Source: Eledone cirrhosa (taxonomy: Eukaryota). Taken from it: a stretch of 64,000 nt of DNA. The translations under genes were made by a program, and so were the position numbers. The stretch is from NCBI GenBank assembly GCA_964016885.1, contig OZ024742.1, positions 67,084,001-67,148,000 on the forward strand, written 5' to 3'. Of this stretch, positions 1-64,000 are shown one piece after another. The notes below the pieces were generated by a model, which saw nothing but the letters and a program-made list of their open reading frames with translations, searched no databases and was not told the origin of the DNA. The first letter of the stretch is position 1; each line of letters begins with the position of its first letter.

Positions 1-901
1 ATTCCCATTATGCCAAACCCATGGCTTCCAAATATCTGATCCACCGAAACTCAGCTGTTTCGGACCATACCAAAATCAACATACTGATTGCGGATTTGGT
101 ACGGGTGATGAGAAACGTGTCCCGCATGTGCAACCTCGAAGAACTAGAGAGACACATACAACTCTTCATCCACCATATGCAGATCTCTCGTTACAATCAG
201 AGAGATAATATCAGAGTGTATAGACGAGCCAGAACCAAATGGGAAAAATGGTAAATAATGACACAAATGGGACCTGCCCCTTGTATAGGAGCAAATGTTG
301 GAATAGAATAGAAAGAACAAGGAATAAGGCTAATAGAATAAACTCATGGTATGATAGCAATAAATACCAGAGTGTAATGTTCATCGATACAACCCCTAGA
401 GGTGAATTAGCTTACAAATTTGGAAGGGCCCTAGATAAACATAAACTCACTAAGATAGTAGAAAGACCAGGTCCCTCCATAAAACACTTATTAGCAAGAC
501 ATACCCTTTTCTAAGACGTCCCTGTATAGATAAGAAATGTATAATCTGTAAACTAAGCCCCCATATTAACTGTAAAACCAGAAATGTGGTATATAGCATA
601 AGATGTACTGAAGGACAATGTAGAGATTAAAATATAGTGTACATAGGTGAGACAGCTCGTAGTATAGGGGAACGGATAAATGAACACTGGCCTTCAAGAT
701 AGTAAAGAATCATCTGTACTCTACCAACATGCTAAAATAGAACATAAGGATAAATTAGAGAACATAGAAATAAAAATAGAATCTACACACAGAAAAGACG
801 CAATGTTTAGACAAATCACAGAGGCAATAAACATAAATGAATTACAACCAAAATTAAATAGAAAACATGAGTGGAACAGCAACATCACAACTTACAATTA
901 A
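1..901 (+). pseudogene. PLE RT-thumb/GIY-YIG ORF remnant (frameshifted, runs off window start)
   Basis: ORF-track pieces 21-254, 239-514 and 680-901 plus the YIGET motif read by hand. Confidence 0.8.
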
Positions 902-1103
902 GGACAAAATGAAAACACACACGCACATAGAAGAAACAACCAACCAGTATCATGTAAATAAACAAATAAATAAACGAATATAAACACACACAGACACCCG
1001 GGTGTAACACATGCGCAAACTAAGCACACAACACACACACAAAAACAAGATGGCGTAGGACAGAACAAAGGAGAGGCACAAAAAACAAAGAAAAGAACCC
1101 CCA

Positions 1104-1146
1104 GTCACTGAATAGGTCACAGAATGTGTGACGAAAGAAGTTTGAC
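1104..1146 (+). ncRNA. degenerate type I hammerhead ribozyme-like motif in PLE-1 pLTR
   Basis: GTCA-CTGAATAG-GTCACA(GAATG)TGTGAC-GAAA-GAAGTT-TGAC. Stems I and II pair; the core deviates from CUGANGA. Confidence 0.45.
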
Positions 1147-1287
1147 AATATATAAACAACCATCTGGTTGTGGAACCAACCAACCAACCGAAAATTTATA
1201 AATTCCTAAATTTATAAATTTATAATAAATTGAAGTGAAACACTAGTGCGTGTGTTTCTTATTGGCAACATGACCCTCCCAAAGTAT

Positions 1288-1318
<31 letters not shown>

Positions 1319-2338
1319 GGAACAAGTATGACCCCGACGGCAGAGCTCAAGCTGTTTCGACGGCTAATTCTGGAGTTTTAGCCTGGTAAATAGATAGCCG
1401 AACTTCTCAGGAGTAATTCCTTATATGAGAAGATAATAATTGTCAAAAGGATTGTTAAGCAATTTGTTGTAAGGACAGATGATTCTATCATTGCATTTGG
1501 TGGGAGGTAGGGGTAGCTGAACTTGCTGGTAGAACAAAGAGGGAGTCGGGGAAACCCAGTCAAGCGTTGAAAGTGAAATCTATACAGCAGATTCTAAGGA
1601 TAGTGTATAGAAGGTCGAACAAAGTGTACTCGAGAAGGGGGTAGGGTGGAAGTTAAAAGAATAGGTAAATCGAAAGGGAGTAAACAAAAAAACATTATAA
1701 AAATAAGGAAATAAATATATAAAAAACAATTTCTGGTTACTACTCCTTCCCCACACTCACCAAATATCATTGGTATTGCTAAGCTATAGAAAAGTTTAAT
1801 AGGTGGAAAAAAATACTAAATACGAGATTGTTGTGAAAGAATGTCATAAAGCCGGCTTTACAGGGGGTTTAACACCACTGCTATAGTTAGTATTAATCAG
1901 CCAATGCTATCTTACAATGACAAGTTAATAAGTTGAGAACAAAAATCCTCAAATACTACTTCAAAAATACTAATAAGAAATATTAATTCAGAATACTCAT
2001 ACAGAAATACTAATACAAGAATACTAATACAAAAATACCACTAAGAAATTTAGAAAACACAGAAATGGAGCATCAACCAGAAAGAAAACAATTTACTGGG
2101 GTCTAACACATCTGCTATAAAAACCGTAATCGGCCAATTCTATCTTATAATTAGGGTGGTGTGTGTACTAGGCTACAGAGGACTGATGGGCTGCATCGGG
2201 GTAGGCGAAAAGGTGAAAAAAAGACTAAGAAGGAGATCTGGGTGGGAAGGACTAGGAAAATTTAAAAAAGTTACGTCTACCATTGTAAGCAGGGGCTACT
2301 CCTTACAAAATCGGTAAGTGGGGTGTTTCAGCCCTTGT

Positions 2339-4412
2339 CTACTCCCTCGGGTCATTATGGGGTTTGAGGGCGAGGTAAGTCCTCTGCAATCTGTGTTTGC
2401 ATGCAGTTACCAGTTCGTCTTTCTTGTTTAGGAGTTGGTCCTTCGAAAACAGCATATGTAATATTTCATCCGAGCATAAGTTTCACGGACGGCGTCATTG
2501 CGTGAAAGAGTTATCTCTGGACAGTAAGCGCCAATTGAAATTGTAGGTTATATTATTATTTTTGAGGTCCCAGATGTGGACCGAAAGTGTAGAGGCATGA
2601 CGCCGGGCCGGGTTTCGGAAAAGATGTCGGTGTAGGCAGAGCCGGGTCTTGAAGTCACAAGCGGTTAATCCTATATAAGATTTGTTGGAGGTGTCCTTCC
2701 TCACGTCGCACTGGTAGCTAACATTACGATCTCGGCATGTGTTGTTGAGGGGGTAAGGGGATCTATCAGGAGAGTTACACCTCCTGATCAGCTCCCCACT
2801 GATGTCTAGGTTATTTCTTCCATAGGGGTTGAGTTTTTTGTTGTCGGAGGAGACGATGTTTTGTGCGAATGTAGGTGTGGTGTTGTAGGAGTGTTTGGTG
2901 GTGTTTTTGTTGATTATGTTGTGGTAGCGGTGTTGTAGTGGGAAGTGTTTTTCGATGAGCCTAAAGAAGATTTTCCCGATAGGTGTTGTCACCTCGGCAT
3001 CGTGGGGAGGGGTGAACCACGTTACGTTGCGTGAGCAGCGGTGTCACCTGCTGGTTCCGTTAAGGGAAGCTGTATAATAGGATATTTCCTCCCGGAAGCC
3101 ATTCCGCTTGAAGGCCTGGTTGTAATAAAGCGCATGTTCGTTCAATATCTGCTCATTAGCGGACAAACGAGATATGCGGAGGGAGATGTTTTTAACCAGG
3201 TTATTGGTGATGTTTCTGGGATGGTTTGACCGGCGGTGGATGTAATGCAGGTTGTCGTTTGGTTTCCTGTATGGGTAGTACAGATCATTATCGAGGTTAA
3301 GGGTAATGTCCAGGAAGTTTACTCGGGTTAGGGACGTTTGTAGGGTTATTTTAAAACCCCAGTCACGGAAGAAGCAGAATAATGTTTACGGACCCGGTCT
3401 GTACTACTGGGGTTGAAACCCTTTGAGGGTAAGGAGCCCATCATCACGGTACAATCCACCGCCGAATGCAGGAAACATTTCGGTGAGTTTAAATATTAGG
3501 AATAATCCTATAAGTTCTGTGACCTCAGCCGAATCCGTCGCTCCCATACTGACGTCGAAGGGGGAGTCAGGAGCTCTCTTTATCCATTTGGAGTTGTCGA
3601 AAAGTAGGACTGTCCTCCTGGCGTGGAGAATGATGTTTCTTTCCTGGTCGGTGATGGGCGTGAGTGTTTCGGCAAAGTCCAAGGCGGCGGTAAGGAGCGC
3701 TAAGGTAATTGATGCATAGTAACTCTCTATGTCAAACTGGATGAATTTTGTGTCTCGTCTGTCCTCCATATTGCTGAACCATGAGATTACTTCCTGGGTG
3801 TTGACCCATAGTCTAAGTCTCGCGTTTTGCTTAACTTTTGGTATTACGCGGTCTAGGATTTGTTTACCGATTCTCCCTATGTCGGGCTTGGTTAGGTTTA
3901 TAAGTCTGATGGATGGTTTACGGTCGAAGTAGGATTTGTGGTCCTTCAGTTTGAAATAGGGAGTCGGTGGATCTAGGGTTTCAGTGCGGTCGGCGACCCC
4001 AAGGCTGGTGGTAATGTGTTGTCCATCTCGATTTATGGCCTCGATACTTGAATGGTTAGCCTTTTTATAGGTGGAGTTTAGGCTGCTCCTGATCAGTGTG
4101 TGGTATCTGTCGGGGTTGACGAAGTAGAGGTTTTCAGTTTTGTCCGAGTGCGCCATGATGTCGTTGGTGTTTACTTACTCTGTTAATTTGCTACGGAGTT
4201 TTTGTAGGAATCTGTTGTGTCTGGGTTTGAATTTAATGCTCTTGACCAGTTGGAAAAGGTCATTCTCGAAGGGTGAGACCATTAGGTCCAGAGGGGGAGA
4301 TTTGTAGGTATTAAATCCGAATCTCTCCTTGGTATCGAAGTCCTGATTGTAGATATATCTGTCGTAGAATCAAGTTCTCCATCTTAGTCTTTTCGCAAAG
4401 AGGTCGATTTTG
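2339..4412 (-). pseudogene. PLE-2 RT + GIY-YIG endonuclease ORF, disrupted
   Basis: ORF 3404-4156: KDHK, RLIN, FDIESYYASI, SMGATDSAEVTEL, YRDDGL. ORF 2495-2992: CRDRNVSYQC, YIGLT..FKTR, LSVHIWDLK. C-terminal LLNKKDELVTACKH. Stops and frameshifts between pieces. Confidence 0.88.
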
Positions 4413-5417
4413 TATAACCTACAATCTCACTTGGAGCTTACTGTCCAGAGCTAACTCTTACACGGGAGGACGCCGTCCGTGTAACTTATGCTCGGAGGAA
4501 ACATTATAAATTCTGTTTTCGAAAGACCAACTCCTAAACAAGAAAGACGAACTGGTAACTGCATGCAAACACAGATTGCGTAGGACTTACCTTGCCCTCA
4601 AACCCCACAATGACACATCCTTCTTGCCGATTTTGTAAGGGGTAACCGCTGCTTACAAAGGTAGATGTAACTTGTATTCCTCTGTAGCCTAGTACCCCCA
4701 GCCCCCTAATGTTAAGATATAAGTAGCCGATTACGCTTTTTATAGCAGATGTCTTAGACCCCAGTAAATTGTTTTCTTTCTGGTTGCTGCTCCATTTCTG
4801 TAATTTATAAATTTCTAAGAGGTATTTTTGTATTAGTATTCTTGTATTAGTATTTCTGTATTACTATTCTGAATTAATATTTCGTATTAGTATTTTTGTA
4901 GTAGTATTCTAGTATTTTTGTTTTCAACTTATTAACCTGTCATTGTAAGATAGCATTGGCTGATTACTACTAACTATAGCAGTGGTCTTAAACCCCCTGT
5001 AAAGCCGGCTTTATAAAATTCTTTCACTACAATCTCGTATTTAGTATTTTTCTCCACCTATTACATTTTTCTATAGCTTAGCAATACCATTGAGAGATTT
5101 GGTGATTGTGGAAATAGAATAGCAACCAGAAATTGTTTTTTATATATTTATTTCCTTATTTTTATAATGTTTTTATTTGTATACTCCCTTTCGATTTAAC
5201 TATTCTCCAGTACACTTTTTTCTACTTCTATACACTATCCTTAGAATCTGCTGTATAGATTTCACTTTCAACGCTTGACTGGGTTTCCCCCACTTCCTCT
5301 TTGTTCTACCGGTAAGTTCAGCTACCCATACCTCCCACCATGATAGAATCATCTGTCTTTACAACAAATTGCTGACCAATCCTTTTGACAATTACTATCT
5401 TCCCATATAAGGAATTA

Positions 5418-5496
5418 CCCCTGAGAAGTTCGGCTATCTATTTACCAGCCTAAAAATCCTCATGTAGTCCAGAAATAGCTGTCGAAACAGCTTGAG
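5418..5496 (+). ncRNA. HHR-like motif at the PLE-2 terminus (inverted copy at 1346-1413, -)
   Basis: CTGAGAA-G(TT)CGGCTA...TAGC(C/T)GTC-GAAA-CAGCTT-GAG. CTC/GAG stem I in the 1346-1413 copy. Core has A at G8. Confidence 0.4.
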
Positions 5497-5583
5497 CTCT
5501 GCCGTCGGGGTCATACTTGTCCCTATATATATATATATTTTAGTCTTCAAATTTATTATTATTACTATTATTATTATTATTAT

Positions 5584-5919
<336 letters not shown>

Positions 5920-5974
5920 CGTTTCTGAATTTGTTTAGCAAGATTCTTTATCTGAAATCGTATGTTGAAACCGA

Positions 5975-6452
<478 letters not shown>

Positions 6453-7055
6453 CAAAGTTGTGTGTGAGGAAAAGAGAATGGATGTGTATGTAAGTGTATG
6501 TCAATGTGAATTTGCCATTATAACACGATTGGTCAGTTGCCGTCCGTGCCAATATGTCATAGTCTGCAACAATTCATTGTATTCCTTGGTCAGCTTAGAT
6601 CTGCCATTAAAAAATAGATTATTTCCAGCGGGAAAATCAAATTAGAGATATATTTAATCAAATCAAACACGGTCTCTTCCTTCCCAGTCGAAATGAGTCT
6701 ATTTCTCTATCTCTATAGAAATAATGGTGCGGGTGTACTTATTCATATTTACAACTGACATTGAGGTCAAATCCCTTTAGGGAACTACAGAGTTCGGAGA
6801 CGTTTGTATGATTGCATATTATGAAAGGTTGGCAGTGAGTAAATGTAAAATATGATATATAAAGTACAGTGGTATAATTAAATGTTTAAGGAATAAATGA
6901 TTAGATAGATGGAGATATATACACGTATAAAAAATAAAACGAGAGAGATGTATATCTACGTATGCGTATATACTTGAAGGTACGTATGCGTATATATATA
7001 TATATATATATATGAGGGTGTTAAAGTTTGCTTGAAGCATTGTGAAATGTGTAAA

Positions 7056-7689
7056 ATATGTAGTTTAGAAAGCCACAACAATGCAGATGGGAAATCTCGA
7101 GGTAAGAAGTGAGAAATAGGAGAAAAGTGAAAATGAAAATGAAAACAAAACAAAAGTAGAAGGGTTACCGTAGAGGAGATTTAATCCCAATATTTCGGGC
7201 TCACGCCCATCAACGGGGAAAAAGTTCCAAAAGGGGGGGGGAACAGGCTAAGCTGGAGAAAGTTGTATTGTCGTTAAAACTTAGGAATGCCGTTATGGGG
7301 AAAATTCAAATGAGGGAAATAATTTGCGTGCGCGTGATAGGCTGTGGCAAAAGCTACTGACCAATTGGGTTAAATCAATAGGGTGCGCTAGCGTGTGAAA
7401 GCCGTAAAATATGTGTGTGTAAATATATATGTGTGTGTAACTGTGTGTGTATATGTGTATGTGTGTATGTATGTGAGTGTGTGTGTGTGTGAAAGATAGT
7501 GGGCCGTAGAAGCTGGAAAACAAAGAGTGTGAAAGGTGGTAGGTTGTATAAACATGTGTGCGTGTATAAATCTCCTCTACGGTAACCCTTCTACCTTTGT
7601 TTTGTTTTCATTTTCATTTTCACTTTTCTCCTTAATCTCACTCACTTCTTACCTCGAGATTTCCCATCTGCATTGTTGTGGCTTTCTAA

Positions 7690-7698
<9 letters not shown>
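7056..7698 (-). mobile_element. non-autonomous PLE-like remnant with ~130-bp inverted repeats
   Basis: 7056-7183 and 7567-7698 are reverse complements; HHR-like motif just inside; abuts (TA)n. Confidence 0.6.
7185..7219 (-). ncRNA. degenerate minimal HHR
   Basis: - strand TCC-CCGTTGAT-GGGC(GTGA)GCCC-GAAA-TATT-GGGA; core has 2 mismatches to CTGATGA. Confidence 0.45.
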
Positions 7699-7731
<33 letters not shown>

Positions 7732-7805
7732 TATATATACGGGTATATATATATATATGCGTATATATATATACGTATATATATATATATATATACGTAT
7801 GCTTA

Positions 7806-7865
<60 letters not shown>

Positions 7866-8386
7866 GGCTTAAAAATGGAATGAGAAACAGAAGAAAGCAG
7901 AACATGAGGGTGGGGCGGAAGTTGTCCTCATTAATTGTCTACTGGGGTTCTCGGATATTTCAACGCTTTAAAGACAATATATCTAGCCCCAGAGCGTTCA
8001 ACAACTGCGTATGTTATTTTTAAAACGGAGGAGGGAGAGAAGAAAAATAGAAGAGTAAAGTGGAAAAGAGGAAGAAAAGAGAAAACAGCGACAAAAAAAC
8101 ACAACAAACCGGAGAATGTGTAAGCAAGTGAAGGCAAGAGAATCCAAGACCAGAGCGGTAACAGAACTTAAGTTCAAGACCGTGTGATCGAACGAAAAGA
8201 CACGACTGACCCAAGCATGTGTAAGTGATAAAAGGACTGCTAGAACGTCAGGTGAGGGAAACAATGAGGTGACAACAGAGAGAGGGTGAGTGAAAGTGAG
8301 AGGGAGAAATGGGGAGGAAGAAAAAAATATATATATAATAAAATAAAACAAGGAGGCATGGTGACTCCATCATTACGTTTATTCGT

Positions 8387-8473
8387 TGGTGACGCGCATT
8401 TCGCCACCGATCAGCTCAAGGTTCGATCTGTATCGATCTTGCTCGATTCTGCAATCTGCGGCTCGTCAGAGCT
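8387..8473 (-). ncRNA. type I hammerhead ribozyme with long stem II insert
   Basis: - strand GCT-CTGACGA-GCCGC...GTGGC-GAAA-TGCGCG-TC^ACC. Intact core, near-palindromic stem III, GUC site; stem I weak. Its 3' half is repeated in inverted form at 8502-8557. Confidence 0.65.
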
Positions 8474-8925
8474 TTTTAGTAGCAATGAAATTTTTTTTTA
8501 CCTGATCGATGCCGAAAGGCGCGTCATCAAACAATAAACGTAATGAAGGAGTAACCACTCGTTCTTGTGTTATTTTATTATACTACACTCTGTCTAGCTC
8601 TACACCTCGATACAGAAGTGAACCTAAACATCGAGTGCTCACCCGGGTGAACCTACAGTAACTCCGCGTTACAATCCCTGTATATATATACACACATATA
8701 TATATATATATCTGTGTGTGTATGTGTGTGTGTGTGTGTGTGTGCGTGTGTGTAGGTGTGTGTACGTATCATATGTGTATGTTTATATTTACATTTACAT
8801 ACCATATCTTTAGGTTCGTCACACTGCCATCTTCTCCTGTGTGTATATATGTGGTACTGTTCTGGTCACGTGGTTGAAGCTGGAGCTTGATCACGCTAGT
8901 GTCTTACTAATGTTACAGTGTAAAC

Positions 8926-9420
8926 ATGGCCACTCGGCTAGTAATGTGCACCAAGGAGCAACAAAGGGCAGTGATACAGTTTCACTTGTCAGAAGTTATG
9001 TCAGAGGCTGAAATTCATCGGAGGCTTTTAACATAATACGGTAACAGTACACTGCCACGCAGAAGTGTGTATGAGTGGTTCGGATGAAAAAGAAGCAGGA
9101 CGCCCATCGACCTCCACGAGAAGTTTCAGCATTTCGAGAGCTGGTAACTGCGAACCGGCGAGTTATCATCGAAGAGGTAGTATGGTCTGTGCAGATTAGT
9201 CATGGTTCTGTCTACCAAATCAGTCACGACGAGCTAGGCTTTCATAACGTGCTTGTGAGATTGGTGCCAGGAGAACTTACTGTAGAGCACAAGTGCAAAC
9301 GTGTTGAGGTCTGCCAACATTGAGTTCTGCCGCAATCAGAATTAAGGCAAAGTAGCTTTGAGTAGAATAGTCAGATTGTCCGTAACTATGAGTCAGAATC
9401 CAAATGATAGAGTGGAAATA
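8926..9420 (+). mobile_element. Tc1/mariner transposase N-terminal relic
   Basis: EQQRAVIQF..EIHRR..YG..RRSVYEW and ANRRVIIEEV..ISHGSVYQISHDELGFHNVLVRLVPGELT (mariner HTH plus WVPxxLT-like linker); stops and frameshifts. Confidence 0.8.
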
Positions 9421-9542
9421 TACTAATGCATACTGATTGACATATGTAGTAAAAGGAATGATCCAGCTGCAGCTGGATTAACGCGACGTCAGTGCATTAC
9501 TTTTATATATATATATAAATATGCACACATAATATTACACTA

Positions 9543-9674
9543 GAAGAAGAAGAAGAAGAAGAAGAAGAAGAAGAAGAAGAAGAAGAAGAAGAAGAAGAAG
9601 AAGAAGAAGAAGAAGAAGAAGAAGAAGAAGAAGAAGAAGAAGAAGAAGAAGAAGAAGAAGAAGAAGAAGAAGAA
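9543..9674. repeat. (GAA)n microsatellite
   Basis: Direct reading, pure tract of ~130 bp. Confidence 0.98.
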
Positions 9675-11051
9675 GGCGGCGGCGCTTCGCGTTAGATACC
9701 TGGAATAATCTAATATTACCGAACTCACATATCTATGGTACTGAAAATATTGAAAATGAATAATAATATTCTACCAATGTGCGGCAGCCTGAAATCTGTA
9801 AATATGAAATTTATGAATATCGAAAACAAAATATATTTATAACAAAACAGCCTGTTGTAAAACGTGGTGTATGATACAAGCCATACACATGTCATAATTT
9901 TTCTCAGTTCGGAATTCCATACTTAGAACACCGAACAGTTACAGAAGAAATTGAAGTATACCAGAGAAATACATTCAGACAGAGAAATGGTATATCTCAC
10001 AGACATGAGATAATACGTAAATTCTGTTAATTACTTCTGCAGAGAAAATGTTAGAAAAGAAGATGTAACGTTCATCGCTGTAGTGCCTGTTATGTGGAAA
10101 ATTCGATTACATCCAGAATCCAATAAAATATATAATATCACAACCCAATGCCCCAGCAACCATAATCCTCACAATAAATGAAAAGCAACAGTTGGCAAAA
10201 AAGCAATATCAGAACTTCTTGATGATTACACACACAAAGATGTACGTTTCGTGAACACGTAAATCCGTATACCTGCTGCAAAACATGACCATTTTCTTCT
10301 TTTATGTATCGGGAAAGATACAGAAATATGAATCAATTTAATCGCCAGGAATAATATAGGATATCAACATTGGCATTTTTTTCTATTTTCTTTAATAGAC
10401 TGAATTTGTTATCCAGTTCCACTCGACAACCTGTCTTATGGTTGTATTTATCAGCGTCCACTACATCACCCGCAATTGAACCGGGTCTCTAATCTAAGCA
10501 TAAGTGTACGGTACTCAACAAGCTGAAAGTCTCTCACAGTTTGAAAGGAAATAAAAAAAACAGTCACATATGAATTAAAGAAATCCCCAAAATCAAAAAT
10601 ACCTTTTCAAACACTATTTAATCAACCGTGCAAATATCTAGCCACAACAAAGTTATTCTTAACAAACGGAATGATAATTCACATCACATCAGAGAATGCA
10701 AAGTCAATTATAAGGAGAATCAAGACAAGCTATCAATAACAAAATCGATAAAATTGGATCAATAGAGATCGTTCACAAAACTACGAATAAGCAAACATAC
10801 TTTAGAAACAATAGCTAAATGCAATTGGTCCCGATAATTGGTTTTCGCAGAAGCAAACAAGAACCTTATTGAGCTAAATAACTTAATTTACATTGCGTGT
10901 ATTGCAACTTTTATGGAAAGCGGATGTTGTCATAAAAGAGTATGTTATCTTGTTAAATCTCATCAGAAAAGCTAGGCGCATTAACAATCTAACACAATTG
11001 ATGCACTGAATGAGTGAGAAGAATAAATACATACTCCTCTCATACATATAT

Positions 11052-11229
11052 ATCTTCTTCATTCTCTTCTTCTTTACACGCTCATTCCTGAGAGCGTCAT
11101 GGGGGAAGAGTCCTCAAACACTCCTTCTAACAGGCATATTCAAAAGCAACCGTCCCCAACTGGTCCGGCTGGTTTGCTAAGCGAGATCAGAACAAGCTCA
11201 TGGATGATATCCAACCATCTTACTCGGGG
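11052..11229 (-). mobile_element. RTE-clade LINE 3' end fragment
   Basis: Reverse complement resembles 46060-46210 (AAGATGGTTGGATATCATCCATGAG...GGACTCT.CCCC..GAC.CTCTCAG) and ends in GAAGA repeats. Confidence 0.55.
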
Positions 11230-14200
11230 TATAAATTATATGTATATATATATCATAGATTGAGTTATAAACTCAAAATAGTATTTTACAATTAAATAGG
11301 TCAAAGAAGGGAATCTACATAATTGGATATATGAGAGGGATGAACACAGATATAAGTATACATGTGTTCCAATTGCAAATGACCAAGTTAGCTAGGTTGA
11401 AAAAATACTAATTTAAAACAATAAGGTTTGCCCGATTCGATTTACAGTAATAAATCAATACAAATAACAAACCTATATCGAGCCTTTGATACCCGGACAG
11501 ACCAAAATCTGTTTCGCAAGATTTATTAAGTGAAAGCCAGAATTCCTGTGCTCATCTGCGGGTATCCAGGAAAATTCGTACCTTTCACTTCAAAGGATCT
11601 AAAAAGACTGAGAGATATGCTGATATAAACGCATATGTCGCAGCGTATATTTATATGACAAGGAATGTCAAATGAACTCAGCTACATCGTCGGAGTATAG
11701 CCAATAGGAATACGTTTATTTCGTGGACTTCCACCGCGTTCCACGACACTTTTTGTAGTAGGTTCTGGAAAGGTCGGGGTTCCAACTGAGACAGTTGGTC
11801 TAAACTTGGACACTTTGATTTAAATTGTGACGAGACTAGCTCTTTCATGAAGACAATAATGGAGCAAATATAAACAAAGGGGAATGAAGGAAATGACATA
11901 AAACAACCAGCTCATTCTGCAATTGAGAGTTCGTTGAGGCCTTTTCATAAATATTAGTGCATCTTGCAATAGAATCACCTATTTGAAAAGAAATTTAACA
12001 AGGTAATATAATAATAAAAGATCCAAATTTAGTAATGTTATGCAATGAACATGTATATGATATACATACAGGAAAAGTAGGGAATCCCAAAATATTACAC
12101 CAAAAGAATTGCCCGCACACACTAGCACAGATAATCATGATGCAAAACGAGATATTGAGAAATCGATAAATGTTTGTATTCCCCTTCCAAACAAGCCAAC
12201 GAAGACAATCGCAAAAGCAAAAGCAACTAAAGTCATTTCCAGTCGTATGACAGAAGATGGTATCATACATATTATTTGAGCCGTAATCACACATTTGTAC
12301 AGGGTAAAGGTTTAGGTAAAGTCGTTTGATTATGATGTTCTGGTACATGTCTACGGAAATGCAGAAGAATATTTAAGATTATTCTCAATATAGTAGAATA
12401 AATACTGTTATACAAATCGTTTTCTACGTGGTTTCCTAAACCCTTAAGAAACATTTCAGAAACAAATGTGAGTCAAAATCTATGTTGTGTTACAAAGCAC
12501 GTGAAAGTGAAATGCGGATAATATGCAAAACCGTATGTATAATAATAAATGTACTAGCTGTGATATTCATGAATAACAACAATTCATCAAATCACGACTT
12601 AACAAATAATTGGAAAATAAGCCATATTGAATGCAATATACTTTCTAATGAATAGCCTTCCAATTCTGCAATACCTAATGACACATTTATTAAACAATAA
12701 TCTCTACTGTCTATAACACCACTTGTGATATTTATATTTATGAATCATGTCTACATAATATATATAACAATGTAGAAGATAAACAAATATGATCGGCTCA
12801 ATGGAATAGGATCCGAATTTTAGGGGTGATTAGAATATGTGAAATTTGTTTCGAGACTGATATTAGCTGTGGTAAGAACTTTGCAAGATAGTGGTGAAGA
12901 AAGTCTTAGGAGAGATCATCGAAAATTCACACACCTAATAAGTCATATCCAAACGTATTTCAGCTGTTTTGTTTCTTTTGTTTTGCTTTCCCGCGAATCT
13001 GATATCTTCATACGAGAACTACGGCAGTGTGCGATGCTGGACAACCAATCAAATACATTTCTGATGAAAATACGACAAACATATTCCCGAAATTGAAAAA
13101 CTTGCTATGATCGTGATTCGACAACTAACTTGTTTGTAATTTGGTACCAACTATCAATTCTGTCATTCGCATTCATCAAATGGTTATCGATGCCTAGCAT
13201 TTAAGATCAGACATAATACACTCTGGCAACACAACCTTCATATTTCGTGTAGAAGTAATTATGAAGCGCCATTACGACACTAACATTCTGGCTGCGAGAC
13301 ATCTTTTAAGTACCTTCTATTAAAATGACTAAATATAGTGAAATATCACTAAGTTTGTGATTTACCTTATTAATTCTACTCTTCATATTGACCAAACACT
13401 TGTCTTCTGATGTCTTCCGTCAACCCACTTTGATAATTCGCTAACCGCTTATTCAGATCTTTTCAAAACTAGAAATAAAATGTTCACCCGTAATATGCGA
13501 GGATAGTCATACGACCATTGACATATTTCAACTTATTGTCGCCCTCTAATTAATTTCTTACAGACGAGCGGTGGACTGCTAATGCGTACCACCTGTCATT
13601 TAACCGGGTGGGCATTTTAACCACATTGGTTCTATATTTCTATATCTCCTGATTCTGTCGATTATGTTGTTTCAGCTTGCGGTGTCAGCACACAATGTTA
13701 ATGGGATATAAGTGGCGTTGGTCGGGATCTCAAATACAATTTAGTTTTTCCTGCAATTCGCTGATAGACACAATATTGCTACAAAAATATTTTGTAGCTA
13801 CCGTTTATACAGTCATGAATAATCAGATGGCGCAGTTACTGCTTTCCCTTTAAACTAGAATGGAAAATATGTCTACTGTGTAATATGGAGTAGAATCATA
13901 CAATTATCCTCATATATTTCATTCAATTTGTCTTAGAGGTGTTAAGTAAGGAATCATTACACCGCTGGATGCATGGTGTCTTCAGCCTATTATTATGTAA
14001 AGAAATAAGACATTGAAAAAAAAACAATAGTACCATTCAACGTCACTGTGCAAAATGAAATTTAACTTGTGTTGGCAAGTTAAAATAAATCGATAAAATA
14101 AAAACATGTGTGTATTTTCATATTATTTGCTGCAAGTGCAAATCAAATAATATACAATTTATTAAACACATTTAGATTATGTGGTTCTGTGGTTGTTTTA

Positions 14201-14269
14201 GTTAGTTTTACTGGTAGTGCAATTTTCTTACTCCCGCAATACCCACCATGCCATTATAATAATGATGAT

Positions 14270-14317
<48 letters not shown>

Positions 14318-16661
14318 TCACAGAGTCTCATGAGCTGTTAGCCCAACTTTACAATGAAATAGTTAAGGAGCCAGAAAAGATACCATCATGGCTAGTTAAC
14401 GGCATTACATTCCTGCTTCCGAAGAATGATGAGACAAACAATCCCCAAAATTACAGACCGATAACTTGCTTGACCACAATGTATAAAATGTTAACATCAG
14501 CCCTAACTGAATACACATATGACCACCTGATAACAAATGACCTATTTCCCATTGAGCAGAAAGGGTGTAAACGAGGCTCATATGGCTGTAAGGATCAGCT
14601 TCTGGTTAACAAAATGATACTGGAAGATTGTCATAATAGACACAAAAATCTATCGATTGCTTGGATAGATTATAAAAAAGCATTCGATAGTTTGCCACAC
14701 AGTTGGATTGAAAAATGTTTAGAGATTTTCAAAATATCCCCCGTTGTCGGGAGGTTTTTGTCATTCAGTATGAAAACATGGAAAACGACACTCCTTTTGA
14801 ATAGTGAAACAAAATCACTGGAAGCTGGAGAAGTTAATATTAATTGTGGAATTTTTCAGGGTGACTCTTTATCACCGCTTTTATTCTGCATCGCACTTAT
14901 ACCATTAAGTAAAATGCTCAATGAAACAAAACATGGATATAAAGTCTATGACAAAACCATTAAACACTTGTTCTACATGGATGACCTGAAACTATTTGCA
15001 AAAAATGATGAACAGTTGCAAGGGCTATTATCCACTGTGGAGCAGTTCAGTGATGACATTAAAATGGAGTTTGGACTAGACAAATGCGCCAAAGCAACGT
15101 TCACCAAAGGAAAGCTGCTGAAGAGTTCTTGATCGGAGGAACGTGATAAGAGAACTTGATCAAGAAAAAACTTACAAATATCTAGGTGTTTGTGAAGGAG
15201 ACGGAATCAAGCACTCGACAATGAGGGAAAGGATAAGGAAGGAATGTTACCGCAGAGTAAGAGCAATCTTAAGAACGGAATTGAATGCAAGGAATAGGAT
15301 CGATGCCATAAACACGCTTGCCATACCAGTAGTAACCTACAGTTACAATGTCATCAACTGGTCAAGCACAGAGATCCGTAGGCTCGATACAAAAATTCGA
15401 AAACTCTTAACCATGCACAGAATGCATCACCCTAAGGCAGATATAGATAGAATATATCTCCCGAGGAAAGAAGGAGGACGTGGGTTAATCCAGTTAGACA
15501 TTGCGTTGAAAACTGCAACAATTAGATTATCTACATATCTAAGGGAATCACATGATTGGATGATCAAACTCGTTTTGAAACACGAAAGCATCAAAAGATC
15601 ATATTCCAAAATATTACAAAAGATGCACAAATATACAGTAATGGACTACAAATTTCAGAAGTCCCATTTACTGCTGAAATGGAAAACACAGAAAAAGCAA
15701 AGCAGGTAAAAGTAACTGCAAAGAAAGAAATGCTACAGAAACTGGCTAAGAAATGGCAAGAAAAGCCTCTGTATGGAAAATACCCAGAGCGAGCTAACAA
15801 TCCTGATGTTGAAAAAACTTTAACCCATCAGTGTTTGGCATCCTCTGGACTGAAATCGGAGACTGAAGGACTGATTATATCAGCCCAAGATCAGTGTCTG
15901 CCAACAAAAAATTACCAAGCCAACATAATATAAAATGGATGCAGCCCATTATGCCGTGTATGTAAAAAACAGAAAGAGACCATTGACCATATAATTTCAA
16001 TGTGCAGTCCTATAGCTCCAACCGAATACCTAAACAGGCATGACAGAGCTGCACAATACATACATTGGATAATGTGTAAGCATTTTGACCTGCCCCATCA
16101 AAAGAATTGGTGGGAGCATCAACCACCTCCCATACTTGAAAAAGATCGCATCTCAATCTTGTGGAACTTTAGCATCCAAACAGACCGATAAATAGATGCA
16201 AATAGACCTGATATAATATTGAATGACATCAAAAAGAGGGTATGCCTGCTAATTGATATGTCTGTTCCAATAGACAAGAATGTATCTATAAAAACATTTG
16301 AAAAATTGAGCAAGTATAAGGACCTGGAGATAGAAATTGGAAAAATGTGGAAATTGAGAACTAAAACAATACCAGTGGTTGTAGGCCCTCTGGAAATGAT
16401 ACCTAAGGGGTCTAATGATTACTTATCGCAAATCCCAGGAAACCCGCGTATAGGAGAAATACAAAAGATAGTACTAATGGGAACTGCCCATATACTAAGA
16501 AAGATTCTGTCAATATAAGTACATCACAAGTCTAAACACTAAAGATGCATGTGTGAGTATGTATGTTCTTTCTTGAACATGGCGGACCTTGTTGTCTCTT
16601 GAGGTCACTGGTTGTGACTTGGTGATAACTCGTATGAACATAAAGCAAGATAAATGCAACT

Positions 16662-16662
<1 letters not shown>
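14318..16662 (+). mobile_element. R4/Dong LINE family A, 5'-truncated and disrupted
   Basis: [56 protein letters not shown] (CRVC..ETIDHIISMC), RLE (RHD, RPD, IDMSVP, EKLSKY). (TAA)n on both sides. Confidence 0.93.
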
Positions 16663-16715
<53 letters not shown>

Positions 16716-16729
<14 letters not shown>

Positions 16730-17345
16730 CTGTGGCTCACGTTGTATCCGAGTGTAAACACCTAGCCCAGACTCACTATAGGGGCTGGAACATGATGTGA
16801 TGGGCAGGGTGATCCACTGGCACCTATGCAAAGTAAACAATTTACCACATTCTGAGAAGTGGTATGAGCATAAGCCAGAGGCGGTGATAGAAAACGATCA
16901 GGTGAAGGTGCTGTGGGATTTTAGGATACAGACGGACAAGAAACTGGAACACAATAGACTTGACCTGGTGGTTGTGGACAAAGAAAAAAGATCGTGCCTG
17001 ATTGTGGATGTGGCCTGCCCATTCGACACGAGAGTGCAAGAGGGGGAGAGGGAGAAAATTAACCGATACCAGGACTTAAAGTGGGAGGTAAAAAGGATTT
17101 GGAACTGCCATGAGTCAAAGTGGTCCCGATTGTCATAGGCGCACTAGGTACTATCTCAACAAGTTTCTAGGGATGGTTAAAGAAAATTGGCCCCTTCACG
17201 CTTTTTGGAACGCTTCAAAAGGCATGCTTGCTGGGAACAGCAAGAACCCTCCGAAAAGTCCTCAATATCTGAGGCTGCAGGTAGTGGCTTGATATTCATT
17301 TCAACAAACTTTCCAGTTAACTAACATCAATGACTGAGACTTAAA

Positions 17346-17346
<1 letters not shown>
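16716..17346 (+). mobile_element. R4/Dong LINE family B, 3' fragment
   Basis: RLE region (HDVMGRVIHW, LWDFRIQTDK, IVDVACP, EKINRY) plus family-B 3' UTR, then (TAA)n. Confidence 0.9.
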
Positions 17347-17396
<50 letters not shown>

Positions 17397-17656
17397 TTTC
17401 TTTATTAACCACAAGGGTTTACATAAAGTAGACATTAAGGACAGTGCAGGACAATGCAGGACGGTACAAATGGGCATTTCTGCGTGTAAAAAACAAAAAC
17501 AGAGGATGTAACAAAAATAACAATGAAAATAACAATGAAAAATTCCCCAATAGGGGGGGAGACTTCGGAGGGACATTTGTGGAGAAAGCCCAGTAAAAAG
17601 CCACAATGACCCTGACCACCAAGGCAAGTGCCCTCTCCCAGTTTTCCACCTTTAAT

Positions 17657-20600
17657 TTACAGATATATACTCAGAGTAGGCCCATTCACTCGGGCCATTC
17701 TTGCTTCTCTCACCCATCTTTCAACAAAATGCTGGGAAGAGAGCACTTCCCTCTCTACTCTGATTTTCCTTTTCAAATGAAATTTGAAAAAGTCAATCAG
17801 AGCATCACCGAAGAGGTAAGTGCTCGTCTTCAGCCCTTTCAAACGTGTCCACCATACTATCTCTTTCGCCATGGCCACCAGACAGATAAAAACTGCCTGC
17901 CCTTCCCGGCTAAAGGAGGAGGGCGGGGCAATCCTCACGATAGACTCAGATGATAGCTGGATCCGTCCTAAACGCGACAGCAGGTGTTCGACATAAACCC
18001 ACAAGTCAGCAATTTTCGGACACTGGACGAGTGCGTGCAGGACGGTTTCGTCGCCCTGCGCGCATCTCGGACATGCCCGGCTGACGGCACCTCCATGCCT
18101 GTAGAGTTTATCCCGAACTGGCAAGGCTCCTCGGTAGCACTGCCAGGCCAGAGATTTCTGGAAGTTGTCCATAGGCCCTGGCCCGAAAGTTCTTCCGAAG
18201 AGATTGGCTAGTTGATTTTCGTCGACGCCTAGAGTTTCCCCAAGTACGTCGTCGCTCTTCCCCTCCACTAATCCTCTATAGAACGCCGAGGTGGAGTTTC
18301 CACCGATCACATTGCCCGATTGGTCGAGGGCTGTGAGCGCCTGAAGACATTCCAGTCTCCAGGCGCTCCCTCTCGGTCTTCGCTTGACCCAGGACTGCAG
18401 CTCCGTCAAGGAAACGAGCTGGGGAAAAACGCGTCTAGCAAACGGCGACCACACCTGATCACCGTCGAGGAAGAGGTGGAGATGTCGTAGCCTGAGCGCG
18501 TGCCTGCGCATCATCAGCCACGGCATGCCCAGCCCTCCACGTAGCGGGTGTTGACAACAGATGGACCGCCTGACCATCGGAGCACGTCCCTTCCACAAAA
18601 AGCGAAAGAGCAAACGCTCCAGCGCAGTCAGGCGAGGCTTAGGACAAGGTACGACGGTTAGGCGGTAGCAGATGACAGACGCGATGTACGCGTTAGCCAC
18701 CTCCGCTCGACCTTTCAGGGATAGCTTCCTCTCCGCCCATTTCTGGGTGAGAGAAGCCACCCTGCTCGTCACCTCGTCCCAGTTTTTGTCCGTCTGGAGG
18801 TCCGGACCGAACCAGACCCCTAGCAATTTAACCGGTCCGTCCGTCCAGCGCCCGACGACGCTGTTGGACGGCATGGACCTGCCTCTCCAGGTGCCGAGCT
18901 GCAGGCCCACTGACTTTTCCTGGTTGATCATTGCTCCTGTCACCGCTTCGTATTCTCTTAGTGTAGTGCCGATCGCCTCGATGTGTTTGGCGTTCGACAC
19001 CACTACGGTGACATCGTCCGCATATGCTGACACGGATCTTCCGCATCCTAGTTCGCGCGGGACTCCCCTCAACGTCTCCAGTTTGTGCAGTAATGGCTCG
19101 AGAGTCAATACGTACAAGAGGGACGAGAGGGGACATCCTTGGCGGACCGAGCGCATGATGTTGAACGGTTCCGACAGGTGACCGTTCACTCTCACCACAG
19201 AGCAGATGTCGCTGTGCATGGCAGCGATCCAGCCTCTGAAGACGGGCCCAAAGCCAGCCGCCCTCAGGACTGCCGCTAGGTAACGATGGTCGACCCTATC
19301 GAAAGCTTTCGACTGATCTAAATTGATCAAGGACCCACCCGTGCCAGGTTCCCTAGCTACCCTCTCTACGATGTATCGCATGAGGTGGAGGTTGTCGTGG
19401 ATGGATCTGTCGGGAATGGCGCATGTCTGCGCCTCTCCCACCAGACCACCAACGACAAGCGCCAACCTCTTTGCTAGCACCTTGGCCAAAATCTTAAACT
19501 CTGTGTTTAGCAGAGTTATGGGCCGGAAATTGTCTATGTTATCCCCCTTGTTCGGATCCTTTCTCAGCAGTGCCACCGCTCCTCGGCTCACAGAACTGGG
19601 AATTCTCCCGTTCTGTTGCCAGTTGCAGTAGACGTCCGCCAAGAGGCCTCCAAACAAGTCTGGCATCTGTACGTAAAGTTCATAGGGCAGACCATCCAAA
19701 CCAGGCGATTTACCCCTTGTGCAGCCAGTCATTGCCTCCCGTACTTCAGCGGCTGTTATCGGCTTTTCGCAACACCTGGCCTCAGTGGCCGAGAGCCGCG
19801 GCAGCCCGTCGAGGTAGACACTAAAGTCCATCCCTCTACCCGGCCCCCCGCTGCCCCCGAACAGCTGAGCGAAGTGTCGCTGAAAAGCTTCACACATTTG
19901 CCCGGGATCGAGTAGCATGCGCCCGTCGTGGTCCACCAAAGACCGGATCGTGGCTTTGTTGCCACGACGCGCCTCCGCCACTCGGGCCCATTGAACGGCT
20001 TTCGTCCCCTCGTGTTTGAGAGCACGCACCCTAGCTCTGACAACGCAGCCTTCGTGCTTTGCATTGAAGAATTGGTCAAGGGCCAATTTCGCCGCAAGCA
20101 CGTCGGTCGCAATGCCTTTGCTAAGCGCCTCGTCTAATTTTCTAACTAGTTCTCCCTCTGCTCTATTTTTCTCTATTGCTAAAGCCTTACTAAACCTAAT
20201 CGATTCTATTCTAATCGCTCTTTTCAGAGCAAACCACCACTTGTTGTTGACGATGGCCCCCGTCAACGCCCGCTTAACTAGTTCGCTAATCCGGTCTCTG
20301 TAGGCCTTGCGCGCTGGTAAGGACGCGTTTAGCTTCCAGTAGCCGGGTCCTCGTCTATGAAGCCTATCTAAGTCAAGCACACAGGTCACGAATTTGTGGT
20401 CCGTGTAGCTGACTATCTTGAATTGTGGACAGCCTATGCTAGACCTATCTATTTCTCTACAAAATACTCTATCTAGATATGATCTGGATGACCCTATGCG
20501 GTTTGTCCAAGTCCACATTGGCACATTCGGGAAATCCAATCGGTACCTGTCAGACAGTTCAAAACGCCTGAGCAGGTTGGTGAGGCTCTTGCACCCTCCA

Positions 20601-21076
20601 CCCCTATCCGCTAATCCCACACAGTCCCAGCGTGCATCTAAGATCCCGTTCCAGTCGCCCACTAACACTAAAGAGCGGGACGTTCCAAGAAAGGTCTCCA
20701 GACGCCGGAAGAAATCAGGCCGCCCTGCTCCTGTCGGGGCATAGACGGCCACTAGCCTGAAAGATTGCCCGTCTCCGCTGGTCACGTCCAGCACCACCAG
20801 CTTACCCTCTGGGTCCAGGAAGATGGCCCGTATGGCGAGATCCAAACCTCTCCGAAAAAGTACAGCAACTCCTCCACCGGATCCAGGACGGCTGGGAGAT
20901 GCGTACACATCGTAGCCGCCGAAGATCGGTGCGAAGGCCCGTGCTTCGGAGATTCTGGTCTCGCTGATGGCCACTACATCTATGTTTAGTGACCTGAGGT
21001 CGTTGAGCAGGTGACCCTGCTTCCATGACGACCCCAAGCCACGCGCATTTATGCTGCCTATTCTGAGTGAGGTCAT
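17657..21076 (-). CDS. Tx1 ORF2: APE endonuclease + reverse transcriptase + C-terminal zinc finger (1139 aa)
   Basis: SINARGL, ISETR, VYAP, GDWNG, SYLDRVF, YTDH; SPGLDG, FRPITLLN, DQSKAFDRVDH, RQGCPLS, AYADD; CPRC..ETVLHALVQC. Confidence 0.95.
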   Translation of the reverse strand: MTSLRIGSINARGLGSSWKQGHLLNDLRSLNIDVVAISETRISEARAFAPIFGGYDVYASPSRPGSGGGVAVLFRRGLDLAIRAIFLDPEGKLVVLDVTSGDGQSFRLVAVYAPTGAGRPDFFRRLETFLGTSRSLVLVGDWNGILDARWDCVGLADRGGGCKSLTNLLRRFELSDRYRLDFPNVPMWTWTNRIGSSRSYLDRVFCREIDRSSIGCPQFKIVSYTDHKFVTCVLDLDRLHRRGPGYWKLNASLPARKAYRDRISELVKRALTGAIVNNKWWFALKRAIRIESIRFSKALAIEKNRAEGELVRKLDEALSKGIATDVLAAKLALDQFFNAKHEGCVVRARVRALKHEGTKAVQWARVAEARRGNKATIRSLVDHDGRMLLDPGQMCEAFQRHFAQLFGGSGGPGRGMDFSVYLDGLPRLSATEARCCEKPITAAEVREAMTGCTRGKSPGLDGLPYELYVQMPDLFGGLLADVYCNWQQNGRIPSSVSRGAVALLRKDPNKGDNIDNFRPITLLNTEFKILAKVLAKRLALVVGGLVGEAQTCAIPDRSIHDNLHLMRYIVERVAREPGTGGSLINLDQSKAFDRVDHRYLAAVLRAAGFGPVFRGWIAAMHSDICSVVRVNGHLSEPFNIMRSVRQGCPLSSLLYVLTLEPLLHKLETLRGVPRELGCGRSVSAYADDVTVVVSNAKHIEAIGTTLREYEAVTGAMINQEKSVGLQLGTWRGRSMPSNSVVGRWTDGPVKLLGVWFGPDLQTDKNWDEVTSRVASLTQKWAERKLSLKGRAEVANAYIASVICYRLTVVPCPKPRLTALERLLFRFLWKGRAPMVRRSICCQHPLRGGLGMPWLMMRRHALRLRHLHLFLDGDQVWSPFARRVFPQLVSLTELQSWVKRRPRGSAWRLECLQALTALDQSGNVIGGNSTSAFYRGLVEGKSDDVLGETLGVDENQLANLFGRTFGPGPMDNFQKSLAWQCYRGALPVRDKLYRHGGAVSRACPRCAQGDETVLHALVQCPKIADLWVYVEHLLSRLGRIQLSSESIVRIAPPSSFSREGQAVFICLVAMAKEIVWWTRLKGLKTSTYLFGDALIDFFKFHLKRKIRVEREVLSSQHFVERWVREARMARVNGPTLSIYL

Positions 21077-21111
21077 GTTTAAAATAGAGTGGAAAAGATG
21101 GGAAAGACCAC

Positions 21112-23202
21112 TTACCGTATTTTTGGTAGAGGAGGGATGGTTTTTACATCCCTTTTCACTTGATCGTCTGGTGAAGGGACCGTTGAATCGTCCCTTCGGC
21201 TGGTCGTCGGCTCTTCTAAGAGAATGTCTGAATATACTCTTCGATTAATGGTTCCTCCTAGGTCCCTGAAATCACCAACTGCGTTGGGGAATTTCGTTTT
21301 AATGTTTGTGTATTGTTTCTGTGCTATTTTTAGCAGTCTTATGTTAGTTGGCGTTTTGATTGGTGCTGGTATTATGTAGTCCTGTTGTGAAATGTCTGTG
21401 TGTTCAATTATGTAAGTCATTAGTTTCTTGTTGTGTGTGTTTATTGCCGTGCATTTGTTTTTCTGGGGGTGGGGTGTGGTTCTGCTATTTTCTTGTCGTT
21501 GTTGCTGGGTGTGTGTGTTTTGTTGTTGTGTTTGCGATGTTGGTGCTTGTGGTGTTGAAGGTGTTGTTGGCGGTGGGGTTGTCGCCGGTGGTGATGGTGG
21601 TGCTGGTGTGGGTGGTGATGGTGTTGGTGGTGTTGCTGCTGTGGGTCTCTTTGCAGTAGACTTTACCCTTTTCTCATTTCTTTCCTCCCTTTTCAAAGGC
21701 GACGATGCGCTGCTTCTGCGTTTGTGCCTTCTTGAGACCTTTTGCCATCCCTCTCCCACCTCACACTCCATGTCTGATTCTGTAAGGTCGGGGAGGGGTA
21801 CCAGCTCCACTCTTTCACTTGTTGTTGTTGGTGATGTTTGCACTGGAGTCTCTGTTGCAGCTGCATTTGGTATTGCTGTTGTTGTTGTTAATATTTCCAC
21901 TGCTGCTGCTGTCTTTGATTTCCGTGGAGTGGGTATGGGTGCCACGGACCTATCGTTCCTGGTTGCCGCTTGTCCTGTTGCTGGTAGCCGTGGAACCGGA
22001 TTCGGGAGGAGGGGGGTTTTCTCCTTTCTCAGGGTCTTCTCATTGCAGAAGGCCCTGAGGTGAGTCTTCGATCCACAGCGAAAGCATTTCGGGCGTTTGC
22101 CCTCAACACTTATGGGCAGTTGAGTGCCGTTATCGAAGTCTATCACATCCGGGATAGCTTCGATGCACTCCTGGTTGGTTTGGATTAGCATCTCAATGGA
22201 GGAGCCGACCCAATCTTCTCTTACTTTTTTCTGTACTTGCAGTACAGTTGTTTTGTCCTCGATTCCGACGAGGACAGACGCGGCCAGCCAAGAAGGGGTC
22301 ATTCCGGGGGGGACGTGGGTCAGTTTGACCCTCACAATTTTTTGCCCGCAGTAGGAGGGCACCAACACCATTTCCTCGCTCCTTAGGGTCACTACTGATT
22401 GGGCCTTTGCCTCCTGGGGTGTGGCAAAAAGTACGTCTACGGTGGCGTATTTTTTGCCTCGGGTGATGTGCGTTTTCCTCTGCCACACAGACCCCAAGGC
22501 TTTTTGTATTTGGGCCTCTGTGGCTCTTTCCACCCTACGGGATTTTGTACTTACTGTACGGTACGTGACCGTACAGTGCTCTTGGGTTTCGAAAAAATTT
22601 TTCGCTGCCTTGCAGATTGCTCGGTGTCCGTTCTTTGTCACCATCTTCTTCGCTTCCTCTAATTCCTCATTTGTTATGAGGATTGTTTCCAGGTTTTTCG
22701 CAATACCTGCAAATGAGATTGGTTTTTCTCTGCTGTTGTTGTTGTCGTCAGAGCTGCTGGTACTTTTGTTGTTGCTGCAGGTACTACGACTACTGCCTCC
22801 GCCGCTGTTGCTGTGGTTGTTGTTGGTGTTGCTGCTGCTAATGCTGTTGTTGTTTATGCTGCTGGTGATGCTGTTGCGGCTGCTACTGTTGTTTTCATTG
22901 TCACTGTTGCTGTTGTTATTACGGCTGCTACTGCTATTATTCCTGACGTCAGACGAATGAACTGGGTTTTCGTATTTCCCGCACACCTGTTTCGTCGCTG
23001 TCGTCGTCGTCGTGGAGAAACCTTGCACGCTTTGCACGAGACTTTTCTTTTCTTTCGTCGCTTGCGAAAGAGAAGGGAGGGAGAGAGACACATTTAAAGA
23101 AGGGAGGGAGAGAGACAATCTTCTCTCTGCTGTAGTGATGATTGAGGAAGAAGAAGACGGAATGAGTGGGAGTGACGTATGAAATTTCTTTTTGGTAGCC
23201 AT
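21112..23202 (-). CDS. Tx1 ORF1 nucleic-acid-binding protein with CCHC zinc knuckle
   Basis: Open frame (track start 23235 is TTG; first ATG MATKKK at 23202). CFRCGSKTHLRAFC = CX2CX4HX4C; N/S-rich and P/T-rich low-complexity regions; WQKV basic motif. Confidence 0.85.
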   Translation of the reverse strand: MATKKKFHTSLPLIPSSSSSIITTAERRLSLSLPSLNVSLSLPSLSQATKEKKSLVQSVQGFSTTTTTATKQVCGKYENPVHSSDVRNNSSSSRNNNSNSDNENNSSSRNSITSSINNNSISSSNTNNNHSNSGGGSSRSTCSNNKSTSSSDDNNNSREKPISFAGIAKNLETILITNEELEEAKKMVTKNGHRAICKAAKNFFETQEHCTVTYRTVSTKSRRVERATEAQIQKALGSVWQRKTHITRGKKYATVDVLFATPQEAKAQSVVTLRSEEMVLVPSYCGQKIVRVKLTHVPPGMTPSWLAASVLVGIEDKTTVLQVQKKVREDWVGSSIEMLIQTNQECIEAIPDVIDFDNGTQLPISVEGKRPKCFRCGSKTHLRAFCNEKTLRKEKTPLLPNPVPRLPATGQAATRNDRSVAPIPTPRKSKTAAAVEILTTTTAIPNAAATETPVQTSPTTTSERVELVPLPDLTESDMECEVGEGWQKVSRRHKRRSSASSPLKREERNEKRVKSTAKRPTAATPPTPSPPTPAPPSPPATTPPPTTPSTPQAPTSQTQQQNTHTQQQRQENSRTTPHPQKNKCTAINTHNKKLMTYIIEHTDISQQDYIIPAPIKTPTNIRLLKIAQKQYTNIKTKFPNAVGDFRDLGGTINRRVYSDILLEEPTTSRRDDSTVPSPDDQVKRDVKTIPPLPKIR

Positions 23203-23415
23203 GTTTTTTTGTTTAAAATGAAATTTTGGGTACAAAACCCCAATAACTGGTTATTTAACCCCGAAGGGCCAAATAACGGACAGAAAGACCCCTCTCACGA
23301 GGAGGAGGGTGTCTTTATCAACAATTTGGTTCAAGTTTTAAACAATTTACAATTGTTTTAACGGTTAAAAATTACTATACCTTACAGAGCCGAGCCTCCG
23401 TCAACCATGGCATTC

Positions 23416-23457
<42 letters not shown>

Positions 23458-25525
23458 CAATTGACGGAATCAAGGGTAATGATGTTACCAACTATAGACC
23501 TATCACATGTCTGTCCGTAATGTGGAAACTGTTGACAAGCATTATGTCTGAGGAAATCTACCATCACCTCCAGACAAACAACTTGTTACCGGACGAACAG
23601 AAATGATGCCGAATGAAGTCCCGTGGTACAAAGGACCAGTTACTTATTGATAAGATGGTAATGAGGAATTGCAAGAGGAGACACACTGGTCTTGCCATGG
23701 GATGGATAGACTACAACAAGGCATTTGACATGGTGCCTCATTCTTGGATCACCAAAAGCCTAGAGATCTTCAAGGTGGCAGATAACATCAGACAGTTGTT
23801 GGGCAAAAGTATGAAGTCCTGGAAAACAGAGTTAACATCAGCTGGAGAATCCTTGGGAAGCGTGAAGATCAAGAGAGGTATCTTCCAGGGAGATAGTCTG
23901 TCCCCTTTGTTGGTAGACCATGCCCTGATGCCCCTGACCATTATACTGCGAAAAGTGAGAGCAGGATACTAGTTGGGAAAGGGAGAGCTTACCATCAATC
24001 ACCTACTCTTCATGGACGATCTTAAGCTCTTCGGGAAGAGTGAGAAGGAGTTGGATGTATTTGTTGAAACTGTCCGTATTTTCAGCAATGATATATGTAT
24101 GCAATTTGGTATTAGTAAGTGTGGAGTCCTTGTGATGAAGAGGGGTAAATTGAGCAGAAGCAACGAAATCCAGGTACCAACAGGTGAGATGATAAAGGAA
24201 ATTGACACTGAAGAAGGATACAAGTATTTGGGTGTTCTGGAGGCTGATGACATCAAGAACAAAAAAATGAAGGAATTGATAAGATCTGAATACATTCGGA
24301 GAGTAAGGAGCGTATTAAAGTCACACCAGAACAGTAGGAATGCCATAAGTGCAGTAAATTCCCGAGCTGTGTCTATTATTAGGTACAGTGCGGAAATTCT
24401 GAGATGGAATGTTGCTGAACAAAAAGAAATGGATATGAAAACTAGGAAGCTATTCACTATCTACAACATGTTCCAAAAGTGGAGTGATGTCGATAGACTC
24501 TACTTAAGGAGATCTGAAGGTGGAAGAGGTCTTATCAGCATAGAGGACTGTGTTCAGATGGAGAAAAACAACCTATACAAATACGTGACCTATAGTAAGG
24601 AGCCAATGCTCAGAACTGTACTGAAGGAGGGGACAGTAGGCCAGGGGATGTCCAAGGAGGAAATAACATCAAGGAGGAAGAGCAGCCTTAAGGGAAAATC
24701 CCTTCATAGTACCTTCTTTGTGAAAACTGAATTCAGAGATCCACAGACATGGAACTGGTTGAAAAGAGGAGACCTTAAAAAGGCTACAGAAGGAATGCCA
24801 ATGGCTGCGCAAGAGCAGGCCCTCAAAACGAAGTGGTTGAAACACCATATTTACAAGGAGGAGGCTAGCCCACTGTTCAGGATCTGTGGAGAGAGAGAGG
24901 AGTATGTGGCTCACATTGTATCCGAGTGTAAACACCTAGCCCAGACTCATTATAAGCGCTGGAGACATGATGTGATGGGCAGGGTGACATACAGGCACCT
25001 ATGCAAAGTAAACAATTTACCACATTCTCAGAAGTGGGATGAGCATAATCCAGAGTCGGTGATAGAAAACGATCGGGTGAAGGTGCTGTGGGATTTTAGG
25101 ATACAGACGGACAATAAACTGGAACACAATAGATCTGACCTGGTTGTTTTGGACAAGGAAAAAAGATCGTGCCTGATTGTGGATGTGGCCTGCCCATTCG
25201 ACACGAGAGTGCAAGAGAAGGAGAAGGAGAAAATTAACCGATACCAGGACTTAAAGTGGGAGATAAACAGGATTTGGAACTGCCATGAAGTCAAAGTGGT
25301 CTCGATTGTCATAGGCGCACTAGGTACTATCTCAAAAAGTTTCCAGGGATGGTTAAAGAAAATTGGCCCCGCCATGCTTTTTGGAACGCTTCAAAAGGCA
25401 TGCTTGCTGGGAACAGCAAGAACCCTCCGATACGTCCTGAATATCTGAGGCTACAGGTAGTGGCTTGATATTCATTTCAACAAACTTTCCAGTTAACTAA
25501 CATCAATGACTGAAACTCAAAGAAC
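23458..25525 (+). mobile_element. R4/Dong family B, 5'-truncated, few stops
   Basis: ORFs 23613-23972 and 23973-25448: [28 protein letters not shown]; 3' UTR, then (TAA)n(GAA)n. Confidence 0.93.
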
Positions 25526-25609
<84 letters not shown>

Positions 25610-25630
25610 AAGAAGAAGAATAGTAATAAT

Positions 25631-26037
25631 GGCCAATAAATTAGAACACAATAGGCCTGACCTGGTGGCTTTGGAAAAGGAAAAATGATCTTGCCTGATT
25701 GTAGATATAGCCTGCCCATTTGACACGAGAAGGAGAGGGAGAAAATTAACCGATACCAGGACTTAAAGTGGGAGGTAAAAAGGATTTGGAACTGCCATAA
25801 AATCAAGATCGTCCCGATTGTCATAGGCGCACTAGGTACTATCTGAAAGAGTCTGCAAGGATGGTTAAAGAAGATTAGTCCAGCCCCGCTTTTTGGAACA
25901 CTTCAAAAGGCATGCTTGCTGGGAACAGCAAGAACCCTCCGATACGTCCTGAATATCTGAGGCTACAGGTAGTGGCTTGATATTCATTTCAACAAACTTT
26001 CCAGTTAACTAACATCAATGACTGAGACTCAAAAAAC
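25631..26037 (+). mobile_element. R4/Dong family B short 3' fragment
   Basis: HNRPDLV..DIACP region plus 3' UTR, then (TAA)n. Confidence 0.9.
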
Positions 26038-26042
26038 AATGG

Positions 26043-26124
<82 letters not shown>

Positions 26125-26869
26125 TTAATAATCCAATAACAATAATTTTTGAAATTCGTGCAAAGTAATATGGGTAGGGAACTGTCTATAAAACCAACCT
26201 CACTAACCTTTTTTTACTTATTTAAAACAACTGTGATAGAATAATTCTTATTACAAATGAAATATAATATTACAGTTTTGGCTCTCAGAAAGCGACAGCG
26301 CATCACATTACGGCATAGGGCCCCAATATTTAATATTTAATTTTGGATCAGAAATGTTATAGTCGAAAAAGAGAAAAATGGCTAAGTGGACAGACAGGCA
26401 AATAATTTCACCCCTAACACCACCACCGCCACCATCACCACTACCACACCAAAAACTCTAGTCAAGTTACCTCAACTTCTATTTCTACTTCAACTTCAAA
26501 ACCATCACTACAGTACTACGATCACATCACCACCACCACTGCCTCATTATCGCTACCGGCGCTATTCTCTCCCACTATCTCCTGCTAAGACAGGCATCGT
26601 AGTATTCCCACTAAATGAGGAAGGCATCAAAAGATATAAATAGACTGTTTTTGATGACCCGGTCAAAAAATCAAAAAGTCCAAAATCAAATCAAAACAAC
26701 ACAGCAGCAACGAAAAACGTAAAGAAAAAAGAAAAGAAAAACAAACAGATAGATAGATAAGAAAAAAAACTAAGTCAGACATTCAAACATTACATTACAA
26801 TGAAACTTATGCTTATTTTTTTTTTTGGGGGGGGGGGGGGGGTACCTATTTGTTTGTTTGTTTATTTAT

Positions 26870-29801
26870 GTTCGTCTACAGCGCCACGTAAAATTACCGG
26901 AGGTGATGAAATCACCGGTGGCTATGTAACCATACATTCACCAATCCTCGATAAGAGTGTTTAAATGTCGAACCTAACCAGTTCGAATAACAGTGAAGTG
27001 GAGACTGGAATATCATGTGACAGACTCTCACCCAGCAGGTGCTCTCTGGCTCAGCAGCAGGGACCTGGCTGTCAACCAAATACTCCTGGTGTCGGAGGAA
27101 GAAGAAGAGGAAAGGGACCAGAACCAACTGTCGAAAGAATTGAATAGAACTGTTATGCAATGTTGCCTGAAGAGTAACCCCAAGGAAAAAGGCTATAGGG
27201 AACGGATGCATAACATCTGGAACGAGATTGGTCTATTTAAATTAGATGAACAAAAAATGGCTGGGCAGGCTCTGGTAATAAGAACTAATGGGTGGATAAG
27301 CGAGCTGGAACTGGAGGAACTGAGCAGAGAGATTAGGTTGGAAATGGAGAGTGGAGTATGCCAGGCAATCGAGCCAGTGGGAAATGAAGGTGAAAAGGTT
27401 GAGAGAACGGAGGAACCATCCGAAGAAGACAATGATCTGAATGCTGAAATAAATAATACCTGGAAAAAAGATACGGCCATTGAGGAGATGAATGCTGACG
27501 GGCTATGACAAGATTTGGTTGATATCCTAAACTTAGTGGTAGATGAAATGAATAATGATAGTGGGAAACCTATGAACCTAAGATTTGTAGACAGGAAAAA
27601 GTTAAAAGAAACAAAGTCATCCCATACCTTGAGGCGAGGAGCCTTCACCAGTGCAACAATAGCCTCAAAGCAACAGCAAATGCGGTGATGAAATTACTTG
27701 GTATAAAAGCGAGAGGAAACAACAAACAGGAAAGATCAGAACCTTGGTGGAAGAAACGACTGAATGGTCAAATCAAGGAAATGAGAAATGACATTGGAAA
27801 GCTTGAGTCCCTACTAAATGGGACACTAAAAATGATAGACACTAAAAATAGACTGGAAATAAAGTACAAAACTAGGAGGAAAAAGCTAAATATTATCATA
27901 GAGGAACTGAAGCAACGCATTGTAGCAAAGAGTCAGTCAATATAGACAGAACCGAATGTTTGATAACAACAACAAGATGTTGTTTGGACAGCTTGAAGGG
28001 AAAGAAAGGGGCAACGACTTGATCCCTGAGGCGGAACAAACTAAGACATACTGGTGAGGAATATGGGAGCAGGATGTTAAACATAATAACCAGGCAGTGT
28101 GGATTGAGACAGTACAAAAGGAGATAAGTGAACAGGCACACCAACAAACAGATTTGAGTATCACAGTTGAAACTCTTAAGGGGCAGGCTAAAAAACTAAC
28201 CAACTGGAAATAACCAGGCCCAGATGGTTTGCAGGGGTTTTGGATTAAAAATATAACATCCCTCCACCCGAAACTGACAACCATGTTCAATGACTACTTG
28301 ATGTCAGGTGAGGTACCAGAGTGGTTGACAAAAGGTACACAGTTCTGGTAATGAAAGACCGAATCAAGAGTAATGATGTTACCAACTATAGACCTATCAC
28401 ATGTCTGTTCGTAATGCGGAAACTGTTGACAAGCATTGTGTCTGACGAAATCTACCTTCACCTCCACACAGACATATTGTTACCGGACGAACAGAAATGA
28501 TGCCGAAAGAAGTCCCGTGGTACAAAGAACCAGTTACTTATTGATAAGATGGTAATGAGGAATTACAGGAGGAGACACACTGGTCTTGCCATGGGATGGA
28601 TAGACTACAAAAAGACATTCGACATGGTGCTTCATTCTTGGATAAGCAAAAGCCTAGAGATCTTCAAGGTGGCAGATAACATCAGAGAATTGTTGAGGAA
28701 AAGTATGAAGTCCTAGAAAACAGAGTTAACATCGGGCGGAGAATCCTTGGGAGGTGTGAAGATCAAGTGAAGTATCTTTCAGGGAGATAGTTTTCTCTGT
28801 TTTTTTTCCTTGCCCTGATCACCCTGACCATTATACTGCGAAAAGTGTGAGCAGGATACAAGTTGGGAATGGGAGAGCTTACCATCAATCACCTACTCTT
28901 CATGGACGATCTTAATCTCTTCGGAAAGAGTGAGGAGTTGGATGTGCTTATTGACACTGTCCATATTTTCAGCAATGATATATGTATACAATTTGGTATT
29001 AGTAAGTGTGGAGTACTTGTTATGAAGAGGGGTTAACTGAGCAGAAGCAACGGAATCTAGGTACCAACAGATGAGATGATAAAGGAAATTGAGACTGAAG
29101 AAGCATACAAATATTTAGGTGTTCTGGAGGCTGATAACATCAAGAACAAAAAAAATGAAGGAATTGATAAAATCTGAAAACATTCGGAGAATAAGGAGCG
29201 TATTAAAGTCACATCAAGTGCAGTAAATTCCCGAGCAGTGTCTATTATTACGTACAGTGCGGGAATTCTGAGATGGAATGTTGCTGAACAAAAAGAAATG
29301 GATAGGAAACTAGGAAGCTATTGACTATCTACAACGTGTTCCACAAGAGGAGTGAAGGTGCTGTGGGTTTTAAGGATACAGACGGACAAGAATCTGGAAA
29401 ACAATAGCCCTGACCTGGTGGTTTTGGACAAGGAAAAAAGATCGTGCCTGATTGTAGATGTAGCCTGTCCATTCCACACGAGAGTACAAGAGAAGGTGAG
29501 GGAGAAAATTAATCGATACCAGGACTTAAAGTGGGTGGTAAAAAGGATTTGGAACTGCCATGAGGTCAAAGTGGTCCCGATTGTCATAGGCGCACTAGGT
29601 ACTATCTCAAAGAGTTTCCAAGGATAGTTAAAGAAAATTAGTCCAGCCCCGCTTTTTGGAACAGTTCAAAAGGCATGCTTGCTGGGAATAGCAAGAACCC
29701 TCCGATACGTCCTGGATATCTAAGGCTGCGGGTAGTGGCTCTATATTCATTTCAACAAACTTTCCAGTTAAAATAACATCAATGACTGAAACTCAAAGAA
29801 C
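26870..29801 (+). mobile_element. R4/Dong family B, near full-length 5' end, decayed, internal deletion
   Basis: R4-type N-terminus (ELNRTVMQC..GYRERMHNIW..EQKM), PWWKKRL, RT motifs with many stops. About 0.6 kb is missing at 29352-29355 relative to the 23458 copy, at a GTGA microhomology. Confidence 0.9.
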
Positions 29802-29879
<78 letters not shown>

Positions 29880-29909
29880 AAGAAGAAGAAGAAGAATAAT
29901 AGTAATAAT

Positions 29910-30316
29910 GGCCAATAAATTAGAACACAATAGGCCTGACCTGGTGGCTTTGGAAAAGGAAAAATGATCTTGCCTGATTGTAGATATAGCCTGCCCATTT
30001 GACACGAGAAGGAGAGGGAGAAAATTAACCGATACCAGGACTTAAAGTGGGAGGTAAAAAGGATTTGGAACTGCCATAAAATCAAGATCGTCCCGATTGT
30101 CATAGGCGCACTAGGTACTATCTGAAAGAGTCTGCAAGGATGGTTAAAGAAGATTAGTCCAGCCCCGCTTTTTGGAACACTTCAAAAGGCATGCTTGCTG
30201 GGAACAGCAAGAACCCTCCGGTACGTCCTGAATATCTGAGGCTGCAGGTAGCGGCTTGATATTCATTTCAACAAACTTTCCAGTTAAATAACATGAATGA
30301 CTGAGGCACAAATAAC
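29910..30316 (+). mobile_element. R4/Dong family B short 3' fragment
   Basis: Coding part essentially identical to 25631-25941. Confidence 0.9.
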
Positions 30317-30331
30317 AATAATAATAATAAT

Positions 30332-30518
30332 TGTTTCTACTTTTGGCACAAGGCCAGCAATTATCCAATGCATTACTGGTACTTTATTCTATCGACACCG
30401 GAAGGATGAAAGGCAAAGTTAACCTCGGCGGGATTTGAACTGAGATCATACAGGGAGGTAACTCTATGCTTCAAAGCATGGCATCTGACCCTCTACCGAT
30501 ACTGCCAATCCACCGCCT
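30332..30518 (-). mobile_element. tRNA-derived SINE with Nin-type core
   Basis: A box TGGCAGTATCGG, B box AGTTCAAATCCC, core GCCGAGGTTAACTTTGCCTTTCATCCTT, tail TGGCCTTGTGCCAAAAGTAGAAACA; (ATT)n on both sides. Confidence 0.9.
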
Positions 30519-30537
30519 TAATAATAATAATAATAAT

Positions 30538-30729
30538 TGTTTCTACTTTTGGCACAAGGCCATCAATTATTCCAGTGCATTACTGGTACTTTATTTTATC
30601 GACCCCGTAAGGATGAAAGGCAAAGTTAACCTCGGCGGAATTTGAACTCAAACCGTAAAGGGACGTAACTATGATGGAAAGCATGGCGTCCGACTCTCTA
30701 CTGATACTTCCAATCCACCACCCACTGCC
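30538..30729 (-). mobile_element. second tandem SINE copy
   Basis: Same head, core and tail; flanked by ATT repeats. Confidence 0.9.
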
Positions 30730-30739
30730 AAATAATAAT

Positions 30740-33700
30740 GATTTTAATTATTGGTCACAAGGGCCGACATATAAGGGACAATACAAAAGACTGTGACAGT
30801 AGGGATTTACATATACAACGTGTAAACAATGATAACAATAACAAATTAACAAGAAAAATACAACAGGAAAAATTCCCCAATAGGGGCGATGACCACCCAG
30901 GGTTCACTCAGGTACCCCACCGAACCTGAACGACTCGACGCTTCGAGAGCACCCGGGAAGGGCACCCCTCCTCAAATTTAGCCACCTACAGGCGCATAAT
31001 CAGAATTGGCCCACTCAGACGGTCCAATCTCGCCACATTCACCCACCTTTCAGCAAATGTACTGGGGGGCAGCACTTCTCTCTCCACCCTCACCTTCCTT
31101 TCCAAGTGAAACTTCAAAAAGTTGATGAGGAATTGGCCGTAGAGAAAAGAATCTGTCTTCAGTCCTTTCAACATAGTCCACCATACAACCTCTTTCGCTA
31201 CTGCCACCAGACACAGGAAAAATGCCTGCTCTTCCTGGACAAAAGAAGGCGGCGGGCCGACCTTCACTATGGACTCGGCCAATAGCAGGATCCGTTATAC
31301 ACGCGACAACAGCTGTTCGACATAACTCCACAAGTCAGTAATGCACTGACACTGGATGAGTGCGTGCAGAACGGATTCGTCGCTCTGCTCTTGAGCAGGT
31401 CATTCTGACAGCACTTCCGTGCGTGTAGAGTTTATCTCGAACCGGTAGTGCACCCCGGTATCACTGCCAAGCGAGGAATTTTTAGAAATTACCCATCGTC
31501 CCCGGCTCAAAAGTCCTCCGAAAGAGACTGCTTAGTTCGACTTCGTCGATGCCCGGAGCGTCTCCGAGTGCGTGTTCGCACTTGCTCACCACTAGTCCTC
31601 TATAGAAGACGAGAGTGGAAGTTCCACTGACCGCATTGCCCGCCTGGTAGAAGGCAGTGAGTGCTTGCAACATTCCAGATACCAGTCACCCAGTTTCTGT
31701 CTGTTCTTGACCCAGGACTGCAGCTCAGTCAATGAGACGAGCTGCGGAAAGGCCTGTCTGACAAACGGCGACCACACTTGTTCACCGTTTAGGCAGAATA
31801 TCTGGAGTTGCCGCAGCCTCAGGGCGTGTTTGCGCATCATTACCACGGCATGCCCAGCCTTCCGCCTAGAGGGTTCTGGCAGCATATGGACTGCCTCCCC
31901 AACGGAACCTGATACCTCCACAAGAATTTGAAGTTGAGCCGTTCCAAGTTGGCGAGGCGCAAACGGGGACAAGGGACGACGGTCAGGAGGTAGTAGATGA
32001 CGGACGCGATGTATGCGTTCGGTACCTCCGCCTGAGCTTTCAGTGATAGCTTCCTCGCAGTCCATTTCTGGGTGAGACTGGCTACCCAGCCCGTCACCCC
32101 GTCCCTATCATCATCCACCTGGCCCTAACCAAACCCCGATCTACTTTACCGGTCCGTCCATTCAGCGCCCAACGACGCTGTTGGATTGGCATGGACTAGC
32201 CTCTCCATGTGCCGATATGCAAGCCCACCGACTTTTCTGGGTTAAGTTTTTTTCCCGTGAATCTTTCATATTCCTCCAATAAGTAGCCGACCACCTCGAT
32301 TTCTGAGGTGTCCGACACCATCACGGTGATGTGGTCTGCATAAGCCGACACGGCCTTTCTGCTTCCTGGCTTGAACGTGATGCCCTGCAACAGCTCCATC
32401 TTCCGCAGTAAAGGCTCGAAAGTCAATACGTTCAGAAGGGAGGAGAAAGGGTACCCTTGACGGACCGATCGGGAGATCTGAAACGGTTCCGAGAGGTGGA
32501 AATTAACTTTGACCACCGAGCACATGCGGCTGTGCATTGCACTGATCAAGCTTCTGAAGACTGGGCCGAAGCCAGCTGCCTTGAGGACAGCTTCCAGGTA
32601 CCGATGGTCGACCCTATAGAATGCTTTCGATTGATCTAAATTGATAAAAGCCCCACGGAAGCCAGGTTTACACCCTACTCTCTTTATGATGTACCACATG
32701 AGTTGTAGGTTGTCGTGTATGGACCTGGTTGGTATTGCTTAAGTTTGCACCTCTCTAACCAAAACCTCTACATGTGCCCACCTCTTCGCTAGCACCTTGG
32801 CCAAAATCTTAAACTCTTTGTTGAGCAGAGTTATGGGCCCGAAATTGTCTAATGTGTCCCTCTTTTTCTCGTATTTCCTTATCAGCGTCACTACGCCCCG
32901 GCTAACAGAACTGGGAATACTACTGTTCTGCTGCCAGTTGCAGTAGAGCGCTTCGACGAGATCGGAGAACAAGTCTGGCATATTTACGTAAAGCTCGCAG
33001 GGCAGACCATCCAAACCGGGGGACTTGCGCCTAATGCAGCCGACAAGGCCATCCTGAATCTCGAATGAAGTAATCGACCTTTCGCAGCGCTCAGCGTCGG
33101 CCGTTGAGAGTTGCGGTAAGCCATCCAGGTAGGGACTGATTTCCGCCACCTTCTCTGACCCGCCACTTCCCCGAACAACCGGCCAAAATGTTGGCGAAAG
33201 GCTTCACACATCTGCTTGGAAGCATTCAGCTCGTGTCCGTCTCGGTCCGTCAAAGACCGAGTCGTGGTTTTATTACCACGCTGCGCCTCTGCCACGCGGG
33301 CCCATTGAACGGCTTTGGTTCCCTCGTTTCTCAGAGCACGCGCCTTAGCTCTGACAGTGCAACCTTTGTGTTTCGCATTGAAGAAATGATCTAATGCCAT
33401 TCTCGCCGCTAGCACGCCAGTTGTAATGCCACTAACAATAGCCTCGTCTAACTTATCTACCAAATCCCCCTCCTTTCTATTTTTCTCTAACGCTACTTCT
33501 TTGCTAAACTCTATTAACATTACTCTAAGCTCTCTTTTGAGAGCCCCCCACCATCTATTGTTGACGACTCCCACAGTCAACTTTTTCTTAACTAAGTTTT
33601 AAAACGTGGACAGATTACACTATTTCTGTCTATTTTCCTAACCAATATCCTGTCTATATACAATCTAGATGATCATATGCGGTTGGTCCAGGTCGACACT

Positions 33701-36562
33701 GGCTCATTAGGGAAATCTGGTCGGTACCTGTCAGAAAGTTGGAACTGGCTGATCAGGTACTTGAGGCTTTTGCCCCCCCCCCCCTCGCTCCTAACAGATA
33801 CTCCCACACAGTCCCAGCGAGCATCTAAGATGCCGTTCCAGTCCCCCGCTAGCAGTAAAGGGCGAGACGTATCCAGAAAGGCTTCGAGGCGTCTAACGAA
33901 GTTCGACCGTCCTGCCCCAGTAGAGGCGCAGACGGCCACCAGTCTAAAGGCACCACCTTCATTACTGTTCACGTTCAGGACCACCAACTTACCGTCCGGG
34001 TCCCGGTAGATCGACCTTACCTCGAAATCCAGTCCTTTCCGAAACTGCACTGCCACCCCACCTCCCATTCCCGGCCGACTAACAGATGCAAAGATCTGAT
34101 AGTCGTCGAAGATGTCGGAAATCCTAGTGCGCACGTGTCGGAAATCCTGGTTTCACTGACGGCAATTACATCCATTTCTAGAGACATTAGGTCCTTGAGC
34201 AGGGGACCATGCTTCCAGGACTATCCCAGGCCTCGAACATTTAAACTTCCTTTTTTAATACAGCCATGTTGGCAAGAGGAAAGGTTTACTTACCTTTCCG
34301 GCTCTTGTGAAGTCGGGTGGTTCGACCTCCATAGTTGGTGGGGTTTCTTTTGGGAACCCCTTTAAAAGTTTTGAAGTGGGAATATGTTCGGGTTTCCCAC
34401 GTTCCGAGGAAAGCTGTCTCGTATCTCTTTGTATAAATCGAGCGACATTCGCACCAGAAACAAATCTTTCGGCACGCGAAATGTGCTCAAGTTAAAAATG
34501 TCCCCCTCTTTTTGTATATATTAATTTCGTGCTACGAGGGCCATCAGTTTCTTGTTGGTCCTCCTGACGAGCACGAAGTTTTTTGGTTTTGTTGGTGTGA
34601 TTTTATTTATTTGCGTGGCTTGGTGGTGATGGTTTTGATGGTGCTGTTTCGGTTGTGTCTGTGTTTGTTGCGAGTGCGGTGCCTGTGGTTTCAGATGTTT
34701 GTGTGTGTATTTGTTCTTGCGTCTGTTTAGGTTGTTTGCGTTTGGGGGATTCTGGTGATGGTGATGGTGATGGTGATGGTGGTATTGTTGGGGCGATGTT
34801 TGCGTGGGCGGTGTCTGCATTTTTTATTGTGTGTGTTTTTGTGAACACAAAAAACAAAAACCTCAACGGGTTTTTTTTTTGTGTTTCCTTTTTTGTATTT
34901 TTGGGGATGTTGTTTTTCCTCCTCTTCACTACTGGTAGATGAGGGGTCTGTGTCTGTAAGCGTGTATGTGCGTGTATTTACGTTTTTTTATGTGTGTATT
35001 TGTGGGGAAGGGGATTTGCCAACTTTCCTCGTTTCCTCCCTGGGTGGTCAATGTTGGTGGTGGTCTTTCTATTGGTGTTGTTGCTGGTGGTTTTGCCGGA
35101 GCTGGTGTTGGTTCTGGTCCTCGCCCCTGCTTCGGCAGCAGTGGAGCCCTTCGACCCCTTGCATCTTTCAGCAGTTGAGGGCAGAAGGCTCGCAAAGGAA
35201 ACATTCGGCAGAAGGCTCGCAAAGGAAACATTCGGCCTCTTGCCCTCAGTCATAATTTGAATGACCGTCCCATTTTGAATGACGAATGTGGTCCGGGATT
35301 GTTTTGACATTCTCCGGCCTGATCTGGAGAAGTATCTTCAGGTCAACCCCCGACCAGTCCTCTCTGGGAGTTATTGTTACTTCTATCGGGACGGTATCTC
35401 AGAAGTCACCACATGTTAAGTCCTTGTGGGATTCTGGGAAGGCGAAGACGGGCCGTTCTTTTTCTCATGGGTACATTATGACCTTGCTGGTTTGCAAGGT
35501 GTAAAAGCATGTTTCATACCGAGGGCTTCTTACTTAAACAACACCAAAATGGTGCTGCATTGTCTGCCCCTCGCTATGTATTCGGTGTCATCCCTGGTGC
35601 ACTTCAGCGCGACCTCGACATCTGCTTGTGGAATTAAATCTGCTCTCTTGGTTTCTGCCGAGATGCATCTGTAATGCACCGTTCTGCGCTCCACTGCTAC
35701 AATAGCTTCTACCGGGACAGTTAAGGTGGCCTAGGTTTGCTCTTGCTTGATGAGCTTTCAGGCCTGGGCCAACTTTTCATCTTTGTTCGAGAGGATGCTT
35801 TTTGGCTGCTGCCGCAGTGAAAGTGTTCTTCTATTTGTCGTTGGTCATATGGTTGTTGTTGTCGTTGTTCTTGTTGGTGTTGTTGCTGTTATCACTGCCG
35901 CCGTTGTTGTTGTTTTCAGTGCAGTTGGTATTGTTGCTGTTGGTGCTGTCGCTGTTTATGTTCTGGTTAGTGGCGTTAATTTCGTTGTTGTTTTCGTTGA
36001 TATTGTTACTGCTGCCTTTGTTATTGTTGTTGTTGCTGTTGTTGTGGTTGTCACTGTTGTTGATATTGTTGTCACTGTTTCTGTTGTTGGTGTTGCTGTC
36101 ATTATTGCAGTTGTTGTTGGTTTTGTTGTCGTTGTTGCTGGTGATGTTGTCGTTCTTGTTCATGACTGTTTTTCTTTATTGTTTTTGGTAATCGCTGCTG
36201 TTGTCATTTTTGTTCTCACTGTTGTTGCCTGATGTGTTGTTACATTTTAAAATTGTTGCGGGAGGGGCAGCGTTATTAATATCAAAGTTTGACTCGCTGT
36301 CGCAAAACAGCAAAGTCAAAGTTGGGGGGGCGTGCCTCCGCCACGGTTTTTAATTTTTTTTTATAAAAATTTTCTTTTAAACATACAAAGTTTAAATATT
36401 TGGGCCAAATGGCCCAAATATTTTGGGGAGTCCTTTCTTGGGGCAAAGACTAAATTCTTATTTCCCGTTTGAAACAAATATATTAATGACAAACGTATTT
36501 CAAACCGTCGAACAAAACAAACTTACGATCTCACGATAGTACGTCCATTCACTTCAACGACC
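30740..36562 (-). mobile_element. second Tx1-clade LINE family, full span but decayed
   Basis: ORF2 pieces 30986-34267 homologous to the intact ORF2 (GDWNGILDARWDC, KSPGLDG, DQSKAF, AYADH). ORF1 pieces with N-rich tract and EGKRP-CFLC (27-bp tandem duplication). Both ends abut (ATT)n. Confidence 0.9.
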
Positions 36563-37196
36563 AATAATAATAATAAGGATGAGGATGATGATGATGATGA
36601 TATCGGCGTTGATGCCGATAATGATCATCATAATATTCCACTTCTTAATGAGGTTTCTGGAGAAATAATGAAGAAATATCTAATTATGGAGAAATTCCTT
36701 CCATTCATTGCGATACGTTTTTCGGGAACATACAACTCTCCACTCACCGAAGAATGATTCTTATTTCTTATTTGTCAGATCGATATTTTGTTAGGAAGAT
36801 GTATGAATGAAATGTGTTACAGGGCTTCTGACTATGAGACTTTAGCGGCTGTTTGGGCGGATAACTGTGTGTGTGTATTTAAAAAAATGTAAATATCTAG
36901 GTCTATAGGTGAGTATGTGTCCTGTAAGATATGTAGACATATACTGGTATGTGTTTGTGAGTGTATTTATACAAGTGCATACACAAATGAGGTGTATGTA
37001 TATGCATATGTTTTTCATATGCATGTATATATGGATACGAAGAATGTATACATATGCTTAAAACTAATATAGTAATGCCATTGTATGTATACACACAAGT
37101 ACGCACACACACGCACATATATATACATATGTATATATATGTATATATATATGTATATATATATGTGTGTGTGTGTATGTGTATATATATATATAT

Positions 37197-37239
<43 letters not shown>

Positions 37240-37298
37240 TACACATATATATATTTATACAATGATATTAAATAAATGAAAACTATATAAACCATATT

Positions 37299-37359
37299 TA
37301 TTCTATTATATATATTTCAAGGGTGCCAAAACTTTGGTACGCTTTCATCAGATAAAATA
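37299..37359 (-). ncRNA. type I hammerhead ribozyme
   Basis: - strand TATTTTAT-CTGATGA-AAGCGTACC(AAAGTTTT)GGCACCCTT-GAAA-TATATA-TA^ATAGAATA. 8-bp stem I, intact core, palindromic stem III, 2 mismatches in stem II. Confidence 0.8.
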
Positions 37360-38124
37360 TAAAGATTGGTTAATAAATTTTGACATAACCAAGAAAAGAT
37401 ACCTTAACGGTTCACGTTTTCCTTGGATAGTGAAGGGATAAGAGAAGAGAAGTTAGATATTTTAAATGAGTAAGATGAGTATGCAAATGAGTTTGAGGTA
37501 TAGGGCTGAACAAAAAACGTTATTTTAGACGCTATGGAGAATTTAAATAATTAGGATATGTGTATGTATACGTAGGAAAGATGAAAAAAGAAGAATAGCT
37601 TGTATTTATGTTAATTTGGGGGAATGGTGGAATATGATTCCAGAGTTTCAATTTATTTAGCTATATTATAAGTTATAATATTGTATATATAATCAATGGA
37701 TTTATGAAGAATTATGGTTGTAAGTATTTTTATCTTATTACATTAAAATAGGTTATATGTATATAAATATCTATATAGATTAATAATTGTGAATGTATAA
37801 GTATTATAGAAATAGAAATAATAATTTACAATTATTAATTGTTTATATTTCTAATATGAGTTACGAAGGATTTGATTTTGTATTTTACATAAAAAAATAG
37901 GTGATTCAAGTTGTGAGAGGAGAACAATTTGTAGATTCGAATATTTTGTTCCAACATTGAAAATGTTTTCAAAATATTGTTAATTTAGCGAAGTTTATCG
38001 TACATATTATATTATGTTTATGTTTGCACGATTGAAAATGGAAAGGTAACTCCAATATTGTTTGTTAACCGTTAAATTTGATGAATGATTTACTCAGAAA
38101 ATATATAATTATTTCGAGTGGCGC

Positions 38125-38455
38125 GGATACCATTTGACAATTGCATGGCTCCACCGATTATCAGTGAATCGTACGACATGTCAAGCATATCTGAATTTGT
38201 TCAGACTGTACTCGGCGATAACGTTCTTCACGTCTGTACTTTCCTTGAGCTGCTCCTTTCGGATATTACCTCTTAAGGAGATAGCCAGCATCGAGCTTCC
38301 CACGCTCTTTGTTCAGTCAACTACAGTTCCTCTCCCTTTGAGAACCGCCCATATTTCATTGGTAGTACAACCTTGATGTTGAAGAGTGTACAAGTGGCTT
38401 TATCGAGGGTTGCTTTCAGCACATCCCTCACTCAGTTGAACGCCCTTCCAGGCTG
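38125..38455 (-). mobile_element. RTE-clade LINE relic
   Basis: Decayed LFN..VL..YG and MLAISL..E.LK..TDVKNVI..KFRYA.HVVRFTDNRWS. Confidence 0.55.
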
Positions 38456-39847
38456 ATGATATATGTGATATCCATACTAATACAATTCCCATTTCATATC
38501 TCTTTGTTTTTGTATGTGTGTATATGTGTAGTGTTTGTGTGTGTGTGTGTGTATGTGTGTGTATGTGTGTGTGTGTGTGTGTGATTTTGTACGTATGTTT
38601 GTGTTTGTTCGTGTATGAATTTAACTATGCGTCGCTTTACTTGTGCATAGGCCTTGTATGTATGTGTCTACTTAAATTCACATAAAAAATTCGATCACAC
38701 ATCTCCTTACCTCGCCTTTTTCCATTGAACAAAAATCATTCGCGTAAACTAATCAAAATGACTCGTATTCATATCATTATTAATTGTAAAGAAGTATTCA
38801 TAAAATACATAAGTGCTGGTATAAATTCTAAAAATACATCCGCCAACCAGATGAAATCATTTTTAAAATATGAAAGAAAATTTGAATATAAAAATTTGCT
38901 AAATTTGGGAATTTTGAGAATATTAAAGAAAATAATTGAACAGAAATTTTTGGGAAAGGAAGCATAATATTGTTTCCATGAATTCTAATTCAGTATTAGT
39001 ATTCTCAAGATGATAAGTTAATAAAATAACATTTTTTTATGTTTTTAATTGTCTCTCAAGAATAATTTCCATCTTACACATAATTCTCTCTTTAAAACTA
39101 ACATGATGACCATCTACGTCATCATCATTCCTACCATCGCAATCATCTTCAGTTTCTATTCCTCATCCAGCAATATTAGCACTACTAGTACCACTACAGA
39201 TACACTAAGCATTAACTACCATTAATACTATTAATACTGCGAATTAATACCATATAACACGAAACACTATTGCCTCTAATATCTCCACAAATTGCGTCGA
39301 CCTTATTAAATGTTTCACCTGCTCATTCACCACTTTTGCCGCATTATTCTAACTAGCAGATAAACCAAACTTCCGGTTGTTTTCTGCTAGCATGTGTAGT
39401 GTGCATATTGATATTATAAACAAATATATATGCATGTATATATGATAGGTCAAATGAAATCCTAATTATCAATATGCACAGAAATTGAACGAAATCTGTG
39501 TTACACTCTCTACTGTAATCACTAAACCATGATATATTATAAAAAGACTATATTATATATATAAGCTGTATATAAAATGAACTAAAATATTATGAAAAGG
39601 AAAAAGGAAAAAATTAGTTAACGAAATAAAAACCTTATATGACGATGCAAACATATGAAGGTTTATATAAGAGATGTGCTAAGTATTATAATATAACAGA
39701 CTCTAACCGTAGTGTTGGCATTTGAAAATTTTAAAGAAGTGAATCTTGAAATAAGCAATATTTTATTTATAAGATTATTTATGTTTAAGCGAGAGCAGCG
39801 AAATTTAGTATATACATTACATAATATCCATTCATTATTTATTCAAA

Positions 39848-40036
39848 ATGGCGGTGGATTGGCAGTATCGGTAGAGGGTCGGACGCCATGCTTTGACGCA
39901 TAGATTTACGGCCCTTGCCATTCTGAGTTCAAATCCTGCCGAGGTTAGCTTTGCCTTTCATCCTAACGCAGTCGATAAAATAAAGTACCAGTAATACACT
40001 GGGAAGATTGCTGGCCTTGTGCCAAAAGTAGAAACA
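39848..40036 (+). mobile_element. SINE copy with 14-bp target-site duplication
   Basis: Same family as 30332; ATTATTTATTCAAA at 39834-39847 and 40037-40050. Confidence 0.92.
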
Positions 40037-40729
40037 ATTATTTATTCAAAGTAATTCAACTTATTTTACTAACGGAATAAAAAATATATAAAACGGACGC
40101 TATCCCGCACCCCTGCCTTTACTATATTATAGATGGTAATGATCATCATTATTATACACAAACCAATCAACATTAGTACCGTTATCATTAACGTGGTTAT
40201 CGTCATTATCATCATCATCATCGTCATCATCATCATCATATTCCTCATCATAATCATATTCATCATCATCGTCAACACCATCAACATAAGTCATTATTAT
40301 TATCGTCATCATCAATATCATCAACATCAACTTCATCATCCTCGTTGTACCCCTGCTCATTTTCTCCCCCTCTTGATCACCGCCATCAACACCATTATAA
40401 AATTCACATAAAATTCTTGCCGAAAAAGAATGTATGTTCCATATTAAAGTCAGAGACTGTCGCTGTTTTCACCCAGTGTATTATTCTCTTTCTTTTGTAT
40501 CTTGGTTAATTTTCATCGGTGTCTTATTCTTCACTTTATAAATGTCATATGGTTTATGTCATGATTCTGCATAGTGTATATCTAGTTCACTAACATTAAG
40601 AGACAGAATTCTACGAACAATTTTCATATAAGCCGATTATTGCCAATCCATTGAAGCTTTGTGACGGGAAATCTCAAAAATGCAAGGTTTTATAAGCAAC
40701 TATTTGTTTATGAATAACAATAAGAATAA

Positions 40730-40753
40730 TTATATATATATATATATATATAC

Positions 40754-40846
<93 letters not shown>

Positions 40847-41016
40847 TATATATGTATATACATACATATATATATATATATATAAATATATATATGTATA
40901 TACATACATATATATATATATAAATATATATATGTATATACATACATATATATATATAAATATATATATGTATATACATACATATATATATATATATATA
41001 AATATATATATATATA
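40730..41016. repeat. (TA)n microsatellite with higher-order interruptions
   Basis: Direct reading. Confidence 0.95.
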
Positions 41017-41097
41017 TTAGAAAGTGAGGTTTTTTTTACAAAATGAAAAATAACCGAGGTGTCCTACACGAGTGAAAGTATAAAGAAAAAAGATGAA

Positions 41098-41714
41098 ATC
41101 GAAAATGCAACTGGAGTCTTATTTAAAAATATTTATATTTATTTATTTGGTTCCTTTACCGGTTTCACAGTTCTTCTGCTTTTCAAAGGTAGCGTTGAGA
41201 TGGAGGGTCGGTGGTTTTTCTCACATTTGGTTGGTCTTTGAATGTTACTTGTTTTATATGGAAAAAAGTGACTCGAAGCGGCAGGTGTTTAGAGAAGTAA
41301 TTTGATTGGTTGGTCAATAATTATAATAAATTTCGCGCCAGTTCGCGTTACAAAGTTCTTCAAACAGGGGGGGGGGGGGGGGGGGGGGGCTCAGGTTGTT
41401 TTTTCATATATGAATGTTTGAATTTCTTTTTACTTAAAAAAAAAAGGGGCTCACGAACGCTTTTTTTAAATAAACGTAGTTTGATTGGTTATAAATGAAA
41501 TTATGGCTGTCACGTGAACAAGTTTTCATCAAATTTCGTGCACGTATTTGGAAATTTATTTGTAGCCTTTTTAGAGAATTTTATGACAAGCGAAAGAGAA
41601 CTGGGATGGGAGAATTGTGCTGGTTCAGTGAATATGTTTAGTTCGCTGATGTCAGAATTCAGATTTTCTATTGAAATAAAGAAAGTAAAGATATGTATGT
41701 TTATTTGGGTGCTT

Positions 41715-41767
<53 letters not shown>

Positions 41768-42551
41768 AATTTATTTTTACTTAAAAAAAGGAGCTCACGA
41801 AGGCTTTTTTTAATAAACGTAATTTGATTGGTTATAAATCAAATTACGTTTATTAAAAAATAGCCTTCGTGAGCCCCTTTTTGTTACGTAAAAAGAAATT
41901 CAAACACACACACACACACACATACACACACACAAGCACACAAATAAACATACATATCTTTACTTTCTTTATTCCAATAGAAAATCTGAATTCTGACATC
42001 AGCGAATTAACCATATTTCACTGAAACAGAACAATTCTCCCATCCCATTTCTCTTGACCATTATCTTTTGCTTGTCATAAAATTCTCTAAAATGGCTAGA
42101 GAATAAATTTCCGAATACGGGCGCGTAATTTGATGAAAACTTGTTCACGTGACAGCCATAATTTCATTTATAACCAATCAAATTACGTTTATTTAAAAAA
42201 AAGCGTTCGTGAGCCCCATTTTTTAAGTAAAAAGAAATTCACACATTCATATATGAAAAACCAACCTGAGCCCCCCCCCCCTTTGTTTGAAGAACTTTGT
42301 AACGCGAACTGGCATGAAATTTATTATAATTATTGACCAACCAATCAAATTACTTCTCTAAAACCTGGCGTTTCGAGCCACCTTTTTCCATATAAAACAA
42401 GTAACATTCAAAAACCAACCAGATGTAAGAAAAAACACAGACCATCCATCTCAATTCTACTTTTGAAAAGCAGAAGAACTGTGAAACCGGTAAAGGAACC
42501 AAATAAATATATATATTTTTTTTTAAATAAGTCTCCAATTGCATTTTCGAT
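41098..42551. repeat. ~1.45 kb fold-back (long inverted repeat)
   Basis: 41098-41829 is the reverse complement of 41837-42551, including (TG)n/(CA)n and poly-G/poly-C; internal direct repeat 41417-41496 / 41764-41840. Confidence 0.92.
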
Positions 42552-42981
42552 GCAGAAACTGTTAAACCATGTGCGTCACACAGTCTTTTAAATTATTTAG
42601 AAGTGAAGCATATCAATTTGTCCCTGGATGTTTACTGAGGAGAGCAGGACATGATATTCCTACACTTATTTATCTCGAAACATATTTGGATTTTAAAGTT
42701 TAAACTTATCTACGGAACAGGTTTGATTTTGAAATTTAAATGTGTCTAAACATCATAGCCTTTTGGCAATGCAGTTCGTCTTTGTTGATTTATTATTTTA
42801 AATCTATATGGACAAACTGTAGTATAATAATTAGTATACTTCAATCTGGCTAAATTTTCTTTTGCAATATATATACAGATGTGTTGGTATCTGTGTTTCA
42901 TCATATATATTAGTTTATACACGGCTCAGGGGTATTTTCCTCCTCCGAGCTAATTCCATTGTAAAAGAATTCATTACCTTA

Positions 42982-43042
<61 letters not shown>

Positions 43043-43082
43043 AAATATATGTATATATATATGTATATATTATATATATATG

Positions 43083-43141
<59 letters not shown>

Positions 43142-44689
43142 CATGTGTGTGTGTATGTGTGTGTTACGTGAGTAACTACAGTTGCAACTGATTCACCGTT
43201 CGAAAAGCTCGATGCTGCTTGAAGTTCTTTTCGTGTTAGGATGTATTGAAGAGTTAAGTCGGTTGTAGTGTGCAGATTGTAAATACACCAAGTAGGATCG
43301 TAGGATCAAATATAGATGCCGCTTTCTTTTTGCACCGGTCGCCCTAGCGACCTCAGGCGTCCTTGGACACCTGAGAATTTTCTTAGAATCGGATTGATAG
43401 CAGCCTGTTTCATGATAAAGCCCCACGAAGTGAGAAGGCTATTGCAACGTTGGTGGCTAATCATTGTCCGCGGATATACCTTTGCTATTTTGTCCGTGGG
43501 ACACAGCCGAAACAAAACTCTGATCTTCGAGTAGATTCTCTCACCCTCTCCCCGTACCCCTTTTTTACCTCTATTTTCTTCTTCATTACCCTCTCCCAAT
43601 ACTGCTCTCTGTGTCTGTATATGTAAATAGTGATAATTAGAAGTGCCACTAACATAACGTGGTTCAGGATAGGGGTGTATTTGAAAGCTGATTGGACATA
43701 CTTATTTATAATAAGTATGAGAGCCTTATTATAAATATCTTTAAAGTTGTGATTATGTAACAGTCATTTAAGATTCAATGAGAATGTCTGATAATTATTT
43801 GTTTTATACATCATCGGTGAAATATATTCACTTACTACTCTGATATGATTCTTCCGATTTAAACATCGTCTGAGTAAGCTTCTTTTCGTATAGTGCAATC
43901 TTGGCTGGTGACAGGGAGATAATTGGCAGTGACACGAACATAACGTGCGTCCCGAAAAGGGGTGTATATCAAAGCATATTCGATATGTTTATGTTATAAT
44001 AAACACGAGAGGGTTTTTGATTATATGTTACCGCTTTTAAAATCATTCATAGCGAGACTCACTATCTAAACTATAATACATAATGTCTGTGGGACTTCGT
44101 ACAGTTTATTTCTTTTAATCCAGTTAGTAAAATAAGTTGGATTACTTTGAATAGAAAAGGAATGGTTATTACATAATTTATGTACTAAATGTCGTAAACA
44201 AAAATATATAATGAAAGATAATTTCGTAAAAATAAATAATTTCAAAATGACTTCTTTTCAAATTTGCACTCCCGGTATATCGTCACCACCACCACTAATT
44301 CAACTACCATATATATAGAAAGAGAGAGTATATGATGAGAGAGATAATGACATGTATGATTGTGCACATACATGCATCTATATGTATGAGTATATAACTA
44401 TTATGAGTATATAACTATAATCGTGCAAACACAAACTTATAAAAATACACATACATTCACACAAATACACATACTTTCACACAAATACACATACTTTCAC
44501 ACACATATACATACATTCAGACATATACATGTACACAAACATACATACATTCACACAAATATACATACATTCAGACATACTTTCCCACAAACATACATAC
44601 ATTCACACATATACATTTACACAAACACACACATACAGTCATGATAGTGTTCGGTGAATTGGAGTTGGGAGGGTAAAACAAGTATAACG

Positions 44690-45345
44690 TTTTATTTATT
44701 TACTAACTCTTTATTTATTAACTCTTTTTTTTTTAAACTCATTTAATATAATGGTTACAGAACAAAAACATTAACAAATATAATATATACAAAGGAATAG
44801 GAAAGGAAAAAAAGAAAGAGAAAAAATACAAAAGCAGACACATCTTAGGCCACATAGAACAAAATGCAGACGAAAGAGTGGGAAAACGACCCGCTACCAG
44901 AGCAAAAGATAGCAGTAGAGCGAGGAGCACTGGGAAACCTCTCTAATAATTTTTGAGGCAAGCCATCACGCTCGCAGCGTTACCTGGGGTGATGGTGAGG
45001 CTGAGGTGCTGGAGCAACCAAGTGCCCTCACAAGCATCACCAATTACCTCTGTTTGGCGAGCCGCCAATGAAGATAAGGACCGCGCTATCAGTAGCCCGA
45101 TTTCCCCAAACGTCTCGAACGCCACAGGCTGGATATGTATTTAGCTGACAGAAAACGGTATTTTTGGATTTTGTTCCGTTCAGCTGCGGCTGCTGTAGCT
45201 ATCACCCATACCGCCGCATCCAGAATGTGGGAAGAAGCAAAATAGTCACTAACTGTGACGTCCCAGGTAAGGCACCTGCCTCTTGACCAGGTACACAGAG
45301 TAAGACCGTCAAGTCTTTTCCCAACAATTCAGGACAACCCAGATG
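44690..45345 (-). mobile_element. CRE-clade RLE LINE 3' fragment
   Basis: GKRLDGLTLCTWSRGRCLTWDVT and AFETFGEIG..LLQHLSLTITPGNAASV, then 3' UTR. Confidence 0.75.
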
Positions 45346-45589
45346 GTTATAAATTTGAAGGGATGTTTGCCCGGGCCAAAGCTCTTGAGTGGTAATAGGA
45401 CAGTGTGTGTATGTGCACGCACGTGAGTTTGTCGGCGTTCTTAAATTAGAGACACGTGTGTGTGTCACTGTTTTTAAGTTAGACATATACGTGTGTATCC
45501 CTTTCCTTCCTTATACACACACATACATTCACACAAACACACATACACATTGTGCGATGGACGGGTGGACAGAAGTCCCTCAAACTTAT

Positions 45590-46210
45590 ATACATGTGAA
45601 TGGAGTTCTACTGAAGCAGTTAGAGAAGTTCAAGTATGCTGGAGCCGTGTTCATGAGTGATGCAATGCAGGAGGCTGAATTAAATGCAAGCATTGTAAAA
45701 ACTGATGCAGTAAAGTGCCAGCCTCAGCAATCAGATGAAGGGGGGTAGGTGTAAATACCAAACTCGCTGTCTTCCTGGTATTCCTGCCAACTCTTACCGA
45801 TGAACTTGAATCTTGAGTAATGTCCAAAAGAATAGAATTGCAAATAAAAGTGGCAGAAATGGGATTACTCCAAAGGGCCTTACTCGATAAAGTGTCTAAC
45901 TCAGAGATCAGAGAGTCACTCCTGGTAGAAGCACTACTTCTCCGAACTGAGAGATCACAACTCCTATATTATGAGCATGTGGTTAGAATGTCTCAGTAAA
46001 GAATCACTGGATATATTTTACAGGCAAAACCAGCCGACAGGAGACCCAGAGGTAGACCTAGAGCAAGATAGTTGTATAACATCCATGAGGTTGGCTGGTC
46101 ACGCTTTGGGATCCAGCTGGATGAGTTAGAGATGTTTGCTACTGACAGACTGTTTGAGAAGGACTCTACCCCCACGACCCTCTCAGAAATAATTGGGTGA
46201 AAAAGAAGAT
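45590..46210 (+). mobile_element. RTE-clade LINE 3' fragment
   Basis: QLEKFKYAG, DKVSNSEIRESL, HVVRM, RPRGRPRAR. Confidence 0.75.
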
Positions 46211-46979
46211 ATTGTCAATTTACTTTTCAATTTATATATTTCTGTATGCATATATATTTGCATATAATACCAATATGCTCAATATATATGCTAGCAGAAA
46301 ACTGCCTGGCTGGCGGTTTTTCCGCTAATTCTATATAAACAACGTATATGCTTGCATAGCTTTCATAAATGATATGTATGATAATCAGATTATCCGTGCA
46401 TCGAGATAAGAGATTATATTGTATACATACAGTATGCTAAGATTGAGGACTCCATTCATAAATTAGACATGAATGACAAATCACATTTCCTTATTGACAG
46501 AATCATTGATCAATGAATATCATTTGATAATCAAAGATAATTGTGGTATTATATTATATTTGTAAGATTTTTTGTGATGATTTAGCGTGAATATTTGAAA
46601 GATAATGGAGTAAGTAGAAGTCAAAAAAGGGTTTTAAATATTCGACAAGCTAACGCTGTGTTAAAATATAGTATTTCACAAGTTTGGTATTAGGTATATG
46701 CGGAAGTTCGCAAAATAATGAAATGCTTGTCAAGAAGGAAACCAAATATTGTCTGGGACATCGCTAAACACTTTCTCCCACTTTCTTTAGCTCTCTTTCA
46801 ACATATAATTATAGCTGTGTTAGCGCACGTGCCAGGTGTGTGTGCCTTTGAGTAAATACCAACATACAATATTCTCAATATATAGAAATATATATTAGAT
46901 TTCACGCACATAGAAATACACATCCCTCCCCCTCACACACATACACACATACACACACACACACACATGAATATATGTA

Positions 46980-47810
<831 letters not shown>

Positions 47811-47941
47811 ACCTTGACTCTGTTTTCCGTTTATTTTTCACCGAAAGTAGTTTTTGAATGCATCTTCTCTGTTCATGATATCCGGATTACATTGAGTTCT
47901 TCATACGGATTGGACACTACCGTAAACTTTTGGTAGATTTA

Positions 47942-48013
<72 letters not shown>

Positions 48014-48860
48014 TGTAGATATAGATATATACATACATGCGTATGTGGGTGTGGGTGTGCGTACGTGTATGTAAACGTTTGTGTAATAAATCATTACATT
48101 AGCTTTCACCCGAACTGAAAAATAAAATAAAGTAAGTGATTTTCGTTTAAATCAAAGGGAACACCAGAAGATTTTCTTTGAACGCCTTTCAACAAAAATG
48201 ATACAATTCTAACAATCTATATCATACTTCACTAAACTACAAAATACCAGGGTGGATAAAACAACATTACAATACACCACATCACAGTACACTAAACTAC
48301 AAAGCATTTAATACATGGCATCTTTTTAAGACACTTTTGGCCATGGGCGATGACTCCTTTGCAGGGGACAGACATGGAGAAGGTGATGTGTAGAAGAGCA
48401 ATAGTCGTCTGTGTATGCAACATTTATTCTCTCCATAAGTGTAAGGCCAAGGCCAATAGAGCTCTGCACTAATGACGTTACAGATATACTCTGTAAGTAA
48501 AGAAAGCCTTCAAAACATTTCATCGGGCAATCTAATTATTCAGCTCATTGATTTCTCTGGATTTGTAGTTTAAGTATCTGCAGGATTACAAAAAGGGTAA
48601 ATTGACTTCAGCAGTTGCTAAACTCATAACGTCGTAGCAATCATAAGGAAGCATTTCAATATGATGCACCATTAACGTTGCTAATTTACCTTCATACAAT
48701 ATCATGTGTCGAAATATACTACACCACATCTTTGTACTTCGTCGTACTACACTGCATCATTATACATCACAACACAATGCACCTCTTGGCTTCATTATGG
48801 TAAAAAAACGCACCTCGATTGGTGCATAATTACAACCTTGCAGAATCGCTTATAAGACAT

Positions 48861-49078
48861 TGGTTTCTGATTTAGGCACTCGGCCAACAATTTTGGGGCA
48901 GAGTAAAGTCGATTAAATCGACCCCAGAGCATTACTGGTACTTTATTTTATCGAGCGCATAATGATGAAAAGCAAAGCGAAAATCGGCAGGATTTAAACT
49001 GAGATCATAAATGACCGTATCTCTGGGCCATAAAGCTTGTTGTCGGACGCTACGCTGATGTTGCCAATCCACAGCCCT
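48861..49078 (-). mobile_element. older, diverged SINE copy of the same superfamily
   Basis: CATTACTGGTACTTTATTTTATCGA..GATGAAAAGCAAAG..GATTTAAACTGAG matches the SINE core. Confidence 0.75.
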
Positions 49079-49779
49079 ATATCACTCGATAATATTGAAT
49101 TATATCACATTACATTAAATTACTGTACACTATGATAAAACATTCGACATCATACCGCGTCATATATAACAATTCTATCAACGCAAACTCCATGGTTCTA
49201 ATCACACAACGCTACTAAAATCTAAATCATGTCAACATGACATTTACAATAAAACACATTTTATTGTGACGTATTAACAAGCTTTATGACAAAGAATAAT
49301 TTTATGAAACAAAAGGATTTTTTTTAACTTGCGCAACAATCATGTACGTGAAAATTGGGTTACAAATACATGTAATTTTCTAAAGATCATCTTTGACATA
49401 TATGAAACCAATGATTATCTACATACATATATACACACGCACGCACAGACGCACTCATTTATAAGCAGAGAGAGAGCAAGTTCGCATTGTATAAATATCA
49501 ACACAGTATACTGTAAGACCATCATAGTGGATGATGGGATATATACGATCTTCTGAAACAACTGTAATATAAATACTACAATAATAGCAAAAACACAACT
49601 AAACAATAAAGCATATAGAAGCGAAGCCACCAGCAGCTGCAACCTCAACAATCAAAACCATTACTTCAACAAATACTATTATAGCCCTGTTAACAAACTG
49701 CTTTCACGCCAGCACCTCCAGTACCACCACCAAATCAAGAACAAAAACCACCACAAGCAACATCATAGCAACAACCACA

Positions 49780-49831
<52 letters not shown>

Positions 49832-49875
49832 CTACTAATACTACTACTACCACTACTACTACTATTACTACTACT
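49780..49875. repeat. (ACT)n microsatellite
   Basis: Direct reading. Confidence 0.9.
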
Positions 49876-50332
49876 AAGACCAACCCTTCCGCCAGCGTCA
49901 TAACGAACACTACTCGACTACAATTTATATTCACGTGCAATACACATTTCATACATTTTTCTAGTGAATCAGCCATATAATGAGATAGAAATAAAATATA
50001 CATGAAGTATAGAGGGAGAAAAATAGAGACAGTTAAGGAGATAAAGCGAAAGTAGAGATATTGATATAGTGCAGTGAACAATAGATTCTGAAGCCATCCT
50101 GTGATTATGTTGACAAGAGAAAATCGCTCTTCCAAATTAGAGATTCATAAAGTTTATACAGTCCCTCTTTTGTCAACATCTAATTGCAATTAGCTCCAAA
50201 TTGTTTCCCCTCTATTCAACCTATTTGCTTTACTACGGGTTAACTCCATACCATACATTAAATCTGTATAGTTTAGCTTGTAAAAATTATTCTATTTCTA
50301 CTGTCTACTCTCTACGTCATTGTCCCCCGCCC

Positions 50333-50402
<70 letters not shown>

Positions 50403-53022
50403 CTAGCGTTCCCAATGCAGAATTCACTGGAGGTTACTAGATACATAACTCGAATATTTAATATGAATGTACAACATAAAATCAAACAAACATGTTTTAA
50501 AATCGAATAAAACCAGTCAAAAAACAATCGATACTAGAGATTTGAACCTTTAACTCTTTTGAAATCAAATGCTTCATTTTATCTGATTAGTTTGATGCTA
50601 GTGGTAATACCAGTTCAATCAGAGATCAAACAAAATTCTTAGTTTAAATTTCCAGAAGGTTAAGACATCGTAACTTGGATGAGAGTGTGTGACAATAAGA
50701 TTCAGATAATCTGACTATAATGGTTTCCTTAGATGAGGTATTAGTACTTTCCTTAGGTATAATCCAGAAGAGATATTTCAGCTGCAGTATTTCTCTTCTG
50801 GAACATAAGTATGAGTACTTTCTAACCTAATAAATGCCGAACATGGTCATGGGAGTGACCCATGAGTGCAGTCTGGTCCAAATGATGATCCACAGTAAAA
50901 GAGAGGCTTAATTATGCTTGTTCACTGTCGTTGATCAAGAATCACTGAACCCGTTACTCCCTATGTACATTCCTAAGCATCATCAATTTGAAGAATCAAC
51001 TCTGCAGCGGTTTGCGACAGATGGCCCACCCGTCCAATGTAAACTGTCTAATAATGGACACATCATAGTATTTTCTGTAACCAATTGTCTTTCATGGCGA
51101 TCAAGAAGTAGAACACATTGTGACATTTTGTACCCGAACATTCAAGGACAGCTTCTTTGAAGTCTATTTCGTACTGTGACAGATTAGGATATGCGTAGAG
51201 TCATGTAATTCACATGTATACCTACAGAAAATCTAATTTCATTATCATTGCATAGACAATCAGGATGTTGACATATGCCGTTATCTCACATGAACTTGCC
51301 TTACCAGCAGTCCATTTGCAAGCTTACACATCGTTTGTTGATGAATAATTCTCTTATACACTTTGCTTTTCATCCTGTGTGGTAACATCATGTTATTTCG
51401 AATGTGCCTCATGAAATATCTTTTGCTCGCCGGCCCGGCATTCCTACGTTAGAGTTTAGTCGAGTGCTGCTCTGCATATCCAACTTATAAAGTCTTCAAA
51501 TTCCAAAATACAGAAAAGAAAATAGAACAACCTCGATGGATGGATGGAGTGAATAATTCGAAACGACTTTATATTAACCATAATGCTATTACTGTACGTT
51601 TGGGAAAACCAAGCTCGGAATACGTGACTAACATTAGTCGCTTAACAAAGCCGCCAAATAGTGATATGCACGCCTGTCGAAGAAAGGATACGAATTACCA
51701 TGAGCTGCATAAAGCCTGACATAAAGCCGACATTGCTACGTTATATAGCATGAAATGCAGTTGAATAACGCATGTGCGAGCGTCTCCAAACAAACACTAC
51801 CAACAAAAGGAGACATTTTTGCAACAGCTTATATCATATATGCAACATATAATCGGACTTATAATTTTATGTGACATCTCCTTTTTTGTGTTCTTTTAGC
51901 AGTAAGATCACATCTACATTTGAAATTAGAAATGTTTCCATTCAGATGCTGATAAGATCTAGATGTGCTGACAAATTAACGATCAAGAATGGCATGTTGA
52001 ATACGGTATACTATTCGACCTCGAAAGATTTAGCGGACGTTTAGCACACGAGTCCATCAGTCCATAATGTCAATTTTTAATATTATTTTGTGTCTTCTGG
52101 TGAGAATCAGAAGGCGATCACAGAGGTAGGAAGTGAAGTCCATTTTATCTAGCGGTATGTTCTTTGGGATATTTTGAAAAAGACGTTGCTGAAATAGTGC
52201 GTATATCTGTTTAAAATAAGTCTACACGCGTAAAGAATTGTCCACCCAAAATACATGATATGGTATAAAGCTCCGCTGCCATTATTCCCTCAAAAATCAA
52301 AGAAGCATTTTCTGTCCATCTCGTTTCAATTTATGCGATATATAGAGTTTTCGAAAGCATATTTCGTTTTCATGGGTATGATGTATATTATGTCGTGTTA
52401 TGCTTTTATACTCATATCCCATTTGAACCTCCTTATGAAAATCATGGCAAGAACGCCGCTATATTCTGAAGAGCAATTCCATGTTATATTGTGCAGAAAT
52501 ATAATTGATTGCATACATACATTCATGTGGATGACAGTGGATATTTGATCGACATATAAATATATGCAAACATACATTGACGTACTCATTCCTAAATTTT
52601 AGATACGATAACTGTGTAACATCTGATATTTATCCGTCAATAAGTTAGTGAAACCTGCCTTTTTAATCTCATTCGATTATATATATATATATATATATGA
52701 AGTGAGGTAAATTTCCTATAGAGGAGATATCCAAGTCTCACAATGCCTTACTTATTTTTTATATATATAAACATAAATATATGCGTGTATGTGTGATTTT
52801 GTCTGTACATAAGGATGTATACCACAAGCATTTCTTATCAACAGTACTACTGTTTTAATGTCAACATAGCTGATAAATGTGGCTGTATGTACCAACATGG
52901 ATGTGCGGAAGAGATACAATACAATTCAATGTGATGCCAAATCATTTCCTAGAGGATCCCCGGTTATTATTAATGTTCCTTTTGCTACAAAAGCCTGGCT
53001 TCTATTCATATATGAAGATAGA

Positions 53023-53096
<74 letters not shown>

Positions 53097-54498
53097 TATA
53101 TAAAATGTATGTTTAGTTGAACAGACGGTCGAATAAACATGCACGTTCACACACACATTCAAAACGCATACGTTTGTGTAGATGTCCTTCACTATAATAT
53201 CGTCGTCTTTCACTATAATATCGTCGTCCTTCACTATAATATTTGTTATAGATAAATACAATTAGGAAAACGTAAAGAAAAAAACCAATAGAATGCAATT
53301 AATCATGAAACAATGAAATAATGGTTCCCCCATCATGTAATTCCACGATGCCTGACGTCTCAACTAAAATTCTAATCCGCTGAATCTCTATACTGCAAAG
53401 ATTTACTTTTAAGTTAGTCAAAATGTCTTCATTTATCTTCACGAACTTTAAAACAGAAAAGAATTTCTGAATCTTTCATTTACGTATTTCGTAATTACAA
53501 TGACGTCCTCCTATCGAACATTCTATAATTGTATCACAACCCACGATGGAATTGTCAGTAAGTGTTTTAGGAATCGCAAGTAATGTTAGAATATATATTG
53601 TATATTTTATGAAACTATAAACGAAAATGAAGTAAATGAACGACTACACTGTGAAATGAAGAAATACGGGAATATAGAAAGTGTGTCGCAATATTATTAG
53701 GAACAATGTGATTTTTCAGTAATATTATTTCAGTGTTAAAAGATTGGCTTCTTCTGTGCAGATACTAGTTTAGATTAGTGAGATCATTGTTCAGCTTAGA
53801 ACTTGATATTTAGGAAATAGAATGTAAATATTGCATGAGTTAGAGCTGGTGCTTTTTCAACGGCGATTTCATTACTGAATTTTGTGTTCACATTCAACTG
53901 TTTCTAAATGATGTCTTATCACCAGGGGTCCTAATTTGATTGACATGTGGAGGTAAAAGGGTAAAATACTGAATGGTGGGGGAGGAAGTAGTTTACGTGA
54001 GCAATACACGATTGGTGATCACTGATATATATTGTGATAATTAATTATATGAATACGTCTATAAGGATTCGTGATTTAGAATAGTGGAGAAAGGAAAATG
54101 ACGGAAATCGGTGGTTTAGAATGAAAGAAAACTAAGGGAGGTGTGTTGAACGTTGGTTGATTGCACGTGTTGAAAAGTTGAAATTTTAAAAAAGAAAGGA
54201 AGTTAAACATAGAGGATAAACAAGAGATGTTACACACAAAGTTTATACAACAGAATATGCACACAGAAACACAATTACGTGTAAATAGTATGTTCTCCAT
54301 GATTGAAAAATAAAGGGAAAACTATTTTGATTAAATTCGTGACGAAATATAGATTTTGTAATTCCCGACATCATCTTATTACCTAAATAGTGTTTTATAA
54401 TGAACTCCGCTTACTTTCGTATATACCATTCTTCTATGTCTCTTCATCCCTTTGTTCTTATGATTCCCTCCATGTAAACTTAAACATTCATACAAACA

Positions 54499-54641
<143 letters not shown>

Positions 54642-54949
54642 GGTGGCACCAAAACAAGCACTCAATGCTGCGTAAGGTTGTATATATTAATAAGAACTAT
54701 GATATTTATTTTACATGAATTTAGATTGTTATTGTATATCGACCTGTTACGCGCGTTTCACAGTTCTTTTTAATACTTAATCTCGCTGTTATATTTGATG
54801 AAGCAAGTTTAATATCATGCAGGTTTCGTTCTGGTCATTTATTTTATTTGAAACTAGCAGAGGTACCCGGCCTTGCCCGGTATAACTCTCAATGTAGTAG
54901 TCGTTCAAATGAACCGAAAGACTTCCGTTAAACACGACTATAGAAGTAA

Positions 54950-55350
54950 CAATTTATAGGTGTTGGCCCTAAAGAGGGCCTTTGAACGTTCACTTTGAAA
55001 TATCACTGCGGCGGTGCTGCCAGCAAAGACGAATCCGTCCGATGGTACCAATTTAAAGTCGGTGGCCCTAAAGTAAGCATTGGATCGTTCACTCTTAAAA
55101 GTCTCAGCGGCGGTGTTGCCAGCAAAGACGAATCCAGCGATAACAATATATAGTTGGTGGCCCTGAAGAGGACATTTTAACGTTCACTTTGAAATATCTC
55201 AGCGGCGGTGCTGCCAGAAAACATGAATTCGATGGTAACAATTTAAACTTGGTGGCCCTGAAGAGGGCCTTGGATCGTTCACTCTTAAAATTCCCAGCGG
55301 CAGAGCTGTTAGCAAAGACGACTCCGATTAGAGGTGGTGGCCCTTAAGAC
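54950..55350. repeat. ~95-100 bp minisatellite, 4-5 units, inside the Helitron
   Basis: Repeated GGTGGCCCT.AAG...CGTTCACT...GCGGCGGTG.TGCCAGCAAAGACGAATCC. Confidence 0.85.
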
Positions 55351-55685
55351 GTCCTTTACACCACTTTGTTGTGTCATATTTGGTTTGCTTGTTATTTGTG
55401 ATTGTAACCTAGAAAAGCATGTAACAGTCGGTGGCCACAAAAACGGCCTTGGCAAGATCACGCTGGAATGTAAAAAAATGTGTAAATAAGATATAGGGAA
55501 AAGTAGATTAATTAGGTTAAAACTACGGAACATCGATAGCAAAGCGTTATAGCAACATATAAATGCGGAAAACGGAGACATTGAACATTTATAACGTATA
55601 GCAAAAGCGACCTCAGAGGCGTACGTGTTATTGTCAAAAGGACAAAAAATAGCACATAGCGATTACTTAATGGCGGATGGGGTGC

Positions 55686-56225
55686 CTACAAAACTTCCTT
55701 ATAGACTATATTTTGGATTTTCTCGCGAGTTGCAAAAGCAAATAGGTTATGTCGGCTCCGCACCCGAGAGCAGCCAACATAAAGTTGAACATGGGAGAAG
55801 AACAGTTCTTCTAAATTAAGCCTTACTACCGTCAGCGTTTGACCCTGTGATTTGTTAATTGACATGGCAAAACTGAGCCGGAGAGGGAATTGCAGCCTTC
55901 TGAATGTGAAAGGAATGTCTTTACCGGATGGAATGAGAGGTATCCTTGGTATGAAGACAGTATCCCCCTTACCACATCCTGTAAGTATTGTTGCCTCAAT
56001 AACATGAGGCATCGCCTTTTTGACGACAAGATGCGTGCCGTTGGAAAGCCTTCGGGGTTCCAAATTCCTTAGGAGCATGACAGAGGCACCTTTCTTAAGT
56101 CGCAGTAACTGTGGTGGCAATCCGGGAGGGTCTAGGGAGTTAAGAAATTCTGTGGGGTAATTAACAAGTTCGTCCGGATCAGCCATAGAATCAAGGGACT
56201 TGTAGATGTGTAGGTTTCCAGGCAA
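55686..56225 (-). pseudogene. Helitron Pif1-type helicase C-terminus
   Basis: YPTEFLNSLDPPGLPP, MLLRNL, NGT, IPRIPL, RLQFPLRLSFAMSINKSQGQTL, QLYVGCSRV, NIVYKEVL. Confidence 0.92.
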
Positions 56226-56918
56226 GCACAGCGTAGTCGGAGGAGGGGTCGCTAAAGGCCTTCAACAACCATCGTGAATTGCAAGTCCTAGAAATGCCAC
56301 GTAACGATGAACACCGCGGTTCACTTTGCAGAAATCGGCCACCTCGGTGCTCTATGGTTTCAGTATTTCGTGCAGCAGCAGTGGCAGCGGCGTCCCTGCT
56401 TCGTCGAACGACGTATCGTCCTTCATTCTCTCGAGCGCGAGCAGCGTGTATTGCAGTGGCGTCCCTGTTCCGTCGACCGGCGCGTCCTCCTTCATCCTCT
56501 AGAGGGTGCACAGCGGATGTTGCAGTGGCGTCCCTACTTCGTTGAACGGTCCGCGTCCTTCATCCTCTTGAGCATGAGCAGCGGATGTTGCAGTGGCGTC
56601 TCTGCTTAGTCGAACGGCGCATCGTCCTTCATCCTCTCGAGCGTGAGCAGCGGATGTTGCAGCGGCATCCCTGCTTCGTTGAACGGCGCGTCGTCCCTCA
56701 TCCTCTCATGCGCGAGCAGCAGCAGTCGCAGCAGCATCTTTGTTCCGTCGAATTTCACGCTGACTGTCATCCTCATCCGCTCTTGCAGCTGCCATCTGCA
56801 CAGCATTCTGTGAGAGCTTGATCGCAGTCGCATTTACATCTTCGGTGAGACGCCTTCACTTAGACCTACTTGCGTCATTAGATAATCGACCAATGAAAGT
56901 TTTCTTCTTGGGTGGCAT
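56226..56918 (-). pseudogene. Helitron RepHel N-terminus with 69-bp (23-aa) tandem repeats
   Basis: ATG MPPKKKT at 56918; repeats RRSRDAAATAAAR..EDEG; internal stops. Confidence 0.6.
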
Positions 56919-59641
56919 TGTTTTTAGAAAATTAACCAGGGAGAACGATAAATAGTGGAGAAATAACGTTTAAGTAAATAAATCTAAACACGGATATAAA
57001 TTGTGAAAAAATGTGATAAATCTATGTTGTCTGAGAAAGTGGGTATGTTTTCCAAGAAGTTGTGTACTAATCAAATTTCAGGTTTTAAGTTAGGGGCAAC
57101 ACAGCGTACGGACCAACTGTGATAAAGGAAATTAAATCGGGTGGTTAAATTGATAGGTATATAAGTGTCAGTATGTTTGTTCAGTTCGAATATAGCAATA
57201 AGTAAGTACTAACCATTGAAAGGATACAGGCAAAAATGGCTGAAAAATCACAGCATGATAAACTGAAACCATATGACCATAAACACATTAGCTAAACCTC
57301 CTTTAAGGTGAAAAGGGTTGAAGAAACATCCGTTTTAGAAACATGGGGTAGCTTATGAGAGTACGCATGTAAAAAAAACCTACCACTTGTCAAAAGCTGA
57401 AAAAGAAGTGTGATCCAAGGTCGGACTTGACCGATATAAATGGAAGTGATTTCGTTCAATGAACAACACTCGAATTGCTTGATTGGTTAGATAATACAAA
57501 TAAGTGTGATGAAGTCTACTGAACACAACTCACTGATGTGTGGTTGGCCAGATGTTGCAATTTCGCACTTAATTGAGGTCCAATTAAACGGGGGAGACAA
57601 CCGGGTGCAAAAACTAATCTATCATTCGCACAGTTTAGGCATGAGTATGAAATAGCACAATCTACATACAGTAGGCGTTACAATTTACACCTGGGTTAAA
57701 TCGCGCTTTCTTGGTTAGGAGTGTGAAATGACGCCAAAGTTCAAGGACAAATATTTAACTCTCCACTCCGCACTTAATTGTGGTACAATTACACGGGGGA
57801 CACAACCGGGTGCAAAATTAAATTCAATCATCCTAAAGTTAACTAAACAAACTAAAGTTAAGGTAGGTGGATTTAAAAATTCGCTACTCCATTTGTAGGA
57901 CATGCGTAACCGATGCGTCAACTTTCGTTTAAATTGACTTTTATTTCCATAAGTTGAAATGCTTAGCTGCGACCATAATATGAATTTTAAAAGTGGTCCA
58001 AAGGGACTCACTGCCTTCCCTAGGGAGTTACCTTGCAAATTTCAAGTGATAACGAATGTGTGGCGCTTTATCTTATGGCAGGCAATATCCATTTTGTTTA
58101 GTTTTTGTAAGAATCAATTATAAACTCCCGAGGTTATGTTGCTTTTTATTGTGGCAGTTTGAACTTTTATAGGTTAATGAATTGGGCTCATTGTCCCCGA
58201 GGGGGTCCTCTTGCTGAATTGAAATGAAAGTAAATCTGCCTTACTGTATCTTCATCTGTAGTACATGAATAACAACTAAGTCGAAATTCATTTTATTGGA
58301 CTCCCAATTATCGAAGCTATGACGCTTTGCTGCATTACAATAGCCAAATTCAATAAATGATTCGCCGGGGCTTACTGCCCCCTGGGGGACCCCTTGCTTT
58401 TTCCGGGTATAGACAGTGTCTTCAACATCATCTTTAGGCAATGGGTAACCAATGTCTCCAGTAAAGTTAAAATCGAACGTAAACTTCAAAAGTTATCAGG
58501 TAGTAATACAATGTTAATGTGAACTTCAATAGATGAGTCGAAGGGGGATACTACCAGGGGTCCCCTTGATAAGTTCAAGTAAAATTTCATGTGTTCACCT
58601 TCCTTGGGTAAGAAATACGTCTCGCTTCGTGAAAACCAAACACCAACTCAAGCAGTTATGGCGTTTTGTTGTATTGATGATATCAACTTCAACATTGATC
58701 AAGTCGGTTTACTGCCCCCCAAGGGGTACCCTACCTGAATTTCTGCGCAGGTGCATGCCTGCAAATTTATTTGTATGCCATAAGCAAACAAAATATTAAT
58801 TTTGGTGAAGATGGGAGGCAAACTGCAGGAATTATGGGGCTTTATGCAGTAGTACTGCTGACTCCAAGCGAGAAACTTAAGGGGTTTATCTGCGCCGGGG
58901 CCCCACAATCGATGTACGGAAAAATAAAATAGACTACGACACATAATAAGACTTCCGAAACCTATGTATGAAAGTTGGTATAAATCGGTTGTAAAATGTA
59001 GAAATGCATGCGGTTACACAGACAGAGAGACAGATAGAGATCTTCTGTTTTATATATATATATAGATCAGATATGATAGTTTGATATCTATCGTACCTAA
59101 TGCATCATAACTGAGTCTTAAATATATGATTATGATGATGTGGTCTGAGAGAGGTGGCTACTAGTTCTAACGGCCCGAGAAATCAAGTAGAATTTCCGAC
59201 CGTCACATGACAGATGCAAGTCTGTAGTAATCATGACCCATTTTTGTTATCTATAACCCTAAATCGCTCCCATTATACACGCCTCCATTTAACTACCTTC
59301 TCTTGTTTTATTACATCTCTCTATTTATATTACAATTATTATGTATATTCATCTTTTCTACCAATTCTCTTATTTCGTTCCCCGTACTCGCATTGTCCTT
59401 ACCAATCTTTCTCAGGAGAGGATTAATGTTAAGACAAATTACATTGCTCATTTATACATCAAAATCAATATAATCAGTTAGACATGCACTGACTAACAAC
59501 AGAAATGCTGTGTGTCTGTGATCTGTGATGATGATGATGTGATGATTGTTGTGACTGTGTCATACATGCGTAGCTTGTGAATAAAAATGTCAAGGGGTAT
59601 CGGCGGCGGTGTTGATGCCTCCCAAACATCTTTTGTAATGG

Positions 59642-59814
59642 ATCGTCTTATTGGCTAATTTCATCGTCTTATTGGCTAATCAACCAACGAGAGTAATTGT
59701 TGCTGAAAAGCATCCGCCACTTTGTTTCCATGTTTATTTATCGTTTCGCTTTCGAATCTTCCTCCAGGATTTCGTCATTTTATCATCAAAATATTTTTTC
59801 TCGTTTTGGTAAGT
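59642..59814 (+). promoter_or_regulatory. candidate host promoter and first non-coding exon
   Basis: Two ATCGTCTTATTGGCTAAT (inverted CCAAT) 21 bp apart, CCGCCACTTTG (YY1-like), donor TTG|GTAAGT at 59808/59809. Confidence 0.35.
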
Positions 59815-60020
59815 TATATTGTTAATTTATATATGATTTTTTAAATTTATATTAACTATTACAAGTCTGAAAATATTTTTATACATCTTACAATAATATT
59901 TATAAGATCATTTATAAAATAACAATTATATAATCTAATTACATTACGCCGATAATTATTATTAATTTATTATCATGTTTAACTAGAGTTATTACAAGCG
60001 TTGCCTTAAAAAAATATTAA

Positions 60021-60450
60021 ACTAGACCTGAAAAATACGCATATTCAAAAGAGCCACAGAATGTTATAATAAACCTTCAAAAATGTGGGACTAGTGTTGT
60101 TGCTAAAAAATATTGTAATCATTATCTATCGTACACTCTGTGGCATCCTTTTATAAAAAAGAGACTCATAACGAACTCAAGACGACACGATAATTATTTA
60201 TAATATAGAATTCGGTACATTTCGTATTAATCATTACTAAACATCTAATATGATATATTGAACATTAGCTTAAATAATTATCGTGTCGTCTTGAGTTCGT
60301 TATGAGTCTCATTTTTATAAAAGGATGCCACAGACTACACGATACATAATGATTACAATATTTTTGAGCAACAACTCTAGTCCCACACTTTTGAAGGTTT
60401 ATTATAACATTGTGTGGCTCTTTTGAGCTTGCGCATTTTTCAGGTCTAGT
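60021..60450. mobile_element. MITE-like element with ~180-bp terminal inverted repeats
   Basis: ACTAGACCTGAAAAA...TTTTTCAGGTCTAGT; arms 60021-60198 and 60272-60450. Confidence 0.8.
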
Positions 60451-62902
60451 ACATATCTTTGCAGTGAGAAGGAGAAAAGTTTTCTTTATTAAATTTAAAT
60501 AGTTTTACAGTCTATTCAAAAGCGAATGCACAGCGAGATTTAAGATGCACATTTTAGATGGGCCGTGGCAAACGAGTAGTTAGAAAATTATCTCCAGATA
60601 TTATCTATCCCTGATTGTTGGATGAGAAGGCTTCCTTTTCATTTTCAAATTAAACGATGGATGGATTTAGCGTCCATCTAAGTAGAGAAACCACCCCTAA
60701 ACGGCTTTAGGATAGTTTACCCCAACAAAATGTCACCTATATAGAATTTGTAAAGAGAGGATTATTCTATGAGACGCGTGACCAAGAGTTTATGAAGAAT
60801 AGCCAGCCTGACACCACATAGTCAACTAATGAACATTTTAGATACACATAATTCAGAGCCTCTAGATTTTTCTTAGGCCAGGATTGGCTATCACACTTGT
60901 TGCAAGATAGTGCTCAATAGTACACGAATACTCAATTATGTTGTTCGTTCTGCTAGCATTAACTTTTGTCCAACTCTATCTGGAACCGTTTCATATGTTA
61001 CCTGATTCATCTCATGCATGTATGTATGTATATATATATTATATATATATACATACATATATATATATATATGTGTGTGTGTTTGTGGATGGATGTGGGG
61101 GGATGTGTATGTATATGTATGTGTGTATTTATGTACGTATATTTTGTGTATACGACTGGTATAATGATGTGTTGTTTAAATTCGTCTCACGATTCCCTAT
61201 ATAAATTGAATAAACATTATGTCTCTAATAGCTTGATATTTAGTATACTAACTAACCACTTCACAGACTTTCATTGTATGCATACATCTTCAAAATGAAT
61301 ATATTGCTATCTAGCTCATGTCTCTATGACTACATCAATATTCTAGCTATTCCGTAACTGACCATTACTTACATATATGCACATAATAAAACAATTTTAT
61401 TTGATCATTTGCTGTTCTGATTCTTCAATGTTGCTACTGTTTATTGCTTAGCCATTATTACTACCTTCATTGGATGTCTTCTCAAGATAAAGATATACAT
61501 ATATTACGATAATTACAATTTCCGACTATGCTATGTGATAACATTATTATAGATGAAGCAAAATAGTACAAAAACCACGTATAAAAAAAGTTCTTAAATA
61601 CTAAACGAACATTGTTTTAAATACTAAACGAACATTTGTTTTTTTTGTAAAAGGAATGAAACTGCATTCTTCGCTGGCTTAAAGGAACAGTGGGTAGTTT
61701 TTTTAAATAAATTATTTTATTCTTGTCGATCGAAAGGTGGAAGCTGTTTTAAGAGCAGTTGTCTATGGTTCGATTTCCGTGGGCGTATTGGTAAAATATG
61801 TATCACCATCGGTTCGATGATGGAAATATAAAGTATATAGTTTCCAGTGATGTTCGGCCCATCAGTGATGATCACCGTTCTAAACAACTGTTTTATGGCG
61901 ATATAATTGTAGTCCGAACACCTATACCTATGACCTATTTTATACCCATTATGCATATGTCCTGTACTTCGTCACATATACCATTTATATATGATTGCAT
62001 CAGTCATGTTATATCAATAATAAATATTAATAATTTCTGAATTCATTGATTTAGGTCACGTCTCTTGGTCAGAAATATCATAACCGGAAGTCTACAAAGT
62101 CATTTTACTCACTAGAGTTGTTTGAACAGATTAAACATCAAAATTTAAAATTGACGGGAAAAGCTGTGCAACAGAATCACACTCAACTAAATCGCATGCT
62201 TACCTCATGCACAGGTAATGATTTGTGATATCGATTTTTATATATATTTTCCGTTTAAATGAAACATGTTCGCAATTCAATCCTCTCACCGTTATCGAAT
62301 GTGAAAAAGGGTATTAGAGTATATATTCAGTGGTGGACACAAGGTACGCTTCCAATAAAATTGGGAGGTCTGTGTGTTAGGAAAACGCAGAGCATCATTA
62401 CTTGCATTACGAAAATATCATATCACTGTATAATATATCAGCGTTAGGTCAAGGGAGAATCTATACTATAAAAGAAAAGCAGTTTCTCCGTATGTTTGTC
62501 AACATATATATCTAAACGGAGGGGAGAACGGGAGTAGAGAAAAATCATTGTTGACGCGAGAGAAACACAGTGAGTGTGTATGTTTATATATATATATATA
62601 TATATATATAATGTAGGAGGTGAGTTTTATTGTAGCACAATAAAGCAATATTAAATTTCTCAGTATTAAAGGTTATATATCTCTCTCTCACTCATTTTCT
62701 CCTCCTCTCTCACCCTTCCTTCTTATCCTTTCCTTATTATTATATTTTTTTCTTCTATCTATATACTTTCTTCCTCACCTTTTCCTTCCGCCCTTTCTTT
62801 CCTTTTTTCCAATCTCATATATCCATCTTATTTTATTTTTCATATGTTGATTTAACACTTCACTGCTCGCAAGTGTTTTTTAAGCTTCATATAATGTCTC
62901 CC

Positions 62903-62962
62903 TATTTTAACTGATGAGAACGCAAATATCATCCCATGATGATAAATGCGCATAATAAAATA
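62903..62962 (+). ncRNA. degenerate HHR in a ~400-bp insert between (TA)n runs
   Basis: TATTTTAA-CTGATGA...TAAA-TGCGCA-TA^ATAAAATA; GAAA appears as TAAA; stem II poor. Confidence 0.45.
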
Positions 62963-62988
62963 CAGGGAACTCTTTTAAACATCTTTTG

Positions 62989-63055
<67 letters not shown>

Positions 63056-63079
63056 GACTATATATATATATATATAATA

Positions 63080-63138
<59 letters not shown>

Positions 63139-63282
63139 GACTAAAGTTTAAGCAAAGAATCGCTGCTTTCACCCTTAACGGGATCTTCTGAAATTAACAA
63201 AGTCAATCTGTAAACGCAGAAGTGAATATTTCAAAAAACGTTGCAACCGGAGGAAGACAGGAAGACGATACTTTGGTTCGTG

Positions 63283-63548
63283 GAAACGTTCCCTGGCAAA
63301 GAACGGGGAAAAACGAATATAATACGTCATTCTTTGGAGCGTTGAAAAACAGTTACACGCAAAGACAAAACCACGTTTATGGTATAAAAGAAGTCGTAGA
63401 CTAATATTCTATTAGGTGGTTCATAGAGACGTTCTCTGGCAATGAACGGAAAAACGAAGATAATACGTCATATGTGGAGCGCGGAGAACAATAGCACGCA
63501 AAGACAAAACCACGTAAATGGTATAACTGAAGTCGTAGTCTAAAATTC
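63283..63548. repeat. ~140-bp diverged tandem duplication
   Basis: ACGTTC.CTGGCAA.GAACGG..ATAATACGTCAT..CACGCAAAGACAAAACCACGT..TGGTATAA..GAAGTCGTAG occurs twice. Confidence 0.8.
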
Positions 63549-63829
63549 TAACTAGGAAACCGAATGATTCTCGGCTTCAGAGTTAAGAATAAAGTAAATA
63601 AAATACAGAAGTAAATGAAATTAAATAAATACATACACGCATCCATATACGTACATACACAAGCATACGCGAAAAGACTCGCCATGGGTATACAAATACA
63701 TGCAAGTACACAAGAAAAAAATAACGCACGCACATACAGAACCCACGCAACGTCTGTACCCGCACGCATTCGAATGTATACACCAAATATACAGAAAAAT
63801 ATGAATTAAAAAAAAAATATATATATATA

Positions 63830-63869
<40 letters not shown>

Positions 63870-64000
63870 TGTGTGTGCGTGTATACATATAATTAAATAA
63901 ACGTATATAAATAAATAAATACGTATATAACAAGCGAACACACATACCTACATGTAAATACACTTATGTTCGGAGACGTACGTCACCCAAAACACGATGT

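What the first reader, a model, noticed from the sequence alone, without database searches (positions are those of the whole stretch)
17395..40050. Tx1 LINE and tRNA-SINE share a covarying 3' hairpin and the (ATT)n target: candidate undescribed LINE-SINE pair
Seen, element-strand 3' ends: Tx1-1 AACC-CTTGT-GGTT AATAAAGAAATC|ATTATT (17395); Tx1-2 GGCC-CTTGT-GACC AATAATTAAAATC|ATTATT (30740); SINE TGGC-CTTGT-GCCA AAAGTAGAAACA|ATTATT (30332, 30538, 40036). All have the same CUUGU loop closed by C-G. The 4-bp stems differ in sequence but still pair (one mismatch in decayed Tx1-2). Spacing to ATT is the same, there is no poly(A), and all face the ATT strand. Established: stringent LINEs such as eel UnaL2 recognise a 3' stem-loop shared with their SINEs, whereas mammalian L1 uses poly(A). 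Inference: this SINE is mobilised by a microsatellite-targeting Tx1. I do not know of a description of this pair, but cannot check.
Basis: partly seen in the sequence, partly recalled or inferred. Interest (0 to 1): 0.88.

Follow-up and report, generated by a model that had tools for sequence, protein, structure and literature searches.

The report
Octopus SINE hitchhikes on Tx1 hairpin
A very abundant short repeat in an octopus-like genome ends in the same tiny hairpin and lands at the same ATTA sites as one branch of L1-group (Tx1-like) jumping genes, so it likely borrows their copying enzyme through that hairpin, a tail-sharing partnership I found described in this group only for plants and an alga.

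Summary
A SINE with A/B boxes (150,743 exact tails) and the genome's Tx1-like LINE families end in a C-G-closed CUNGU hairpin about 12-13 nt before the insertion point. The three inner pairs hold in 15 of 15 family representatives, with two compensatory changes; the fourth pair often breaks. In 800 kb of fixed-step sample the motif marked only the SINE (64) and Tx1 ends (6), plus 3 chance-level hits. The sampled Dong-, RTE- and CR1-like tails do not match. 132,470 of 150,743 SINE tails are followed by ATTA, with 10-22 nt duplications that start at ATTA, as in ATT-lineage Tx1. Corrections: a sister Tx1 lineage that targets TATC/AT repeats has the same hairpin, so the target, not the tail, picks the partner. 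The SINE prefers short ATTA sites, not microsatellites. No Tx1 family with the SINE's exact stem was found, and young Tx1-1 is the weakest tail match. Hairpin recognition is inferred, not shown. My searches found no paper describing the pair; Repbase and Dfam were not available. The scan noted it twice before on other DNA of this genome.

The parts
17395..23415 (-). Tx1-1: full-length young Tx1-like LINE with both ORFs open
   Evidence: 40 best genomic matches of its 3' end are 98-100% identical; 40 best matches of its 5' end are 100%
17660..21073 (-). ORF2, 1138 aa: APE endonuclease, reverse transcriptase, zf-RVT
   Evidence: Pfam PF03372, PF00078, PF13966; best solved relative human L1 ORF2p, E 1.7e-52; closest named protein from Argonauta hians, 73%
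21115..23202 (-). ORF1, 696 aa, with a CX2CX4HX4C knuckle visible in the translation
   Evidence: no Pfam hit
17407..17419 (-). Tx1-1 3' hairpin AACC-CTTGT-GGTT, 12 nt before the ATT run
17347..17394 (-). (ATT)16 at the 3' side of Tx1-1; also the (TAA)n tail of a Dong-like element on the plus strand
23416..23457 (-). (ATT)14 at the 5' side of Tx1-1
29910..30310 (+). 3' end of a Dong-like LINE (label recalled) whose AAT tail is the landing pad for the nest SINE-SINE-Tx1-2
30332..30517 (-). SINE, short form; A-box-like and B-box motifs; hairpin at 30344-30356
30538..30724 (-). SINE, short form; hairpin at 30550-30562
30740..36562 (-). Tx1-2: decayed, apparently full-length LINE of an older ATT family; hairpin at 30753-30765 with one decayed pair; ATT runs on both sides
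39848..40036 (+). SINE, short form; hairpin TGGC-CTTGT-GCCA at 40012-40024
39834..39847 (+). left copy of a perfect 14-nt target duplication starting ATTA and preceded by C; right copy at 40037-40050; not a microsatellite

Best explanation
A SINE with polymerase III-type A and B boxes carries a roughly 30-nt tail likely taken from a Tx1-like LINE, and is likely copied by the ORF2 protein of the ATT-targeting Tx1 families, which would grip the CUUGU hairpin, nick at N|ATTA (often C|ATTA) and start reverse transcription 12-13 nt past the stem. Shown: the hairpin, its covariation, the fixed spacing, the target start and the 10-22 nt duplications. Inferred: the tail's origin, binding of the hairpin by ORF2p, and a division of labour in which one loop code serves all Tx1 families here while the endonuclease sets the target (ATTA or TATC). 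Which ATT family is the helper is open; Tx1-2-like families fit better than the young Tx1-1.
For: Hairpin independent of tail selection: 26 of 30 loci chosen only by the zf-RVT domain have it, 1 in part, 3 not. In the fixed-step sample 6 of 8 Tx1 C-termini have it, 1 of them decayed; the other 2 break off before the tail. Covariation over 15 hand-picked representatives: three inner pairs kept in 45 of 45 cells, with G-C/A-U and C-G/G-C double changes; score 0.388 against 0.136 shuffled (0 of 500) and at most 0.105 when slid; RNAalifold predicts the same three pairs. Motif confined to the SINE (64) and Tx1 (6) among 73 hits in 800 kb. The last 32 nt of the SINE align to 5 of 6 Tx1 tails at z 3.9-5.5 (short form) and 6 of 6 at z 3.0-5.3 (long form), and to 0 of 6 other LINE tails (z at most 1.1). 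Target: ATTA follows 132,470 of 150,743 tails; WATMT, the pattern for the sister lineage's sites, follows 1,847, and 0 of the 100 listed read ATCT. The ATTA is target-derived: 27 of 48 full-length copies show a duplication (mismatched-flank control 78 of 2,256), 26 of 27 start ATTA, 15 of 27 have C before it, length 10-22. ATT-lineage Tx1 duplications start at ATT and are 8-20 nt long (11 cases); the sister lineage's start at C|TAT (6 of 6). The short SINE lacks about 27 nt that the long form has upstream of the hairpin, yet keeps the last about 30 nt. Loop-specific, stem-tolerant recognition is established for zebrafish L2 (PMC4176376, passages).
Against: No Tx1 family with the SINE's own stem GGC/GCC was found: 0 matches, and 1 of 16 matches. 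Tail similarity does not single out the ATT lineage: the short SINE scores best against two TATC/AT-lineage tails and worst against Tx1-1. Target strictness differs: Tx1-1 5' ends abut (ATT)6-25 in 30 of 30 loci (9 from one tandem array), whereas only 3 of 27 SINE sites hold four or more ATT units. The outer pair is unpaired in 7 of 15 representatives, and the fold is no more stable than shuffles. The representatives are related and were chosen by me, so the shuffle count is not a probability. Ages overlap only roughly: short SINE median 7.1% (n 39; subgroups 2.5% and 5.0%), long form 13.5% (n 9), Tx1-2 2.8% (17 of 30 loci kept), Tx1-1 3.4% (9 of 12 kept); the Tx1 sets were chosen for exact tails and so look younger. 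No ATT family of matching age was shown for the long form.
Confidence: 0.78

Rival explanations
1. Tx1 is the helper but does not read the hairpin. Read-through AUUA at the RNA's end anneals to the nicked target, in a relaxed, L1-like way, and the hairpin is inherited baggage or serves 3' end processing beside the AATAAA of the LINE.
For: Tx1 tails carry AATAAA just after the stem. The hairpin is weak. Target and RNA end would both be ATT-rich.
Against: The SINE has no AATAAA at that place yet keeps loop, stem and spacing across forms of about 2-13% divergence. The stem covaries across families. The short form lost the sequence upstream of the hairpin but not the hairpin.
Confidence: 0.11
2. 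The tail came from a Tx1, but the real helper is an unsampled or extinct LINE family with the SINE's own stem; the ATT families seen here are only its relatives.
For: No family with the GGC/GCC stem was found. The long form is older than the ATT families measured. Only 800 kb were sampled without bias, and each search scores only its best candidates.
Against: The sampled non-Tx1 tails do not match. Younger SINE subgroups (2.5-5%) overlap in age with Tx1-2. Stem swaps are tolerated in L2 (PMC4176376).
Confidence: 0.08
3. The SINE is moved by the Dong-like elements that end in (TAA)n; the clustering with Tx1 only reflects shared AAT landing pads.
For: Dong-like tails adjoin the SINE and Tx1 nests in the window and in L087. 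Dong-R4 is listed as recently active in Octopus vulgaris (PMC13282606, passages).
Against: Dong-like elements end in (TAA)n on their own strand, the opposite of the SINE's ATTA. Their tails show no similarity to the SINE's (z at most 0.4). Most SINE sites are not microsatellites.
Confidence: 0.02

Closest known systems
Maize ZmSINE2/3 and sorghum SINEs with LINE1-1_ZM; Chlamydomonas SINEX-3_CR with L1-1_CR (Ohshima 2012, PMC3472496, part 1 of 3 read; PMC3747384, passages and section 1.4)
   Same: [quoted passage not shown]
   Different: Plants and an alga. The algal pair ends in poly(A), as do almost all flowering-plant L1-clade LINEs in that survey. Here an animal Tx1-like group, no poly(A), a fixed ATTA target, and two sister lineages with one loop but different targets.
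Crocodilian SINEU and Tx1-Mar (Kojima 2015, PMC4494074, abstract and passages)
   Same: A SINE assigned to a Tx1 group by shared target preference and overlapping age.
   Different: SINEU have snRNA heads and poly(A) tails, and no LINE sharing the SINEU-1 3' end was found. Here tail and target are both shared.
Eel UnaL2/UnaSINE and zebrafish ZfL2-1/2 stringent LINEs (PMC4176376, passages; the eel SINE work itself recalled)
   Same: 3' stem-loop with loop-specific, stem-tolerant recognition: the working model here.
   Different: L2 clade and experimentally shown. Here L1 clade, a 3-4 bp stem, untested.
Kibi (TC)n and Koshi (TTC)n microsatellite-specific Tx1 families (as described in PMC4494074)
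   Same: Tx1-1 sits in (ATT)n on both sides and forms tandem arrays.
   Different: The target unit is ATT or TATC. No SINE passenger or tail hairpin appears in the passages I saw.
Octopus OR1/OR2 tRNA-derived CORE-SINEs (named in PMC4758252, PMC4824008, PMC5804259, passages; original 1994 paper not seen)
   Same: Abundant octopus SINE with a pol III head; its body resembles these elements from my recall only.
   Different: Identity was not tested, as no reference sequence was available. No partner LINE is named in the passages seen. The SINE itself may well be known.

Membership tests
L1 clade non-LTR retrotransposon | ORF2 with APE endonuclease, RT and C-terminal zinc-binding domain, closest to L1 among solved RTs | tested here: met
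   (L1 ORF2p E 1.7e-52; R2 1.2e-21)
Tx1 clade | RT groups with named Tx1 elements in a tree | not tested
   no named Tx1 reference among the hits; the label rests on architecture and recall
Tx1 clade | ORF1 with CCHC knuckle (feature recalled) | tested here: met
   motif visible; Pfam silent
Tx1 clade | target sequence preference | tested here: met
   30 of 30 5' flanks (ATT)6-25; sister lineage at C|TAT
SINE | short, high-copy, non-coding, target duplications | tested here: met
   about 183 and 212 nt forms; 150,743 exact tails; 27 of 48 with duplications
tRNA-derived SINE | tRNA-related head with A and B boxes | tested here: inconclusive
   A-box-like motif in 3 of 3 and B-box motif in 2 of 3 window copies; ARAGORN found 0 tRNAs and Rfam no tRNA match
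CORE-SINE (OR1/OR2) | CORE central domain; identity to OR1/OR2 | not testable with these tools
   no reference held; PMC15861 not held
Stringent LINE-SINE pair | shared 3' tail sequence | tested here: met
   short and modest, and spread over the whole Tx1 group
Stringent LINE-SINE pair | conserved stem-loop with compensatory changes | tested here: met
   three pairs only
Stringent LINE-SINE pair | concurrent activity | tested here: inconclusive
   small, biased samples; partial overlap
Stringent LINE-SINE pair | ORF2p needs the stem-loop and moves the SINE in trans | not testable with these tools
   needs an assay

The most novel reading that the evidence does not exclude
This is an animal L1-clade lineage that still recognises its RNA stringently: a 13-nt hairpin is the template signal and ruler for a whole Tx1 radiation, the endonuclease alone switches target (ATTA or TATC), and a SINE of some 340,000 copies has captured the signal but rides only the ATT branch. 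It would be the first tail-sharing Tx1-SINE pair on record and a minimal, site-preferring template module.
Probability: 0.55. Interest if true: 0.72.

Novelty: new variant of a known kind. Interest (0 to 1): 0.55.

Why it matters
L1-clade LINEs are the textbook 'relaxed' type that reads poly(A), and tail-sharing SINEs are rare in the clade (3 in Ohshima's survey). A hairpin-dependent Tx1 in an animal would make the proposal that L1 ancestors were stringent testable, with young, intact elements at hand. It would name the likely engine for a major octopod SINE. The two sister lineages, with one loop and two targets, are a natural control that separates template choice from target choice. They also pose a sharp question: why does the SINE avoid the TATC lineage although it carries the same loop?

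Tried and rejected
Search for a Tx1 family with the SINE-type stem: 0 matches and 1 of 16; I did not inspect that locus. Thermodynamic folding gave no significant stability. ARAGORN and Rfam did not recognise the SINE head. Dong-like, RTE-like and CR1-like elements and one further LINE were rejected as tail donors; these labels are recalled from protein motifs, only one CR1-like end was seen, and Penelope-like ends were not examined. The count 152 of 154 Tx1 ends with a hairpin is mostly circular, because most loci were fetched by their tails, so I do not use it. The root of that tree is distorted by truncated copies; only the TATC/AT clade (support 1.0) is used. The first duplication search in Tx1 loci was mostly uninformative and was redone. 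Sequencing runs: no RNA holder listed. Contigs of runs under other organism codes cover the SINE and the Tx1-2 tail but gave no usable stem variants. A look-up of earlier findings by sequence was blank. Literature: searches gave no paper that describes an octopus SINE-Tx1 pair or a Tx1 3' hairpin. 'TX1' in PMC4176376 is a mutant name. PMC11481361 (bivalve SINE partners), PMC4824008 and PMC5804259 have 0 occurrences of Tx1. PMC11203168 and PMC5786205 (passages) added nothing. Repbase, Dfam, SINEBase, Ohshima and Okada 1994/2005, Gilbert and Labuda 1999 and all supplements were not seen; they could already hold the SINE or the pairing.
Full report
Observation. Tx1-1 (17395-23415, minus) is full-length with open ORF1 and ORF2 and ATT runs on both sides. 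ORF2 has endonuclease, RT and zf-RVT domains and is closest to human L1 ORF2p among solved structures. Its closest named relative is from Argonauta hians (73%), so the 3.0-Gb genome is probably an octopod (inference). Tx1-2 (30740 to about 36562) is decayed. It heads a nest Tx1-2, SINE, SINE that ends in the AAT tail of a Dong-like element on the other strand. The 40036 SINE has a perfect 14-nt duplication that starts ATTA, in non-repetitive DNA.

Is the hairpin general among these LINEs? The 29 of 30 Tx1-1 loci printed all have AACC-CTTGT-GGTT, and the commonest Tx1-2 form is GGCC-CTTGT-GGCC (15 of 30). Those loci were chosen by their tails, so I used two independent samples. Of 30 loci chosen by the zf-RVT domain, 26 have the hairpin, 1 part of it and 3 none. 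In 80 fixed-step stretches (800 kb), 6 of 8 Tx1 C-termini have it, one of them decayed, and 2 break off earlier. The same sample revealed further families with GCC/GGC stems and CTTGT, CTAGT or CTGGT loops that end in TATC or AT repeats. They form one clade (support 1.0). The hairpin therefore belongs to the whole group sampled, while the target differs by lineage.

Covariation. Over 15 representatives that I chose (12 Tx1, 3 SINE), the three inner pairs hold in 45 of 45 cells. Pair 2 flips from C-G in Tx1 to G-C in the SINE, pair 3 changes from G-C to A-U in Tx1-1, and the outer pair holds in 8 of 15. The covariation score is 0.388 against 0.136 shuffled and at most 0.105 slid, and RNAalifold finds the same three pairs. 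The rows are related, so this is support, not a probability. Single-sequence folds are not more stable than shuffles.

Is it specific? A sequence-tolerant scan for the hairpin followed by A-rich DNA gave 73 hits in 800 kb: 64 SINE, 6 Tx1 and 3 others, against 0-4 in shuffles. The last 32 nt of the SINE align significantly to most Tx1 tails and to none of six other LINE tails (tails seen). Against the simple pair model, the short SINE scores best with two TATC/AT-lineage tails and worst with Tx1-1 (z 1.6), and no family with the SINE's own stem was found.

Target. The SINE has 150,743 exact 24-nt tails, and about 340,000 copies by extrapolation from 91 tails in 800 kb. ATTA follows 132,470 of them, against a background of 0.65% of positions. 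WATMT follows 1,847, and none of the 100 listed reads ATCT. Of 48 full-length copies, 27 show a duplication (control 3.5%); 26 start ATTA, 15 have C before the cut, lengths are 10-22 nt, and only 3 lie in four or more ATT units. So ATTA is in the target, but the SINE is not microsatellite-specific. Tx1-1 5' ends abut (ATT)6-25 in 30 of 30 loci, 9 of them from one array. Among 62 Tx1 ends with a 5' boundary inside the locus, 19 gave a duplication: 11 start at ATT (8-20 nt; lengths are ambiguous inside pure runs), 6 at C|TAT and 2 elsewhere. The target is what assigns the SINE to the ATT branch.

Age and form. The SINE has an older long form (13.5% median, n 9) and a short form (7.1%, n 39; subgroups 2.5% and 5.0%), which lacks about 27 nt upstream of the hairpin but keeps it. 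Tx1-2 and Tx1-1 samples give 2.8% and 3.4% but are biased young. The overlap is partial. Truncated SINE copies as short as 31 nt between duplications occur, as target-primed reverse transcription would give.

Mechanism. Most likely (0.78), ORF2p of an ATT-lineage family binds the loop on the SINE RNA, its endonuclease nicks at ATTA, and reverse transcription starts a fixed 12-13 nt past the stem. A fixed start would explain precise ends without poly(A). The model follows zebrafish L2, where the loop is read and the stem can be swapped (PMC4176376, passages). Binding and trans-mobilisation are inferred. Rivals: relaxed priming with a vestigial hairpin (0.11), an unsampled helper (0.08), Dong (0.02).

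What is known. Tail-sharing pairs are common in other clades but rare in the L1 clade, with plant and algal cases (PMC3472496, part 1; PMC3747384). The one SINE-Tx1 link I found, SINEU with Tx1-Mar, rests on target alone, with poly(A) tails (PMC4494074). Microsatellite-targeting Tx1 families are known from the same paper. Octopus CORE-SINEs OR1/OR2 are known by name, and this SINE may be one of them (recalled, untested). A 2026 Octopus vulgaris annotation lists active L1-Tx1 and SINE families without pairing them in the passages seen. Eight searches found no description of the pair; Repbase and Dfam were out of reach. Membership in Tx1 proper was not tested by a tree. Two earlier notes of this scan reached the same reading on other pieces of this genome; they are not independent evidence.

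Verdict. The feature is real and the pairing likely. It is a new variant of a known kind: interest 0.55, and 0.72 if stringent recognition by an animal Tx1 is shown.

Noticed in passing
L038:6244-6296, L050:2340-2400, L105, L113, L117, L127: Sister Tx1 lineage with the same hairpin that inserts at C|TATC or AT repeats; it was the commoner lineage in the fixed-step sample, and no SINE passenger of it was seen.
   Followed up: partly
G000:C1:441,098,224-441,143,085 (L250-L258): Head-to-tail array of nine Tx1-1 5' ends, mostly about 6 kb apart, most with the same interrupted ATT spacer, which suggests tandem amplification rather than repeated insertion.
   Followed up: no
window 14256-17346, 23458-26146, 29384-30310: Several Dong-like LINEs (label recalled) on the plus strand separated by (AAT)n; their tails serve as landing pads for Tx1 and the SINE in the opposite orientation.
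   Followed up: partly
L095, L136, L022, L045: An older SINE with the same body but a different, longer pyrimidine-rich tail: a probable tail swap with another LINE partner.
   Followed up: no
L045:7808-8010: One SINE copy whose tail reads CCTTGTGGTT followed by A-rich DNA, like Tx1-1; possibly a SINE-LINE chimera or decay.
   Followed up: no
long SINE form, e.g. window 48861-49079: A second small inverted repeat (GTCGA...TCGAC) lies in the segment that the short form has lost.
   Followed up: no
L065, L240, L242, L304: Some Tx1-2 copies end in (AAT)n rather than ATT, which suggests priming on the other strand or slippage at the junction.
   Followed up: no
L181 (minus strand, near 2-5 kb): Tandem LINE distantly related to the Dong-like protein, ending in (CATA)n: another microsatellite-associated family.
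   Followed up: no
window 2498-4174 (minus), 54947-56720: A Penelope-like ORF pair, and a stretch with 95-nt and 69-nt tandem repeats around a helicase-like ORF fragment at 55689-56261 (labels recalled).
   Followed up: no

Follow-up and report, generated by a model that had tools for sequence, protein, structure and literature searches.

A Tx1-type LINE of Eledone cirrhosa with a probable preference for ATTATT sites and a possible SINE partner

Introduction

Does a LINE that lies between two (AAT)n tracts select such sites for insertion, or are the repeats the trace of its own 3′ tail? The question is raised by an element in a 64,000-nt stretch of the Eledone cirrhosa genome (contig OZ024742.1, positions 67,084,001 to 67,148,000; this stretch is called the window, and all positions below are counted from its first letter), for which a first-pass annotation had proposed (ATT)n specificity from two copies. 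Among Tx1 elements, Mutsu is found in 5S genes and Dewa in tRNA arrays. Further targets of the clade are (TC)n for Kibi, (TTC)n for Koshi, (TTCC)n or (TTTC)n for crocodilian families, U2 genes, and transposons (PMC4494074, PMC3812793). Dong elements target (TAA)n in Bombyx, Anopheles, and Biomphalaria (PMC3812793), and Dong-R4 elements are present and abundant in octopus (PMC13282606). In Octopus vulgaris, SINEs occupy 11.6% and LINEs 12.9% of the genome, about a quarter together, and of the L1-Tx1 families described there (80 consensus families in all), 13 have been active recently and account for 421 insertions (PMC13282606). Statements on published work refer, here and below, to parts of the texts cited.

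An intact Tx1-type element between AAT tracts

On the minus strand, a full-length Tx1-type (L1 group) APE LINE, called E1, extends over positions 17395-23415. The element, its flanks, and the two adjoining LINE fragments (D1 and D2) are arranged as follows:

16730..17346, plus strand: D1, the 3′ part of a Dong/R4-like LINE of the type with a restriction-like endonuclease, 94% identical to D2
17347..17394, plus strand: (AAT)16, 3′ flank of E1, located where the 3′ tail of D1 belongs
17395..17656, minus strand: 3′ UTR of E1, 262 nt
17407..17419, minus strand: 3′ hairpin of E1, AACC-CTTGT-GGTT, separated by 12 nt from the ATT junction
17657..21076, minus strand: ORF2 of E1, 1139 aa from ATG, stop-free
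21112..23202, minus strand: ORF1 of E1, 696 aa from ATG, stop-free
23203..23415, minus strand: 5′ UTR of E1, 213 nt, with predicted hairpins
23416..23457, plus strand: (AAT)14, 5′ flank of E1, adjoining the truncated 5′ end of D2
23458..25525, plus strand: D2, Dong/R4-like LINE truncated at the 5′ end, its reverse transcriptase interrupted by two in-frame stops, followed by (AAT)18

The two frames of E1 are separated by a spacer of 35 nt. ORF2 has an N-terminal APE endonuclease, then a reverse transcriptase (with YADD), and a C-terminal CCHC zinc finger; its three Pfam matches (Exo_endo_phos, PF03372, 4e-14; RVT_1, PF00078, 1e-28; zf-RVT, PF13966, 7e-8) are all over the curated cut-offs. The best PDB match is L1 EN, and the alignment of the endonuclease with human L1 EN covers the catalytic positions. 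The first-pass description of both frames as uninterrupted and provided with catalytic motifs is therefore borne out, and on its coding sequence E1 is plausibly a potentially active element. ORF1 is made up of an Asn/Ser-rich stretch, a central RNA-binding-like region, one CCHC knuckle, and a Pro/Thr-rich end. It has no match in Pfam at E ≤ 0.01; its look-alikes in the Atlas are zf-CCHC or ZCCHC3-type RNA-binding domains (0.88–0.93, a lead only). In the Tx1 clade, ORF1 is of type I (RRM-like plus CCHC) and not Transposase_22 (PMC5203782). We infer the label "Tx1" from the domain layout and the presumed type of ORF1, rather than from a tree with the named Tx1L, Kibi, Koshi, and Keno. The 5′ end of E1 is uncertain by 9 nt, and the real start may be at 23406: a contig from another sequencing run (X5) ends there, and the GGT found from 23406 in E1 also begins the second element described below. 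Nine nucleotides are then left unexplained between the 5′ tract and the likely start.

The Dong/R4-like setting

E1 is flanked by (ATT)n on its own strand, so that neither the (TC)n target of Kibi nor the (TTC)n target of Koshi is present at its ends. Its orientation is opposite to that of both flanking Dong/R4-like fragments. In the window, all six Dong-like fragments end in AAT tracts, on the sense strand of the fragment, and the C-terminal part of D2 aligns weakly with the restriction-like endonuclease of R2 (E 0.0035). In the Dong/R4 clade, the reverse transcriptase is followed by a CCHC motif and a restriction-like endonuclease, and the ends have TAA repeats. The clade name of these neighbors is provisional and was chosen in view of the TAA target of Dong and the abundance of Dong-R4 elements in octopus (PMC3812793, PMC13282606).

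With its two stops, D2 looks older than the intact E1. The tract on the 5′ side of E1 adjoins this decayed fragment, and a tail of E1 could explain the 3′ side only; the 5′ tract is thus not the tail of E1, which entered, backwards, an (AAT)n spacer that was already there.

How much weight this has depends on the abundance of such tracts. AAT/ATT tracts of at least four units cover 0.7% of the 64-kb window, 1.8% of the region 14–37 kb, and 0% of the region 37–64 kb. The rarity of the tracts favors an ATT preference, and the presence of both LINE copies of the window in the tract-rich zone weakens it. An element with no target preference, for which (ATT)n would be the 3′ tail and the 5′ tracts incidental in a tolerated, AAT-rich pile-up, would also place both LINEs within the Dong array; 3′ tails of simple repeats are common in LINEs (PMC3747384), and the ATT evidence comes from the window and not from a genome-wide count. 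Such an element would, however, need two separate landings on about 2% of the local DNA, and we consider this explanation unlikely, also in view of the SINE insertion discussed below. Each of the two Tx1 sites is a tail or a spacer belonging to Dong/R4-like LINEs, a setting that raises the local density of AAT.

A second family and an array with SINE copies

Farther along the window occur a second LINE (E2) and four copies of a SINE-like repeat (a to d):

30332..30517, minus strand: SINE copy a, flanked by (ATT)6 and (ATT)5 and located within the tail of Dong-like fragment D5
30538..30730, minus strand: SINE copy b, flanked by (ATT)3 and (ATT)6, with hairpin TGGC-CTTGT-GCCA at 30550-30562
30740..36562, minus strand: E2, decayed full-length copy of a sister family, with hairpin GGCC-CTTGT-GACC at 30753-30765, flanked by (ATT)3 and (ATT)4
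39834..39847, plus strand: left 14-bp duplication of SINE c, ATTATTTATTCAAA
39850..40036, plus strand: SINE copy c, no microsatellite around, hairpin at 40012-40024
40037..40050, plus strand: right 14-bp duplication, directly after the end of SINE c, with no extra tail units
48863-49076: SINE copy d, older, with a changed loop, without ATT and without duplication

E2 has the same orientation as E1 and is 73% identical to it in the DNA of ORF2; frame changes and stops interrupt it at several points (eight tblastn pieces). The second copy had been annotated as a diverged Tx1 family in the same orientation with (ATT)n at both ends, and we agree, with the qualification that its tracts are short: just three units at the 3′ end and four at the 5′ end, the latter grading into (GAT)n. 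In a reverse transcriptase tree of 37 rows (one protein with a short overlap dropped, a Dong-like outgroup on a long branch, no named Tx1 reference), a single clade (100/99) unites E1 and E2 with two proteins of Argonauta and five unnamed ones; within it, E2 clusters with other members and not with E1. The two elements belong to one clade without being closest relatives, so that two families show the ATT habit, and both LINE copies in the window (2/2) have repeat tracts on both sides. For comparison, the criterion applied to whole families is a repeat in >20% of the flanks (PMC4494074). The common orientation of E1 and E2 adds little, since the tracts of the Dong array all face one way.

Read on the minus strand, the array has the order E2-(ATT)3-SINE b-(ATT)6-SINE a-(ATT)5-Dong end. 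E1 and this array are each situated in a tail of one Dong-like family (D1 and D5, respectively) and in reverse orientation to it, as would be expected if the target were the 3′ end of that family and ATT only marked the place. Tx1 families aimed at other transposons do exist, such as the crocodilian Tx1-Mar (PMC4494074). Against such a transposon-in-transposon arrangement, the distance to the Dong end varies (16 units for E1 vs. 5–7 for SINE a), two SINEs separate E2 from the Dong-like fragment, and SINE c has no Dong neighbor at all; we hold this explanation to be very improbable.

A SINE target duplication starting with ATTATT

The SINE-like repeat is about 190 bp long, and one of its four copies in the window has a target duplication. 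It has what we take to be Pol III box-like stretches and a likeness to the Deu/Nin central domain; neither ARAGORN nor Rfam gave a match. Around SINE c, the exact 14-bp target duplication starts with ATTATT, and the surrounding DNA is non-repetitive. A duplication of 14 bp is reached by one in 4000 random position pairs, and ATTATT begins at 0.1%–0.3% of strand positions. No ATT units are present beyond the duplication; the ATTATT at the 3′ junction therefore belongs to the target. An element without target preference would hardly start its duplication exactly at so infrequent a motif and without tail units beyond it.

ATT is found on both sides at three independent sites, namely that of E1, the array formed by E2, SINE b, and SINE a, and that of SINE c. 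Since the tail of an element cannot supply its 5′ side, the 5′ ATT at these three sites counts for a target preference. Two of the three lie in the Dong array, where tracts are frequent. A preference for ATT is likely from these three independent sites only, one of which hinges on the presumed partnership between SINE and LINE.

The site of SINE c is not a microsatellite, and the preference accordingly resembles one for a short motif, ATTATT. In our preferred reading, to which we give a probability of about 0.6, the lineage is a cephalopod one of Tx1 type and favors sites that start with ATTATT on the strand having the sense of the element; these need not be long arrays. Of the specificity first proposed, the preference for ATT within the window is retained on the strength of the 5′ tract of E1 and of the duplication of SINE c, and the strict restriction to (ATT)n is given up. 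Strict specificity for long microsatellites, as in Kibi or Koshi, would confine the LINE almost entirely to (ATT)n arrays and have SINE c moved by another LINE. It agrees with the tracts on both sides of the two LINE copies and is known in Tx1 relatives (PMC4494074), but the tracts of E2 are only three and four units long, and SINE c, with the same hairpin in its tail and with ATTATT at its junction, sits at a non-repetitive site. It seems improbable to us. Copy d is the one SINE copy of the four that departs from the pattern of hairpin and ATT.

A common hairpin near the 3′ ends

The tails of E1, E2, and SINEs a to c all contain CCTTGTG, followed after 15–16 nt by ATTATT. The pattern CCTTGTG-N8-14-AAANN-ATTATT, which was derived from these same five copies, has five matches in the window, all at element ends, and none in 100 shuffles. 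A 7-mer that the three lineages (E1, E2, and the SINE) have in common, equally far from the end in each, arises in 42 of 20000 shuffles of the SINE tail. In pairwise comparisons the likeness of the tails is weak: the anchored words are reached by 84, 77, and 52 of 3000 shuffles and the local score between E1 and the SINE by 631 of 3000. The motif is absent from the three Dong-like ends compared within the window. Another CCTTGTG, at 62338-62344, was rejected as a tail because it is not at an element end.

The loop CTTGT is closed by a stem of 4 bp, the letters of which vary by lineage (AACC/GGTT, GGCC/GACC, TGGC/GCCA). The same helix is recovered unprompted by RNAalifold, with two-sided changes in three of the four pairs and pairing in 22 of 24 cells. 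Its covariation score, obtained for a hairpin picked post hoc in three lineages and with a tool whose shuffles related rows can beat, is matched by 2 of 500 shuffles (0.533, vs. at most 0.083 in slid controls). When the six tails are folded singly, none is better than its shuffles (z from −1.62 to +1.01); the lowest-energy fold includes the hairpin in only three of the six.

A common 3′ tail, a stem-loop, and compensatory changes, by which stringent SINE/LINE pairs are recognized, are thus all found here, in a small sample and with a post hoc choice of hairpin. That the Tx1-type lineage mobilizes the SINE through the common hairpin appears to us, from these sequence features, an evenly balanced proposition.

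A possible mechanism and its relation to known systems

E1 has two intact ORFs with an APE endonuclease and a reverse transcriptase, and it would retrotranspose by target-primed reverse transcription. The nick made by the endonuclease would fall after AATAAT on the AAT strand, and the 3′ end set free there could pair with the AUU repeats at the end of the RNA and prime reverse transcription. With a second nick about 14 bp off, the staggered cuts would lead to a duplication starting with ATTATT and without added tail, as is seen for the SINE and presumed for the LINE. Either the choice of the endonuclease or the pairing between primer and template, or both, may set the target. The covariation suggests that the ORF2 protein recognizes the small 3′ hairpin with its CUUGU loop. 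The SINE, of putative tRNA type and carrying the same CUUGU hairpin, might thereby be mobilized in trans, by analogy with stringent LINE/SINE pairs (PMC4824008). The long (AAT)n tails of Dong/R4-like elements would offer many target sites, in which Tx1 and SINE copies might accumulate, backwards with respect to Dong. Taken as a whole, the picture is of a lineage that targets ATTATT or (ATT)n, reads its own RNA by the CUUGU hairpin, and drives an octopus tRNA-type SINE; this stringent Tx1-SINE pair would reach the microsatellite of the unrelated Dong endonuclease from the opposite strand and build head-to-tail arrays of Dong, SINE, and Tx1. We propose it tentatively, at somewhat short of an even chance.

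E1 resembles Kibi, Koshi, and the crocodilian families in being an APE LINE of the L1/Tx1 group that has two ORFs and is flanked on either side by simple repeats in a fixed orientation; it differs in the ATT unit (those of the others contain only C and T), in the cephalopod host, and in the apparent shortness of the motif (PMC4494074, PMC3812793). With Dong it has the microsatellite target in common, and Dong-like fragments flank it; E1, however, has an APE endonuclease and the reverse orientation, whereas the Dong-like neighbors are of the restriction-like endonuclease type with AAT on the sense strand. The L1-Tx1 copies of O. vulgaris are likewise young and near full-length, and E1 may belong to one such family; the word "target" is absent from the main text of that study (PMC13282606). 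E1 is thus a real, young, and intact member of a kind of octopus LINE that is already catalogued.

In crocodilians, SINEU was assigned to its partner Tx1-Mar by their common target (PMC4494074), which is also a link between a SINE and a Tx1 element. SINEU, in contrast, ends in poly(A), and the 3′ end of SINEU-1 was not found in any LINE (PMC4494074), whereas the SINE and the LINEs of the window have a 3′ hairpin in common. Stringent pairs with a common 3′ stem-loop are described for bivalve SINEs with CR1/L2 (PMC4824008) and for one L1 lineage in monocots (PMC3747384). The constant loop and the compensatory changes of the stem near the 3′ end are alike in those pairs and here; in the present case, the partner would be of Tx1 type, and the common part is about 30 nt, weakly similar outside the hairpin. 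All five mentions of Tx1 in the text of PMC3747384 are outside its table of SINE/LINE pairs. In the open-access literature we found neither an ATT target for Tx1 nor a Tx1-SINE pair sharing a hairpin, although Figure 3 or the supplements of PMC4494074 may list further repeats. The texts of PMC4640811, PMC5753468, PMC4758252, PMC3747384, PMC8967140, PMC11203168, PMC5786205, and PMC10294476, as far as they were available, contain no ATT target of Tx1 and no Tx1 partner for an octopus SINE, and the literature searched holds no statement on which LINE moves the Deu/CORE-type SINEs of octopus. The SINE sharing the hairpin is a more original lead than the ATT preference.

If the proposed picture is true, it names a candidate engine for octopus SINEs and explains the clustering of repeats at AAT tracts. 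It would also add an A/T-rich unit to the microsatellite targets of Tx1, otherwise of C and T only in the literature cited, and provide an intact enzyme in which the parts played by the endonuclease, by pairing with the primer, and by recognition of the hairpin could be told apart. Should it fail, E1 is one among several hundred ordinary young L1-Tx1 copies.

Relatives and age of the element

The named close relatives of E1 ORF2 are gene models of Octopus sinensis and proteins of Argonauta hians; among the homologs listed, none bears the name Tx1L, Kibi, Koshi, or Keno. No E1-related loci were found in the genome or viral contigs searched, and the 80 related loci in metagenomes are distant (best long match 31%). 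Remnants of flanks in mis-called proteins were looked for as well: among 324 proteins, 27 have N-terminal extensions, none with runs of I, L, or Y, and none were seen by eye in 29 shorter homologs. Motif searches for the SINE beyond the window gave 0 matches. Stretches with the tail pattern in prokaryote genomes (94) were treated as chance, the loci examined having no match to ORF2 or the SINE, and two profile matches of SINE frames were discarded, both being to unrelated repeat proteins.

A recent insertion of E1 had been proposed on the grounds that ORF2 is rich in GC and CpG. The GC-richness (0.55 vs. 0.34) and the youth of the copy are upheld, on other evidence in the latter case; CpG content was rejected as a sign of age. 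The observed/expected ratio of CpG in E1 ORF2 (0.90) is that of the host DNA at 37–64 kb (0.92) and close to that of the decayed E2 ORF2 (0.83), so that CpG is uninformative here.

The evidence of age comes from other sequencing runs. Compared with contigs of run X5 (8 listed of 25, one alternative piece left out), E1 differs at 36 letters in about 5.95 kb (99.4% identity), and the indels listed in ORF1 are two, of 3 and 6 nt, both in frame. Among the differing places, 40 of 206 are listed, the best-supported ones; with one place in the 3′ UTR dropped, 25 of the remaining 39 coding differences are synonymous (0.29 expected without selection; p 5e-6). The differences being mainly synonymous, most of them arose in working lineages and not through decay. 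These sequence comparisons support E1 as a young, coding-intact, and recently inserted copy.

E1 or part of it is contained in 20 of the 24 sequencing runs listed; at least half of its sampled words are present in 11 of them, which span eight organism labels. None of the runs listed as containing it is of RNA, which counts neither for nor against expression. Two raw-read runs have only 3 and 8 partial reads, located on a low-complexity patch. In run X1 (47,873 contigs), the summed depth, which is not a copy number, is several-fold greater over ORF2 than over ORF1, as would fit 5′ truncation or shared ORF2s.

Neighboring elements and structure of the array

Three further features accompany the LINEs in the window:

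1304–5538, element with inverted terminal repeats and (AT)n tracts on its flanks
14318–16662, Dong/R4-like element of a second family, distinct from that of D1 (the Dong/R4-like 3′ fragment at 16730–17346), with a Pfam hit to RT
55686–56261 and 54946–56752, Pif1 helicase fragment amid tandem repeats (Pfam PF21530)

The Dong/R4-like element at 14318–16662 is 5′-truncated, with (AAT)15 ahead of it and (TAA)10 behind, and in a blastn comparison it gives no match to D1. The segments 25077–26054 and 29352–30331 form a local duplication (copies 94% identical), the duplicated unit consisting of a Dong end, an (AAT)n(AAG)n tract, and a short piece of Dong. Some members of the array are, therefore, not independent insertions.

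In the element at 1304–5538, the inverted terminal repeats are ~880 bp each and 87% identical to each other. Its reading frames are broken and appear to resemble those for an RT of the Penelope type and for a GIY-YIG nuclease; the Pfam search returned no hit for these frames. It may be a Penelope-like element that inserts into (AT)n. The tandem repeats surrounding the Pif1 fragment have units of 95 bp and 69 bp, and the whole is probably the remnant of a Helitron.

Relatives of the E1 ORF2

A sister clade is formed by P0107, P0116, and P0128 together with their cluster members (RT identity ~50%); the clusters contain 385–732 members each, from ENA assemblies. A further relative (P0328/P0363) matches ORF2 of E1, the intact Tx1-type LINE, at 69% in the C-terminal part. 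Its database entry, from a contig of 1.8 kb, names it as a Herbaspirillum MAG protein; most likely it is host DNA inside a bacterial bin. In the “tectonic-3-like” model P0035 of O. sinensis, the first ~60 residues correspond to the endonuclease of this LINE (64%), likely an error in the gene model.

5′ regions of E1 and E2

Several hairpins are predicted in each 5′ region (23203–23415 in E1 and 36300–36562 in E2, its decayed relative). One hairpin of each contains a similar ATTTGG(G)CCC arm, the two regions being otherwise unrelated. Nine nucleotides (23407–23415) separate the 5′ tract of E1 from the end point of a contig from the sequencing run X5 and may represent an addition at the junction.
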